Part shown: positions 1 through 52,949 of the stretch, piece by piece
Layout: each line of letters starts with the position of its first letter
How positions within the stretch are numbered: position 1 is the stretch's first letter
DNA from: a virus
Taxonomy: Duplodnaviria > Caudoviricetes
Length of the DNA stretch: 52,949 bases
Virus record (IMG/VR): IMGVR_UViG_3300006119_000827
Span: 1 to 52,949 of that record
Direction: 5' to 3' (one strand)
Made by a program: the position numbers and the translations under genes
The notes under the pieces: generated by a model
What the model was told of the DNA's origin: nothing
Databases searched by the model: none
What the model saw: only the letters and a program-made list of their open reading frames with translations

Positions 1-345
1 ATCGTCCGCCAGCACGCCAAGGAGAACAAGTTTCTGTATGTTCACCATGAGACTACCTTGCGGCATTACCCAGCGCGCGACGTAGCGCCTACTCCCGTCG
101 AGAAAGTGTATATCCCCAAGCTCAAACGGGCTGCGCCGCTCATGGCCACCATACTGGTGGCGGGCACAGCGGTGCCGAGCCAGTGGACGCAAGATAACCA
201 TCCGATTGGGTATTTTAGCGGCCACGCGTCGTTCTACGCGATACGGTTCAGCGACCCCGACCAGTTCAAGCACTGGTGCGACCGGCTAATGACCAACCCC
301 GAGTGCATCAAGGCACTGGGGTTTACCCCAACGGGTAAGCCCTGA
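1..345 (+). CDS. hypothetical phage protein, 5'-truncated by window edge
   Basis: The frame of ORF 58..345 has no stop back to base 1; its stop overlaps the next ATG (TGATG). Confidence 0.6.
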   Translation: MVRQHAKENKFLYVHHETTLRHYPARDVAPTPVEKVYIPKLKRAAPLMATILVAGTAVPSQWTQDNHPIGYFSGHASFYAIRFSDPDQFKHWCDRLMTNPECIKALGFTPTGKP

Positions 346-716
346 TGGTGGAGCATTGGACCACCGCTGCCCGAACCATCGCTGAGCAAACCTTGGGCCG
401 CATGAATAATATCTTCTCAAGCGCGGAGTCTATCGGGCTTGCTGAATACCGTCTCGCCAAGATCCTCGAATACGCCCGCAGCATAGGGAACCCCGACATG
501 CCCCGCAAAACTTACACCATCACACTACGGGTGGATTACAACACCCAAGACAAGGTTGAGATCACCACCAAGCTGGTGCGTCAGGCGGCGCGCAGGTTAT
601 CCACGCAGGTAAACCTGATCGCTGACAAGCGTAAGCCTCAGATCGCTGTGGAGTCCGAGGACTTCTTCATCGGCACCGAGCAGATCGACCTGGCTGTGAT
701 GGACGACGAGGTATAA
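345..716 (+). CDS. hypothetical phage protein
   Basis: 123-aa ORF coupled to the upstream stop; acidic C-terminus; no recognised motif. Confidence 0.6.
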   Translation: MVEHWTTAARTIAEQTLGRMNNIFSSAESIGLAEYRLAKILEYARSIGNPDMPRKTYTITLRVDYNTQDKVEITTKLVRQAARRLSTQVNLIADKRKPQIAVESEDFFIGTEQIDLAVMDDEV

Positions 717-723
717 CGCGCTC

Positions 724-1089
724 TCATCCAGCATCCACGTCCACCATACCAAGCGCACGCTTTAGCTCGTGAAAGTGCCTATCCAAATGCTGCTCCAGCC
801 GGATGATTACCTCGTGATCCTGCTGGTCGATGACGAGGTTCTTGATTGCCCGGCGACGGTCTACCTGAGCTTGGCGATTGGCCGATAACAGCAATATCGG
901 ACCCGTGAACGCCGCCTGAATCGACAGGAACAGGTTCAACAGGATGAACGGATACTCGTCAAAATGGGTGATACCCAAGACGTTGACCGTTACCCATATA
1001 AGTAATATCCCGGTCTGGATTAGGATAAACTTCCACGACCCGATAATACCCGATAGTCTGTCCGCCAGCCTCTCAGAGTATGACACCAT
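724..1089 (-). CDS. DUF1003-family membrane protein
   Basis: ERLAD..GSWKFI..FDEYPFILLNLFLSIQAAFTGPILL.SANRQ is the DUF1003 signature; ATG 1089 has GAGGGT upstream. Confidence 0.8.
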   Translation of the reverse strand: MVSYSERLADRLSGIIGSWKFILIQTGILLIWVTVNVLGITHFDEYPFILLNLFLSIQAAFTGPILLLSANRQAQVDRRRAIKNLVIDQQDHEVIIRLEQHLDRHFHELKRALGMVDVDAG

Positions 1090-1181
1090 AACACCCTCAG
1101 ACGTTTGGATGTTTATACTTAATTCTACCACCACGTTCAACTAATACACGCCACCAACCACAAAGGTAGGAGAACATATAC

Positions 1182-1460
1182 ATGGACGACATTACCCTTA
1201 AAGGTAACGCCATGAAGATGGCGATGATCCTCGCACCCGACGAAGTGTTCAGGCCCGGCACCAAGTGGATACTTAACAGAAAATTCGAATCTGGAGCACC
1301 GCTCAGAAAGGGCAAGGTCGTCGTAAGTAAGGGTCTATGTGTTCACGAGGATTGTGTTGACGAAAAACACCACATAACCTTCAACGCCGTTGATCGTGAC
1401 GGCTACACGTCCGAACATATTACTTATACGAAGGACTTGCTCCCCTATACAGGGGAGTAA
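1182..1460 (+). CDS. hypothetical protein (paralog of the 3592..4005 C-terminal domain)
   Basis: AGGAG SD; LAPDEVFRPGTKW segment resembles LAPREAFTPGTLW. Confidence 0.65.
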   Translation: MDDITLKGNAMKMAMILAPDEVFRPGTKWILNRKFESGAPLRKGKVVVSKGLCVHEDCVDEKHHITFNAVDRDGYTSEHITYTKDLLPYTGE

Positions 1461-1491
1461 TCATCACTACCTAACAGCCTCCACCCGCCAC

Positions 1492-1512
1492 CCACCACCA
1501 CCACCACCACCA
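1492..1512 (+). repeat. (CCA)7 microsatellite in a gene leader
   Basis: Read directly; immediately precedes the palindrome copy at 1513. Confidence 0.9.
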
Positions 1513-1535
1513 CTACCCACAAAGGTAACCACCAC

Positions 1536-2927
1536 ATGACCGCCACCCAAACCAAGGTCATTGATCCTTCGATCAAGGCCAAGAAGAACGACGTCTCCAA
1601 GCTCACCCGCGTCGATCTGACGCCTCAGCAAGCCAAGCAGTGGGAGATGACCCGCTCGGCGCTGCTGTGGGGCGCACCGGCCTTCACGCACATCCTCTAT
1701 TCGATGATGACGGTGAAAGACACCCGGTCGGACAAGGACGACAACATCGCCATCTTCACCAAGGACATCCCCGTCGCTGCGACCGATGGCTCGCATCTGC
1801 TGCTCAACCCGGACACGTTCTTCAAGTTCGCGCTGGGCGAGCGTGTGTTCGTCGTCGCCCATGAGATCATGCACTGCGTCATGGATCATTGTGGCCAGAT
1901 GCACGCCTTCGAGCGTCGCGGCAAGATCAGTTACCCCTCGGGTAAGTCGCTCAAGTATGTTGACCAATACATGAACGTGGCGGCTGACCTGGTTATCAAC
2001 GACCTGCTGGTCGAGTCCAAAGTTGGTTCGTTCAACAAGGAGTGGCTGCACGACACGAACGTCGCGCGCGGCACGGACTCGGTGATCGACGCCTACGCCA
2101 AGGTCTACAAGGAGCAGCAGAAGCAGGGCGGTGGCGGTGGTGGCGGTGGCGGCCAGGGGAAGGGTAAGGACGACGGTCCAAACGAGGGTCAGAACCCCGG
2201 CCAGAACCCCCGCCAGGGCTTCGACCAGCACCTCAAGCCCGGCACCGCTGACGGCAAGGACGCTGAGCAGAAGCAGCAGGAGCGCAACCCGCAGGAGTGG
2301 AAGACCGCCGTTGCTGCCGCCCGTGACGCCGCCAAGGCCCAGGGCAAGCTGCCCGCAGCGTTGGAGCGGTTCTTCGGTGACATGCTCGACCCGCAGGTGA
2401 GTTGGTCCGAGAAGATCCAGGCATTCTTTGCCCGCAAGGTTGGCTCTGGCTCGTATGACTGGCGGCGTGCCGATCGTCGCCTGATTGTGCGGGACATCTA
2501 TGCGCCGGGCCGGTCGGGCTTCGGGGCTGGCACGGTTGTCGTCGGCTTCGATACGTCGGGCTCCATCTATGCGGACGCGACTTTGATCGACCGCTTCATG
2601 GCCGAGATCGGCGGCATCCTGTCGGACGTGCGGCCCAAGCGTCTGGTCATTCTGTGGTGCGACGCCAAGGTCCATCGCCACGACGAGGTGGACGAGCTTA
2701 CGGATCTCAAGGGCCTCAAGCCCGTGGGCGGTGGCGGCACGGCATTCGAGCCGGTGTTCGACTGGATTACCCAGCAGGGTATCGAGCCGGATGCTCTCGT
2801 CTATCTCACCGACGGTTTGGGTAGCTTTCCCACCACGGCACCCAATTATCCCGTGCTGTGGGGCAACATCTACGAGGGCTCCAAGTATCCGTTCGGTGAA
2901 GTCGTGGACGTTCCCAATCAGAAGTAG
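1536..2927 (+). CDS. DUF2201-type putative metallopeptidase with C-terminal VWA domain
   Basis: AATDG and HEIMH (HExxH), N.AAD..IN, Gly-rich linker, MIDAS DTSGS, GGGT.F.PVF and YLTDG. Confidence 0.9.
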   Translation: MTATQTKVIDPSIKAKKNDVSKLTRVDLTPQQAKQWEMTRSALLWGAPAFTHILYSMMTVKDTRSDKDDNIAIFTKDIPVAATDGSHLLLNPDTFFKFALGERVFVVAHEIMHCVMDHCGQMHAFERRGKISYPSGKSLKYVDQYMNVAADLVINDLLVESKVGSFNKEWLHDTNVARGTDSVIDAYAKVYKEQQKQGGGGGGGGGQGKGKDDGPNEGQNPGQNPRQGFDQHLKPGTADGKDAEQKQQERNPQEWKTAVAAARDAAKAQGKLPAALERFFGDMLDPQVSWSEKIQAFFARKVGSGSYDWRRADRRLIVRDIYAPGRSGFGAGTVVVGFDTSGSIYADATLIDRFMAEIGGILSDVRPKRLVILWCDAKVHRHDEVDELTDLKGLKPVGGGGTAFEPVFDWITQQGIEPDALVYLTDGLGSFPTTAPNYPVLWGNIYEGSKYPFGEVVDVPNQK

Positions 2928-3014
2928 GGCGAATACCTAAGTAGTCGGTAAGTAGCCGGTGTACCAGTGTAGTACTACGTACTACACTGGCCGCTTACCC
3001 ACATAGGTATAGAG

Positions 3015-3269
3015 ATGAACGAGAAAGTCTTTCACCCGGACCACTACGCCCGATTCAACATCGAGCCCGTCACCTTCATATCCGCCAACCGGCTACCCTT
3101 CGATGTTGGCAACATCATCAAATACGTCTGCCGGTACGACGCCAAGAACGGACGGCAAGACGTAGAGAAAGCCCTCCGCTACTGCGAGATGCTGCTGGAA
3201 CGCCTCGACCGCGAGCAGCGCATCGCTGACGGCGAAGATGCCGATGATGTTTGGAAGCGCGTCCTCTAA
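3015..3269 (+). CDS. DUF3310 family protein (T7 gp1.7-like putative nucleotide kinase)
   Basis: HPDHY..IEP..F..GNIIKYVCRY..KNG.QD.EKA..Y pattern. Confidence 0.85.
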   Translation: MNEKVFHPDHYARFNIEPVTFISANRLPFDVGNIIKYVCRYDAKNGRQDVEKALRYCEMLLERLDREQRIADGEDADDVWKRVL

Positions 3270-3305
3270 CGCGCACTCAAAACACAGGGACACGCAAGAC
3301 CACAC

Positions 3306-3662
3306 ATGAACAAGCTCACACCCTACCAACTCGACCTGCCGTTGCCGCCCACCTCTCAGCGCCGTGGCGGCCTCACTCGCTGGGCGAACCCCACTTACGT
3401 CGCCAAGGTGAAGAAAGCCCGCACCGACATAGTCATCTGGAACCGGGCGATGGATGAATATCTTATCCGCAGCCGCAACTCCGGGATGACCTTCTTACAG
3501 TGCAGCGACGGGCTTGGCGTGGCCCAAGCCACCGCCCGCTCCCGCGCCATCGCGTTGGGGATCTGGACCCCAAAACCGAGGAAACCCACCCATGAAAATA
3601 GGCGACACCAGCCTGTGGATGCACAACCTGCACCTTCGACCGGATATTCGGGAGATGACTAG
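3306..3662 (+). CDS. GcrA-like / Myb-type HTH DNA-binding protein
   Basis: WNRAMDEYLIRSRNSGMTFLQCSDGLGVAQATARSRAIALG resembles the GcrA N-terminal HTH. Confidence 0.55.
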   Translation: MNKLTPYQLDLPLPPTSQRRGGLTRWANPTYVAKVKKARTDIVIWNRAMDEYLIRSRNSGMTFLQCSDGLGVAQATARSRAIALGIWTPKPRKPTHENRRHQPVDAQPAPSTGYSGDD

Positions 3663-4005
3663 GGGAGGATTCACGGACAAGCTCCGCAACAGCACACGGA
3701 GGCTATTTCGTATGGCCGAGCCAAGCGGGAAATTCGAAGAATACATCGAGCACAAGCTAAGTGAAAAAGCGATGGTCTGCGCGGCGTTACTGGCTCCAAG
3801 GGAAGCGTTCACCCCTGGTACTTTGTGGACATGCACCGAGGACTCTCCCATGTGCGCGAACGTGCATAATGGAGACATAGTAAAGATCCAGAACATATCG
3901 CACGAGTACCCGGACGGGACGATAATACTACTCGCGGATACTCCCGATGTTACGGGCTGGTACATCCCGGCGACTTCACTCAAACCCTATTACCCACAGA
4001 GGTAA
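3592..4005 (+). CDS. hypothetical protein
   Basis: ATG 3592 with GAGG upstream; the stop TAA lies inside a palindrome copy. Confidence 0.6.
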   Translation: MKIGDTSLWMHNLHLRPDIREMTRGGFTDKLRNSTRRLFRMAEPSGKFEEYIEHKLSEKAMVCAALLAPREAFTPGTLWTCTEDSPMCANVHNGDIVKIQNISHEYPDGTIILLADTPDVTGWYIPATSLKPYYPQR

Positions 4006-4007
4006 TC

Positions 4008-4394
4008 ATGGACCGCGTAGTTCCACCCAATACCAACGTAAGACTCCCTCACCTACAAGCCTTCGCCAGTAAGATTAGCGAGATGCTGATTGAGACATGC
4101 TCCGACCCTAAACTTAAAAACATATTTGTTCGCGGGCGCTTGGCCATCGACGCCTTAGACGCAGAAGAACTAAGCGGTTTGGATAAAGAGGCATGGGTAT
4201 ATTCCTATGGCGGCGGCGACTGGCCCCAACGCGCCGCCTCTCGGGGGGCTTCGTATTTGTACGAGTCGTTTGGGAATTTTTCTGAGAGCGGAGGACAGCG
4301 CAGGGTGACCATACTGAACTGGTCGATCGACTATCTGCGCGAAGTCTTACCAGAAGAAAAACTACTTACCTACGCCGCGCTCCTCCTCGCCTAA
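4008..4394 (+). CDS. hypothetical protein (paralog of 4647..5096)
   Basis: GAGGT SD; HLQAFA..I...LIETCSD..LK alignable to the 4647 ORF. Confidence 0.7.
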   Translation: MDRVVPPNTNVRLPHLQAFASKISEMLIETCSDPKLKNIFVRGRLAIDALDAEELSGLDKEAWVYSYGGGDWPQRAASRGASYLYESFGNFSESGGQRRVTILNWSIDYLREVLPEEKLLTYAALLLA

Positions 4395-4419
4395 CAACCC
4401 CATACCCACAGAGGTAACC

Positions 4420-4650
4420 ATGGATACATCCACCATACTGGTCACCCTTGGCGGACTGCTGAGCGTCACGGTGCTGAACCTGACCCTCGTCGCCATCAAC
4501 GTCCACGCCACCAAGCTCACCATGCGAGCGACCTCACAGGCGATGCAAGCCGCCGAAGACGCGTCGGAAAGCTGCCTTAATGCTTCGCAAGCCGCGAGTT
4601 TTGCGGATGAAGCCGGGGGCCGTCTGCGGGCAGCCATGATGCGCCCATGA
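4420..4650 (+). CDS. small protein with N-terminal transmembrane segment
   Basis: GAGGT SD; hydrophobic ILVTLGGLLSVTVLNLTLVAI. Confidence 0.6.
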   Translation: MDTSTILVTLGGLLSVTVLNLTLVAINVHATKLTMRATSQAMQAAEDASESCLNASQAASFADEAGGRLRAAMMRP

Positions 4651-5096
4651 GTTCATCCATTATTTCAGGCCCATTGGCACCTGAGGAGATATCACCTCGG
4701 GACCAAGAGCTTGAGAGTCTAGAAGACGCCGTGCTGGATGCGGTGATTGGGGACGCTCACATGCAGGTGTTCGCTGAGCGGCTCAACAACGAACTGATCC
4801 GCGCCTGCTCCGACAAAATACTTAAGAGCCGCCTGAAGGCGGGGGCTAAGGCGATAGCAAACTTTGACCATGGGAAGCTGCTGGAGCTTGATAGTTGGAC
4901 TTGGGAATACAGGCGCGACACTCTTAAGTTAGACCGGATTGTGGCGTTGATAGCGTCGTATATGTACGAAGCCTGCCACCTGACGGGGGCGGGGCGGACC
5001 TCAGCGGTCTACCACACCCTTAGATGTATACGCGCCCACGGCAATAGCGCGCATATCACATACCCCAGAACCGACGTAATCCTGTTGATTTTGTAA
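4647..5096 (+). CDS. hypothetical protein (paralog of 4008..4394)
   Basis: ATGA overlap with the upstream gene; HMQVFA..L...LIRACSD..LK. Confidence 0.7.
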   Translation: MSSSIISGPLAPEEISPRDQELESLEDAVLDAVIGDAHMQVFAERLNNELIRACSDKILKSRLKAGAKAIANFDHGKLLELDSWTWEYRRDTLKLDRIVALIASYMYEACHLTGAGRTSAVYHTLRCIRAHGNSAHITYPRTDVILLIL

Positions 5097-5101
5097 ACCA
5101 T

Positions 5102-5139
5102 CACACCACCACACCACCACACCACCACACCACCACACC
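5102..5139 (+). repeat. (CACACCAC)4.75 tandem repeat in a gene leader
   Basis: Read directly; immediately precedes the palindrome copy at 5143. Confidence 0.9.
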
Positions 5140-5163
5140 CTCTTACCCACAAAGGTAACCACC

Positions 5164-5943
5164 ATGACAGCATTCACCGACCGCCGCTTTGAGATGATCA
5201 CAGACGAGCTTCGCCCCCTTATGCAGTCTTTGAAGTATTACGCGTCTTACTTCGCGGCGACCCCGCAAGACTTCATCGGGCTGTTCATCAAGCCCGAACA
5301 CATCGAGCCTTTGCGCGTCGCCAAAGAGATCTGCGAGCCCAATACATTTACGAACCACCAGTTCTACTCCCGGTGGCGAGTGAACACGGCGGACATTGGC
5401 GCGGAAAATCCAGACGAAGTCATGGTCCAATTTACTTACGTGACCCGATCCGAGCATGGCGGCTTCGACTTGCTTATCCCTCGGTATGCCAACAAGGGAC
5501 CATTGACCGAGCGCTCGCCGGAAGCCGAGCAATTCGCGCGTCGGATCGACGACTACATCGCCTTTCGGATGAAGCTGCGCGCCGACATCACCAAGGCGTT
5601 TGCCGTGCTTGAGACGCTGAACAAGATCTGCGACACGCCCAGGCAGGTTCGATACTTTCTCCCCGGCATCGTGGCGCTGCTGTCGGCAAACCCTAATACC
5701 AAAAAACAGGGCGACGCACTGCGGGACTACAAGGTGCCGACGTCCATCCCGCCGACATCGCCCGAATTCCGCGATGCGTGCTCAGCCACGCAGAAACTAA
5801 TCTCCCGTGCGCTGCTGCTGCCTGACCCCAACATCAAGGGCTATGACCTGATCGGGCGGGTGTCTCTTGGGTCGTTTGAACGTGGCACCCCGGCGATTCG
5901 GTATCCGTGGGCGAAGCCGTTTTTCACGTTGGATGGTGACTAA
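5164..5943 (+). CDS. hypothetical phage protein
   Basis: 259-aa ORF with phage-typical codon use, preceded by the motif/SD leader. Confidence 0.75.
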   Translation: MTAFTDRRFEMITDELRPLMQSLKYYASYFAATPQDFIGLFIKPEHIEPLRVAKEICEPNTFTNHQFYSRWRVNTADIGAENPDEVMVQFTYVTRSEHGGFDLLIPRYANKGPLTERSPEAEQFARRIDDYIAFRMKLRADITKAFAVLETLNKICDTPRQVRYFLPGIVALLSANPNTKKQGDALRDYKVPTSIPPTSPEFRDACSATQKLISRALLLPDPNIKGYDLIGRVSLGSFERGTPAIRYPWAKPFFTLDGD

Positions 5944-6085
5944 ACAAGTTGCGGCGGCGACCCCACCACGAGTCGCCGCCGCGTAGTCCCCTACCCACAA
6001 GTAGGTGCCGAGAATGAACAACCCGGCCCGGCACCTGTAACCCAGGTGGGTACGTCCGTCAATAATTTCAAGGCTTGCAGGTAAT

Positions 6086-7924
6086 ATGCAAAAAATCTTC
6101 GTAGATGTGGAGACCTACTATGACAAGGATTACAGTCTCCGAAGGATGACACCCATCGAATACATTAAAGACCCGCGCTTTGAATGTATTGGTTGGGCCG
6201 TTTCTAGAAATGGACTTAGCGGGTTCATGGAAGAAGATGAGTTCCGGGAGTTCTTGTTTACCCTACGGGGTAAGCGAATCGCGATGATCTCGCACAACGC
6301 GCTCTTTGATATGAGCGTCTTGGCGCAGAGATTCGACTACACCCCCGACCTGATGATCGACACGCTGGGCATGGCTCGCGCCATGTGGGGGCACAAGTAT
6401 CAACGCCTCTCGTTGGAGATTTTGAGCCTGCAACTCGGGCTTGGGGTCAAGGGCGACGTGCTGCCCTTGCTGTCGGGCATGAGCAAAGCCGCCATCATCC
6501 AGGCGGGCCTGTGGAACCGGCTCAAGGCCTACGCCGTCAACGACTCAGATTTGTGCGAGAAGATCTACCACCGTGCGATGGACGAGGGCTTTCCCGCCAG
6601 CGAGATCCTCGTCATGGATAACGTGCTGCGATGTGCGGTGAACCCGCAATTCCAGATCGACCGCACGGTGCTGGCTGAACACCTCGCGATTACCCAACAG
6701 GGTAAGGAACAACTCCTCGCAGCGTGTGGGATGAACGACCGCGACGCGCTTATGTCGAACGAGAAGTTCGCGGCTGCGTTGCGGAACCTGGGTGTGACCC
6801 CGCCCCTGAAGCGCTCGCTGCTGACCGGCAACCAGACCTATGCGTTCGCCAAGACCGACTTGGCGTTCCAGGCCCTCGAGGAACATCCCGACCCACGGGT
6901 GCAGACGCTTGTCTCGGCACGGCTTGGCCTCAAGTCCACCATCGAGGAGACGCGCACTCAACGCATGATCAACATCGCCAACCTTGCGTGGGACGGCGAG
7001 CCCCTGATGCCCATCCCCCTCAAATACGCGGGCGCTCACACGCACAGGCTATCGGGCGACTGGCGGATCAACATGCAGAACCTTCCCCGTGGCGGGAAGC
7101 TGCGCAATGCGCTGCTGGCACCCCCTGACCTAGAGATCGTGGTCGCGGACGCCGCTCAGATCGAAGCACGCGGCGTGGCGGTATTCTGTGGCCAGGCCAA
7201 CCTGGTGCAAGCGTTCAAGGACAAGCTCGACGTGTATTCGATGTTCGCGTCCGAGGTGTTCGGTAAGCCCGTAAACAAGCGGGACAACCCCATTGAACGC
7301 TTCATTGGTAAGACGGGCATCCTCGGGCTGGGGTACGGCGTAGGCGCTCCGAAATTCCAGGACACCATCAAGACCAGCTCGAAAAATCAAACCGGCACGC
7401 AGGTCGATATGTCGGACCTCGAGGCCTCGAACACGGTCAAGAAGTACCGGGAGCTTTACCCCTGCATCCCGGCGATGTGGAGGACTCTGGACAAGGCCAT
7501 CCCCATGATGACCGACAAGAAGTGCTTCATGCAGATCGGCCCCATCAAGATCGAGTTCGGGCGCATCGTTCTGCCCAACGGCCTGACGCTGAACTACCCC
7601 AACCTTCGACGCGAAGAAACCGGCTGGGTGTTTACCTATGCGGGTAAGACCAAGCACCTCTATGGCGCGAAGCTTCTGGAGAACATCATCCAGGCCCTCT
7701 CCCGTCTCGTGGTGATGGAAACCGCCACGCGTATCCGGGTCAACTACCAGCATAAATTCGTCATGCAGGTCCACGACGAGCTCGCTTACTTGGTCCCTCG
7801 TGGCGAGGGAGAGTCGTTCAAAAACCTTCTGATCACGGAAATGTCGGTGCCTCCGACCTGGATGCCCGATTGGCCGCTTGCTGCCGAGGGTGAGGTTGGC
7901 CGCAGTTACGGCGAAGCTAAATAG
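6086..7924 (+). CDS. polA: DNA polymerase family A with 3'-5' exonuclease domain
   Basis: Exo motifs DVETY and HNALFD; motif A DAAQIEAR; motif B RFIGKTGILGLGYG; motif C VHDE. Confidence 0.95.
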   Translation: MQKIFVDVETYYDKDYSLRRMTPIEYIKDPRFECIGWAVSRNGLSGFMEEDEFREFLFTLRGKRIAMISHNALFDMSVLAQRFDYTPDLMIDTLGMARAMWGHKYQRLSLEILSLQLGLGVKGDVLPLLSGMSKAAIIQAGLWNRLKAYAVNDSDLCEKIYHRAMDEGFPASEILVMDNVLRCAVNPQFQIDRTVLAEHLAITQQGKEQLLAACGMNDRDALMSNEKFAAALRNLGVTPPLKRSLLTGNQTYAFAKTDLAFQALEEHPDPRVQTLVSARLGLKSTIEETRTQRMINIANLAWDGEPLMPIPLKYAGAHTHRLSGDWRINMQNLPRGGKLRNALLAPPDLEIVVADAAQIEARGVAVFCGQANLVQAFKDKLDVYSMFASEVFGKPVNKRDNPIERFIGKTGILGLGYGVGAPKFQDTIKTSSKNQTGTQVDMSDLEASNTVKKYRELYPCIPAMWRTLDKAIPMMTDKKCFMQIGPIKIEFGRIVLPNGLTLNYPNLRREETGWVFTYAGKTKHLYGAKLLENIIQALSRLVVMETATRIRVNYQHKFVMQVHDELAYLVPRGEGESFKNLLITEMSVPPTWMPDWPLAAEGEVGRSYGEAK

Positions 7925-7960
7925 GGGGAAACCCTAATCAAATCGGTCATAGCATGAACG

Positions 7961-8013
7961 GTACAAAATAGCACAAAATAAAGCGTTGACATCGCTCAAT
8001 TCCTGCACATCTT
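7961..8013 (+). promoter_or_regulatory. sigma70-like promoter with upstream ACAAAATA direct repeat
   Basis: TTGACA at 7986-7991, 16-bp spacer, CATCTT; two ACAAAATA copies 10 bp apart in 7961-7980. Confidence 0.5.
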
Positions 8014-8039
8014 ATTGCCGAAGGTTCACAATAACCACC

Positions 8040-8351
8040 ATGGCAAATAACAGCATGACCAAGAAAGATAGCCTTTCGGATCACGAAATACTTAGGTTTC
8101 GGCAGGAATACCGGCTGACGGAAATGCAGACCATCCTGTTGAATGCCTTCCTGACTAATCCTATCGTCACCGAAGACTTGCTCCGGGACAAATACGGTAT
8201 CAACCGGAACCATCAGGTCTTCATCCATCGACTTCGCCTGAAGCTGACGCCCAAGGGGGTCAATATTCAGTCGATGCGAAGCCTCGGGTATTGGATCTCT
8301 CCCGAGGATAAGCGGGCCATGTTCGAACTCACCAAAGAACTGGCGGACTAA
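8040..8351 (+). CDS. stand-alone OmpR/PhoB-type winged-helix DNA-binding protein
   Basis: LTEMQ..LL..F, VFIHRLRLKL, IQSMRSLGYWI match the Trans_reg_C pattern; no receiver domain. Confidence 0.75.
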   Translation: MANNSMTKKDSLSDHEILRFRQEYRLTEMQTILLNAFLTNPIVTEDLLRDKYGINRNHQVFIHRLRLKLTPKGVNIQSMRSLGYWISPEDKRAMFELTKELAD

Positions 8352-8394
8352 ACCACCACCACCACCCCCAATAACTACCCACAAAGGTAACCCC

Positions 8395-8658
8395 ATGGCG
8401 ACGAAGCGAGCTACCGACACGGCTACAATCGTAGAGGCCTTAAACGAAAAACTCCCCGTTTCGGGGCCTGACAAGCCGGTCTTCAAGTATACGTCCCTTC
8501 AGGTCACTACTGTCGGTCGCAACGTATATAAAGTCGAGAAAGATCAAGACGGCGATTTTGTTTTTTCAGACGAAGACAAATATGAGTCGATCACCATTGG
8601 TAAGGACGATGTCAGTGCAGTCATTCAGCTGCTTGTTCTTATGCGCCAGTCTCATTAG
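8395..8658 (+). CDS. hypothetical protein
   Basis: ORF preceded by the motif/SD leader. Confidence 0.65.
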   Translation: MATKRATDTATIVEALNEKLPVSGPDKPVFKYTSLQVTTVGRNVYKVEKDQDGDFVFSDEDKYESITIGKDDVSAVIQLLVLMRQSH

Positions 8659-8664
8659 GGCGCT

Positions 8665-9111
8665 GTGGAACGCACTGAACTCTGGCATCGGCGGTTTCTG
8701 GATTTAGCTGGATTGGTGGCGTCGTGGAGCAAAGACCCCTCCACGAAGGTCGGGGCGGTGATCGTCCGTCCCGATCGCACCATCGCAAGCGTGGGCTATA
8801 ACGGCTTCCCACGCGAGACACGCGACGATCCGAAGCTCTACGCAGACAAGACGACTAAGCGTTTACGCATCGTCCACGCCGAAGCCAACGCGATCTTGTC
8901 GGCCCGAACGCCCCTGTCAGGATGCTCCCTGTTCGTCACTGAACTTCACCCGTGCAGTCAATGCGCGGGTTTAGTGATTCAGGCCGGGATCAAACGGGTC
9001 ATCCACAACATGGAGCGTGAACCCGGTGAAGCTTGGCAAGCAAGCTTTGACGAAGCTGCGCGGATGTTTTCCGAGGCTGGGGTCCGGGTCATCTCCTACC
9101 CACGCAGGTAA
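8665..9111 (+). CDS. dCMP deaminase
   Basis: SKDPSTKVGAVIV, GYNGFP, HAEANAI, PCSQC zinc motif. Confidence 0.93.
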   Translation: MERTELWHRRFLDLAGLVASWSKDPSTKVGAVIVRPDRTIASVGYNGFPRETRDDPKLYADKTTKRLRIVHAEANAILSARTPLSGCSLFVTELHPCSQCAGLVIQAGIKRVIHNMEREPGEAWQASFDEAARMFSEAGVRVISYPRR

Positions 9112-9115
9112 CCCC

Positions 9116-9550
9116 ATGGGGTCAAGAGTATTGCCGCCATTCAAACCCGATTACCAAGAGGCGCTGAACATGGCTTCGAGTCCTATAAATCCCCACCCCC
9201 CAGGTACGCTCAGTTCCGGTAACCTCGGCTCCAATAGTCTCTTGGGGGCTCAATACACCCCGATGAGCAGCACGCTGGATGATCGCCGGATGATGGAGGC
9301 GTTGTCGGATCAGGGCGCTATGTTCGCAAGGCGGCGGTTGGATCTCACGCTTACCGAACGGGTATGCGTGCGGATGAAGATCCCGCGTGAAACCGACCTC
9401 CCGTTCAAACACTTTCACGCGTTCGAAATGGATGGGACGGTGTTTGTCGTTGTCGCCAACAACTCCAACAAGCCGGTGATGCTTGAAGACGACGCGGCGA
9501 TGTTCCCGTCCGATAGCCTTATGTCCAAGTTGGCCGTGCTGAGAAGCTAA
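9116..9550 (+). CDS. hypothetical phage protein
   Basis: ATG 9116 follows the AGGTAA leader; C-terminal LEDDAAMFPSDSLMSKL. Confidence 0.65.
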   Translation: MGSRVLPPFKPDYQEALNMASSPINPHPPGTLSSGNLGSNSLLGAQYTPMSSTLDDRRMMEALSDQGAMFARRRLDLTLTERVCVRMKIPRETDLPFKHFHAFEMDGTVFVVVANNSNKPVMLEDDAAMFPSDSLMSKLAVLRS

Positions 9551-9554
9551 GCCA

Positions 9555-10184
9555 ATGCAAGTTACCCTCATAGATAAAATGGGCACGGACCTGACTGTGG
9601 TGAACGCGGCGCGTGTATCCTTTGCCAAAGAGCACGACCGGATGCTGCTGGCTGACGAGCAGTTGATCCAATATCTGGCCCGCCATAACCACTGGTCGCC
9701 CTTCGCTCACGCGCAGCTTAGCTTTCGTGTGAAGGCTCCGATCTTCGTGGCCCGCCAACTCGGCAAGCATCAGGTTGGGCTTGCCTGGAACGAAGTCAGC
9801 CGCCGCTACGTGGACGACGAACCCGAGTTTTTCGAACCCAAGGTGTGGCGTAACCGCGCCATCAGCGCCAAGCAGGGATCGGGCGACGAGGCCGTGGAAG
9901 TGGGCTTGGTGCCCACCCTCGCCCTGGCCTACGCCATCAAGGCCTACAACGAGCTCTTGGGCCGTGGCGTGTGCCCTGAACTGGCCCGCATGGTCCTGCC
10001 GCAGTCCATGATGACCGAGTGGATCTGGACCGGCTCGCTCTATGCGTTTGCGCGGGTGTGCAATCTCCGTCTGGACACGCACGCGCAAGCCGAAACCCGT
10101 GAGATCGCCGCCGACATTGCGGACATCGCAGCCCAGGCGTTCCCGATCTCGTGGGAAGCCCTTACCCGTGAGGTAACCCCATGA
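9555..10184 (+). CDS. thyX: FAD-dependent thymidylate synthase
   Basis: VVNAARVSF, HWSPFAH, APIFVARQ..KH..NEVSRRY, E.ARMVLP, HAQ.ETR. Confidence 0.95.
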   Translation: MQVTLIDKMGTDLTVVNAARVSFAKEHDRMLLADEQLIQYLARHNHWSPFAHAQLSFRVKAPIFVARQLGKHQVGLAWNEVSRRYVDDEPEFFEPKVWRNRAISAKQGSGDEAVEVGLVPTLALAYAIKAYNELLGRGVCPELARMVLPQSMMTEWIWTGSLYAFARVCNLRLDTHAQAETREIAADIADIAAQAFPISWEALTREVTP

Positions 10185-10864
10185 GCGCCACCACCACCTA
10201 TAACAAGCCCAAGCCCTTTGCCTGGTCCTACAGCAAGCTCAAGAACTTTGAGTCCTGCCCCAAGCGTCACTTCCATGTGGACATCGAGAAGTCCATCAAG
10301 GAGGAGGAAAGCGAGCAGTTGCTTTACGGCAACCTGCTGCATAAAGCTCTGGCGGATCGCCTCTCCAAGAACACCCCCTTGCCCGAGCCGTTCGCCAAGT
10401 TCGAGCCATGGGCAGCACGCTTGATTACCGGCCAGGGTAAGCTTCTCGTCGAGCAGAAACTGGCGATCCGGAAAGACTTTGGACCCTGCACGTTTTTCGA
10501 CCGCGAGGCCTGGTTCCGTGGCATCGGTGACGTGATCAAGATCATCGGCCCGGTCGCGCTCATCCTCGATTGGAAGACGGGCAAGGTGCTCGAGGACAGC
10601 CAACAGCTTGCCCTCATGGCGCAGTGTGTGTTCTCCCACCATCCCGAAGTCCAGCAGGTCCGGTCGGAGTTCATCTGGCTGAAGGAAGACGCCACCACCC
10701 GCGCCGACTTCTCTCGTGACGACATGGCCCAGGTCTGGGTGAACCTATGGCCGCGTGTGGACGCCATGGTGAAGGCCGCAGAAACCCTCACCTATCCGGC
10801 CAAACCCGGCCACCTCTGCCGCCGTTGGTGCCCCGTAACTACCTGCCCACATAATGGGGTCTAA
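10181..10864 (+). CDS. Cas4/RecB-like PD-(D/E)XK exonuclease
   Basis: WSYS..FESCP, GIGD, ILDWKTG, QL..MA, C-terminal C..WCPV..C (putative Fe-S cluster). Confidence 0.85.
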   Translation: MSATTTYNKPKPFAWSYSKLKNFESCPKRHFHVDIEKSIKEEESEQLLYGNLLHKALADRLSKNTPLPEPFAKFEPWAARLITGQGKLLVEQKLAIRKDFGPCTFFDREAWFRGIGDVIKIIGPVALILDWKTGKVLEDSQQLALMAQCVFSHHPEVQQVRSEFIWLKEDATTRADFSRDDMAQVWVNLWPRVDAMVKAAETLTYPAKPGHLCRRWCPVTTCPHNGV

Positions 10865-10891
10865 TACTTTAATCAACACAAGTTATAGCGG

Positions 10892-10919
10892 TTGAACCTT
10901 AAGTATAGGGAGGTAATAT
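10892..10919 (+). promoter_or_regulatory. putative sigma70-like promoter
   Basis: TTGAAC-N16-TAATAT in an AT-rich intergenic gap upstream of VRR-NUC. Confidence 0.4.
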
Positions 10920-10946
10920 ATCTACCCCCACCAGAAAAGACTCCCA

Positions 10947-11237
10947 ATGCCGACACCAGAAGGCGCTGTAAAGCGCAAGATAACCGCCGTATTGAAGTCT
11001 ACCCCCGGCGTTTATTATTACATGCCGGTGCCGTCTGGATACGGTAATACTTCGCTAGACTATATTGGTTGTTATATGGGTCGGTTCTTTGCCATCGAAG
11101 CCAAGGCACCGACGAAGAAACCCACCGACCGGCAGCTTAACACCATCAAAGACATGCAGCGCGCGTTTGCCCGCGTGTTCGTCATCGACGGAGATCTGAC
11201 CGAACTCAAGCACTGGTTGAAAAGCAACGAAGCATGA
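10947..11237 (+). CDS. VRR-NUC domain nuclease
   Basis: TPEG.VK, D..G...GRFFAIEAKAP..KPT.RQ. Confidence 0.88.
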   Translation: MPTPEGAVKRKITAVLKSTPGVYYYMPVPSGYGNTSLDYIGCYMGRFFAIEAKAPTKKPTDRQLNTIKDMQRAFARVFVIDGDLTELKHWLKSNEA

Positions 11238-12835
11238 CCCCTACCCCCACACCCACCACCACGCCCATAACACCATCACAAATCCAAGTGAGCGCCCGGC
11301 ACAAGATCGTGGCGGTGCCCACCCGCACGGACCTAGAAAACCTCTTCCCATCAGCGAAGCGCCTTACCTACGAGGGTAAGGACATGATCCTCGTGCCGCA
11401 TGGTCCTGCTGAGACGCGTATGCTGCGCAACCTCGGCATGAACGTCCCAAGCCCGATCATCACCCAATACGATTGGGAGGGCGGCACACCCTACGATGTG
11501 CAGAAGCGCACAGCGGAGCTACTCACCACCCACCAGCGGGCCTACGTCCTGAATGGCATGGGGACGGGCAAGACCAAGTCGGCGCTCTGGGCATGGCGGT
11601 ATCTTCATCGCCAAGGTCTGGCGGGCAAGGTTCTTGTTGTGGCTCCCTTGTCCACGTTGAACTTCACCTGGGCGCGGGAGGTGTTCAGCACGCTGCCCGG
11701 CGTGAACGTGCAAGTGCTGCACGGCTCCAAGGAGAAGCGCCTACAGCGGTTGTCCGACCCCGAGGCCGACGTGTTCGTCATCAACCACGATGGGCTGGCG
11801 GTGATCCTGGACGAGATCCTCAACCGCAAGGACATCGACACGCTCATCCTTGACGAGCTTGCGGTCTACCGCAACGGCACGGCGATCCGCACCAAGAAAG
11901 CCCGCCTGCTGGCGAAAGAAATGACCTGGGTATGGGGCATGACCGGCTCGCCCACACCGAACGAGCCCACGGATGCCTGGGGTCAGGCCTCTGTCGTGAC
12001 GCCTGCAACGACACCAAAATACTTCACCCGGTTCCGGGATCAGGTCATGCAGAAGGTCACGCAGTTCAAGTTCGTGCCCAAGCCGGATGCGTTGGAGCAG
12101 GTGCAGAGCCTCTTGCAGCCCGCCGTGCGGTTCACGTTGGAAGACGTGGTCGAGCTACCCGATATGGTCGAGCGCACGCTGGACGTGGCCCTGGGCAAGC
12201 AGCAAAAGCATGTCTACGACAAGATGGCCGCCGAGGCGCATGTGGCCGTGCAGGCTGGCGACATCACCGCCATGAACGCTGCCGTGGTGCTGGGTAAGCT
12301 GCTCCAGATCAGCGCTGGCTGGGTCTATACATCCGATGGCAGCGTGGTCGCCCTGGACAACGATGATCGTCTGGACGCGCTGGTGGACGCGATCAACTCC
12401 AGCGACCGCAAGGTCATCGTGTTTGTCCCCTATGTTCACGCGCTCGAGGGCGTGGCGAAGCGACTTACCCACGAGGGTATCGACGTTCGCACCGTGTCTG
12501 GCGACACCCCCAAGGGCAAGCGCGACGAAATCTTCAACCTGTTTCAGAACACCAGCGGCGTGCGGGTCATCGCGGCCCACCCACAGTGCATGTCCCATGG
12601 GCTCACGCTCACGGCGGCAGACACGATCATCTGGTTTTCTCCCACCACTTCGCTTGAGATCTTCGAGCAGGCCAACGCCCGCATCCGGCGTATCGGCCAG
12701 AAGGCCAAGCAACAGATTCTCATGTTCCAAGCCACCAAGGCCGAACGTGGGATGTATGCCCGCTTGCGGGCAAAGCAGAAGGTTCAGAACGAGTTGCTGG
12801 ACCTGATTGCGGACGCGACTACCACCACACCCTAA
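11234..12835 (+). CDS. SNF2-like superfamily 2 helicase
   Basis: MGTGKT, LILDE, MTGSP, HGLTLT, QANARIRR.GQ. Confidence 0.92.
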   Translation: MTPTPTPTTTPITPSQIQVSARHKIVAVPTRTDLENLFPSAKRLTYEGKDMILVPHGPAETRMLRNLGMNVPSPIITQYDWEGGTPYDVQKRTAELLTTHQRAYVLNGMGTGKTKSALWAWRYLHRQGLAGKVLVVAPLSTLNFTWAREVFSTLPGVNVQVLHGSKEKRLQRLSDPEADVFVINHDGLAVILDEILNRKDIDTLILDELAVYRNGTAIRTKKARLLAKEMTWVWGMTGSPTPNEPTDAWGQASVVTPATTPKYFTRFRDQVMQKVTQFKFVPKPDALEQVQSLLQPAVRFTLEDVVELPDMVERTLDVALGKQQKHVYDKMAAEAHVAVQAGDITAMNAAVVLGKLLQISAGWVYTSDGSVVALDNDDRLDALVDAINSSDRKVIVFVPYVHALEGVAKRLTHEGIDVRTVSGDTPKGKRDEIFNLFQNTSGVRVIAAHPQCMSHGLTLTAADTIIWFSPTTSLEIFEQANARIRRIGQKAKQQILMFQATKAERGMYARLRAKQKVQNELLDLIADATTTTP

Positions 12836-12874
12836 CCAACACTCAAACCCACACCCAAACCCACAGAGGTAACT

Positions 12875-13135
12875 ATGCTGAACATTGAACAGAACATCCC
12901 GCTTCCTCCGCGCATCTATGGCCGTCAGAGCGCTACGAAGACATCCAAGTACTCCCCGCTGCTCAATATCAAGGTTGGCGAGAGCTTCCTGTTTCCGATG
13001 AAGGGTAAGATCGCTACCAAGCAGAGCAACTACGTCGGCGCGAGCGTCCGGGCATTCGCCAAGCGCTGGGAGCTTGGCCACAAATATGCCGTTCGTATCG
13101 TAGAGGGCGGCGTCCGCGTCTGGCGCGTCAGCTAA
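12875..13135 (+). CDS. small basic conserved phage protein, possible DNA binding
   Basis: IEQNIPLP..KY..L.VGESF..GVRVWR pattern that I recognise from small phage proteins. Confidence 0.65.
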   Translation: MLNIEQNIPLPPRIYGRQSATKTSKYSPLLNIKVGESFLFPMKGKIATKQSNYVGASVRAFAKRWELGHKYAVRIVEGGVRVWRVS

Positions 13136-13197
13136 CCCACACTCGCCACCACGAGTAAGTCCCTCACCCACACCACCACATACCTACAGAGGTAACC

Positions 13198-13656
13198 ATG
13201 AGTGAAGTTCTTGAGCGGCCCGATACCCAGGACGCGACCCAGAGCGCGACCCAGGACACCAACCACGACGCCTCCATCAACGTGGGCGTCCTGGTCGAGC
13301 AGTACCTAAAGCTGCGCGACCGGATCAAAGCGGCTGATGACGCCCACAAGTCCAAGCTGGCCCCCGCCAAGGAGTATCTGGAAAGCCTGAACAACGAGAT
13401 CCTCGCGCAACTCAACGCGATGGGCGGTGAGTCGATCCGCACTCCCTCGGGCACGGCGTACCGCACAGCCAAAAAGTCCGCGACCATCGCGGATGGCGGC
13501 GCGTTCAGGTCGTACGTCATCGAGGGCGAGCGTTGGGATCTCGTGGACTGGCGTGCCAACAGCACAGCGGTCACCGACTTCATTGCTGACCACAACGTCC
13601 CCCCGCCGGGCATCAACTACACGACGAGGTTTGTCGTCGGCGTGCGTCGCTCTTAA
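13198..13656 (+). CDS. conserved phage replication-region protein (coiled coil)
   Basis: YLKLRD coiled coil, SIRT..GT.Y, PPGIN. Confidence 0.7.
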   Translation: MSEVLERPDTQDATQSATQDTNHDASINVGVLVEQYLKLRDRIKAADDAHKSKLAPAKEYLESLNNEILAQLNAMGGESIRTPSGTAYRTAKKSATIADGGAFRSYVIEGERWDLVDWRANSTAVTDFIADHNVPPPGINYTTRFVVGVRRS

Positions 13657-13679
13657 TCATCACACAGGGTATATAAATC

Positions 13680-14657
13680 ATGAGCAACCAACTGGCTCTT
13701 CCCGATACTTTCAAGGGCACGCTCGCCCCCTCGTTCGCCAACCAGGCCAACGCTGGCGACGAGCTCGGCGCAGGCATTGCGTCGTCCTTTGGTGTCATGT
13801 CCTACAAGGGCAAGGTCTGGTCCATCCGCTACCAGGGCACCGACACGCCCCTGATGCGCGAAGACGGCGATGGCGCGCGTGGCTCCGTCGAGGTCGTCAT
13901 CATCAAGGCCAGCGGTGCGGTGGCCAAGATCTTCTACGAGAGCGGCTACGTTGATGGCAGCAACGCCGCACCCGATTGCTGGTCCACCAACGGTCTGACC
14001 CCAGACCCGGCCAGCACCAAGCGGCAGTGCAACACCTGCGCGGCGTGTCCCCAGAACGCGTGGGGCTCGCGGGTTACCGAAGCAGGTAAGCAGGGCAAGG
14101 CTTGCGCCGACAGCAAGCGCCTCGCCATTGCACCATTGAGCGATATCGCCAACGAACTTATGGGCGGTCCCATGCTGCTCCGCGTTCCGGCGGCATCGCT
14201 GCGTGATCTCAAGACCTATGGTGAGATGATGCAGTCGCGTGGGTATCCGTACTACGCCATCGGCACGCGGATCTCGTTTGATACTAAGGAGGCGTATCCG
14301 AAGTTCGTGTTCGGCGCGATCCGTCCTTTGACGGAGGCTGAGGCTCAACAGGTCATCGAGATGCGTGATGATCCGAAGGTGCAGCGCTTGCTGAGCGAGT
14401 CGGTGGAAGTGGGCGATCACACTCCCCAGGCATCGTCCGCACCTGCGAGCTTGTTCGAGCAGCCCCCGGCTGAGGCTCCCGCACCCACACCGGCTCCGGT
14501 CGCTACTGCCCCCGCTCCAACCCCAGCCCCAGCCCCAGCCCCAGCCCCAGCCCCAGCCCCGGCTTCAACCCCTGCCCCGGCTCCCGCACCGACTATGACC
14601 GTGGCGGCTGCACCGGAGAACTTCGACAAGCTGCTGGACGACCTTCTGCCAGCCTAG
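13680..14657 (+). CDS. putative single-stranded DNA-binding/annealing protein
   Basis: PDCWS..G..P, CAACP.N.WGS, GKAC..RLA, LRVPAASL; Pro-Ala linker and acidic tail; lies next to the primase. Confidence 0.6.
   Translation: MSNQLALPDTFKGTLAPSFANQANAGDELGAGIASSFGVMSYKGKVWSIRYQGTDTPLMREDGDGARGSVEVVIIKASGAVAKIFYESGYVDGSNAAPDCWSTNGLTPDPASTKRQCNTCAACPQNAWGSRVTEAGKQGKACADSKRLAIAPLSDIANELMGGPMLLRVPAASLRDLKTYGEMMQSRGYPYYAIGTRISFDTKEAYPKFVFGAIRPLTEAEAQQVIEMRDDPKVQRLLSESVEVGDHTPQASSAPASLFEQPPAEAPAPTPAPVATAPAPTPAPAPAPAPAPAPASTPAPAPAPTMTVAAAPENFDKLLDDLLPA
14522..14557 (+). repeat. (CCCAGC)6 tandem repeat encoding a Pro-Ala linker
   Basis: Read directly from the sequence. Confidence 0.9.
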
Positions 14658-14672
14658 CGGTTACCTAAGCAG

Positions 14673-14700
14673 GTAGGGGAGCGGGCGACTGCTCCCCTAC
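14673..14700 (+). terminator. hairpin, possible terminator/attenuator
   Basis: GTAGGGGAGC-N8-GCTCCCCTAC 10-bp stem just after the stop at 14657; weak U tract. Confidence 0.5.
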
Positions 14701-14748
14701 TTACGTACCACAGGGCGCACCACCGCCCTTTAGTAAGGACCACAATGG

Positions 14749-17715
14749 ATGAGCGGCACGACTGACCTATCCCACGCTCGCATATTTCTGGACAAGGTGC
14801 TGCCTTGGCCGAAAGACCCTGCCCGCGATGCCTACCTGAATATCCATTGGCGCAGCATGTCCCAAGACGGCAAGACGTTCTGGGGTGGCCGCGCTACGAA
14901 GTCCATTGATGAAATGGTTGGATGGTTGGGGTGGACCCAGCGCCAGCCTGACATCAAAGACACCTATGTCTGCATGTCCTCGCAGTCCCGCGCCGAGGAG
15001 CGCGTCTCCAAGGCGGGCAAGAAATACCTCAACGCGATCCGCTTTCAGGACGCCGTTGTAGAACTCAAATCCATCTTTACCGACATCGACGTGAAGCCCG
15101 GCGCGTACGCCTCGACGCAGGACGCGTTGGTGGCGCTGAAAAAGTTTCTCACCGACGCTCAGATCCCCCCTCCGACCATCGTGGTCGGCTCTGGCTCTGG
15201 CGGGTTCCATGTGCATTGGGTGCTAGACACCTCCATCACGCCCGACCGCTGGCAGGTGTTGTCCTACGCTCTGGTCCGCGCCACCAAGCAGCACGGCCTG
15301 ATGTGCGACACACAATGCACCATCGACAGCGCGCGTATCCTGCGGGTGCCCGGCACGATGAACAACAAGAGCGACCCCAAGGCGGTCACGCTCATGTCGC
15401 TGGGCAACGAATACACGCTCGCGGCAATGGAGGCGGCGCTTGCCCCTTATGTCAAATCCGAGGATGTGCCCATTACCGCCCCGGCTTTGGATGACAGCCT
15501 GTTCCCCCAGCTTCCGGTTACCGATGCAGGTAAGGAGCTATCTGCGGGGATCGAAGGCGGCGAAGCCAAGCTCATAGACATTCAGGACGTAGCCGCTAAT
15601 TGCGGGTTCATCGCGGATGCCCTAGCGACTGGCGGTGCTACGTACTCCAACCCGCTGTGGTTCCTGTCTACGAGCGTTGCGACGTTCCTCAATGACGGGC
15701 GCACTCAGGCGCACGCGATGGCGTCCAAACATCCTGGGTATAACCCCGCCACCACGGACGATCTGTATGACCGGCTGCTGAAGGCTCGGCAGGACCGGGA
15801 TATCGGCTGGCCGAAATGCGACAAGATCGAGATGTCGGGCTGCACGTCATGCGGATCGTGCCAGTTCAAATCTCAGGCGAAGAGCCCGCTCAACCACGCC
15901 CGGCAGGCAAACCCGGCTACCCCGTCTACCACCTCCGTTACACCCACCACATCCGCCACATCCACGGCCATCCACACCAAAGATCCTCTACCCCCTGGAT
16001 ACCTTCGCGATGCGAACGGGATCGTCTACCAGCGCATTATCATGGAGGACGGCAGCACCAAGGACGTGCAGCTTTCGCCTTATCCGATGCTGGATGCCTG
16101 GTTGCAGGATCAACCAACCTGGACTTTGAATTTCACCACAACCCTCAACAACGGTCGGAATTACCACGTCTCCATCAACGCCGATGAAGCCGGTTCCAGG
16201 GACACTATGGTCCGGGTGCTTGCGCGTCAGGGGGTCATGGTCAGGTCGAAAGCCGCGCCGTTTCTTTCGGAGTTTATCGTGGCCTGGATCACCAAACTAC
16301 AAAACACCAAAGACGCTGTCGTCATCAATTCGCCCTTTGGTTGGACCGTGGAGAACGGTAAGCTTGTCGGGTTTACCTACGCAGGTAGGGTGTGGATGCC
16401 GACCGGCGACAAGCCCGCCCCTGCCCCCGACCCGGTGCTGGCACGGCAGTATATGCCCAAGGGAGATCTAGCCCCGTGGAAGGCTGTCGCCAAGGTCGTC
16501 ACGGACCAGCGTCGGCCCGAGTTGGATGCGATCATCGCGGCCTCTTTTGGTGCGCCCCTTGTGAGGTTCACAGGTCACAGCGGCGTCATGCTGAGTGCCT
16601 ATTCGTCTGAGTCTGGCATCGGCAAGTCCACCGCCATGAGCATCGGCCAGTCCGTGTGGGGCAACCCCAAGTCCGCCATGCAGACGCTCAATGACACGGC
16701 GAACTCGGTATTGAACAAGCTTGGCTTGATCACGAACCTGCCCTTGTATTGGGACGAGCTCAAGACTGACTCCGACATCGAGGGCTTCGTCAGGCTCGCG
16801 TTCCAACTGACGCAGGGCAAGGAGAAGTCCCGCCTGAGCCATGACTCCAAGCTCAAGGAGGTTGGTGTTTGGCAGACGATGCTGGTGTCCGCCGCCAACG
16901 ACTCATTGCGGGATTCGATGGACCGCATCGCCAAGGCCACCACGGCTGGCGGGTATCGGTTGTTTGAATACGTGGTCACGCCCGCTGCCAATCCCGGCCC
17001 ACACTCGCAGGGTTACGTGTCGCGGCTGCTGGGTGACCTGAGTGACAACTACGGCGCGGCTGGGTTGGAGTATGCGAAGTTTCTCGGGTCCAACTTTGAC
17101 CGGGTTGCTAAGGGTGTCGCGGAGATCCAGGACCAGCTTACCGACGAGCTCGCCATGCACCAGATGGAGCGGTTTTGGCAGACGACGATGACGGTGGTGC
17201 TGGCTGGTGCCAAATACGCCAACGAGCTTGGCCTGACGGACATCGACGAGGTTGGCCTCAAGGACTTCCTGGTTACCCTGTTGGGTAAGATGCGGGCTGA
17301 GATCCAGGACTCCACCGCCGACATGAAGAATCAAACGTCGGTGAGCAACATCCTCGCTCAGTTCCTCAAGGCGATGCACACTCGCCACACGCTGTTCACG
17401 AACAAGATCGTCATCGGCCAGGGCAAGCCGCAGCCGGGCGTCATCCAGGTGCTTGGTGACCCATCCAAGCTGGATGGCGTGTGCGTCCAGATTGCTCGTG
17501 ACGATCGTATCCTGCGGATCTCTTCGACCTATATGAGCCGCTGGCTGCACGACCATGACTTCCCTCGGCACAGCTTTACCAAGGCACTCAAGGACGAGTT
17601 CGGCATGACGAGCATCAAGGCTCGGCTGGGCAGCGGCACGCCCTTTGTGTCTCCCCTCGAATACATCCTCGAGCTCGACATGAACGATCCAACACTGGTG
17701 GGGTTTATCGAATGA
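14749..17715 (+). CDS. primase-helicase: N-terminal AEP/RepB-like primase plus DUF927 and P-loop ATPase
   Basis: DID, SG.G.HVHW, D.ARILRVPGT.N; Cys cluster; GW..DUF927 region; Walker A SSESGIGKST; WDE. Confidence 0.88.
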   Translation: MSGTTDLSHARIFLDKVLPWPKDPARDAYLNIHWRSMSQDGKTFWGGRATKSIDEMVGWLGWTQRQPDIKDTYVCMSSQSRAEERVSKAGKKYLNAIRFQDAVVELKSIFTDIDVKPGAYASTQDALVALKKFLTDAQIPPPTIVVGSGSGGFHVHWVLDTSITPDRWQVLSYALVRATKQHGLMCDTQCTIDSARILRVPGTMNNKSDPKAVTLMSLGNEYTLAAMEAALAPYVKSEDVPITAPALDDSLFPQLPVTDAGKELSAGIEGGEAKLIDIQDVAANCGFIADALATGGATYSNPLWFLSTSVATFLNDGRTQAHAMASKHPGYNPATTDDLYDRLLKARQDRDIGWPKCDKIEMSGCTSCGSCQFKSQAKSPLNHARQANPATPSTTSVTPTTSATSTAIHTKDPLPPGYLRDANGIVYQRIIMEDGSTKDVQLSPYPMLDAWLQDQPTWTLNFTTTLNNGRNYHVSINADEAGSRDTMVRVLARQGVMVRSKAAPFLSEFIVAWITKLQNTKDAVVINSPFGWTVENGKLVGFTYAGRVWMPTGDKPAPAPDPVLARQYMPKGDLAPWKAVAKVVTDQRRPELDAIIAASFGAPLVRFTGHSGVMLSAYSSESGIGKSTAMSIGQSVWGNPKSAMQTLNDTANSVLNKLGLITNLPLYWDELKTDSDIEGFVRLAFQLTQGKEKSRLSHDSKLKEVGVWQTMLVSAANDSLRDSMDRIAKATTAGGYRLFEYVVTPAANPGPHSQGYVSRLLGDLSDNYGAAGLEYAKFLGSNFDRVAKGVAEIQDQLTDELAMHQMERFWQTTMTVVLAGAKYANELGLTDIDEVGLKDFLVTLLGKMRAEIQDSTADMKNQTSVSNILAQFLKAMHTRHTLFTNKIVIGQGKPQPGVIQVLGDPSKLDGVCVQIARDDRILRISSTYMSRWLHDHDFPRHSFTKALKDEFGMTSIKARLGSGTPFVSPLEYILELDMNDPTLVGFIE

Positions 17716-17972
17716 CCAAACGTTTAAGGGCTGTGCGTGCCCTAGCCGAAAAAGAGGGCCTCGAACTCGTCGAAAAGTCTGTCGGCAAAAAGCACTATCA
17801 ACTCATCCTGAAGAACCAGGCCGGGCAGTGCATGAAGGCCACCATCTCAATCGGCGGCAAGGATATGGGAGGCGGCAACGACGCGGCGAACTGTCAGTCG
17901 AATTTCCGCCGGTTCGCCAGGGGACAGACCCATGGGCTGATCCTCGTAAACCACCCCAACTCGCCCCAATAG
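17712..17972 (+). CDS. hypothetical protein, weak HicA-like pattern
   Basis: AEKEGLELV..GKKHYQL; ATGA overlap with the primase gene. Confidence 0.5.
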   Translation: MTKRLRAVRALAEKEGLELVEKSVGKKHYQLILKNQAGQCMKATISIGGKDMGGGNDAANCQSNFRRFARGQTHGLILVNHPNSPQ

Positions 17973-17981
17973 GAGCTACCA

Positions 17982-18209
17982 ATGAGACTACAAACTCCCA
18001 CCACCGTGGAGGCTTCCCGCGCGTGGCGGCGGCAATGGCTAGAGGCGCACGGATACCGACTGACGATGCCTGTGCTGGGGCCGGGAACTGATGTGTTTGT
18101 TGCCGACGATGCGGATGCCAAGCCTTGCCGGCGCTGCGGCCAATCCGTCGAAAGCGACTGCGAACCGGATGGCTGCGAAGATCCCGATTGCCCGGAGTTG
18201 GGGCGATGA
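17982..18209 (+). CDS. small Cys-rich protein
   Basis: AGGAG SD; CRRC, C...GC.DPDCP. Confidence 0.55.
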   Translation: MRLQTPTTVEASRAWRRQWLEAHGYRLTMPVLGPGTDVFVADDADAKPCRRCGQSVESDCEPDGCEDPDCPELGR

Positions 18210-18469
18210 CAGCTTGCCCCGGCAATGACCCCGGTTGCCCATGCCAAGATGGCGACGCCTGCCATTACCGCGGCATCCCAGGGTCGCCCGCATGGGCTAC
18301 CAGGCCGGATGGCTGGTGCGTGTTCCCGCCACACGTATTCCCGCTGGCCGACTATCGCCCCCACGTCGCCAGCGACTGCTGGTGCCATCCGACCGATCAG
18401 GAGGGTGTGCTAGTGCATCACGCGATGGATGAGCGTGAGCAATACGAGGAAGGGCGAAAACTGTCATGA
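18206..18469 (+). CDS. small Cys/His-rich protein
   Basis: ATGA overlap; CP..DP.CPC....CHY and HV.P..D...H...CWC.P....VHH..D.RE. Confidence 0.6.
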   Translation: MTACPGNDPGCPCQDGDACHYRGIPGSPAWATRPDGWCVFPPHVFPLADYRPHVASDCWCHPTDQEGVLVHHAMDEREQYEEGRKLS

Positions 18470-18630
18470 ACGAAAAGCCGAACACCACCACCAAGATCAC
18501 TTCTCGCCGCCTCAAGATTTTCGACGTGCTGGCGGCCCCTGCCCTGCTGTGGCTGGCGTTCTTCGCGTTTGTGACCGGCTGCGATGTCGGGGTTGAGATG
18601 AGCGTTGGGATGCCGGAGCGGGACGACTAA
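18466..18630 (+). CDS. 54-aa putative lipoprotein (not in the ORF track)
   Basis: ATGA overlap; basic N-region, hydrophobic stretch, lipobox-like VTGC; stop TAA at 18628-18630. Confidence 0.5.
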   Translation: MNEKPNTTTKITSRRLKIFDVLAAPALLWLAFFAFVTGCDVGVEMSVGMPERDD

Positions 18631-18631
18631 A

Positions 18632-18910
18632 TTAATCCTTCGCCCGCCAAGCGCGGTTCTTCGACGCCGATATCACCCTTAAATTACTCGGGTGGTTGCT
18701 ACCGCCAGACCGCAGCGGTTTCTTGTGGTCCACGTCCTTACCATCGCCTTTATGCACGAGCCCCTTTTTTTCCATGTGGGCTCGTGCCGCGTTGTTCATG
18801 GTCCGCTTTTTGACCATCTCCGGGCGGGCGTTGTAGCCCTTTACCTGCCGGGTAATTTGCCCCGGCGTGCGGTGCGAGCTCGGATCGCGCTTCTCACCAT
18901 TCTCAGCCAT
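18632..18910 (-). CDS. HNH endonuclease
   Basis: KDVDHKKPL..GGSN...NLR......N; ATG 18910 with GGGAG SD. Confidence 0.85.
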   Translation of the reverse strand: MAENGEKRDPSSHRTPGQITRQVKGYNARPEMVKKRTMNNAARAHMEKKGLVHKGDGKDVDHKKPLRSGGSNHPSNLRVISASKNRAWRAKD

Positions 18911-19343
18911 CTGAACTCTCCCCAATATAGTCGTCAGCTTCAGGGTCACCCCTGGAGAACAAGATATATACTCGCGCGAACTCTAGTAAGTCGGGGTCAT
19001 CCTTGAAATGCCCCAAGCCAACATTACACGCTCTGCATAGTACACCACGAACCTCTTTAGTGTCGTGGCAGTGATCTATGTGCATTGCGTTCTTTGCATC
19101 AAAAATCGAGCCGCAGATAACACACTGGGTTGTCTCAAGCACCATCTCTTTAATCGTCTTATCATCCACCGAAGATCTAAATTTCCCCCGGCGGTTGAGT
19201 TTGTAATTCTCAGAGTATCTTTTCCAATACTCGCGCTTGCATAGCAAACAAGGGCCGCGAATCCCGGTCTTGGACCCTTTTCTTTTTAGGAAGTACTCAG
19301 GTGTCGCGGGCTTTACCTCGCCGCATACTGAGCATTTCTTCAT
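18903..19343 (-). CDS. endonuclease VII-like protein with N-terminal zinc finger
   Basis: CSVCGEVK; CVIC, IDHCH.T..VRGVLC..CN.GLG.FKD. Confidence 0.9.
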   Translation of the reverse strand: MKKCSVCGEVKPATPEYFLKRKGSKTGIRGPCLLCKREYWKRYSENYKLNRRGKFRSSVDDKTIKEMVLETTQCVICGSIFDAKNAMHIDHCHDTKEVRGVLCRACNVGLGHFKDDPDLLEFARVYILFSRGDPEADDYIGESSDG

Positions 19344-19492
19344 CCTGCTTTGGATGGTTTTATGGTGTTGGGTGGCGGGCCTTTGGTTATCAACCGGGCA
19401 ATGGTCAACAACCTCTCGCAGAACGCCACGCGCCGAGAGTTACCCTTCCGGGTAACCTCCTTTGGCGGCGAGCTCGACATCGCAACCCTCCA

Positions 19493-22400
19493 CTAGCGCA
19501 CGTTGTAGGTGTTCGCGGTGTCCTGAAGCATCTGGGTGTTATGCTTGGTCACCGGCATCCCCATGATGGTCGGCTTGGGTTTGCCCTGCGAAGGCTTCGC
19601 AATGGACGACAGCGAGATCTGCTCCTCGCGAGGCACGGACTTGTTGTAGTTCTGGATAGCCGCCGCAGCCTTGACCTTGTCCGCCCCCTTAGCGTTGACC
19701 CAGGCCTGCTTGAGCGCATCCTGATCCGTCTTGGTGGACTGCATCGAGCGATACGCCGCCGCCCGCGCCGCCCCCATATTCGCCACGCTGGATGGCACGA
19801 ACCCGATCCCTTGGCGGATGGTGTCCAGCACCCCCGCAGGCTTCATCGTCTCAGCGCCCTTGGTAGTATGTTTGCCCTCGCTCGCCAGCTTGTAGGCCTT
19901 GGCAACGTCATCGAACGCCTTGACCGGGACCAGCTTGGACAGCCCGCCCACCACGTCGCCGTGCATGACGTCGGTCACCCCATCATGAACGTCCATGGCA
20001 AGCGACGCGGGAGCCCCACCCAGGAAATCAAACAACCAAGATTTTAGATCGTTGGCCTTGTCCGAGCGCGGCTCGCCAAAGAAGAACAACGAGTTCAGAC
20101 CCAGCCGATGGTGAACGTCCACGCCCAGCACCCGGCCCATGCCGTGCATAATGTACTCGGCGGCCTGGGGTCCAAAAGTCTTGGACGCGACCTTCATCGC
20201 GTCGTCCTCGAGGTCAGACCAATTGGTGTTGGTCAGTCCCAGCGCGTTGGCCAGCATGACCGGAGCCTTGATTACCTCCATGGGTAAACCCAGCGCACCC
20301 GCCATCGCGGCATGGGTAGCCACCACACCCGCGAACGCCTTGGCGGCCTCTTTACGTTTGTCCAGATCCTCGTGCTTGAACGCGTCGTACAGGTTGCGGC
20401 CCAGCAGGTGGTAGATCATCTGCGGAAACTGCTTGAACTGTAGGAACGGCCTCAGCACCGGGTTGGCGAAAATAGGCGCTCGGTTGGACCGCGAATATAG
20501 ACCTTGGGAATTTGCGAGCGTGTCGCCCGCATACCGCACGGCAGCAGCGTGATCGCCCTTGGTTTTTTCAAACTCCATGCGGTAGGCAGCAATGGCCTCG
20601 GCCACACGGTTGATGCTCTCGGTGGCCCCCGTTAGCTGACGGAATACACCATCCACATGGTCCAGCGCTTGCATGGCGCGATTGCGGCCCGGCAGCATTC
20701 GATGCACCTCCATTCCCGCGTCGGGATGGATCAGGTTCAGTTCCGAGAGTTCCTTGAGCATCCTGCCCAAGCGAGCCGAGTCTTCAGCGCCCGAGAGCTT
20801 GTTTGAAAAGTGGTTGATCCAATCGGTCGGGGCAGCGGCGATGTCTTTGGCCGTGCGCGCCGCGCCCTTGAAGCCTTCCGCCAACGCACCACCCGCACCC
20901 ATGTCACGGTAAGCCCGTGTCAGGTTCATCATGGTCTTGGGCATCGTGTGTCGTGCCGCCAGCACAGGCGCGGAGATCATCCACGGATGCGTCATGTGCA
21001 GCAGCAAATGCGCCGGGCTCGCCATACGCTTCATGAACGAGACGGTCATCAGCGTGTTGACGAATTGCGAGTAAGCCCCACTCGGGTCCGCCGAGTAGTT
21101 GGAATAAATCCGATCCTCGAGCGAGCGCAGCACGTCCGCGCGTACAAGTTTCGAGTCATCCTCGTGAACCCGATGGTAGTCCCGTAGCGCCGTCATGGCC
21201 GCTTCGCTCTGGGGCTCAAACTCCAGCCGCGCCCTGGCCCGCGCCATGGCCTGGTTGTACTCCATGAGGTTGCGCACCAGGTCCGTGTCAGCGCCCGAGA
21301 TCTTCTTAGCGTTGAGCTGGCTCTTCATGATCCGGTTACCCCGCTGGGTAACGATGGACGTGCGGCGCAGCGCCTCGATGGCGGCTTCCTTGGCGGCAAG
21401 GGTCATGTCCCCACGCGCCTGGATGCCCTTGATCATTTCACGCAACTGCGGCGAACTGATCTCAAGGTCGATGTTCGGGTTGGTAGACCGGCGGTCCACC
21501 TCCTTGACGTTCTTGAACCGATCGTCCCCAGCGAGGGCTTCACGGGATGCCCGAGCCTCACGCTCGCTCTCGTGAAATTCCACATGCTTGGGATCGACGC
21601 GCACTCGGATGCGCTCGTCCAAACCGTTCGGGAAGGTTTTCTTGTCGGCCAGCGCCTCGGTGAGTTTATCACCCTTGAGTTGGGTGCCCTTGTCCGGGTT
21701 CAGGAACACACGCTCGGTTTCGGCGTGCATGTCCAAACCCTTCACGAACGCACGGGCCTTACCCTCGTCGGTAAACTCGAACGTATTACCGTCGTCGTGC
21801 TCAGCGCCGTTCTTGAGCCTGCGAGCACCTTCTGGTGTCATGATGTTATGCTCGGCCTGCACCACGAAATCACCGTGGCGCTTGAGCGGCGTGTACGGAC
21901 CCTCGACCTTCTTGAAGTCCGGGGACTCCATGAGGGCCTTGCCCGTGCCCGGCTCCTTCTCGAACTTTTCCGTGATGAGCTTCTTCTGAGCATCCGTCAG
22001 CGTGCCGTCCTGGATCGCCTTGTGGATCGCGGCGTCCTTGATGCCGACACGCGCCAACTCGGACTCCAAGCGCTCGGAGTTGTACTGGTCGTGGATCTCC
22101 GACGTGTGCTTGAGCACGCGATTAAAGAGCTCCTGCATGGGCTTGGGCAGACCCTCGTAGGTCTTGCGCAAGTCAGCGTATTTCTCCTGACCCTGGATAT
22201 TGCTGTCCTTGGCCAGATGCGCGTTGGCGGGGGAGTTCATAGCCTCGCCAGGGTGAGCGCTGTACACGCGCGCTTCCTGCATGAGCGTCTCGAACGTGCC
22301 CCACTCCTTGGGGTATTGATGGCTCGCCTGGATAAGCTCGCGGCTTAGGGTCTTCCCAGGGTCGGCCAGGGCGTTGCTCTTTTTGTCCGACCGCTCAAGA

Positions 22401-25400
22401 ACTCCCCACAGATTGTGAATGAGATCCTTGTTGCCAAAAACCTTGTCGTAGGATTGGCTCAGCTGGTGCATCGTGAGCCACTTCAATCCCCAGGTGCGGG
22501 TGTTGGAGTTGAAGGGCTGCGCAGCCAGGTCTTTGCCAAAGTCAACGAGTTTGCCGAACGGCTCCGTTACCTGCGAGGTAACCGCCCCCTTGGGATCACG
22601 CACGACGCTCTGAGCGTCCTGAGTATCTTTGAGGAAGCTGGTTTGGGGCTCGGGTTTAAGCTCGGCTTTGGGCTCGGCCTCATTACGGGCGATAAGATTA
22701 TCGCCAATCTTCAGCGACGCCTCCATGAGCGACGTGGCCTTGGACGGTAGGCCCATCTTCTCCAAGACGCTGCGCAGCATGGCCTTCAGGCTATCGAACA
22801 GCGAGCCCTGGGCACCCTTATCCAGTCCGATCATGGCGTTCAAGATCGGGTCGGATTGCAGCTTGCTCAGGATATCCTGAACCTTCGGGTTGCTGAACGC
22901 TTCCGCCAGGAACTCATGCGGGTCATTCTCCCGAATGGCGTATTCCATGGCCGCAGCGTCAGCCGGGTTCTCGCTGTCGCGCAGGTTACGCTCGACGATA
23001 CCCATCATGCGGGTGATCGCCTTCTTGAGATTGGGGCTCTGGTCCAGCGCGTCCCGCATCAGGCTGTGGGACGTCTCATGCAGGATCGCGTGGAGCATAT
23101 CCTTGGGACTGGCCGCCACGTCGTCACGGATGACGATGTAGGGATCGTTGAGCCCGTCAGTGATATACGCAGCCTTCGGCGCACCCTCGTCCGGGCGACC
23201 GATGACACGCTTGAAATCCTCCCCATCGAGGATGTGGACGTTCAAACCCTCGGGAACCACGCGCATAAACGCCGTGCGGATCGCCCGCGCCAGCGCGCCC
23301 GATGTGCCCGTCAGCGCATCCAAATCCAGCTTGCCCAAAAGCTCATGGGCTGGCGACGTCTGAAGCGGCGTGGCCGACTCGCCCGTGATGGGATCGACAA
23401 GCTTGCCGTCATCGAGCATCTGCACCGTCTTCGGACGGCGAAACACCTTCTTACCTTCGGGGGTAACTTCCCAACGGCCCTTGCTGTCCGTGACCGGGAC
23501 GGTCTTCTCGCGTGTGTAGCCAGTGACCGCATCGTCAGGGACCGCGACCTTGGCCCGCTCGTTGCCCTCACCCATAGAACCATCGGATACGGGATGGTCA
23601 TCCTCGCCAGCGCTGGCGCGATCTTCCTTTGCGAGCAGGTTCTCAAGCGGATCGGCAGAAGCTTCCTGCGTTGCAGACGCGGTAGCCTCGCCAATCTTAT
23701 CGACGGTCTTCTCGCCGTCGCCACCCATAGAACCATCTGCAACTTCGGGCTTCATCGCCATCTCGCCTTCGGCGCGGCGCTGCTGGATCAGTTCGTGGAT
23801 CTTGTTCTCGTCATTGGACCGCAGATCCATTTCTCCCGAAACGAACCGCTGGTAATGCTCGAGGGTGTTCACCTTACGCTTGGCAAGCGCCTTCGCTTCC
23901 ATAAGCATCAAGGCGTAGTGGTTGAAGTTCTCTTCTTCGCGGATGTTGTCTTTGAACTTGCCGGGGATCTTCAGGCCGAGTTTCTCAGCGGCAGCGACCA
24001 TCGCCTGAGCGCGTTCGACAAGCTGCGCGCGGGCCGCCGCCGCATCCTTGGTGCCTTTTGCACCAAAGTTCTCCTCGCCCGCGACGGGTGGAAACGCCTC
24101 GACGATCTTTTGCGCCTCGTCGTTTAGACGCTGGCGTTCAGCGATTTCCTTTTTGGTGCGGTTCTTACCCACGTTGACTTTGGTCTGTGCAGCTTTGGTA
24201 TTGCCGCTGTCGCCCACGCCCACGCCCACGCCCACGCTCTTCAGGTGAGCTTCCCGCGCCCGCTCTGCCATCTGCTGGGCACGCTCGGGGGATACGCCCT
24301 TGGACACCGCAAAATCATACGTACGCTGGGCAGCGGCTTCGCTATCCAGGACGTGTTGGTCTTCCTCTTCTGAGGTTACCTGCTGGGTAACGGGTTCCTC
24401 AGCTTGGGTTTCAGCAGGGGCTTCAGTGGGGTTCGCTTTCTGAGCGTCGCGTTCCTGTTTCCTCTTTTCGAGCTTCTCGGGAAGGGTCGTGTCATACCAA
24501 GTCCGCAGATCGACAAACGGTTCTCCGCTTGCTTCCCTGCGCTGCATCGCCCGCTCGTACATCGCGACCTGCGTGCGTTCCAGGTCGATAAACATTTGTT
24601 GCCATTGAGCCGCGCTCTTGTCGCGCGCGGCGGCCAGCCTATTACCTGCTTCGGTTAGGATTCCATTTTTGGTACGCTTGGTAAGCTTGATCGGCTTACC
24701 CGCGTTGGCGTCGATCAGCTTGTTCAGACGATCGACTTCGTCTGAAACTTTCTGCTGGAACTCTGTCTTGGGAGCAACTTCAGGCTCGGGTGCTGGCTCG
24801 GGTGCTGGCTCGGGTGTCGCCTCGGGGGTTGGCTCTTCAGCCGCCGCAGCGCGATCCGCCAGCACCTTCTCAGGCGCTTCAACCTGGACCGTGTTGCCTT
24901 CGGTCTTGGTGTTCTCCAAGTGCTCGACCTGGGCGGGAGCGGTCTGGTCCGTGCCAGCCGCAGCCTTGACCTCTGTGCCCTCGGGCGTGCGCTCGGTGAC
25001 AGCAACCGGCGTCTCGCCAGCATTCGCACGCTCGACCGCCTCGGTCTTATCCACAGGTCCAAGCTCGAGAACTTCGTTGAGCTTGCCCTCTTTGGCGGCG
25101 GCGATAATGTCCTTCGCCTTGATCCGGTCAGGGTCGAAGTAAAACGTCCCGTCCTTGGTGGTGACGAGCTTCATACCCTCGGGGCGCTCGGGCCGGTCGG
25201 CAGCTTTCGTTCCCTTGGGGAACAGCACCGCCGCACGGTTGCCCTCTACAAGCTGCTGGACTTGCGCTTCGAAAGTCTCGGGAGCTTCCGGGACCGTTCG
25301 GCCCTGGTCCTCGATGGGCTCCCCATCGACAGGCTGGGGAGGTGTAGCGGGCGCTTCGGGAGTTGGCTCGGGGGTTGGTTCGGGCGCGGGTGGTTCGGGC

Positions 25401-26416
25401 GCGGGTGGTTCGGGTGGTGCGGGTGGTGTGGAGGTGTCCCGTGTGGTTTCAGTGGTGGCTTCCTTAATAGCCGCTGTCTGGGCAGCGTCAGGGGCGGACT
25501 CTTCAACCGTGGCGACCGGCGCACGCTGAGGGGGTTTCTTGGCCTCGATTTGAGTCTGGGCATCGGAACGGTTCGGGTTATGCCCGCGCAGAACGCCGCC
25601 AGCCGCACCGAACGCACCGCCCGTGGCCGCACCGATCACACCAGCGCGTGCCGTCTGCCCAACATCGTAATCACCACGTAGCGCCATGGTGATATCTTCG
25701 TCTTGGTTGGCGATATCACTCTGGGCGGATTGTATGCCCATGCCGGGAGCATCGACTCCCATCCCAATCAACGCACGCTTGGCCAGCCCGCCGGTCACGT
25801 TGCCCTGGATGACATGGCCCAAGCCACCGCCAGCAACCGCGCCGACGCCAGCCGACACACCCATCTTGGTGTAGCTCAACAAGGTACGGTTCAGTTCGGC
25901 ACGCGCCTGCCGCGTGTCCAAGCCGTTCTCGAGCATGAACTTGAACGCGGGCACCTGCTCAGCGAGCTCTTGGTCCGTCATGGCGTTGGTATGCGCGAGC
26001 GCATCCTCGGCCACGTTGCCCACCTGCATCGCGCCGCCAACAGCCGCAGCGCCCACCACACCCTCGGGTGCCAACAAGGTGAGAGCCACCTGGGGCACCA
26101 AGCCCGCAAGCTGCATACCCAGATACCCAGCCGGGTGGTTTTGCGGGTTGGCTAGGGCGTCCTTACCTCCGGGGGTAAGGGAGTCATCTATGGACGTGCG
26201 GAGATCGTGTATCCCGCTGGCCGCACCACGAAAGAAATCCGCCGTGCTAGGTGCGGCGTTGGACTCTGCGATGCGCTGACCGACAGCGGCGATACCGGCT
26301 GGCACAGCGAGAAGGCCACTGGCTGCCTCCTTACCATAGTCCAGCATCGACGGGCCGGGCGTATCCCCCTGCTGGGGGTTACCTGCGTCGGTAAGCGGGT
26401 CGTACCCAAACGGCAT
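19493..26416 (-). CDS. 2307-aa virion-associated polyvalent/ejection protein
   Basis: Gly/Ala-rich N-terminus; zincin-like LHETSH plus EFLAEAFSNP; PLxRFG-like YTPLKRHG; last large gene of the virion operon. Confidence 0.8.
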   Translation of the reverse strand: MPFGYDPLTDAGNPQQGDTPGPSMLDYGKEAASGLLAVPAGIAAVGQRIAESNAAPSTADFFRGAASGIHDLRTSIDDSLTPGGKDALANPQNHPAGYLGMQLAGLVPQVALTLLAPEGVVGAAAVGGAMQVGNVAEDALAHTNAMTDQELAEQVPAFKFMLENGLDTRQARAELNRTLLSYTKMGVSAGVGAVAGGGLGHVIQGNVTGGLAKRALIGMGVDAPGMGIQSAQSDIANQDEDITMALRGDYDVGQTARAGVIGAATGGAFGAAGGVLRGHNPNRSDAQTQIEAKKPPQRAPVATVEESAPDAAQTAAIKEATTETTRDTSTPPAPPEPPAPEPPAPEPTPEPTPEAPATPPQPVDGEPIEDQGRTVPEAPETFEAQVQQLVEGNRAAVLFPKGTKAADRPERPEGMKLVTTKDGTFYFDPDRIKAKDIIAAAKEGKLNEVLELGPVDKTEAVERANAGETPVAVTERTPEGTEVKAAAGTDQTAPAQVEHLENTKTEGNTVQVEAPEKVLADRAAAAEEPTPEATPEPAPEPAPEPEVAPKTEFQQKVSDEVDRLNKLIDANAGKPIKLTKRTKNGILTEAGNRLAAARDKSAAQWQQMFIDLERTQVAMYERAMQRREASGEPFVDLRTWYDTTLPEKLEKRKQERDAQKANPTEAPAETQAEEPVTQQVTSEEEDQHVLDSEAAAQRTYDFAVSKGVSPERAQQMAERAREAHLKSVGVGVGVGDSGNTKAAQTKVNVGKNRTKKEIAERQRLNDEAQKIVEAFPPVAGEENFGAKGTKDAAAARAQLVERAQAMVAAAEKLGLKIPGKFKDNIREEENFNHYALMLMEAKALAKRKVNTLEHYQRFVSGEMDLRSNDENKIHELIQQRRAEGEMAMKPEVADGSMGGDGEKTVDKIGEATASATQEASADPLENLLAKEDRASAGEDDHPVSDGSMGEGNERAKVAVPDDAVTGYTREKTVPVTDSKGRWEVTPEGKKVFRRPKTVQMLDDGKLVDPITGESATPLQTSPAHELLGKLDLDALTGTSGALARAIRTAFMRVVPEGLNVHILDGEDFKRVIGRPDEGAPKAAYITDGLNDPYIVIRDDVAASPKDMLHAILHETSHSLMRDALDQSPNLKKAITRMMGIVERNLRDSENPADAAAMEYAIRENDPHEFLAEAFSNPKVQDILSKLQSDPILNAMIGLDKGAQGSLFDSLKAMLRSVLEKMGLPSKATSLMEASLKIGDNLIARNEAEPKAELKPEPQTSFLKDTQDAQSVVRDPKGAVTSQVTEPFGKLVDFGKDLAAQPFNSNTRTWGLKWLTMHQLSQSYDKVFGNKDLIHNLWGVLERSDKKSNALADPGKTLSRELIQASHQYPKEWGTFETLMQEARVYSAHPGEAMNSPANAHLAKDSNIQGQEKYADLRKTYEGLPKPMQELFNRVLKHTSEIHDQYNSERLESELARVGIKDAAIHKAIQDGTLTDAQKKLITEKFEKEPGTGKALMESPDFKKVEGPYTPLKRHGDFVVQAEHNIMTPEGARRLKNGAEHDDGNTFEFTDEGKARAFVKGLDMHAETERVFLNPDKGTQLKGDKLTEALADKKTFPNGLDERIRVRVDPKHVEFHESEREARASREALAGDDRFKNVKEVDRRSTNPNIDLEISSPQLREMIKGIQARGDMTLAAKEAAIEALRRTSIVTQRGNRIMKSQLNAKKISGADTDLVRNLMEYNQAMARARARLEFEPQSEAAMTALRDYHRVHEDDSKLVRADVLRSLEDRIYSNYSADPSGAYSQFVNTLMTVSFMKRMASPAHLLLHMTHPWMISAPVLAARHTMPKTMMNLTRAYRDMGAGGALAEGFKGAARTAKDIAAAPTDWINHFSNKLSGAEDSARLGRMLKELSELNLIHPDAGMEVHRMLPGRNRAMQALDHVDGVFRQLTGATESINRVAEAIAAYRMEFEKTKGDHAAAVRYAGDTLANSQGLYSRSNRAPIFANPVLRPFLQFKQFPQMIYHLLGRNLYDAFKHEDLDKRKEAAKAFAGVVATHAAMAGALGLPMEVIKAPVMLANALGLTNTNWSDLEDDAMKVASKTFGPQAAEYIMHGMGRVLGVDVHHRLGLNSLFFFGEPRSDKANDLKSWLFDFLGGAPASLAMDVHDGVTDVMHGDVVGGLSKLVPVKAFDDVAKAYKLASEGKHTTKGAETMKPAGVLDTIRQGIGFVPSSVANMGAARAAAYRSMQSTKTDQDALKQAWVNAKGADKVKAAAAIQNYNKSVPREEQISLSSIAKPSQGKPKPTIMGMPVTKHNTQMLQDTANTYNVR

Positions 26417-26421
26417 CTAGA

Positions 26422-29364
26422 TTACTGCCCTTGCGGTTGGAGGCCGTATCTACGTTTCGCTGCGTCTATCGCCCGTAGAGCGAGCGCCTGCTGTCCAGCG
26501 GACCCGGATGGGTTGGGCGGGTACGGGAGGGCTTGGCTCGGGCTGTTAAATTCCTGCGCGACGTCAGCGTTGGCCGAAGCAGCCTGGCGGCGCTGTCCAT
26601 CGTTGCGGATGAGAGAAAGCGCTTGCGTGGGCGACACCGAGCGGGACTCATCGCTCGTGGGCGACAGAGCGCTCATGATGTCGCTGCCGACGCCCTTCAG
26701 GGTGTTCACCGCTGGGTTGGGCTTGCTCGGCTTGTTTGCCTGCGCGTACTGGTCGTTGCGCGTCTTCGCCATCTGCGTGTGCGTGCGTTGCAGGATGCCG
26801 TAGGTCGTACGATCCAGTACAACCGTCTGACCATCGGACGCTTGCAACACCACAGCGTTCCCACCCGGCGCGTAACCGACCGGCTTGAAACTAGCCGCCG
26901 TGGGATCATGCGGTGGTGCGTTGGGGTTGGCCGCGTCCTTGGGGTCGGGCAGGTTCGTGTTGAGCAGGCTCACAGCCATAGCCGCCGCATCATCGGACGA
27001 GCGCAGGCCGCCGTTATAGGCCTGGATGCCCCGAGCGATGGTTCGCATCGAGTTATACGCCGGGCCGAGCGCACGCTTGGCCGCATCCAGATCACCGTAC
27101 GGCTTGCCAGTCGTCGGGTCGGTAATGTTGGGGATGAGCGCGTCCAGCGAACCCTTCATCGTCGCTGCGTTGGTGTCGGCCTTGGTTGGGTCGCTCTCCA
27201 CCATAGGCTTGGGCTGCGCCGCCTTGAATTTGGCGTCGTAGTCCTTCTTGGCGTCGGAATACGCCTTGATCTGCGCGGCGTAGTCAGCCTTAACCTGCTG
27301 GTTGCGCTGGGCGATGTCCTGCTGGACCGAGCGGCGTTCAGCGGGCGACATGCCTGCGAGATTGACACCATCAGCCGTCAGATATTTGGGAGCGGGCGGT
27401 GGCGTCGGAGCTTCCCCCAAACGCTCATCGCCATCCTGCGTGACGACACGCTGGGGCACGTCGTACGGCGAGGGTTTCGCACTCGAAGAGTTACCCGGCT
27501 GGGTATTGTCGCCCGCAGCGCCAGCGTCGTCGGTCTGGGCCACTCTCGTATCAGAGGTAGGCGCTGACACGGGCGGAACCGGCGGCGTGGGCATCGTCGG
27601 GATAGCCTGCGGGGGTTCCTGGTTCTGACCAGGATCTTGAGCGCGGATGCTACGATCCGCGTAGTCGCTGTACGCTTGGCTCGGTTGAGCAGGATTCCCA
27701 AGATGCTTGCCTGCGGCTTCCATCAGAGCGCCGTAATACATGCTCCCGCTCTTGATGCCCGTTGCAGCCGCCAGAAGCGCCTGAGGCGTGAATGGACCCT
27801 GCGAGATGACCTTGCCGTTGGCGTCCTTCTGCTGAAACACACCGTTGCCATCGGGACCAACATGAGCGTCTACGCTGTGGCCGTCTGGCACATAGGAATA
27901 GGCTTTTTTCAAGAACTCCACGCCAGTGCCGGGCTGGCCGGACTTCACCGCTTGCGTTGCGGCGTCGGCGTATTTGGCGGACTCGAGGCGCATGTACTGG
28001 ATCAGGGATGCAGCGGCCTTGTCAGCCGCGTCCACGTTGCCCTGCTTGAGATAATGCTCGTAGACCGCCTTCATCCCTGAGATGTTGCGGATGCTCTCAT
28101 CCATCTGGCCGTTGGGATCTACGACCTTCATGATGCCGTCGTATTCGTCAGGCGATGCCGCGCCGAGGCCGTTCATGAACAAGCGCGCAGCGTTGGCCTT
28201 CTGCGGGTTGGGCTGGCTGGGAAGAGCCTGCGTTGCACCCGTGAAAGCCCCGCCCTGAGGCCCGCCTTGGGGACCACGGGGATCATCCAGGGGCACCGCC
28301 TGTATGGGAGACGTATCGCGCGCACCGCTCTCGGTGGGCATGGGTGGCTGGCCACCTTGAGAATCCCCTCCGTCTTGTAGGCCGAAGAATTTACTCAGGT
28401 AGGTAAGCCCGCCATGAAGCGCTGCGCCCAAGCTCGGGTCACCATCAGACGGGGGTGCCTGCGGCGGCACGTATGCACCGTTGGCCGGTTGCATGGTGCC
28501 AGCGTCCACTGCGCCGCCATCGGCGTAACTGGGCACCCGCCCACCCGCCGAATAGTTGTTGGTGTTATCGGTTTGCGCCACGGGGATGGCTTGCGGAGCA
28601 GGTGCCGCCGTGGGGGACGTGCCCGAATTGCTCGGGTCGAACTGGGCGAGGTACTGCTGCGTGGTTGCGTAGCGCCCGTCCCAGTTATCACCCGCCTGCG
28701 GGTTATCGCGCGTCCACCCCTTGGGGCGCTCGTAGTCCATCTGGGCAGCGGTAAGGTCCTGCGCGTTCTTGGCACCGTTGACCATGAGCGTGGTGCTGGG
28801 GCGCGAGCGCAACTCGTTCAGCGCGAAATCAGCTTGCTGCTGCCAAGTCGGCGTGTTGGTCCCCGTTGCCGAGAACAGCGCATCTCGGCGGTCATTGCGG
28901 TGACCGAACATGCCATAGCCCGTGGGGTTGCCGTTGGCGTCCTTGTCGTGGGTCGCCCCTGGATTGAACCCGGACTCGTTCTTGGCGGCACTCGTCAGCA
29001 TGGTCGCTTCGTTGTGCGTCGCGCCATTCTTCGACAAGTAGCCGTACAGGTCTTCAGGCTTGGGGTTGGTATCACCTACGCCAGCGCCACCAGCCGGGGC
29101 GGGAACACCGCCGGGGTTGTTGTATCCACCTTGGAATGCCGCACCAGACGGGTCAGCCTTGTTCGACTGTAAACCCAGCCTACCCATATAAATACCTTCC
29201 ATCATGTTCTGATGGCGGGTCTGCTGGTCAAGCCGCTGCTGCGTGATATCAAACTGGCGCTGCTGCTGCTGCTGCTGCATCACAAAGTGCCGGTTCTCTA
29301 TGTTCTGCTGCTGCATCGGCAGATAGGTCGCCGCGAAGTCCTTAAGCTCGCGCCCAAAGCTCAT
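26422..29364 (-). CDS. internal virion/ejection protein with phage-tail-lysozyme-like domain
   Basis: ESGFNPGA, GYGMFGH...RR, Q.DF.L.EL, YERP; YADGG motif. Confidence 0.75.
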   Translation of the reverse strand: MSFGRELKDFAATYLPMQQQNIENRHFVMQQQQQQRQFDITQQRLDQQTRHQNMMEGIYMGRLGLQSNKADPSGAAFQGGYNNPGGVPAPAGGAGVGDTNPKPEDLYGYLSKNGATHNEATMLTSAAKNESGFNPGATHDKDANGNPTGYGMFGHRNDRRDALFSATGTNTPTWQQQADFALNELRSRPSTTLMVNGAKNAQDLTAAQMDYERPKGWTRDNPQAGDNWDGRYATTQQYLAQFDPSNSGTSPTAAPAPQAIPVAQTDNTNNYSAGGRVPSYADGGAVDAGTMQPANGAYVPPQAPPSDGDPSLGAALHGGLTYLSKFFGLQDGGDSQGGQPPMPTESGARDTSPIQAVPLDDPRGPQGGPQGGAFTGATQALPSQPNPQKANAARLFMNGLGAASPDEYDGIMKVVDPNGQMDESIRNISGMKAVYEHYLKQGNVDAADKAAASLIQYMRLESAKYADAATQAVKSGQPGTGVEFLKKAYSYVPDGHSVDAHVGPDGNGVFQQKDANGKVISQGPFTPQALLAAATGIKSGSMYYGALMEAAGKHLGNPAQPSQAYSDYADRSIRAQDPGQNQEPPQAIPTMPTPPVPPVSAPTSDTRVAQTDDAGAAGDNTQPGNSSSAKPSPYDVPQRVVTQDGDERLGEAPTPPPAPKYLTADGVNLAGMSPAERRSVQQDIAQRNQQVKADYAAQIKAYSDAKKDYDAKFKAAQPKPMVESDPTKADTNAATMKGSLDALIPNITDPTTGKPYGDLDAAKRALGPAYNSMRTIARGIQAYNGGLRSSDDAAAMAVSLLNTNLPDPKDAANPNAPPHDPTAASFKPVGYAPGGNAVVLQASDGQTVVLDRTTYGILQRTHTQMAKTRNDQYAQANKPSKPNPAVNTLKGVGSDIMSALSPTSDESRSVSPTQALSLIRNDGQRRQAASANADVAQEFNSPSQALPYPPNPSGSAGQQALALRAIDAAKRRYGLQPQGQ

Positions 29365-29370
29365 GTGTCG

Positions 29371-30549
29371 TTACCCCACAGGTAAAGCGGTAGGCCGAGA
29401 AGTAAATGTCGGGGCCGCAGGAATGGCTGGTTTCATCTGCGGTTTGGCAGATACGTTCTGCCTATCCTGCCGAGACTTGTTGATCATGTTCTGAAGATGC
29501 TTCTCGCCGTACCAAGCGACCGCATCCTTGGGGACGACAAACTCGCCCGGCGTCAGGCGTGCGGGCACATCGTCGATGGCGCGGCCCATCGTTGGGGAAG
29601 CCCCCACAGGGATCGCACCGCCCTCGCTCGCCTGACCACTCATAGGTGCGCCCATTAGGGGAGCACCCACATCCGGGATCGCACCGCCATCCGCAAGCGC
29701 GGCAGCAATCGCCCCAAGGCCCGACGCTCCGCTGGCGTTGGATGTCCCATTGATGAGCCCGCCCACCAGCCCAAGCGCCGAACCAATGCCCGAGCTTGCA
29801 TTCTGGTTGGCGTTGAACGACCCGAGCGCGTTGTTGAACCCGGTGTTCATAATGCTGGCGGTCTGGCCCAAGCCTTGGTTACCCATGCTGTTCCACTGGG
29901 TCGCCGTGCCCATCGTGTTGGCACCCGAAGCCGTCGTCGCCAGCCCGGAGTTCACAGCCTGGTTGCCAGCTTGCAGCGCGGTACCATAGGTCTGCGCGAC
30001 CTGACCAGGATACCCACGGCCTACGTTGATGGCTTCCGAACGCAGCGCGCGACCCGTTGCATCCACCACCTGGGAGGCCTGGTTACCTGCCGCTGCCTCA
30101 GCTGCACCCTGAGCAGCACGAACCCCGATATCCATCGCAGCATAACGAGTTGACGTGGGGTCAACACCGAAGCTCTCCAAGTTCTTCTGCGCAGCCTGAC
30201 GCTGCTGGTCGAACTGCTGGGCGACCGTGGCCTGGGCGCGACCCATCTCAAGGGTTTTGCGATCCGGCGAGGCGTAACTTTGCGCGTCAGCGACAAGAGA
30301 GTTTTCGAGGGGTTGGTAGACCTGCTCGTAACGCGCCCTGTCCGCAGCTGCCGCCTGATCATTGGCCGCCTGGGTGTTCAGCGCCGAGTCAATTACCTGC
30401 TGGGTAACCGCCTTGTTCTGGGCGTATTCATCCTTAGCCCATGCAAGCTGGTCTTCGCCAAGCTGGTAGGACTGCTGGGCGTTCTGCTGGGAGGCCGACG
30501 CGAGGCCGCTATAATCCGGCGCTGCTGGGGCCTTGGATTTACCGCCCAT
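29371..30549 (-). CDS. internal virion/DNA transfer (pilot-like) protein
   Basis: MGGKSKAP.APDY start, Gln/Ala-rich helices, Gly-rich hydrophobic segment, LADGG and DDVPARL..GEFVVP. Confidence 0.75.
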   Translation of the reverse strand: MGGKSKAPAAPDYSGLASASQQNAQQSYQLGEDQLAWAKDEYAQNKAVTQQVIDSALNTQAANDQAAAADRARYEQVYQPLENSLVADAQSYASPDRKTLEMGRAQATVAQQFDQQRQAAQKNLESFGVDPTSTRYAAMDIGVRAAQGAAEAAAGNQASQVVDATGRALRSEAINVGRGYPGQVAQTYGTALQAGNQAVNSGLATTASGANTMGTATQWNSMGNQGLGQTASIMNTGFNNALGSFNANQNASSGIGSALGLVGGLINGTSNASGASGLGAIAAALADGGAIPDVGAPLMGAPMSGQASEGGAIPVGASPTMGRAIDDVPARLTPGEFVVPKDAVAWYGEKHLQNMINKSRQDRQNVSAKPQMKPAIPAAPTFTSRPTALPVG

Positions 30550-30976
30550 ACGACGCCTCCAACGTGCTAGGTTTCAACTTCAGCCAGCGGCAATCGTCTT
30601 TGTACATCCCGAGAACCAGTAAATCACCGTCAGGAAACACGTCTCTTATAATAGACTCCTGCTTAAAACCAAGTCTTAAATCGAAGTTGAGCGCATGGGT
30701 ATTATACGATGGGACTTGGCCGATGACCTTGTTCACGCCGAGCATGTTAAATGGGTAGTCAAAGCATACCCAGAGCATGTCTTTATTTAGCCAGTCAGTA
30801 GTAAACGCTCCGACGTGCATGGCGATGCTGGCCCCGGTGTAACCTGTGTAGGTAACCCCGCCCAAGAGCTTGTCCCCGCGAACTCTGGATATGACCGTGT
30901 CACATGCGGGGTTGAAGACAGTCCCAGCGCACTCAGAGATCAGGCGGGCGTGCTCGTGATTGTTCAGGACGATCAA
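30539..30976 (-). CDS. GNAT-fold protein of the virion module
   Basis: F.YPF..LG..K..G.V...N..AL.F..RLGF..E; positioned between the tail and ejection genes. Confidence 0.8.
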   Translation of the reverse strand: MIVLNNHEHARLISECAGTVFNPACDTVISRVRGDKLLGGVTYTGYTGASIAMHVGAFTTDWLNKDMLWVCFDYPFNMLGVNKVIGQVPSYNTHALNFDLRLGFKQESIIRDVFPDGDLLVLGMYKDDCRWLKLKPSTLEASYGR

Positions 30977-31233
30977 GTTGTCTTCAACCAGGTAGTACCA
31001 TTGGACCAGTAAAGTCCGCTCGTGGATTCGTTCACCCAGATGTCGCCCTTGTTGAAATTCTTGGTGGGGGCGGTGGTCTGCACGAACACCACGGGTGCGC
31101 CGTACGAACCATCGCTCCGCTGGCCCATGAACTGCTCGAGGATGTATTTCATCGCGGCGACTGCGGCTTGCAGCGACTCAATCGTCGCAACCGGATCAGG
31201 GATTGCTGGGCCATGTGCGAGGTTGTTAGACAT
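30973..31233 (-). CDS. small virion protein
   Basis: AIP.P; APT....GDIW....L.W..G..W repeat-like motif. Confidence 0.6.
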   Translation of the reverse strand: MSNNLAHGPAIPDPVATIESLQAAVAAMKYILEQFMGQRSDGSYGAPVVFVQTTAPTKNFNKGDIWVNESTSGLYWSNGTTWLKTT

Positions 31234-32944
31234 TGGCGAGCTCCTTCGCACTGGTCGCTACTTCGAGCGCAAACACTTGCTCCGAACCATCCAGTTCGAA
31301 CTGCCAGTACTCAGCCTTGAACCCGCTCGGTAGCCGGATCATCCCGCCCGATGTCAGCACGGGCCGCGTCAGAACCAGCCGCCCATCCGCGTAGACTTTC
31401 AACGTCAGGTTGGGTGTAGACGTGGGCTGTGCGAACCACACTCGCGCCGCCTCAAAGTTCTTCAATAGGTGGGCTTTGAAGATCTTGGATTTCCAGATGT
31501 AGTTCTGCGCCGAGCGCGAGTTCGACACGTCGATCCAGTAGACGTTGCCGTTCTGCATGATGAAGATCTCACCCGTCCACAGATCGGTGATGACGTTGAA
31601 CACGGGCGTTGTTGCCACGAGATTCGTCCACGACACGCGGGGATCGTTGATGTCGATCAGCGCACCGTTATACGAGCCTGTGTAATCACCCTGCTCAAAG
31701 GCCGAGGTGTTGAACGCCGTGGGCTCAAAGCTCCCTAGTCTGGGCGAGCCCCAGCAATAATACGCCTGCGCGAGCTTGGCGGCGCGGAGCGAGCCCACGG
31801 TGAGGTTGTCGTTCCACTTGTCCTTGGTGATCATCTTCGCGGTCACCGTGCGGGTGCCGTAAATACCTATCTCGGTAATGCCATTGGGCGAGGCGTAGTA
31901 CACACCCAGTTGGCCCGACACGATGGAGCCGCGCGACAGGCAGGGCTCGCCCGAGTTGATCTTGGACAGCGACATCATGTCAGGGCTCGAGCCCGTCACC
32001 GAGTACGGGTTGCCCGACGTACACACCACAACGGTCTGGTTGTAGAGCCCCATGCCCACGATGGGGAAGTCCACGGATACCGTGTAGGCGGCGGGCCATG
32101 CGTGCGGATGGTAGGGTTCGCAGAACCAGATATCGCTCCCTCGCCAGCCTGCGATCATGCCGTTGGGCATCGAGATCAGACCTTGGAGTCCAGAAGGCGG
32201 CGGGGTGTAGCCCGTGGAGGCCAGCTGGTTGTTCCCCGATACGGTCGTGTCCGAGATCGAGTCCGAGTAGCTGAGCGTGGCGATGGGGATCTCATCTACG
32301 AAGAAATAGGTCGCCACACCGTTGGAGCCCGTCACCGTGCGGTAGATGCGCGTCGTCGCCAGCGTGCGCCCGGTGGTGTCGCTCGTGCCCGGCGCGGTGA
32401 GCGTGATGCTCCATGTGGCCGAGACAGTGCCCGTAAACACGGTGGGCGGGCTCGGTGGCCCCTCTTCACCAAACGTAGTGACCCAGGTGTAGACGTAGGC
32501 CCGGACCTCAGTGGTGCCGGTGGTCGTTGCCGTCACACCAGGTGCTACGGTTGGCGCGGTCACACCCAGCGTATAGGCGCTCAGTCCCGCCGTGATCCGT
32601 GCCGTGGTGTTATATTGTGGGGACGTGGATGCACCCGCCCAGTAGATGCGGGCGTATTGGTCGTTGATAAGCGGCGACTTGATGACGTTTACATCCGGGT
32701 CGAGGAACTCCATCCAGTAGGACGCCGGGATATGGGTCTTGTCTGGATACGACAGCGGGATGCGGAATACCGACTTAACGGCAGAACTGGACCCCGTATA
32801 AAGCAAGGTAGGGGTCCGCATACCCTGTAAGGCACCCGAATAGAGCCAGGTGTTTTGGGCGAGCGCAGCGTTGTTATCCGGCAGAAGGCGATCATCTTCT
32901 GCCGGAACCATGCCCCCAAAAACCTGGATATTCGTCGCAACCAT
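31226..32944 (-). CDS. tail tube/nozzle (stabilisation) protein
   Basis: 572 aa, beta-rich; YVYTWV..GEEGPPS, FCEPY.PHAWP, YASP.G, WKSK.F; position typical of podoviruses. Confidence 0.75.
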   Translation of the reverse strand: MVATNIQVFGGMVPAEDDRLLPDNNAALAQNTWLYSGALQGMRTPTLLYTGSSSAVKSVFRIPLSYPDKTHIPASYWMEFLDPDVNVIKSPLINDQYARIYWAGASTSPQYNTTARITAGLSAYTLGVTAPTVAPGVTATTTGTTEVRAYVYTWVTTFGEEGPPSPPTVFTGTVSATWSITLTAPGTSDTTGRTLATTRIYRTVTGSNGVATYFFVDEIPIATLSYSDSISDTTVSGNNQLASTGYTPPPSGLQGLISMPNGMIAGWRGSDIWFCEPYHPHAWPAAYTVSVDFPIVGMGLYNQTVVVCTSGNPYSVTGSSPDMMSLSKINSGEPCLSRGSIVSGQLGVYYASPNGITEIGIYGTRTVTAKMITKDKWNDNLTVGSLRAAKLAQAYYCWGSPRLGSFEPTAFNTSAFEQGDYTGSYNGALIDINDPRVSWTNLVATTPVFNVITDLWTGEIFIMQNGNVYWIDVSNSRSAQNYIWKSKIFKAHLLKNFEAARVWFAQPTSTPNLTLKVYADGRLVLTRPVLTSGGMIRLPSGFKAEYWQFELDGSEQVFALEVATSAKELANV

Positions 32945-32953
32945 CGGGGATGA

Positions 32954-33196
32954 TTACCCGGCGGTCTGGTCGATGACCGGCGTGATGCGGTAGCGCTGGA
33001 TGACTGCGACGCCAACCGCCATCTCCGCACGGGTCTGGTCGGACAGGAACCCGAACTGCTGGCCAACGGTCACCAGTTCCGCGTCAACCACGGTGGTTAC
33101 GGGGGTGGTTACGGGGGTGGTTACGGGGGGAGTCACGGGAGCGTTATCAGCGTTAGGATCAATGGTAGGCATTGGGTTTTTCCTTGGTCTTGCCAT
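32954..33196 (-). CDS. hypothetical protein with PVT(T/P) repeats
   Basis: 80-aa ORF in the operon; 12-bp tandem repeat at about 33093-33138. Confidence 0.6.
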   Translation of the reverse strand: MARPRKNPMPTIDPNADNAPVTPPVTTPVTTPVTTVVDAELVTVGQQFGFLSDQTRAEMAVGVAVIQRYRITPVIDQTAG

Positions 33197-33236
33197 GTTT
33201 AGTGTGTTTCACTTCACCAGTTGTAGCTGCGGGCTT

Positions 33237-33362
33237 AGCGCCTGAATCCTTCCTGCTGGACCCACCCTGAGTGACCCCGACCGCAGGGTTTTTACCTGCG
33301 TGGGTAAGCGTGTCTTTCAGGTTGGCAAACCGCCAACAAAACGGAAGGAAGCCTTTGGCGCT
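33237..33362 (-). ncRNA. candidate structured RNA element (multibranch)
   Basis: Nested inverted repeats AGCGCC/GGCGCT and TCCTTCC/GGAAGGA enclose three hairpins in an intergenic gap. Confidence 0.35.
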
Positions 33363-33372
33363 GGCCAACAGG

Positions 33373-33519
33373 TTACTTCCGGCCCTTGCCGAAGGCGGCC
33401 ATGCCTTTCTTGTCGGCCTTCTTGTCGGCCTTCTTGTCGGCCTTCTTGTCGGCCTTCTTGTCGGCCTTCTTGTCCGCGCTGGACTTCTCCCAGGCGGCCA
33501 TATTCATCTTCTTAGCCAT
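33373..33519 (-). CDS. 48-aa Lys-rich protein with (ADKK)6 repeat
   Basis: GGAG SD before ATG 33519; overlaps the lysozyme stop. Confidence 0.65.
   Translation of the reverse strand: MAKKMNMAAWEKSSADKKADKKADKKADKKADKKADKKGMAAFGKGRK
33407..33474. repeat. 12-bp tandem repeat TTCTTGTCGGCC x5.7
   Basis: Read directly from the sequence. Confidence 0.95.
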
Positions 33520-33988
33520 TGCTATCTCCAGCAGTTGGTTCGGGCAGAGTGAGAAAAAGGTCACGTTCTCTCTTTCGGCGGGTGGTCAGCCCGTTCAACA
33601 CGACAAACTCGCCGTTCACATGCGCCTTGTTCCAAAGCGCGAACTGACCGGACGCACCCTTGAAGTCCCCGGCATTGAGCATCCGCAGGAGCGTGGATAT
33701 GGCGAGAGCGTTTGGGCCGAAGTTGTACACAAACGACACCAACGCAGAGTACTGGTTGTCGTTGATGGGGATGCTCACGAGTCGCTCGACCGCCGTTCCA
33801 GCGCTCATAAGATCCCGCGTCAGCAGGTTCTCGGCAGCTTCGATTGTGATGGTCAGGTCGCCATGTACGTCGGGTCCGGTGTGACCCCAGCCAATGGTCC
33901 ACTTGCCCGCCGGGCACAGATACGCCCTCAGGCGCAGGCTCTCGGCGTCTTTGATGATCTGCTTACCTGCGTCGGCAACTTTATTCAC
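33512..33988 (-). CDS. endolysin, GH24 lysozyme
   Basis: E.LRL.AY.CPAG.WTIG.GHT, NQY.ALVSF.YN.G, STLL..LNAG, GL..RR..E; GTG start at 33988. Confidence 0.92.
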   Translation of the reverse strand: MNKVADAGKQIIKDAESLRLRAYLCPAGKWTIGWGHTGPDVHGDLTITIEAAENLLTRDLMSAGTAVERLVSIPINDNQYSALVSFVYNFGPNALAISTLLRMLNAGDFKGASGQFALWNKAHVNGEFVVLNGLTTRRKRERDLFLTLPEPTAGDSNG

Positions 33989-34254
33989 TTTGAATTTCCG
34001 AATTTGGTCCAGATGACGCCAGCGATCACGGCAAGCACCCCCATCGTGACCCAGCTGGCTACGGCGTGGCTGACGGACTTTTTGAGGGATCGCCAAGACT
34101 CGACCAACGTTCTCAGGTCATTGATGTCTTTGCTGGCGTCTGCGTCATGTAGTCCCAGGCTTTCCAGGGCTCGCTTCGCACCGCGCTCAGCCGCGTCGTC
34201 CAGCATTTTCTGCAACATCACCACGGAGGTCGGGATCATCTCTGAGTCTTCCAA
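33985..34254 (-). CDS. single-TM lysis-module protein (DUF6127-like, holin candidate)
   Basis: AAERGAKRAL..LGL....A..DI.DLR.L; C-terminal TM segment; the start may be 34239. Confidence 0.55.
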   Translation of the reverse strand: MEDSEMIPTSVVMLQKMLDDAAERGAKRALESLGLHDADASKDINDLRTLVESWRSLKKSVSHAVASWVTMGVLAVIAGVIWTKFGNSK

Positions 34255-34791
34255 CTACCGATCCTCCGCAGGCTTGCTTGCGAACAACAGCCGGTTGGTG
34301 CCTTGGCTCCCGAAGCTGTCCCCGAAGTAGTACATGATCATCGCGGTCCAGGCGGACCCGAGCGCCCCCAACATGATGTCCAAAGCGCTCTTGTTCTCGG
34401 CGGGAAAGCCATGGAAACAAGCCGCCGAAAGCATCCCAAAGAACCCGACCGTCAGGGCAAACGCGAGATACTTAGGTGTGCTGTCTTTGACCTCGACCTC
34501 GCGACCTCGGGCGTTGGCCCGGTCGCCATACGCAAGCTTGGCATCGTCGATGTCGAGGGTCCGCATTTGGACCTTGAAGTCGTTGTCAGCCTTTTTGAGC
34601 GCGAGTAGCTGGTCTGTGCTGGCATTGGCGACGGCGGACGCTACCTGCTCAGGCGGCGTATCCGGTGCCAGGTTAAGCGCCTTGATGATGGCGGTGGTTG
34701 CTGCGCCAGCAAACGGGCCACCAATGATACTGGCTATGCTGGGAGCGACCCCCGCAAGCACCTTCTCGGCATCAGCCCAAAAATCGTCCAT
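34255..34791 (-). CDS. holin-like membrane protein
   Basis: VAP.IA...GGP, D.A.AR, two C-terminal TM segments ending YYFG.S.G. Confidence 0.65.
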   Translation of the reverse strand: MDDFWADAEKVLAGVAPSIASIIGGPFAGAATTAIIKALNLAPDTPPEQVASAVANASTDQLLALKKADNDFKVQMRTLDIDDAKLAYGDRANARGREVEVKDSTPKYLAFALTVGFFGMLSAACFHGFPAENKSALDIMLGALGSAWTAMIMYYFGDSFGSQGTNRLLFASKPAEDR

Positions 34792-34806
34792 CTCGTGCCC
34801 TCTGAG

Positions 34807-35094
34807 CTATGGGGTTCGGATGGTGATGACGACGGTATCCTGCTTCACCTGACCGGCGGATGTCGTCATGGTCACCGTGATCGTGTAGGTCGAAGCGAGA
34901 ACACCCAGCGACGCGTAGAAGATCGCGGTTGTCGAAGTTGTCGATGAAGCGTCCACCACGAGCCCGCCAGTCTCAACCGGCGACACGCTGTATGTAGCTG
35001 ACGCGACCGTCTCCAACGTATCCAGCCAATTGGAGTAGTCGATGGTGTAGCGCTTGCGCTCGGAGGAGGACTTGATGAACTTTCCCAGGCTCAT
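34807..35094 (-). CDS. fibre-tail adaptor-like small virion protein
   Basis: K...E.KRY.IDY..WL...E; beta-rich, 95 aa. Confidence 0.6.
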   Translation of the reverse strand: MSLGKFIKSSSERKRYTIDYSNWLDTLETVASATYSVSPVETGGLVVDASSTTSTTAIFYASLGVLASTYTITVTMTTSAGQVKQDTVVITIRTP

Positions 35095-36668
35095 TGCACC
35101 CTCTTACGGCTACTCACTTGCATAACCCGGTCTTCAAAGAGCTCACCCAGCAAGGTGCTGGATTGTGGGACGATCAAGATCCTGTTCTCAGGATCTAATA
35201 TAAGCACATTCTCTCCCCATGGGACATAGATAAACTCACTATCCCCAACAATAAACGACGACTTCCACAAATATACCGGCGACGGTACCTGTGTATAACT
35301 TCCCTGCAACGCTTGGATCACACGTCGGGCGGCGATGTTGGCGGCGTTGCCACTCGTTATGACCGACCCTTTATTACCTACGAGGGTAAAACGGCGGCTC
35401 AGGAGAGTAGTCGATGGTGTTATGGTGAACGCCCGTGTCGCCAGGGTGAGCTTGCGGCTGGCCGTCAGAAGTGTCGTGCCTGGAACCTCAGTGTAAGACC
35501 CAGCGGCCGCAGCCATCTTGCGGGCGCGCACGAAAGTTCCGGCGTTACCTGTCTGGGTAAATGCGCCTGTGGCCAGATTGAATGTACGGACAACGTTTGC
35601 GACCCCCGACGCCGAGGCGGTGGGTTTAGCCAGTGTCGCAGCAAGCGTGCCCCGGACGCCTACTCTGCCAGTGATCGCAGCAGTAGGTTTGGCGAGCGTC
35701 GCAGAAAGCGTGCCGGTGGCCCCTGCCTTACCCGCGACCGAGGCGGTGGGCTTATCCAGTGTGGCAGCCAGCGTGCCCCGGACGCCTACTTTACCAGTGA
35801 TCGCAGCAGTAGGTTTGGCGAGCGTTGCGGCAAGTGTGCCAGTGACGCCTACAGTGCCCGTAAACGAGGCCGTGGGGTTGGCAAGCGTTGCAGCAGCCGT
35901 GCCGGTGACGCCGCCGACAGAAGCGACCGCACTGATAGTCCGGCGGCGTGGGTAGACCACGCCCGCAAAAGGCTCTTGGTAGAGCCGAGTTACCTCCGAT
36001 TGCGACAGCGCACGGTTGTAGATTCGGACGTTATCTATCGACCCGGTAAAGTTGTTGCCGGTGTTTGCGTTGTATTGGCCCCCTAACGTGACCGTGCTGG
36101 AAACCGTGGGGAGAGCGGTAGCTGTGCGAGTGCCTGCCAACCATCCGTTTCTATAAAGGCTCTGCAGTTTCGCTGAGTTGGTAGACCCAACAACAAAGAC
36201 TCTCTGCCCCGCGCTTATCGCGGAAATCGTGGGCTGGAGGTCGTCGCTAGAGTGGCCCCAACACAAATTGTTGTTATAAATATACGTGATATATTCAACA
36301 TCGGCCGTTGCGGCCCCACCGAGAGCAACCATAATCGAGGACAACGTCGGCATTGTGTCGATCGTAATCCAGCAGGCGATGGTGCAAGGGCCGCCGGTGA
36401 CGGCTTTGACCAGCGCGCCACTCGCGATTTGCGTTGCGTTAGTGAATTTAAGCCCGCGACCGTGCGCGCCACCGGGACCGTTCAGGCGAGACGTGTAGCC
36501 CGACGACAGCGTTAGGTTTTGCGCCGGATTTACCGCGCAGCGAACTTTTAAACCCCCCGGCTCGTTGCAGGGGTAGTAAGCAACCAACCCCTTATTGACT
36601 GAGTCCCCCCAATTAAGTTGGGGGTTTTCGGGGGTCGTAAGGAGTCGGAGCGTCCGACGATACGGCAT
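35091..36668 (-). CDS. LamG/concanavalin-like domain fibre protein with 21-aa repeats
   Basis: GLVAYYP.NE.GG, T...WI, LY.NG, F.GSIDNVRIYNRALS; repeats GTL.ATL.KPTA. Confidence 0.75.
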   Translation of the reverse strand: MPYRRTLRLLTTPENPQLNWGDSVNKGLVAYYPCNEPGGLKVRCAVNPAQNLTLSSGYTSRLNGPGGAHGRGLKFTNATQIASGALVKAVTGGPCTIACWITIDTMPTLSSIMVALGGAATADVEYITYIYNNNLCWGHSSDDLQPTISAISAGQRVFVVGSTNSAKLQSLYRNGWLAGTRTATALPTVSSTVTLGGQYNANTGNNFTGSIDNVRIYNRALSQSEVTRLYQEPFAGVVYPRRRTISAVASVGGVTGTAAATLANPTASFTGTVGVTGTLAATLAKPTAAITGKVGVRGTLAATLDKPTASVAGKAGATGTLSATLAKPTAAITGRVGVRGTLAATLAKPTASASGVANVVRTFNLATGAFTQTGNAGTFVRARKMAAAAGSYTEVPGTTLLTASRKLTLATRAFTITPSTTLLSRRFTLVGNKGSVITSGNAANIAARRVIQALQGSYTQVPSPVYLWKSSFIVGDSEFIYVPWGENVLILDPENRILIVPQSSTLLGELFEDRVMQVSSRKRVQ

Positions 36669-36679
36669 GGCCTACCGGC

Positions 36680-37168
36680 CTATTGGTTCGTAAAGGTGAT
36701 GCCCGTGAAGGACGCGCTACCCGTGGAGGCATCCAAAGCTTGTCCCGTGTAGTTCTGGATGACAAAGCCCCATTTGCGCGGCACCACGCCGCCGAACATC
36801 TGCGCGACGGACCAGACGCCACGATAGGTGGTGGAGATGGCCGGGCATGTGATGGTGTAAGGTCCTTTAAGGTTGGTGGGGCTGTCTAACGTTACCGCTG
36901 CGTTTGTGCCGACGTTTTCGGCCGAGGACGCGTTATAGGTGCTGCCGTCTTCCGATCCATAAACGTAGACGTAGCAGGACTTGTCGTTCGCCAGTGTGGA
37001 CGAGGACGTTTTGACCGTCACCGTCAGCAGCGCGTCGTCGTAGAGCGTGGTGGAATTGTCGATCACCGCGCACCCACGGCCAGCTGTCGCGGACGATGCC
37101 AGGCTCGTGATCGTGCAGGTGATCGCCGTCGTTGAGCCATAGGAAACGTTGTCAGTTGTCAGGGTCAT
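36680..37168 (-). CDS. virion structural protein (hypothetical)
   Basis: Thr/Ser-rich beta protein in the fibre cluster. Confidence 0.65.
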   Translation of the reverse strand: MTLTTDNVSYGSTTAITCTITSLASSATAGRGCAVIDNSTTLYDDALLTVTVKTSSSTLANDKSCYVYVYGSEDGSTYNASSAENVGTNAAVTLDSPTNLKGPYTITCPAISTTYRGVWSVAQMFGGVVPRKWGFVIQNYTGQALDASTGSASFTGITFTNQ

Positions 37169-37713
37169 TGCGCGAGCGCCCCCGTGATGTCAGCCGCCGA
37201 GATTTGGTTCGGCGCGTTGTCCACACCCATGAACACCTCCATCACCCGAGCATTGTATTCGGTAATCGGCGGCGCTGGGATCTTCATGACCTGCGCTTTG
37301 ACCGCCTGCACAGAGGCGTTGGACAGCACGCCCGCACTCTCGAGCGCCGCCATGCTGGCCTGCAAGGACTCCCAGGTGGACCCATCCGAAGTTGGGATGC
37401 TGGTCCACTTGTTCACCATCAGCATCAGGGACCATGCCGCCGATATGGCCGCATCGTTCGGCCCGCCAGTCGGCGCGGTGTTCGCAAGCTGGGAGATCTT
37501 GAACGCCTCGCCCGTGGGGACGATGATCGTTTCCAGCGTCGCGATACTGAGGTCCATTGGGACGGCGGGCGGCGGCTGGCCAGTGACCGTATAGGGCGTA
37601 TTGATCAAGGCGACTTGCTGATCGACGGACTGACCCGCATAGCCACGCGCAGCCGGATCGCTTGTGAGTTCCGCCTTCAACAGCTGAAGCATGGCTGGGG
37701 TCATATCCGTCAT
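37165..37713 (-). CDS. hypothetical protein of the fibre cluster
   Basis: LKAEL..DP..RGY; overlapping operon gene. Confidence 0.65.
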   Translation of the reverse strand: MTDMTPAMLQLLKAELTSDPAARGYAGQSVDQQVALINTPYTVTGQPPPAVPMDLSIATLETIIVPTGEAFKISQLANTAPTGGPNDAAISAAWSLMLMVNKWTSIPTSDGSTWESLQASMAALESAGVLSNASVQAVKAQVMKIPAPPITEYNARVMEVFMGVDNAPNQISAADITGALAQ

Positions 37714-37717
37714 CGAA

Positions 37718-38146
37718 TTAGGCCTCTTGAATGGTCGCGCTGGTGATGCTGACCGGCGATCCGTTGGCGATGCTGACCGTGTTCAGGTTCACCGAAGCAC
37801 CCGAGGTGCCAACATCGAGGTCCACCGTGCCAGCGCCACCCGCGCCCTGTGCCGCAGAGCGGACCCGCGCATATCCGGCGGTGAGCGTTCCCGCACCCGT
37901 GGCATTGGTGGTGGTGATCGCGTTGAAGGTGAACAGCGCCGGGCTTGCAGCGGTCCCCGAGCCGGATACCACGCCAGCGGTGGCCGACAGCGGCAACGAC
38001 ACAATCAGCGTGCCGGTCGCGGTCGTGCCCGTGTCAGTCGGCGCGGAGCCCGTGTAGATGTCCATGAACCCCGACGCGCCGATGGCGGTCAGAATGGCGT
38101 TGAGGCGTGTGACCTTCAACGAGCCGAGTAGATTGATTGTCGCCAT
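37718..38146 (-). CDS. virion structural protein
   Basis: IYTG..P, GT.AGYAR, D.DVG.SG...L....I..G..V.ITS; AGGAG SD. Confidence 0.7.
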   Translation of the reverse strand: MATINLLGSLKVTRLNAILTAIGASGFMDIYTGSAPTDTGTTATGTLIVSLPLSATAGVVSGSGTAASPALFTFNAITTTNATGAGTLTAGYARVRSAAQGAGGAGTVDLDVGTSGASVNLNTVSIANGSPVSITSATIQEA

Positions 38147-38183
38147 GTATTACTCCTGTTTGGTATGCCCGGTGGCGCAGGCT

Positions 38184-38223
38184 TTGGCGGCTTAGGTCTT
38201 GGCGGCTTAGGTCTTGGCGGCTT
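38184..38223. repeat. 15-bp tandem repeat TTGGCGGCTTAGGTC x2.7 spanning the fibre stop codon
   Basis: Read directly from the sequence. Confidence 0.85.
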
Positions 38224-39217
38224 CGAGGGTAGTTACCCGCGAGGTAAGTGCCTCAATCTTGGAAACCGCTTCCAGCAGCGCCGCCGTCAAAAGAGGTATG
38301 GCCTTGCTGAGATCTACCTGCTGGTAGACAGGGTTGCCTTCCGCATCGACGCCGTCTTTGGCCCCCGTAACCGCTTCCGGCACAACCAGCGCCAGTTCAT
38401 GCGCCAGGAAACCATCAACCGTGCCGATCTCAGGAATGCCGATCCATGTGTGTTGGATGGGCTTCGCCAGTTTCAAACGATTGATTGCCCCGGTCAGAGG
38501 CGTGACGTTTTCTTTGCGTCGGTAATCCGACCCCGTGTTGTAGGACACCGACGCGCTGTTCGTCGTGACGGTGGCAATGCCCCCACCCTGATAGCCGAAC
38601 AAGATCAGGCTTTGGTCGATCCGATCGACGCCTGTAAATATGGAAGTCCCTGCCGCCGTCTCGTGGGTCTTGAAAACCGCCGCATAGCCGCCGCCAGAAC
38701 CATATTTATCAATGTTCATGACCGTCCCAGAAGACGAGCTTTGATAAAAATAGTTTGCGGTCAGCGAGCCCGAAAAATTTCCCGCAGCCGCCACCAGGTT
38801 TCCAGTTACGTAGAAATTTCCGCTGTTGTCGGTGGTCCATCTAGTGCCCGAGGAACTATCATCCCACAAACCGAAAATGCCGGTCGAGGCCTGTAGGAAC
38901 AGATGTACTTTACGATTAGCGTTCCAGAACACCACGTCCTTTTCAGTGTCGTCGCCTGTGCCAACCGTGATCGTCGTGCCCGCACTAAGGGTCGTGCTGC
39001 CCGAAACCGAACCCGTAAATGTCCAAGCGCCCGTGCTCGTATTATACGCCAAGGGCAGTTCTTGGACGGCACCGGACCCGGAGGTGTCCCTACCCAAGAT
39101 CTTCCCAGCCGCCATTGTGATGGTGTGGGACGCGTTCCAGTTGGACGGCTGGACCATCGTCGTGTCCGTGCCATCGGATTTACCGGATACGAACGGGTGG
39201 GTAATCGCGATAGTCAT
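38207..39217 (-). CDS. tail fibre/spike with C-terminal intramolecular chaperone (peptidase S74)
   Basis: SDYRRKEN autocleavage motif, GFLAHEL..V.PEAV.G.KD, terminal coiled coil. Confidence 0.85.
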   Translation of the reverse strand: MTIAITHPFVSGKSDGTDTTMVQPSNWNASHTITMAAGKILGRDTSGSGAVQELPLAYNTSTGAWTFTGSVSGSTTLSAGTTITVGTGDDTEKDVVFWNANRKVHLFLQASTGIFGLWDDSSSGTRWTTDNSGNFYVTGNLVAAAGNFSGSLTANYFYQSSSSGTVMNIDKYGSGGGYAAVFKTHETAAGTSIFTGVDRIDQSLILFGYQGGGIATVTTNSASVSYNTGSDYRRKENVTPLTGAINRLKLAKPIQHTWIGIPEIGTVDGFLAHELALVVPEAVTGAKDGVDAEGNPVYQQVDLSKAIPLLTAALLEAVSKIEALTSRVTTLEAAKT

Positions 39218-39240
39218 TGTGCTGGACCCCCGTTACCTGC

Positions 39241-39657
39241 TTAGGTAACCGTGAAAATGCCGTTGGTGCCGTCGAAGGTGACCGCCAGGGATTCGGTGGT
39301 GTTCAGCGAGATTGCCGATCCGTAGTCCCACCACGAGATCAGCGGGTTTGCGGAAGTCGTCGCGTTGTAGAGCACGGCATACCGAAAGGGTCCGATGGAC
39401 CCACCAGAGGCGGTGAACGTGACATTGGTCCCGGTCACCTTGCCAACGCCGCCAGACGTGGAGTCCGTGATGGTCGTCGCGGTGCCGCCAGCCGTGTAGC
39501 CATTCCCAGCCGTAATCTCCGTGAGATCGGCCTTGACCGCGTTGGTCGCCACGGGGGCGGTATTGGTCAGCATCACGTTGAAGGTGTGCGCCGAGAAGTT
39601 ATGCTTCGCGTCAAGCAGGTCTTTGGTGAACTGGTTGAACTTGTTGTACGTCGCCAT
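39241..39657 (-). CDS. virion structural protein
   Basis: EI.AGNGYTAGG, FTASGG.IGPFRYAVLYN, DYGS. Confidence 0.75.
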   Translation of the reverse strand: MATYNKFNQFTKDLLDAKHNFSAHTFNVMLTNTAPVATNAVKADLTEITAGNGYTAGGTATTITDSTSGGVGKVTGTNVTFTASGGSIGPFRYAVLYNATTSANPLISWWDYGSAISLNTTESLAVTFDGTNGIFTVT

Positions 39658-39671
39658 AGCGAGCTATTCCT

Positions 39672-40268
39672 TTACCGTCGGCGCGAGCGGTTGAAGCTGG
39701 ATGGGAAAGACCAGGCCTGCGCCCGGTAGACGTTGGCGTGCTGGGCTTCGACTTTGGCTTGCGAGATCGCCCCCTGGAACCTCTTCAAGTGGTAGATCGC
39801 CAGCTGTTGGTTCGAATACGGCTTCGCCAACTGCGACATCATCCGACCCAGAACACCGTCGAGAAGGTCATTCCCGTATTTGTTCAAAATCCAAGCGGGA
39901 AATTCCGGGTACCCGTCGCGCGTAATCGGGTCCGTCACCGTCAAACCAACGGTTGCCGTCCAGGTATCCGCAATCGCGGGTGCTACAAGAAGATCTATCG
40001 TTCCCGGCGTGGACATGCCCGCGCCCTGCGGGTAACCGTTCGAGTCCACCAAATAAAGCAGCCGGTTGATAACGCCCATCGTCGGTGTGATGTCGTACGA
40101 AGTGATCGTCGAGACGACGGGAACCGTGATGTCCTCTTTCCAGCAATTCGAGTTCTGGAAGAACTCATTCATCACCGAGAAGAGTTCATACTGGATGGCC
40201 GTGTCCAATGCCCCCGGAAGCCGGATGCGGGCATTGTCCATAAGGCGGTTCATGTCCAGGCTGGCCAT
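39672..40268 (-). CDS. head-tail adaptor-like protein
   Basis: LPGA....I...L.....EF; G.L.RMM....KPYS; position after the capsid gene. Confidence 0.6.
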   Translation of the reverse strand: MASLDMNRLMDNARIRLPGALDTAIQYELFSVMNEFFQNSNCWKEDITVPVVSTITSYDITPTMGVINRLLYLVDSNGYPQGAGMSTPGTIDLLVAPAIADTWTATVGLTVTDPITRDGYPEFPAWILNKYGNDLLDGVLGRMMSQLAKPYSNQQLAIYHLKRFQGAISQAKVEAQHANVYRAQAWSFPSSFNRSRRR

Positions 40269-40278
40269 GCGTGCCCCG

Positions 40279-40635
40279 CTACGACTGGATAGTTAGGAGT
40301 TGCGAGACGAACTTGTTCAGGAACACCGCCGAGCGGGCATCCTGAGTGTTTTCCTCGTCGCGTAGCTGGGCCTGACCGCAGACGTAATAGAGAAGCGCCA
40401 CCCGGTACTGCGGATCATAGGTCACCGAAGCCGCCGTGCTGGTCGGGTCGTAGGTTGGGATCGACGTGCGAAACGTTGAAGCGACGAGATCAGGCCGCAG
40501 TCGGCGTGTCTCAAGCAGGCCCATATTCAGGGCTTGGACAAGCTCGGCGTCAGAATAGCGATACGCCCCTGAATACGTATCTTGCAGGAGCGTACGAGCG
40601 CCGTTGATGTAGTCCTGGACCGTATCAAGAGCCAT
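40279..40635 (-). CDS. head completion/adaptor protein
   Basis: AR.LLQD....RY.D.EL...LN.G......RPD. Confidence 0.65.
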   Translation of the reverse strand: MALDTVQDYINGARTLLQDTYSGAYRYSDAELVQALNMGLLETRRLRPDLVASTFRTSIPTYDPTSTAASVTYDPQYRVALLYYVCGQAQLRDEENTQDARSAVFLNKFVSQLLTIQS

Positions 40636-40656
40636 CGGTTACCTCGGCAGGTAACA

Positions 40657-40680
40657 GCCCCCCAGCTTTCACCGGGGGGC
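40657..40680 (-). terminator. GC hairpin downstream of the major capsid gene
   Basis: GCCCCCC-N10-GGGGGGC; weak U tract, so possibly leaky. Confidence 0.45.
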
Positions 40681-40695
40681 CATTGTTCAGCCTGG

Positions 40696-41733
40696 TTAGG
40701 CAGCCTTCGTGACGATGGCCTGCACCAGAGCGCGGTCGTCCAGGATCTGGTAGCCATAGACCTGGAGGCCACGGAGCACGGTGCCGAAAGTCAGCTCGGA
40801 ACGCAGGGTTTCCACCTTCGAGATCTGCGAGGCGAAAGTCAGCGCGTGAGCGTGACCCGCGTAGACCACGAACTCGCCAGAGGCGAGAGCCTGCGAGCCG
40901 TCCACACCGATGGACGAAGTCGCGCCCTTCGGCAGCAGGTTGCTGGTGTAGATCGTGAAGCGGTCGATCATACCCAGGCGGCCATTGCGCAGCACGGAGA
41001 CGCTGTCGCCCGTCAAATAGGCCTGACGGAGATCAGAGAACTTCAGCTGCGCCGCAGCCCACACCGGCAACACCACCCAACGGCCAGTCTCCGGGATGTT
41101 CTGCTCATCCAGGACGGTGCCCAGACGGATCAGAAGATCCAGGATTTCCACCTGACCCGTGGTCGGGCTGCGCGGAACCAGCGCCAGCGGGCCGGTGCTG
41201 GTGACACCGAGGTTGATGCTGCTGGTGATGTTCCCGGCGGTCGTGCCCTTGTTCTTGGTGTTCGCGCTACCAAGCAGGGTCGAGAGGACGTCGGTATCAA
41301 CAGCGATCTTCAGCTGCTCGGCTGCGTCGTCGGACCAGATCGACATCGCGTTCAGGTCGGACTGAACGTCCATCACATCGTCGAGGACAGTGTTAAAGTA
41401 CTTGCCCTTGTTGATGTAGAGCTCGACGTTCGAACCCTCGGGACGCTGCAACGCCAGCGTCGCGTCGGCGCTGTAGTTGTTGATGGTGATGGTCGGCTTC
41501 GTGCGGATCTTCACACGGTCGCCCTGGTTCTTGATCTCACCCTCGTAGTCGGTGTTGGAGATCGCGGCCAGAACGGTGGAAGCGTAGAACTTCTCCACGA
41601 GCTTGCCCGACCAAATCTCCGGGATGAAACCATTCGCCTGGAAGGCGTTGGCGGAGACGGTACCGGCACCAAGGCCGGAAGCGGGGAACGGAGAACCAGC
41701 AAGCGGATAGGCGGTACCCGAAATCTGCGTCAT
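40696..41733 (-). CDS. major capsid protein
   Basis: FIPEIWSGKL, NTDYEGEI...GD.V.I, LDEQN.P..GRW, G.IDRF..Y.SN, RGL.VYG. Confidence 0.9.
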   Translation of the reverse strand: MTQISGTAYPLAGSPFPASGLGAGTVSANAFQANGFIPEIWSGKLVEKFYASTVLAAISNTDYEGEIKNQGDRVKIRTKPTITINNYSADATLALQRPEGSNVELYINKGKYFNTVLDDVMDVQSDLNAMSIWSDDAAEQLKIAVDTDVLSTLLGSANTKNKGTTAGNITSSINLGVTSTGPLALVPRSPTTGQVEILDLLIRLGTVLDEQNIPETGRWVVLPVWAAAQLKFSDLRQAYLTGDSVSVLRNGRLGMIDRFTIYTSNLLPKGATSSIGVDGSQALASGEFVVYAGHAHALTFASQISKVETLRSELTFGTVLRGLQVYGYQILDDRALVQAIVTKAA

Positions 41734-41758
41734 TTGTGACTAAAACCTGAACGAGAGG

Positions 41759-42838
41759 TTAACTGCGAATGAGCCCCTCTCGATGCGCGTCGAAAATAGA
41801 CTGTTCGATGCGTGCCTTTTCGGCGTCCCGACCACGGAATTTTCCCATCCGTACGTCGCCGTAGAAGGCTTCGATCTGGGCTCGCGACCACTGGGGCTTC
41901 TCTGTGGGGGCATCCGCCGCCGCAGTCTTCGCTCTGCTGGGTGCCGCTAGACTCTCCAGCGGGATCTGAGCCTTACGCGGCTTAGGATCCGGCTGGCTCG
42001 CTACGGGAGCCACAGCAGCCTCTTCAGTAAGGAAGCCACTGAAGAAGGCCGCGACACGAGGAGCATTGTTCTGCTCGTACGCGTCCTTCAACATAGTATG
42101 CCTAATAACACCAGAATAAGGGTCTGGCAAGGACAACCAATCAATAAAGTTCTTATTCTCATTTAGTTCACGCCACTGGGGCATGTTCTGGTCAAGACTT
42201 TCCAGCATCCGGGTTCTATTGTCGGCAACTACGTGACCAGTAACGCCGGTCAACTTGGCCTGTAGATCCGCCAGCTTATTACGCAGATCCGCCACTTCCG
42301 GCAGGACTTCTTCTTTCGCGCGCTTGCCGACTACCGACAGGAACTCTTGCCCGTACTCGTTCTCTTCTTCCGGGGTCAGGAACTTGGTGGACGCGCTCGA
42401 ACCACTGAAGGGAGCCTTGGCCTGGCTCTGCTCCTGGAGAGTCGCAACCATGTTCTGGAGGTTTGCGACCTGCTCCGAAAGTATAGCCACCTGGGAGTTG
42501 GCGCGGTCAAACCGCCCCTTCATGGAGTTATACTTGTGCTCCCAGGTGCTATCGTTACCTGTCTGGGTAACCGACTCCTTGGGTTCCGGCTTGGAATCCT
42601 GGGTCGGGGTCGGGGTCTGGGTCTGACCCTGGTCGTTCTGGAAACTACGAGCGTCTAGCTCCGCAGGAATAGATTCCTGCGTGTTCTCCGTGGTGGGTTC
42701 GGCCTGGACCTCAGTTGTGGGTTTGGTATCGGCTTTGCCGTAGGCGGCATTGTGAACGAGGGTTGCTCGCTCAGAAGCAGCGCGTACAGCCGCCGGGATA
42801 TGGACGTTGGCATCGTCAATCGGGGTAGTTTGGGTCAT
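41759..42838 (-). CDS. putative scaffolding protein
   Basis: Disordered N-terminus, WEHKY.S.KGR, coiled coils; directly upstream of the capsid gene. Confidence 0.7.
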   Translation of the reverse strand: MTQTTPIDDANVHIPAAVRAASERATLVHNAAYGKADTKPTTEVQAEPTTENTQESIPAELDARSFQNDQGQTQTPTPTQDSKPEPKESVTQTGNDSTWEHKYNSMKGRFDRANSQVAILSEQVANLQNMVATLQEQSQAKAPFSGSSASTKFLTPEEENEYGQEFLSVVGKRAKEEVLPEVADLRNKLADLQAKLTGVTGHVVADNRTRMLESLDQNMPQWRELNENKNFIDWLSLPDPYSGVIRHTMLKDAYEQNNAPRVAAFFSGFLTEEAAVAPVASQPDPKPRKAQIPLESLAAPSRAKTAAADAPTEKPQWSRAQIEAFYGDVRMGKFRGRDAEKARIEQSIFDAHREGLIRS

Positions 42839-42882
42839 GTGTTTCCTTCAGCGGAGGGCGCGGCTGTTAGCGGCGTGCTCGG

Positions 42883-43125
42883 CTATTTCCGGGATTCCAG
42901 CTTGGCGGCGGTCGATGCGGCCCCATGCAGGATGGTCATCAGGTGACGAAGGGCTTGTGCCCGGCCCTGAAAGACTTGGAGGTGCTCAATTGTCGTGGTT
43001 ACGACAGCGTCTTTGGACGCTTCGGAATAGGCCCCGAGTTCGGCCAGAAAGGCTTGCCAATACTCGGGGGCTATCCTCGAAAGCGCTGCGGCTTTGATAG
43101 ACAATTGGTCGGTTGGCAGGGCCAC
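42883..43125 (-). CDS. small head-module protein
   Basis: QGRAQ.L motif; lies between portal and scaffold. Confidence 0.65.
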   Translation of the reverse strand: MALPTDQLSIKAAALSRIAPEYWQAFLAELGAYSEASKDAVVTTTIEHLQVFQGRAQALRHLMTILHGAASTAAKLESRK

Positions 43126-43358
43126 TACATACCCTTGGACATGGTGAACATGTTCAAGCCAAGCGAACCCAAGCCATTGGCATCAGCCGGGGTCTGCTTG
43201 GCATAGTTGTTCATCGACCGCTGAGCGGGGTCGCCCTTGGTGATGGTCGCCATGCTGTGACGCGTGGGGAGCATCTCGTGGGCGATCTGCTTGGCAGGCT
43301 TCCCCATCGCGTCAGCAGCTTTGGTGTTGGGCTTCAAAGCCATTACTTCGAAACCCAA
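43125..43358 (-). CDS. hypothetical small virion-module protein
   Basis: TAATG coupling to the next gene; the start may be internal. Confidence 0.55.
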   Translation of the reverse strand: MGFEVMALKPNTKAADAMGKPAKQIAHEMLPTRHSMATITKGDPAQRSMNNYAKQTPADANGLGSLGLNMFTMSKGM

Positions 43359-44071
43359 GCCGTGCTCGAGAAGCAGAAGTAGATACCCACGCTCGAGTTA
43401 GCCAACGAAGACGAACTGTTCGACACGCCGTTCATGGTCGAACCGCTCGGGCAGAACACGTTGATCGAGTTGCCACCGTTGTTGATCACAGCGATCTGCA
43501 AGCCAGGGGCAGACGCCGGAAGAACAACCGAAGCGCCCGCTGCACCCGCCGTGGTCACCTGGTTCATCATCGCGGTGAGCGGCGTGGCGTTCGCCTGACC
43601 ACCCGCCGAATACGCCGTCAGGCCCATGGTATAGGACTGCGTCTCCAAGCTGCCAGCAAAGCCGGTGCCCAGATTGGCGGCGTACCACGCGCCAGCGGTG
43701 TAGCAGGTGTAGATGACGATGGAGTTCACCATCTGCGACACGCCTGTCCCGTAGGCGACGCCGTTGATGGTGTCGGTGCCAGAGCCGAACACCTGCATCG
43801 GGTTTGCACCCGAATTATCGACGACGATGGTCAGTCCGGGAGCGCTGGCCGGAAGCAACACGCTCGCATTGGCGGCGGCAACCGTGGAGACGCGGTTCAT
43901 CTCGTAGGGGAGCGGGGTTGCGTTCGCCTGACCGCCAGACGCGTACGCGGTAAGGCCGTCCTGGGCGCTTTCGTAGAACAGGCCGTTCAGCGTGATCGTG
44001 GTGAAAGCCGGGTTCTGCAAATTCCCAGCGATGTCGCTGGGGTCAAGGTAACGACGAGGCAGTAGAGCCAT
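43343..44071 (-). CDS. two-repeat beta protein, possible capsid decoration
   Basis: Duplicated GLTAY..GGQANATPL...MN.V.T......SV.LPASAPGL.I.V.N.G.N...VF. Confidence 0.65.
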   Translation of the reverse strand: MALLPRRYLDPSDIAGNLQNPAFTTITLNGLFYESAQDGLTAYASGGQANATPLPYEMNRVSTVAAANASVLLPASAPGLTIVVDNSGANPMQVFGSGTDTINGVAYGTGVSQMVNSIVIYTCYTAGAWYAANLGTGFAGSLETQSYTMGLTAYSAGGQANATPLTAMMNQVTTAGAAGASVVLPASAPGLQIAVINNGGNSINVFCPSGSTMNGVSNSSSSLANSSVGIYFCFSSTAWVSK

Positions 44072-44100
44072 GGATGATTACTCCTGGAATTGGTTGAGGA

Positions 44101-44418
44101 TTAGCCCTTGCCGCTGGTCGTGCCGGGGACGGCCGTGTTGGCGGATTGCGGGCCGAACATCTTCGTGCTGCCGCCCTTGGCGAACTTGCCGCCGTCGCCA
44201 CTCTTGCCGAACGCAACATCGGGTGCGGACGGGCCTGCGGCCTGTTTGCCGAACATCTTGCCCGAGCCGCCCTTGGCGAACTTGCCGCCGTCGCCGCCCA
44301 TCCCAATCGAAACACCCGGCGAAGACGGACCGGCGTGCTGCGGGCCGAACATCTTCGTGGTACCGCCCTTGGCGAATACCTTCTGGGTAACCTTGTCTTT
44401 GTTGGCTGACACTTTCAT
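44101..44418 (-). CDS. basic Gly/Lys-rich protein with three FAKGG..KMFG repeats
   Basis: Internal repeats are visible at both DNA and protein level. Confidence 0.7.
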   Translation of the reverse strand: MKVSANKDKVTQKVFAKGGTTKMFGPQHAGPSSPGVSIGMGGDGGKFAKGGSGKMFGKQAAGPSAPDVAFGKSGDGGKFAKGGSTKMFGPQSANTAVPGTTSGKG

Positions 44419-44425
44419 CGACCCC

Positions 44426-44728
44426 TTAGTAAGTTTTGCAAGAAAGCTGTTTGCTCTTGCCCACCATTCCGCCCTTCTTGAATGCAGGCATCGACGGGGC
44501 GGTCGGCGTCGAAGCAGATGGGTTCATCGACGGAATGGTGTCCGTCAGAGATCGCGCACTCGCGGGTGCCGGGGTAACGCTCTTGGGGCGGGGATGCAGG
44601 CCTTCGGTGTCGCCCATGTTCATGCCCGCGCCACGCTGCATCCGAACCTGCGGCACGCTTTTGCTGATGCGGTCAGTCCGCGTCAGCTTGCCTTGGTTCA
44701 TTGGTTTCAAAGGGACGATGGCCATCAC
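44426..44728 (-). CDS. small basic protein with FKKGG motif
   Basis: Overlaps the portal stop; GGAGG SD. Confidence 0.6.
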   Translation of the reverse strand: MMAIVPLKPMNQGKLTRTDRISKSVPQVRMQRGAGMNMGDTEGLHPRPKSVTPAPASARSLTDTIPSMNPSASTPTAPSMPAFKKGGMVGKSKQLSCKTY

Positions 44729-46815
44729 GGGCCTCCTGCAATGCGGGTGCGTGGACCCATGTCCTGTGTGACCGGGCTGGACTGCTGACCGCCTTGCGCC
44801 TGGGCCGCGTTGTCACCCATGCCGCCATGCCCCGGCATACCCTGGGACTGGGCGACCATCGCGGCTTGCTTCTGCTGAGCGGCAATCTCGTCGGCGCTGG
44901 GCACAATCTCTTCGCCGGGCATACCCAACGTGGAGGCAACCGAGCGCAAAACCGTGGCGCGACCCTTGGGACCGACGATCTGCATGTCGATGGGGTTTGC
45001 GGTGGCCTGCAAGAACTCCATCTGGCGGGCTCGCTGGGTTTCCTTCTGCATGGCAACCGCCACGCCGAGCACCCGGATGTTCTCTTCCCCGGTGAGCATA
45101 CCCGTCTCATCGGTAAGCATGATCATGTCGAACAGCGCCAAAAGCAGTTGCTCGAGCACGTCACGGTCAATGTTGGCGGCTACCGTCTGGAGGATCTTGG
45201 AGGCGTTGCCCATAAGCATCGCCAAGCCACTCGCGGTGCGCCCTGCCCCACCAGCGGTGTTACCCGACAGGTATTTCGGAATGCCCGAGAGCTCGTCGGC
45301 CATCTCGATGAACTGACCATACACCGTGAGCAGTTCTTGAGCGTTGGACGCGGGCTGAAAGAAACTGATCGGAACCTGGGAGTTGTTCCCCATCGGATCG
45401 GTCTGGACGTGCCAGCGCTTCCACGGATAAAGCTGCTCGCCGTCTTCATCGGGCGACAGGCGGTCATCGTTGACCACCACCTGCGGACCCGAACTGATCG
45501 AAAGATTATTGATCAACGCGCGCAGCGTCGCGTTGGATGCTTCCTGAATGTCGTTCAGGATATCCGGCAAGCCGTTACCAACGACGGTGCCAGGCACCTT
45601 CTCGAACGACGTGACAAAATAAGGATGGCGGCGGCGCGGGCTCGGAGACAGCTGGACCTTGATCACGTACTGACCGATGAGCCACGTCTCGACGTAGTAG
45701 TCGCGCATGTCGTCTTTGATCTGAGCGGGGTCCATGCCCTGCTCGATCAACATGCGGCCCTGGACGTTGCCCGTGAACTTCAGGCAGGTGATCAGGCCGG
45801 ATTGGTTTAGGTGCGGGTTCTCACGGCTCTCTTGCGTGGCCCGCTCGGTGTCCGTCTGGTCCCAGTCCTGGACCAACCCACCACGGCCATAGAGATCCAA
45901 TACCTCGCGGATGGCATTCTGGTCGTAACCGGGCAAATCCAAGAGGTCGTTCAAGTCGGCGCGCGTCAGTCGCGTGCGCTCGATGACGTCGGCGTCTTCG
46001 ATGGCGGACACACCGGGCGTCCACCAAATATCGAAGGGCGACACCCGGCTCCAGAACAAGCGAGGTTTTTGCGTGACGACGGGCTTGTTACCTTCCCAGG
46101 TAACTTCCGGGACGATACGGACTTCCGGCCCTTTGATGCACGCAAACGGGAACAGTGGCAGGTCCACAAGGAACTCAGCCAGCGCCTTATAGAACCCGCC
46201 ATCCTTGAGGATCTGGTCGATCCGGTCGCCAGCGATGGCGGCTTGGTCGGCGGCTTTCTTCTTGGCGGCCTGACGCGCAGCCTCCTTAAGCTGAAGCATC
46301 CGGTCGTTGGTCTGGTCGGGATCGGCGGGCTGACCGCTGGCCTGAAGGCTTGCACCCTCGGCCTCTACAAGTTGATCTATCGAGTCCAGGACATCTTGGG
46401 GTATCTGTGGGTCGTCCGGGGGCTGCAAGCTCCAAGGACGCTCGGGCGACAAGTATACATCGCGTAAAAGCGAGAACGCGCCCCGGCATTTCATGGCAAT
46501 GACGCGGGCGTATACTTCAGAACCGCCGAATTTACGGATTTCAGCGATCTTCGAGGCGTCGTATTGGCCATTAAAGGCCCGCATCGCACTCAGTAGCCGC
46601 TCGGACCAGCCTGCCGCGTTGTTATTGCGGTGGCGCTTCATGATGTCGAACTGGTGGCGGACATAAGCAGCCAGACCCGACAGCTCAGTATTGGAGCTCG
46701 CGTCTTCAGCGGCGGCGCGAGCCTCGTCCTGTGCTTTCAGCGCAATACTTAGCTGTTCTGGCCCAACAACGCGAAGAATCGCGCCGTTTTGCTTATCCAT
46801 CCAGTCGGCTCCCAT
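44725..46815 (-). CDS. portal protein
   Basis: About 690 aa, first gene of the head operon; VSPFDIWW.P, G.GLPD...DIQ, ADE.SGIP.Y, RTASGL.ML; the start may be 46800. Confidence 0.85.
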   Translation of the reverse strand: MGADWMDKQNGAILRVVGPEQLSIALKAQDEARAAAEDASSNTELSGLAAYVRHQFDIMKRHRNNNAAGWSERLLSAMRAFNGQYDASKIAEIRKFGGSEVYARVIAMKCRGAFSLLRDVYLSPERPWSLQPPDDPQIPQDVLDSIDQLVEAEGASLQASGQPADPDQTNDRMLQLKEAARQAAKKKAADQAAIAGDRIDQILKDGGFYKALAEFLVDLPLFPFACIKGPEVRIVPEVTWEGNKPVVTQKPRLFWSRVSPFDIWWTPGVSAIEDADVIERTRLTRADLNDLLDLPGYDQNAIREVLDLYGRGGLVQDWDQTDTERATQESRENPHLNQSGLITCLKFTGNVQGRMLIEQGMDPAQIKDDMRDYYVETWLIGQYVIKVQLSPSPRRRHPYFVTSFEKVPGTVVGNGLPDILNDIQEASNATLRALINNLSISSGPQVVVNDDRLSPDEDGEQLYPWKRWHVQTDPMGNNSQVPISFFQPASNAQELLTVYGQFIEMADELSGIPKYLSGNTAGGAGRTASGLAMLMGNASKILQTVAANIDRDVLEQLLLALFDMIMLTDETGMLTGEENIRVLGVAVAMQKETQRARQMEFLQATANPIDMQIVGPKGRATVLRSVASTLGMPGEEIVPSADEIAAQQKQAAMVAQSQGMPGHGGMGDNAAQAQGGQQSSPVTQDMGPRTRIAGGP

Positions 46816-46893
46816 CGAGCACTCGACGTGCGGGAGCTTAATACAGTATAAAATAAGAGAAAGGCAACCCGTTTTCTAGAATAGGACCAATAG
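46816..46893. promoter_or_regulatory. AT-rich divergent promoter region (portal versus terminase)
   Basis: Head-to-head genes; TATAAA- and TAGAAT-like hexamers. Confidence 0.45.
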
Positions 46894-47388
46894 TTGTCCG
46901 ATCTTCCGGCGATCATCTCCCCTATAAACGATGATAGACTTGTCATTTTGGCCCGAGAAATAGCCAAAGACATGCACCCCCTCGAAACTATACTTGAAGT
47001 GAACAAAATCGGGGTTGACCAGTGGGAAACCATACAAAACAACCCCCGGTTTCAACGTTTGTTGGAGTCCGAAATCGCGGATTGGAACTCCGCAAGCAAC
47101 GCTTCCGAGCGTGTGCGGCTGAAATCCATTCACTTCGTTGAGGAGGTGCTTCCAGAGTTCTACGCGCGGGCCAATGACCCCCGTGAAAGCCTCGCCGCCA
47201 AGACCGAGGTACTTAAGACAGTCGCTCGATTTGCCGGAATTGGATCTTCCGGTGGTGAAATCGGCGGTGCGGGCGAAAAATTTACCGTCACGATCAATCT
47301 GGGCGCGGATAAATCCCTCAAGATCGAGAAGACAGTTACCCCGCAGGTAATTGAAGGCCACGCGGAGGCCGTCGATGCCAGCAATTAA
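46894..47388 (+). CDS. probable terminase small subunit
   Basis: Helical protein overlapping the TerL start; C-terminal F.VTINLG strand. Confidence 0.6.
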   Translation: MSDLPAIISPINDDRLVILAREIAKDMHPLETILEVNKIGVDQWETIQNNPRFQRLLESEIADWNSASNASERVRLKSIHFVEEVLPEFYARANDPRESLAAKTEVLKTVARFAGIGSSGGEIGGAGEKFTVTINLGADKSLKIEKTVTPQVIEGHAEAVDASN

Positions 47389-48823
47389 CTATACGGCACC
47401 GCCAACCTGCGCGAGATTCATGCGCTCGGAAGCGTTTGGGCGACTGATCGCGGGTCCGGTGGGCTCGGGTAAGACAACGGCGTGTTTGTTTGAGCTCTTC
47501 CGGCGAGCGTGCGAGCAGGCCCCTGCCCCGGATGGGTACCGCTACACGCGCTTCGCCATCGTTCGCCAAACCCTCAAGCAGCTAAAGGATACGGTTCTCA
47601 AGGATATCGTGAGTTGGCTGGCCGGGATCGCGGAGTACAAGGTTTCCGACAACACGATCTACATCACCATCGGGGACGTGCGCTCGGAATGGCTGCTCAT
47701 TCCACTCGATAACCCTGAGGACCAACGACGTCTGCTGTCCATGCAGCTAACGGGCGGGTGGCTCAGCGAGGCCATCGAGATGGACGTGAACATTATCTCC
47801 CCGCTGGCTGGACGATGCGGGCGTTACCCGTCTGCGGCACAAGGCGGCTGCACCTGGTTCGGGCTTATTGCCGACACCAACCTCCCCTCCGAGGGCACGC
47901 CCTGGCATAAATTCATGGATGTGGAGACACCGCCCGACTGGCAGGTGCTCATCCAGCCGTCAGGGATGTCCGAGGACGCCGAGAACCTTGAGTGGCTGAC
48001 ACAGACACCCGAGACACTCAAGCTGCCCGTCACGGACCAACGTCGGCGTGCCCAAGGGCGCACTTATTATGAGCGCTTCATCCGGTCCAACAGCGAGGAC
48101 TGGTGCAAGCGGTATGTGTATGCCCAGTACGGCGACGACCCATCCGGCACGGCGGTCTTCCGGGAAAGCTTCAAGGCAAGCTTCCATGTCGTGGATGAAG
48201 TACTCCCCGCCTACGGTATGCCCATCATCGTTGGGCTCGACTTTGGGCGTGACCCTTGTGCGGTCATCACGCAGGTAGACCACAAGGGAAGGTTCCTCAT
48301 CCTCGAGGAGATCCTTGCCGAAGACATCGGCCTCGAGCTCCAGCTACAGCGAGCGATCAAGCCCGCGCTGCTGCAAGAGCGTTATATGGGTCGGCCCATC
48401 GTCATCGTGGGCGATCCTGCGGGCACCAGCCGGTCCACACACTATGAAGAGACCTCGTTCGACCTCGTGAAGCGTGCGGGCTTCTCCGCGTACCCAGCGC
48501 CCACCAACGAGATCGACAAGCGCCTGCGCGCCGTGGAGGCTTACCTGCTGGCACAGCGCGATGGTGGACCCGCGATGCTCATTGACCGCCAGCGTTGCCC
48601 GACCATCGTGCGGGCGCTCAACGGCGGGTATCGCTACGCCAAGACGCGCAACGGCATCCGCAAGGCGGTACCCGATAAGAACGAGTACTCACACATTGCG
48701 GATGCCCTTCAGTACGCGGCAGTCGCGGCGCATGGCGGTATGTCGGGGATGTTGTCGTCCCGCCTGCAACGCGGGAAGCGTCAGCACGGTCGCCCGATGG
48801 TTACCGCTGGTGGGTGGACTTGA
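47375..48823 (+). CDS. terL: terminase large subunit
   Basis: Walker A GPVGSGKT, DTN coupling motif, nuclease GLDFG and HIADALQY; GGAGG SD before ATG 47375. Confidence 0.93.
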   Translation: MPAINYTAPPTCARFMRSEAFGRLIAGPVGSGKTTACLFELFRRACEQAPAPDGYRYTRFAIVRQTLKQLKDTVLKDIVSWLAGIAEYKVSDNTIYITIGDVRSEWLLIPLDNPEDQRRLLSMQLTGGWLSEAIEMDVNIISPLAGRCGRYPSAAQGGCTWFGLIADTNLPSEGTPWHKFMDVETPPDWQVLIQPSGMSEDAENLEWLTQTPETLKLPVTDQRRRAQGRTYYERFIRSNSEDWCKRYVYAQYGDDPSGTAVFRESFKASFHVVDEVLPAYGMPIIVGLDFGRDPCAVITQVDHKGRFLILEEILAEDIGLELQLQRAIKPALLQERYMGRPIVIVGDPAGTSRSTHYEETSFDLVKRAGFSAYPAPTNEIDKRLRAVEAYLLAQRDGGPAMLIDRQRCPTIVRALNGGYRYAKTRNGIRKAVPDKNEYSHIADALQYAAVAAHGGMSGMLSSRLQRGKRQHGRPMVTAGGWT

Positions 48824-48882
48824 AATATAGGTGTAAGGTTTATAGATAGGGCCGTCTAGTATTACCTATCACGGGAGGGTAA

Positions 48883-49182
48883 ATGACGAGCTATCATTAC
48901 AAATCTTACGTTCACGCTTCTGAATCTGGCGGGCGTGCGTCAAACAAATACGAAATCAAAGAATGGGGGGTAGACTCAACCTATCGCCTGACTCCCCAGA
49001 AGATAGATCTCCCCCCACTCCCTAAGAGCGAGCCTCCTAAACCCAAGCCCGAACACGAGCCCTACTCAATCGACTACCACGGGCTCGTGTTCTTGTGGCG
49101 TTGGAACGAATTTTATGCAGAGTTTGAACGCTATGAAGGGGGCAAGCCCTCTTGGTTTACGTGCGTTATGCGGGATCAGTGA
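48883..49182 (+). CDS. hypothetical protein
   Basis: GGGAGG SD; lower GC than its flanks. Confidence 0.5.
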   Translation: MTSYHYKSYVHASESGGRASNKYEIKEWGVDSTYRLTPQKIDLPPLPKSEPPKPKPEHEPYSIDYHGLVFLWRWNEFYAEFERYEGGKPSWFTCVMRDQ

Positions 49183-50207
49183 AACGCCTCTTCCCACGTC
49201 CCCAGTGTGGACGCCTTGGAATACTCGGTGGAGCGGTTCTCGAAGAAGTTCGTGTGCTCCACCGCGTTCAGCATCTCATCCAGCCACGGCAGCGGGTTCT
49301 TCTCGACGTTGTAGAGCTCGTCGATACCTAGCTGGGTAAGCCTGCGATCCGCGATATAGCGGATGTAGGTCTTCACCTCGGCGGAGGTAAGCCCCTCGAT
49401 GTCCCCCTGCTCAAACGCGAGGTCCACGAACGCGTCCTCGTGATCCACGATGGTTCCGCAAATATGCTGGATCTCGTTGACCAGCTTGGGCGTCCAGAGC
49501 TCGGGGTTCTCCTGGATGAACGTCCGAAAGAGCTTGATGATCGAGTTGCAGTGCAGGGTTTCATCCCGCACCGACCAACTGACGATCTGCCCCATCCCCT
49601 TCATCTTACCGAACCGGGGAAAGTTCATCAGGATCGCGAACGACGCGAACAGCTGCAAACCCTCGGTGAATGCCCCGAACGCCGCCAGCGTCTTGGCGAT
49701 CTCATGCTTGGACTTCACGTTGAAGCTTTGCATGTAGTCGAACTTGTCCTTCATCGCCTTGTATTTGAGAAACGCGGCGTACTCGGCCTCGGGGATTCCG
49801 ATGGTGTCGAGCAGGTAGCTATACGCCGCCACATGGACCGTCTCGATGTTCGAGAAGGCCGACAGCATCATCAGCACCTCGGTCGGTTTGAAGACCTGGC
49901 TGTAGTGCTTCATGTAGCAGTTGTTCACCTCGACGTCGGCCTGGGTGAAGAACCGGAAGATCTGGGTGAGTAGGTTGCGCTCGCCATTGGTGAGGTTAAC
50001 CGACCAATCCTTCACGTCTTCAGCGAGAGGGACTTCCTCGGGCAACCAATGCACCCGCTGCTGGGTGAGCCACGCCTCATAGGCCCACTCGTACCGGAAG
50101 GGCTTGTAGACGGGGTTCTCGGTCAGCAGGTCGATCTTAACGGGTTGTTCCTCGGGTGCGGGCGAGGGCGCGGGTTGGGTTTCGGGCCGATCCAAAACGT
50201 CACTCAC
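49176..50207 (-). CDS. nrdB: class I ribonucleotide reductase beta subunit
   Basis: HWLPEEV, FFTQAD, E.VH..AY, EGLQLF.SF, RDETLH, NFFE; GTG start at 50207. Confidence 0.95.
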   Translation of the reverse strand: MSDVLDRPETQPAPSPAPEEQPVKIDLLTENPVYKPFRYEWAYEAWLTQQRVHWLPEEVPLAEDVKDWSVNLTNGERNLLTQIFRFFTQADVEVNNCYMKHYSQVFKPTEVLMMLSAFSNIETVHVAAYSYLLDTIGIPEAEYAAFLKYKAMKDKFDYMQSFNVKSKHEIAKTLAAFGAFTEGLQLFASFAILMNFPRFGKMKGMGQIVSWSVRDETLHCNSIIKLFRTFIQENPELWTPKLVNEIQHICGTIVDHEDAFVDLAFEQGDIEGLTSAEVKTYIRYIADRRLTQLGIDELYNVEKNPLPWLDEMLNAVEHTNFFENRSTEYSKASTLGTWEEAFH

Positions 50208-50475
50208 CGGCAGGCACTCCCAACTCAGACTTCGTAAACCCAACCATGTGCTTCCCCAGGTCCAGGAGCTCACCAAGAGTATAGGCGTCGGGGTCCATGT
50301 CCGTGGGAGCCACACAGGGCACGAACACAAAGCAGGTCGAGCACCCGTGGTGCATGGTGACCTCGTACCCGTGGGGGGAGGATTGGTACTCGACCTCGGT
50401 TACCCAGTCAGGTAACGCGTCCACCCAGCAAGGCCGCGCCATCCCGTAGCCCTTCCATAGTGTTATGGTGGACAT
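50200..50475 (-). CDS. hypothetical protein
   Basis: TGATG coupling with the excisionase gene; overlaps the nrdB start. Confidence 0.55.
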   Translation of the reverse strand: MSTITLWKGYGMARPCWVDALPDWVTEVEYQSSPHGYEVTMHHGCSTCFVFVPCVAPTDMDPDAYTLGELLDLGKHMVGFTKSELGVPAGE

Positions 50476-50720
50476 CAGCATGTTGCCCCAACCGATTCCG
50501 AGCGCTTGGTGAAGACCAACTGCTCCTCGATCCAGGCGTCCACGTCTTTCTGCCGGTAATAGGCTCGCTTCCCCAACCGCAGATAATCCGGGCCTTTGCC
50601 CATTCGCCGCCATTCACGAAGGGTCGTGGGCAGGATGTTAAGCATCCTTGCCAAGTCTTCAGATGCAATAAGTCCCAACGTCTTCCGTGCAGGCGTGTCA
50701 TTTTCTAAAGGAGGTATCAT
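50475..50720 (-). CDS. excisionase/AlpA-like HTH protein
   Basis: LA.ML.I...TL.EWR..GKGP.Y.RLG....Y...DVDAW. Confidence 0.85.
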   Translation of the reverse strand: MIPPLENDTPARKTLGLIASEDLARMLNILPTTLREWRRMGKGPDYLRLGKRAYYRQKDVDAWIEEQLVFTKRSESVGATC

Positions 50721-50838
50721 CGTTGTGGTGGTCTTCCCCAGTTTCTACCGATTTGGCGTCAGTCGAACGGTGCTGAGCTCGGATATAATATAAGTGTCAC
50801 TAGGCTAGACAACACGTAAGATGTCAGAAAGCCCCGCG

Positions 50839-51951
50839 TTATACTGAGGTCAGGATCGACTCGGGAGTTATGTGTGTATACCTACGCAGGTTCTCCCAGG
50901 ATTTGTGGCCGGATATGGCGGATACTTGGGGGATATTCAGGCCATGCTCAAACAACAAGCTTATCCCTTCGTGACGAAGGTCGTGAAATACTAAATCTTC
51001 TATTCCGCAAGCTTTTGTCGCCGCAGAAAAAGCATTTGCAATAGTAGATCCCATGAATGGGAAAATCCTCCCCTTGGGGTTCTCCACCTTGCGTTGACGC
51101 TCGATGATCTCGCAGGGGTCGATCACCTCCCCATTGAGCTTGAACGGTCCCTTGAGCAGCGGAACCCGCATGTCCCTGCCCCCTTTCACCGTTGGATCTT
51201 TGCGCCCCCTGATGACGACCGTGCGCGCCTTGGCGTCGTAGTCCTCCCAGGTAATCCCCCCAGGCCCGACGATCTCCCCACGGCGCATGGCGGTCGCCAC
51301 GGCGAACAGGATGATGTCTCCCGTGATGCGTTTGACGTTCTGGGCGGCTGGCCTGCTATGACACCATGACACCAGCGCAGAGAGCTCGGCTTGGGTGGGG
51401 CGACGGTCGCGGCGGTTGGACTTGGCTATGAGCCCGGCATGATCGAGCGTCTGCACGGCACGCTTTAATGTGGCCCGCGCCTCCGAGGCGTCCTTGCTGT
51501 CCAGGAAAGCCCCACCATGCTCGAGCGCCACCCCTAGATAGACCAACTCTTTCTTTATGGTGGTTGGCCCCGGTGGATGCAGCCGACCGCCGTATCGGCC
51601 AGGGTTGAAGCGCTCCGTACTGCGTTTTTGGACGTATGCCATGATGTGCTTGGTGGTGAGCTCCGCGAGTCGTACGTCCCCCATGTAGTGTGTGATGATC
51701 GTCAGGCAGGAAAGCTTGGACGCGTGGATCTTGGCTGTCTTGGAGGTGTACTCCTCGATGATCGACCTGATGGTGTGCGGCTTGCCCTTGCCCGGCCCCG
51801 ATTCCTGCAAATCGTCAGGGGGAGCGGCTTCCTGCTCCCTCGCCCATCGCACCGCCTCAGCCTTGGACGGGAACACTTTTGAGACGGCTGGGCGATTCGC
51901 GAGACGGATGTGAGCCCGCCATCCAGAGGGGTGCTTAAGTATAGATGCCAT
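50839..51951 (-). CDS. int: tyrosine recombinase (integrase)
   Basis: N-terminal arm-binding WRA.IR...SK.F..K.EA..WA; TAMRRGE, FHDLRHE, SGHK, RY; ATG at 51951. Confidence 0.95.
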   Translation of the reverse strand: MASILKHPSGWRAHIRLANRPAVSKVFPSKAEAVRWAREQEAAPPDDLQESGPGKGKPHTIRSIIEEYTSKTAKIHASKLSCLTIITHYMGDVRLAELTTKHIMAYVQKRSTERFNPGRYGGRLHPPGPTTIKKELVYLGVALEHGGAFLDSKDASEARATLKRAVQTLDHAGLIAKSNRRDRRPTQAELSALVSWCHSRPAAQNVKRITGDIILFAVATAMRRGEIVGPGGITWEDYDAKARTVVIRGRKDPTVKGGRDMRVPLLKGPFKLNGEVIDPCEIIERQRKVENPKGRIFPFMGSTIANAFSAATKACGIEDLVFHDLRHEGISLLFEHGLNIPQVSAISGHKSWENLRRYTHITPESILTSV

Positions 51952-51999
51952 GGTGCGAAAGTCCTTTCGGAGCTCGGGTTGAGGCCCCCCGTGGGCGGT

Positions 52000-52335
52000 C
52001 CGTGCGTAATCCGTGCGTAGTTCGTGCGTAGTTAGGGGGGTATTTCGGCCAATATCAGGTGGCGGAAGACCGCTGTCAAATCGGGTTTGGTGGGGTTGTA
52101 AGGTATTGGAAAGGTTCAGGAAAATACCCTTTATCAACAGGTTGTGGATAACTCCCCAAAACCCGAGTGATCAGATTCCATAATCGCTTGAACTCCTGTG
52201 TAATATCAACGACTTAAGCGTGTTTTTGGGTAGCATATGCGTAGTCAGAGCCAATTTTCACAATATCCGGAATATAACACCTAATCAACACCTAAATAAC
52301 ACCCTAGCATACTTGCAATCTCCGTGGGTACTGCG
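52000..52335. other. attP-like region with arm-type repeats and IHF sites
   Basis: Three CGTGCGTA direct repeats at 52000-52033; WATCAANNNNTTR matches at 52132-52144 and 52204-52216; directly upstream of int. Confidence 0.6.
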
Positions 52336-52857
52336 ATCAATGTGTTGCTGCCTTCGATCCACCACTCGAGAGGTTCCCCGCCATGAGTTCATGCCCTGTT
52401 CTACGCCCTTATTGCGACCGGAAATCCGTGACCTGTTTTATATTGTAAGGTTCGGGTTAGCCGCTGCGAGGGTGTGATGGTTTAATGTTATATTGGTGTA
52501 ATGTTGGTTTTTTGGGGTTCTATATTTCCAAGGTACCACAAAAAGCACCATAGCCCCCCTGCCCCCCTGTCCATATAGGGGTGGGGTGGGGGCACGGTAT
52601 TACCCGTGCGGGTAACCCCCTTTAACTACAACAAGACCTGAGCATGACAACCTCGGGTCTCCCGATAACTGGAACGTGACTTAGTTCCAACCGCTCATTG
52701 ACATTCGAATATGGTTTCATGGCTGCATGGTGCAGCCTCGGCGGAAGTGACAATCCCGCGCCTATCGCACCATGACACGCCATGATCGGGCTCAGATTGC
52801 CCGTCCCAAAATCTGAACCTAGCCCCTTACGGGGGCTTCATAGGGTCGCGCTGTAGC

Positions 52858-52949
52858 GTAACCGTGCCGTGCCTAGCCTATGCCGTGCCTGCTAGTATCC
52901 GCCCTAACCCGGCGCAGAACGCGAGTGAGTAACCGTGCCGTGCCGTGCC
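52858..52949 (+). repeat. GTAACCGTGCCGTGCC direct repeat pair and CCGTG pentamer runs
   Basis: Copies at 52858-52873 and 52929-52944; the run reaches the window end. Confidence 0.8.

Follow-up and report, generated by a model that had tools for sequence, protein, structure and literature searches.

Evenly spaced TTACC-N5/6-GGTAA palindromes in a phage genome: nucleotide-selected candidate sites for a phage-encoded dimeric protein

The window and its palindromic sites

The window, that is, the whole stretch of DNA analysed, is an entire 52.9-kb virus record with a G+C content of 59.2%. In addition to the genes named in the list below, it carries an integrase and an HTH_17 excisionase-like ORF (50475-50720, - strand). 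The lifestyle is temperate, judging from these two genes and from the integrated prophages in G007 and G008.

A reading of the sequence alone had described a palindrome, TTACC-N5/6-GGTAA, dispersed over the genome, and this observation was confirmed. The scan of TTACC-Nn-GGTAA from n = 0 to n = 20 gave 28 sites with n = 6 and nine with n = 5, exactly the 37 perfect copies counted earlier, one site each with n = 11 and n = 15, and none at the remaining spacings. The same scan of the TACC-Nn-GGTA core gave 42 sites with n = 6, 12 with n = 5 and at most two with any other n. In 300 dinucleotide-preserving shuffles, the mean was 0.03 for perfect sites (maximum 1) and 0.55 for core sites (maximum 3). 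The enrichment is approximately 1000-fold, and the sharp peak at N5/N6 that the sequence-only reading had expected over shuffled controls was present.

Copies keeping only TACC and GGTA numbered 17 (14 N6 and 3 N5) rather than the 15 reported before. Sites with one mismatch were 24 in total against approximately two expected, and in eight of them the mismatch is an inner one; seven of the eight such forms named earlier stood, but the one at 12857 has two mismatches and the one at 49606 had been missed. The distant copies said to be identical (11364 = 35374 and 35545 = 42555) are so. Copies had also been placed in the terminase and nrdB regions: nrdB does hold one core site, at 49325, but the large terminase gene (47351-48823) contains none, the site at 47336 standing immediately upstream. 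The sites are listed by coordinates, without strand (RBS, ribosome-binding site).

323..338, perfect N6, doubles as RBS, gene start 345
1192..1207, perfect N6, intergenic, then ATG after 5 nt
1514..1527, core-only N6 (CTACC..GGTAA), RBS for gene at 1536
1931..1945, perfect N5, DUF2201 gene; RHph_TM27A and G001 sites in same alignment column
2768..2781, core-only N6 (GGTAT)
2996..3009, core-only N6 (GGTAT)
3990..4005, perfect N6, TAA is upstream ORF stop, ATG 3 nt downstream
4403..4416, core-only N6 (ATACC), at RBS position
5143..5158, perfect N6, RBS, gene at 5164
6258..6273, perfect N6, within DNA polymerase gene
6690..6705, perfect N6, within DNA polymerase gene
7632..7647, perfect N6, within DNA polymerase gene
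8376..8389, core-only N6 (CTACC), at RBS position
9097..9110, core-only N6 (CTACC), TAA is dCMP deaminase gene stop, ATG 5 nt downstream
9352..9364, core-only N5 (GGTAT)
10162..10176, perfect N5, RBS, exonuclease gene at 10181
10425..10440, perfect N6, within PD-(D/E)XK exonuclease gene
11364..11379, perfect N6, within SNF2 helicase gene, same sequence as 35374
12466..12479, core-only N6 (GGTAT)
13181..13194, core-only N6 (ATACC), RBS, gene at 13198
14074..14089, perfect N6, within 325-aa gene (13680-14657)
14662..14675, core-only N6 (GGTAG), intergenic
15518..15533, perfect N6, within primase-helicase gene
16374..16387, core-only N6 (GGTAG), within primase-helicase gene
17273..17288, perfect N6, within primase-helicase gene
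18841..18855, perfect N5, within small HNH gene
19440..19455, perfect N6, intergenic, 2307-aa gene lies upstream of site
20272..20287, perfect N6, within 2307-aa gene
21336..21351, perfect N6, within 2307-aa gene
21759..21774, perfect N6, within 2307-aa gene
22567..22581, perfect N5, within 2307-aa gene
23451..23466, perfect N6, within 2307-aa gene
24376..24390, perfect N5, within 2307-aa gene
26163..26178, perfect N6, within 2307-aa gene
26379..26394, perfect N6, within 2307-aa gene
27492..27505, core-only N6, within 980-aa gene
29371..29385, perfect N5, 392-aa/980-aa gene junction
30393..30407, perfect N5, within virion structural gene
31864..31877, core-only N6, within internal virion protein gene
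33292..33307, perfect N6, intergenic
35274..35287, core-only N6, both outer bases altered, weakest of set
35374..35389, perfect N6, same sequence as 11364
35545..35560, perfect N6, same sequence as 42555
38233..38247, perfect N5, within tail fibre gene
39233..39248, perfect N6, gene junction
40639..40654, perfect N6, RBS for gene 40279-40635 (- strand)
42555..42570, perfect N6, within 359-aa gene, same sequence as 35545
44377..44389, core-only N5
45261..45273, core-only N5, within portal gene
46088..46103, perfect N6, within portal gene
47336..47350, perfect N5, immediately upstream of large terminase gene
49325..49338, core-only N6, within nrdB gene
50400..50415, perfect N6, immediately downstream of HTH_17 ORF
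52600..52615, perfect N6, right end, few ORFs, upstream of integrase
With a single inner mismatch: 597..612 (TTATC); 990..1005 (AGTAA); 9562..9577 (GATAA); 24642..24657 (GGTTA); 28391..28406 (TTACT); 30840..30855 (TAACC); 33963..33978 (GGCAA); 49606..49621 (GGGAA; absent from the earlier list)

The window contains 85 TTACC pentamers, 37 in perfect palindromes and 48 outside palindromes. The unpaired copies showed no enrichment, the pentamer frequency being ordinary for the composition once the paired ones are set aside, which indicates that the unit is the pair.

Selection on nucleotides and spacing of the sites

The majority of the sites are intragenic and distant from gene starts, and the frame nTT-ACC-nnn-nnn-GGT-AAn is used by 25 of the 29 in-gene TTAC-N7/8-GTAA sites. 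The peptide [FLIV]T..G[KN] was found 18 times in unrelated proteins of the window, compared with 1.6 ± 1.3 times in shuffled proteins (11-fold), and 17 of the 18 are written as the motif, against 2.2% predicted from codon use. This excess, together with the choice of codons, indicates that selection acts on nucleotides. In Rhizobium phage RHph_TM27A (hereafter RHph), seven of ten such peptides are encoded as the motif.

The alignments showed that orthologues carry ordinary residues, without gaps, at the site positions, and hence that the sites arose by substitution. The flanks are not conserved. The positions mostly differ between orthologues, the 1931 column common to the window, RHph and G001 being one exception, which indicates that density is maintained and not place. 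We conclude that the proteins are recoded to hold the motif under strong selection at the nucleotide level.

The sites are also more evenly spaced along the window than expected by chance: the coefficient of variation (CV) of the gaps was 0.57 against 0.97 for random placement, with none of 5000 simulations that low, and 17 of the 53 gaps measured 800-1000 bp (4.4 expected). In G001, which has a different motif, 14 of 55 gaps fell inside the same pre-set range (P = 5e-5), and gaps shorter than 300 bp made up 9 of 209 across 15 other loci. In RHph, when perfect sites alone were counted, the spacing did not exceed chance in regularity (CV 0.93, P = 0.47); its preferred gap of 1000-1300 bp is a range picked post hoc. 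The gap distributions of G004 and G005 showed no significant peak. Regular spacing and protein recoding are two features that the sequence-only reading had missed.

Relatives, hosts and half-sites

RHph, whose primase is 42% identical, carries the same motif (26 N6 and 8 N5), as do many uncultured IMG/VR relatives and phages of Rhizobium, Bradyrhizobium, Pseudolabrys and a Xanthobacteraceae MAG, all of one order. The variants found in other relatives are TTACTC-N4-GAGTAA, TTACTT-N4-AAGTAA, TCACTA-N4-TAGTGA and TCACGCCC-N1-GGGCGTGA, as well as a mixed TTACYY state, and in G001 the spacer between the ACTC and GAGT cores is N3, N4 or N5. The motif switches between close relatives in the primase tree, and both halves change together every time, as would follow from a single type of subunit reading the two. 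In the related phages, to which the earlier reading had looked for a comparison, the motif is thus either conserved or swapped for a lineage-specific variant.

The prophage or phage contig accounts for 29 of the 32 copies in three lysogen or carrier genomes (9/12, 10/10 and 10/10), and the counts in 121 further genomes of the order run from 0 to 16 per genome, in most cases without exceeding the reversed-pattern control. The equal host abundance that the sequence-only reading had considered was not found, the chromosomes being almost without copies outside prophages; the motif is private to the phage lineage and is not a host repeat. This privacy, the conservation and lineage variants, and the nucleotide-level selection support the phage-wide cis code proposed from the sequence. 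The lowest motif densities, 0.2-0.35 per kb, belong to integrated prophages. No homologue of the window integrase was found in RHph despite its full motif density; hence any link with lysogenic immunity does not hold generally.

The variable inner positions prefer a pyrimidine in each half, and the two half-sites are centred 10-11 bp from each other, approximately one helical turn. As the invariant 5-bp core holds no covariation information, the pairing test rests on the variable positions. Watson–Crick pairs numbered 17 in the core N6 sites of the window against 17.7 expected from independent halves, 9 against 11.5 at position 2 in RHph, and 11 against 10.1 and 6 against 9.1 at position 1 in G004. 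No Watson–Crick covariation was therefore seen at these positions within any tested genome, and C.A combinations were as frequent as Watson–Crick pairs. This favours two independently read duplex half-sites over a hairpin. Of the two read-out modes suggested earlier, a dimeric protein on duplex DNA appears to fit better, and the hairpin is weakened.

Possible readers and precedents

The search for a reader protein yielded none, and the comparison of gene content among seven full genomes revealed no family whose presence follows the motif. Three candidates are disfavoured: the OmpR-like small winged-helix family (window 7986-8351), whose recognition helix is poorly conserved among TTACC-sharing phages; the HTH_17 ORF, present in only three of the seven genomes; and the small HNH protein (18632-18949), which is conserved in 46 related sequences but is also encoded by relatives with another or a weak motif, its identity not being sorted by motif.

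We propose, with a probability of roughly 0.45, that the palindromes serve a DNA-binding protein of two-fold symmetry, encoded by the phage and covering the genome in ~0.9-kb units. They would be duplex-DNA recognition sites of a sequence-specific dimer, each subunit reading one half-site (TTACC, then a pyrimidine), and the half-sites, with centres 10-11 bp apart, would face the same side of the helix. Selection would keep about one site per 0.8-1 kb in coding and non-coding DNA alike, and the protein could thereby act genome-wide, not just at particular promoters. Its likeliest role would be to silence or road-block the whole genome, or to coat and organise the phage DNA, with a specificity private to each phage lineage, like immunity specificities. 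We infer the dimer, its phage origin and the effect of its binding from sites that are real, nucleotide-selected, phage-private, evenly spaced, lineage-variable and built on half-site logic, and the earlier interpretation as a whole is partly supported. Several observations count against our explanation: spacer length is not fixed (N5 and N6 within a single genome, N3-N5 in G001), an unusual feature for rigid dimers; the favoured gap is not the same in all phages; and both the low prophage densities and the spacing of perfect sites in RHph fit it poorly.

It is doubtful that the sites serve as targets or 'self' marks of a phage enzyme acting on or travelling along DNA, such as a nickase or endonuclease (e.g., the small HNH protein), a DNA-modifying enzyme, the terminase or a helicase-nuclease that leaves marked DNA intact. 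The outcome would then be cutting, marking or a stop/go signal, and duplex half-sites could still be recognised. Such sites would resemble Chi sites or uptake sequences while being phage-private; bacterial uptake sequences are a dense DNA signal known to recode proteins. The even coverage of each ~1 kb and the repulsion of close neighbours are what a per-segment requirement predicts, host absence and lineage differences fit a role in telling self from non-self among competing phages, a palindrome serves either travel direction, and the phage encodes a PD-(D/E)XK exonuclease, an SNF2 helicase and a VRR-NUC-like ORF besides the HNH nuclease. However, no enzyme, HNH included, was tied to the motif, and a strand-tracking enzyme would not need the pair that forms the unit here, the 48 unpaired TTACC copies not being enriched.

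That the element acts as a small hairpin of single-stranded DNA or of RNA (5-6-bp stem, 3-6-nt loop), read by a phage protein, is unlikely. Such a hairpin might let the primase-helicase enter during lagging-strand synthesis, which the ~1-kb Okazaki-like spacing would fit, or, as RNA, mask ribosome-binding sites. Plasmid primases are known to recognise hairpins sequence-specifically, variable spacers are natural for loops, and the predicted RNA hairpins have a moderate stability (on average -6.2 kcal/mol, compared with -2.3 for random 20-mers; -11.6 predicted for the G002 variant). Moreover, an ATG opening an ORF follows 20 of the 54 window sites within 2-14 nt, compared with 16% of random positions, and at such junctions GGT is the Shine-Dalgarno and TAA the upstream stop. 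Nevertheless, start codons are not associated with the sites in RHph (18% vs. 18%) or G005 (4% vs. 14%), compensatory covariation is absent at all variable stem positions within each genome, the strand of G.T-type combinations relative to transcription is inconsistent (the window and G004 one way, RHph the opposite), and the extended palindrome of RHph leaves a centre of only 2 nt. The L008 primase shares 56-62% identity with the L014 and L007 primases, yet the L008 motif is different and degenerate, and a specificity-determining pattern looked for in the primase was not found.

That a host factor (a nucleoid protein, regulator or restriction-modification enzyme) reads the sites, the phage mimicking or exploiting a host signal, is very improbable: the motif is common to phages from several genera of hosts within one order, but the chromosomes, including the 121 genomes, are nearly free of it outside prophages, and different motifs in close relatives are not what a shared host factor would lead one to expect. 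An origin as a side effect of coding or translation signals (codon usage, a recurring peptide, Shine-Dalgarno-plus-stop modules) or as a small mobile element is scarcely credible and already contradicted by the codon-use and orthologue results, for although about one-third of the window sites double as gene-junction modules and a single reading frame dominates, the other two frames give in-frame TAA or rare TTA/GTA codons, which explains the frame bias, and the peptide enrichment and its motif codons, the mainly intragenic placement, the origin by substitution rather than insertion and the varying flanks all speak against it.

For the preferred reading, a phage-encoded dimer bound throughout the genome, the closest precedents are the Cluster O repeats and the Cluster A stoperators. 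The former are 17-bp dyad repeats, unexplained, for which the authors of the account consulted predict the binding of a dimeric protein (PMC4351075); the latter are described as dispersed phage binding sites with lineage-specific motifs (PMC6550527). The likeness to stoperators put forward from the sequence holds for copy number and lineage specificity, but the window motif differs from them in its symmetry and its placement inside genes.

Abundance, confinement and coding of the palindrome

The interrupted palindrome TTACC-Nn-GGTAA was counted in the window at every spacer length from n = 0 to n = 20. There were 28 copies at n = 6, 9 at n = 5, one each at n = 11 and n = 15, and zero at every remaining length. 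The TACC/GGTA core was found 42 times at n = 6 and 12 times at n = 5. As 300 dinucleotide shuffles gave means of 0.03 perfect and 0.55 core sites, the peak at n = 5–6 claimed by the sequence-only reading is borne out. A further 24 sites have one of the ten specified bases altered, where about 2 are expected, and the totals over 52.9 kb are 37 perfect, 17 core-only and 8 inner-mismatch sites. The counts and coordinates of that reading were mostly right; the core-only copies number 17 rather than 15, and the form at 12857, listed as having one mismatch, has two. It also placed copies in the terminase region, but the large terminase gene itself holds no site. This gene is site-free in five of the six compared genomes, and the major capsid gene (window 40696–41733 and its orthologues) in all six. 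The tightest cluster, three sites within 290 bp (35274–35560), sits in an ORF (35091–36668) that has weak PHROG matches only and was not accepted by the gene caller.

With 52,949 bp at 59.2% G+C, the window spans an IMG/VR virus record in full, and that record is estimated to be 88% complete. At the level of contigs, its sequence is present in three runs only, all labelled as freshwater metagenomes; no RNA run is listed among them.

Gene layout of the window and features referred to in the text
1–18.5 kb, + strand: DUF2201 metallopeptidase/VWA protein, DNA polymerase, dCMP deaminase, ThyX, PD-(D/E)XK exonuclease, SNF2 helicase, 988-aa primase-helicase (DUF927)
724–1140, − strand: DUF1003 gene, the sole opposite-strand gene among the + strand early genes
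7986–8351, + strand (likely start 8040): OmpR/PhoB-like winged-helix family, signature ..HRLR....I.S.R..GYW..
13680–14657, + strand: 325-aa protein adjoining the primase and kept throughout the family; Cys-rich segment, long Pro/Ala-rich linker, acidic C-terminal tip; by its sequence, looks like a single-strand DNA-binding protein
18.6–47 kb, − strand: small HNH protein, 2307-aa protein without known family, internal virion proteins, tail fibre, major capsid protein, portal
19493–26416, − strand: the 2307-aa ORF of the virion module, with PHROG matches only to families of unknown function
Right of the − strand module: large terminase (+), nrdB, HTH_17 excisionase-like ORF, tyrosine integrase

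The palindrome is a genuine feature under strong selection, private to the phages and shared across their family. In carrier genomes, the motif was confined mainly to a phage contig or to prophages: 9 of the 12 copies in a Bradyrhizobium genome lie on a 60.6-kb phage contig, all 10 copies in a Pseudolabrys MAG lie inside two tandem prophage copies, and all 10 in a Xanthobacteraceae MAG lie inside one prophage region. A fourth genome, with a distant partial hit only, has the motif at background. The 121 sampled genomes of the same order held 0–16 copies each, mostly no more than the reversed-pattern control. The phage-confined copies and the low host counts therefore indicate a phage signal and not a host repeat. 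The equal abundance in host DNA by which the sequence-only reading would have recognised a host-type repeat was not seen, and a dispersed repeat of that type (REP, uptake sequence, Chi) was rejected, the motif not being abundant in host chromosomes. The hosts of the family belong to the bacterial order that includes Rhizobium and Bradyrhizobium. In the Pseudolabrys MAG, the related prophage occurs twice on contig C4 (~44–74 kb and 106–136 kb), 61.9 kb apart and with identical site patterns, which reflects a tandem duplication or, alternatively, an artefact of assembly.

Selection operates at the nucleotide level. The frame nTT-ACC-nnn-nnn-GGT-AAn is used by 25 of the 29 in-gene TTAC-N7/8-GTAA sites, in agreement with a hand-made gene list, because the other two frames give an in-frame TAA or call for TTA and GTA, which are rare codons. 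The predicted proteome of the window contains the peptide [FLIV]-T-x-x-G-[KN] at 18 places versus 1.6 ± 1.3 in shuffled proteins, and 17 of the 18 occurrences are spelled by the motif codons, for which codon usage predicts 2.2%. RHph_TM27A, a cultured Rhizobium phage with the same motif, has the peptide 10 times, 7 of them written as the motif. In alignments of orthologues, the six motif residues stand opposite ordinary residues with no gaps at most sites, so point substitutions, rather than an inserted element, gave rise to the sites. A miniature mobile element was rejected, as the flanks are not conserved and the orthologues are mostly gap-free at the sites. This 16-bp signal, present about once per kb, has altered amino acids in the polymerase, helicase, primase, portal and tail proteins.

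At several gene junctions, the TAA of the motif ends the upstream gene, and the GGT of the motif provides the Shine–Dalgarno element of the next. Sites just upstream of start codons make up 20 of 54 in the window (37% versus 16% of random positions), 8 of 44 in RHph_TM27A (18% versus 18%) and 1 of 25 in the relative G005 (4% versus 14%). Enrichment near ATG is thus present in the window and in the relatives G004, G001 and G002, and absent in RHph_TM27A and G005, for which reason translation start was rejected as the primary function. Start-associated sequences of the Cluster K type do not fit either, the majority of the sites being gene-internal. The early-region sites of G004 are placed at junctions of tiny genes, and a promoter scan of that region found promoter-like sites no commoner than in shuffles.

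Motif variants and site spacing in the phage family

A megablast of window positions 1–25000 against the phage collection gave no match, no close DNA relatives were recorded, and scanning viral contigs with the primase as the only protein found none. When a two-sequence primase alignment (A1) was used as the query, relatives were recovered, giving a set of 80 IMG/VR loci and 10 genome loci. The motif was found in many of these 90 loci at 0.3–1.3 per kb, with N6 only, N5 only or both. The nearest cultured phages by primase-helicase are the Rhizobium phages of the RHph_TM27A group (42% identical, syntenic). RHph_TM27A itself has 26 N6 and 8 N5 copies, frequently extended to GTTACCT...AGGTAAC. 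Its 1027-aa primase-helicase homologue (42248–45331) is named 'putative integrase protein' in the GenBank record; this name looks wrong because the window homologue matches DUF927 and primase PHROGs.

Motif forms in relatives (compared genome and/or locus from the primase alignment)
G001 / L052: TTACTC-N4-GAGTAA; ACTC/GAGT core 34 N4, 12 N3, 10 N5
G005 / L018: TTACTT-N4-AAGTAA
L080: TCACTA-N4-TAGTGA
G002 / L049: TCACGCCC-N1-GGGCGTGA; ~20 copies
G004 / L023: mixed TTACYY
L008: degenerate form, end CGAGTTAC
G003: 16-bp palindrome only, 6 copies
L045: no clear motif

Between genomes, both halves of the palindrome always change jointly. On the primase tree, the trait marks one large clade, and an outgroup clade (primase 24–26% identical) is at background. 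Motif switches are seen between close relatives. In orthologous genes, the site positions mostly differ, with few coincidences. The motif is thus kept with drifting specificity across a large, mostly uncultured phage family.

Some single loci stand apart. The genome G003 (loci L112–L114) is nearly without the family motif; it has CCTGCAGG 21 times (half-site expectation 1.8, Markov expectation ~15) and the 16-bp palindrome TTCCTCGTACGAGGAA in about 6 copies. The seven one-strand copies of GCGCACTC in L045 were not counted as an asymmetric variant, as many loci have comparable top 8-mers. The outgroup locus L081 contains GTCA-N1-TGAC (GTCAGTGAC/GTCACTGAC) 6 times per strand in 22.7 kb, which may be a separate dispersed palindrome of the outgroup clade.

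The gaps between the 54 core sites of the window are more even than random (CV 0.57 versus 0.97), and none of 5000 simulations was as low. The core sites of RHph_TM27A gave a similar CV of 0.55, and its perfect sites alone were not more regular than random (CV 0.93, P = 0.47). Gaps of 800–1000 bp account for 17 of the 53 in the window versus 4.4 expected, and for 14 of 55 in G001 (P = 5e-5), which carries a different motif. The gaps of RHph_TM27A peak at 1000–1300 bp, a range picked post hoc, and no significant gap peak was found in G004 or G005. Gaps below 300 bp made up only 9 of 209 in 15 other loci. Adjacent sites therefore repel each other and wide gaps are rare, as though a territory of several hundred bp belonged to every site. 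The preferred spacing of ~0.8–1 kb gives a numerical hint of how far whatever acts on the sites can reach, and the dispersed repeats of other phages are worth screening for the same property.

Half-sites in duplex DNA and candidate readers

Covariation between the two halves could be tested at the positions that vary within genomes, just inside the core. In every genome tested, a pyrimidine is preferred there in each half, and in five genomes the Watson–Crick pairs were about equal to or below the number predicted for independent halves. The observed and predicted numbers were 17 and 17.7 for the N6 core sites of the window, 9 and 11.5 for position 2 of RHph_TM27A, 11 and 10.1 as well as 6 and 9.1 for G004, and 13 and 13.5 for G005. 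When 16 loci were pooled, Watson–Crick pairs reached 50 versus 37.8, an excess that differences in half-site preference between genomes would yield. C.A combinations match true pairs in frequency, purine–pyrimidine flips are zero, and compensatory changes that keep base pairing were not found in any of the five genomes. These half-site data favour a symmetric reader of duplex DNA. The half-site centres, 10–11 bp from each other, straddle one helical turn, and this may be the reason that both N5 and N6 are tolerated.

We give a probability of roughly 45% to the predicted read-out, a symmetric duplex-DNA binder acting genome-wide. That the sites are instead an enzyme target or a self mark is unlikely, and a restriction–modification target of the kind normally avoided by phages was rejected, the motif being about 1000-fold enriched.

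It is rather doubtful that the element is a hairpin. The predicted RNA hairpins are of moderate stability only (mean −6.2 kcal/mol). A hairpin would accommodate the varying spacer length, but the within-genome Watson–Crick excess is absent and the G.T strand is inconsistent between phages. For the wobble test, greedy gene calls replaced a noisy window-scoring strand caller. The interior asymmetry relative to gene direction has the same sense in the window as in G004, and the reverse sense in RHph_TM27A; it can be explained by coding constraints, and wobble orientation (the strand of T.G versus C.A relative to the genes) was dropped as evidence, since its direction differs among phages. An N4-like virion RNA polymerase reading hairpin promoters was considered for the 2307-aa protein and is unsupported, as this protein matches neither a Pfam family nor any PDB sequence. 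Every compared genome that includes this region (six in all) has a homologue of it (2307–2895 aa).

The reader of the sites was sought among the encoded proteins. When ~50 window ORFs and 52 ORFs of G004 were scanned against Pfam and PHROG, no protein tracked the motif and no immunity repressor was identified, and the gene-content tables of the relatives contained no family whose presence follows the motif. The primase-helicase has no convincing specificity positions, and L008 retains a close primase together with an altered motif. The HTH_17 protein was found in 3 of 7 genomes, and the small HNH nuclease is broadly conserved regardless of the motif. The winged-helix family is spread widely through the clade, with homologues in 21 related sequences (19 loci, G004 and RHph_TM27A). 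Its longer members bear an N-terminal coiled coil, and judging by its sequence it is probably a dimeric regulator. As the reader it is unsupported, as the recognition helix varies among TTACC phages. The reader may be encoded in the ~12% of the genome absent from the window or may evolve too fast for BLAST.

The whole points to a genome-wide DNA–protein system of strong selective value that is unseen by current annotation. As an improbable but more specific proposal, the palindromes might be a lineage-private 'self' code and physical ruler for a phage machine that needs a mark every ~0.9 kb, segment by segment. Such a machine might be a nucleoprotein that spreads or bridges, a nuclease sparing marked DNA, or a packaging or replication-loading factor, and relatives would diversify the mark to distinguish their own DNA from that of the host and of each other. 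The code would be a phage counterpart of Chi and uptake sequences, strong enough to rewrite protein sequences; to our knowledge, no system of this kind has been described for tailed phages. If the reader of the sites sets immunity or self-recognition, mutual exclusion between phages would be predictable from their motif variants. As RHph_TM27A is cultured and has the same motif, the question is open to direct testing.

Comparison with known systems

DNA uptake sequences (Haemophilus, Neisseria) and Chi also occur at about one per kb, in preferred frames within genes and with effects on peptides, and are needed per DNA segment rather than per gene. They are asymmetric chromosomal signals of cells that are read as single motifs, whereas the window signal is phage-private, palindromic and absent from the host. 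The inverted repeats of the phiC31 repressor and the KorB operators of plasmid RK2 share with the window many dispersed copies of one palindrome on a mobile genome. In both, a palindromic operator serves one dimeric regulator, at about 12–18 intergenic sites near promoters, which are not known to be evenly spaced or to recode proteins.

The article texts searched, PMC13611946 among them, describe neither this motif nor any dispersed palindromes for RHph-type phages. Nor did they yield the published account in a relative that the sequence-only reading had regarded as decisive against its claim. That reading had also drawn a loose likeness to stoperators, 'but symmetric', which holds for copy number and for lineage-specific motifs. 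According to the parts of the accounts covered (PMC6550527; PMC9283540), the stoperators of Cluster A phages (L5, Bxb1) are 20–30 copies of a short motif across a temperate genome, mostly off promoters; they lack symmetry, point along transcription and are the target of a monomeric immunity repressor that blocks elongation, and their consensus shifts between related phages alongside the repressor. The window likewise has tens of dispersed copies, mostly off promoters, and its motif varies among relatives (TTACC, TTACTC, TTACTT, TCACTA, TCACGCCC, TTACYY). As far as those accounts go, the window sites differ in being palindromic and not transcription-oriented, denser (~1 per kb), largely within coding sequence and preferentially spaced.

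The nearest published case, on the portion of the report covered (PMC4351075), is the 17-bp dyad TGTTCGG-N3-CCGAACA of Cluster O mycobacteriophages, dispersed in more than 30 copies per genome. These repeats are mostly away from promoters and crowd towards one genome end; about two thirds of them fall between genes or close to gene starts. The phages are not obviously temperate; the authors predict binding by a dimeric protein, and the function is unknown. The window shares the >30 inverted repeats with a short variable centre throughout the genome, and is alike in kind only, its sequence, host phylum and phage type being unrelated. By the same portion of the report, the window sites differ in lying mostly inside genes, evenly placed and with proteins recoded, in a family whose spacer length varies and whose motif changes between relatives. 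The same logic may explain the Cluster O repeats. Relative to these published descriptions of Cluster O repeats and stoperators, the motif family is set apart by its in-gene density, protein recoding, preferred spacing and breadth across a mostly uncultured phage family.
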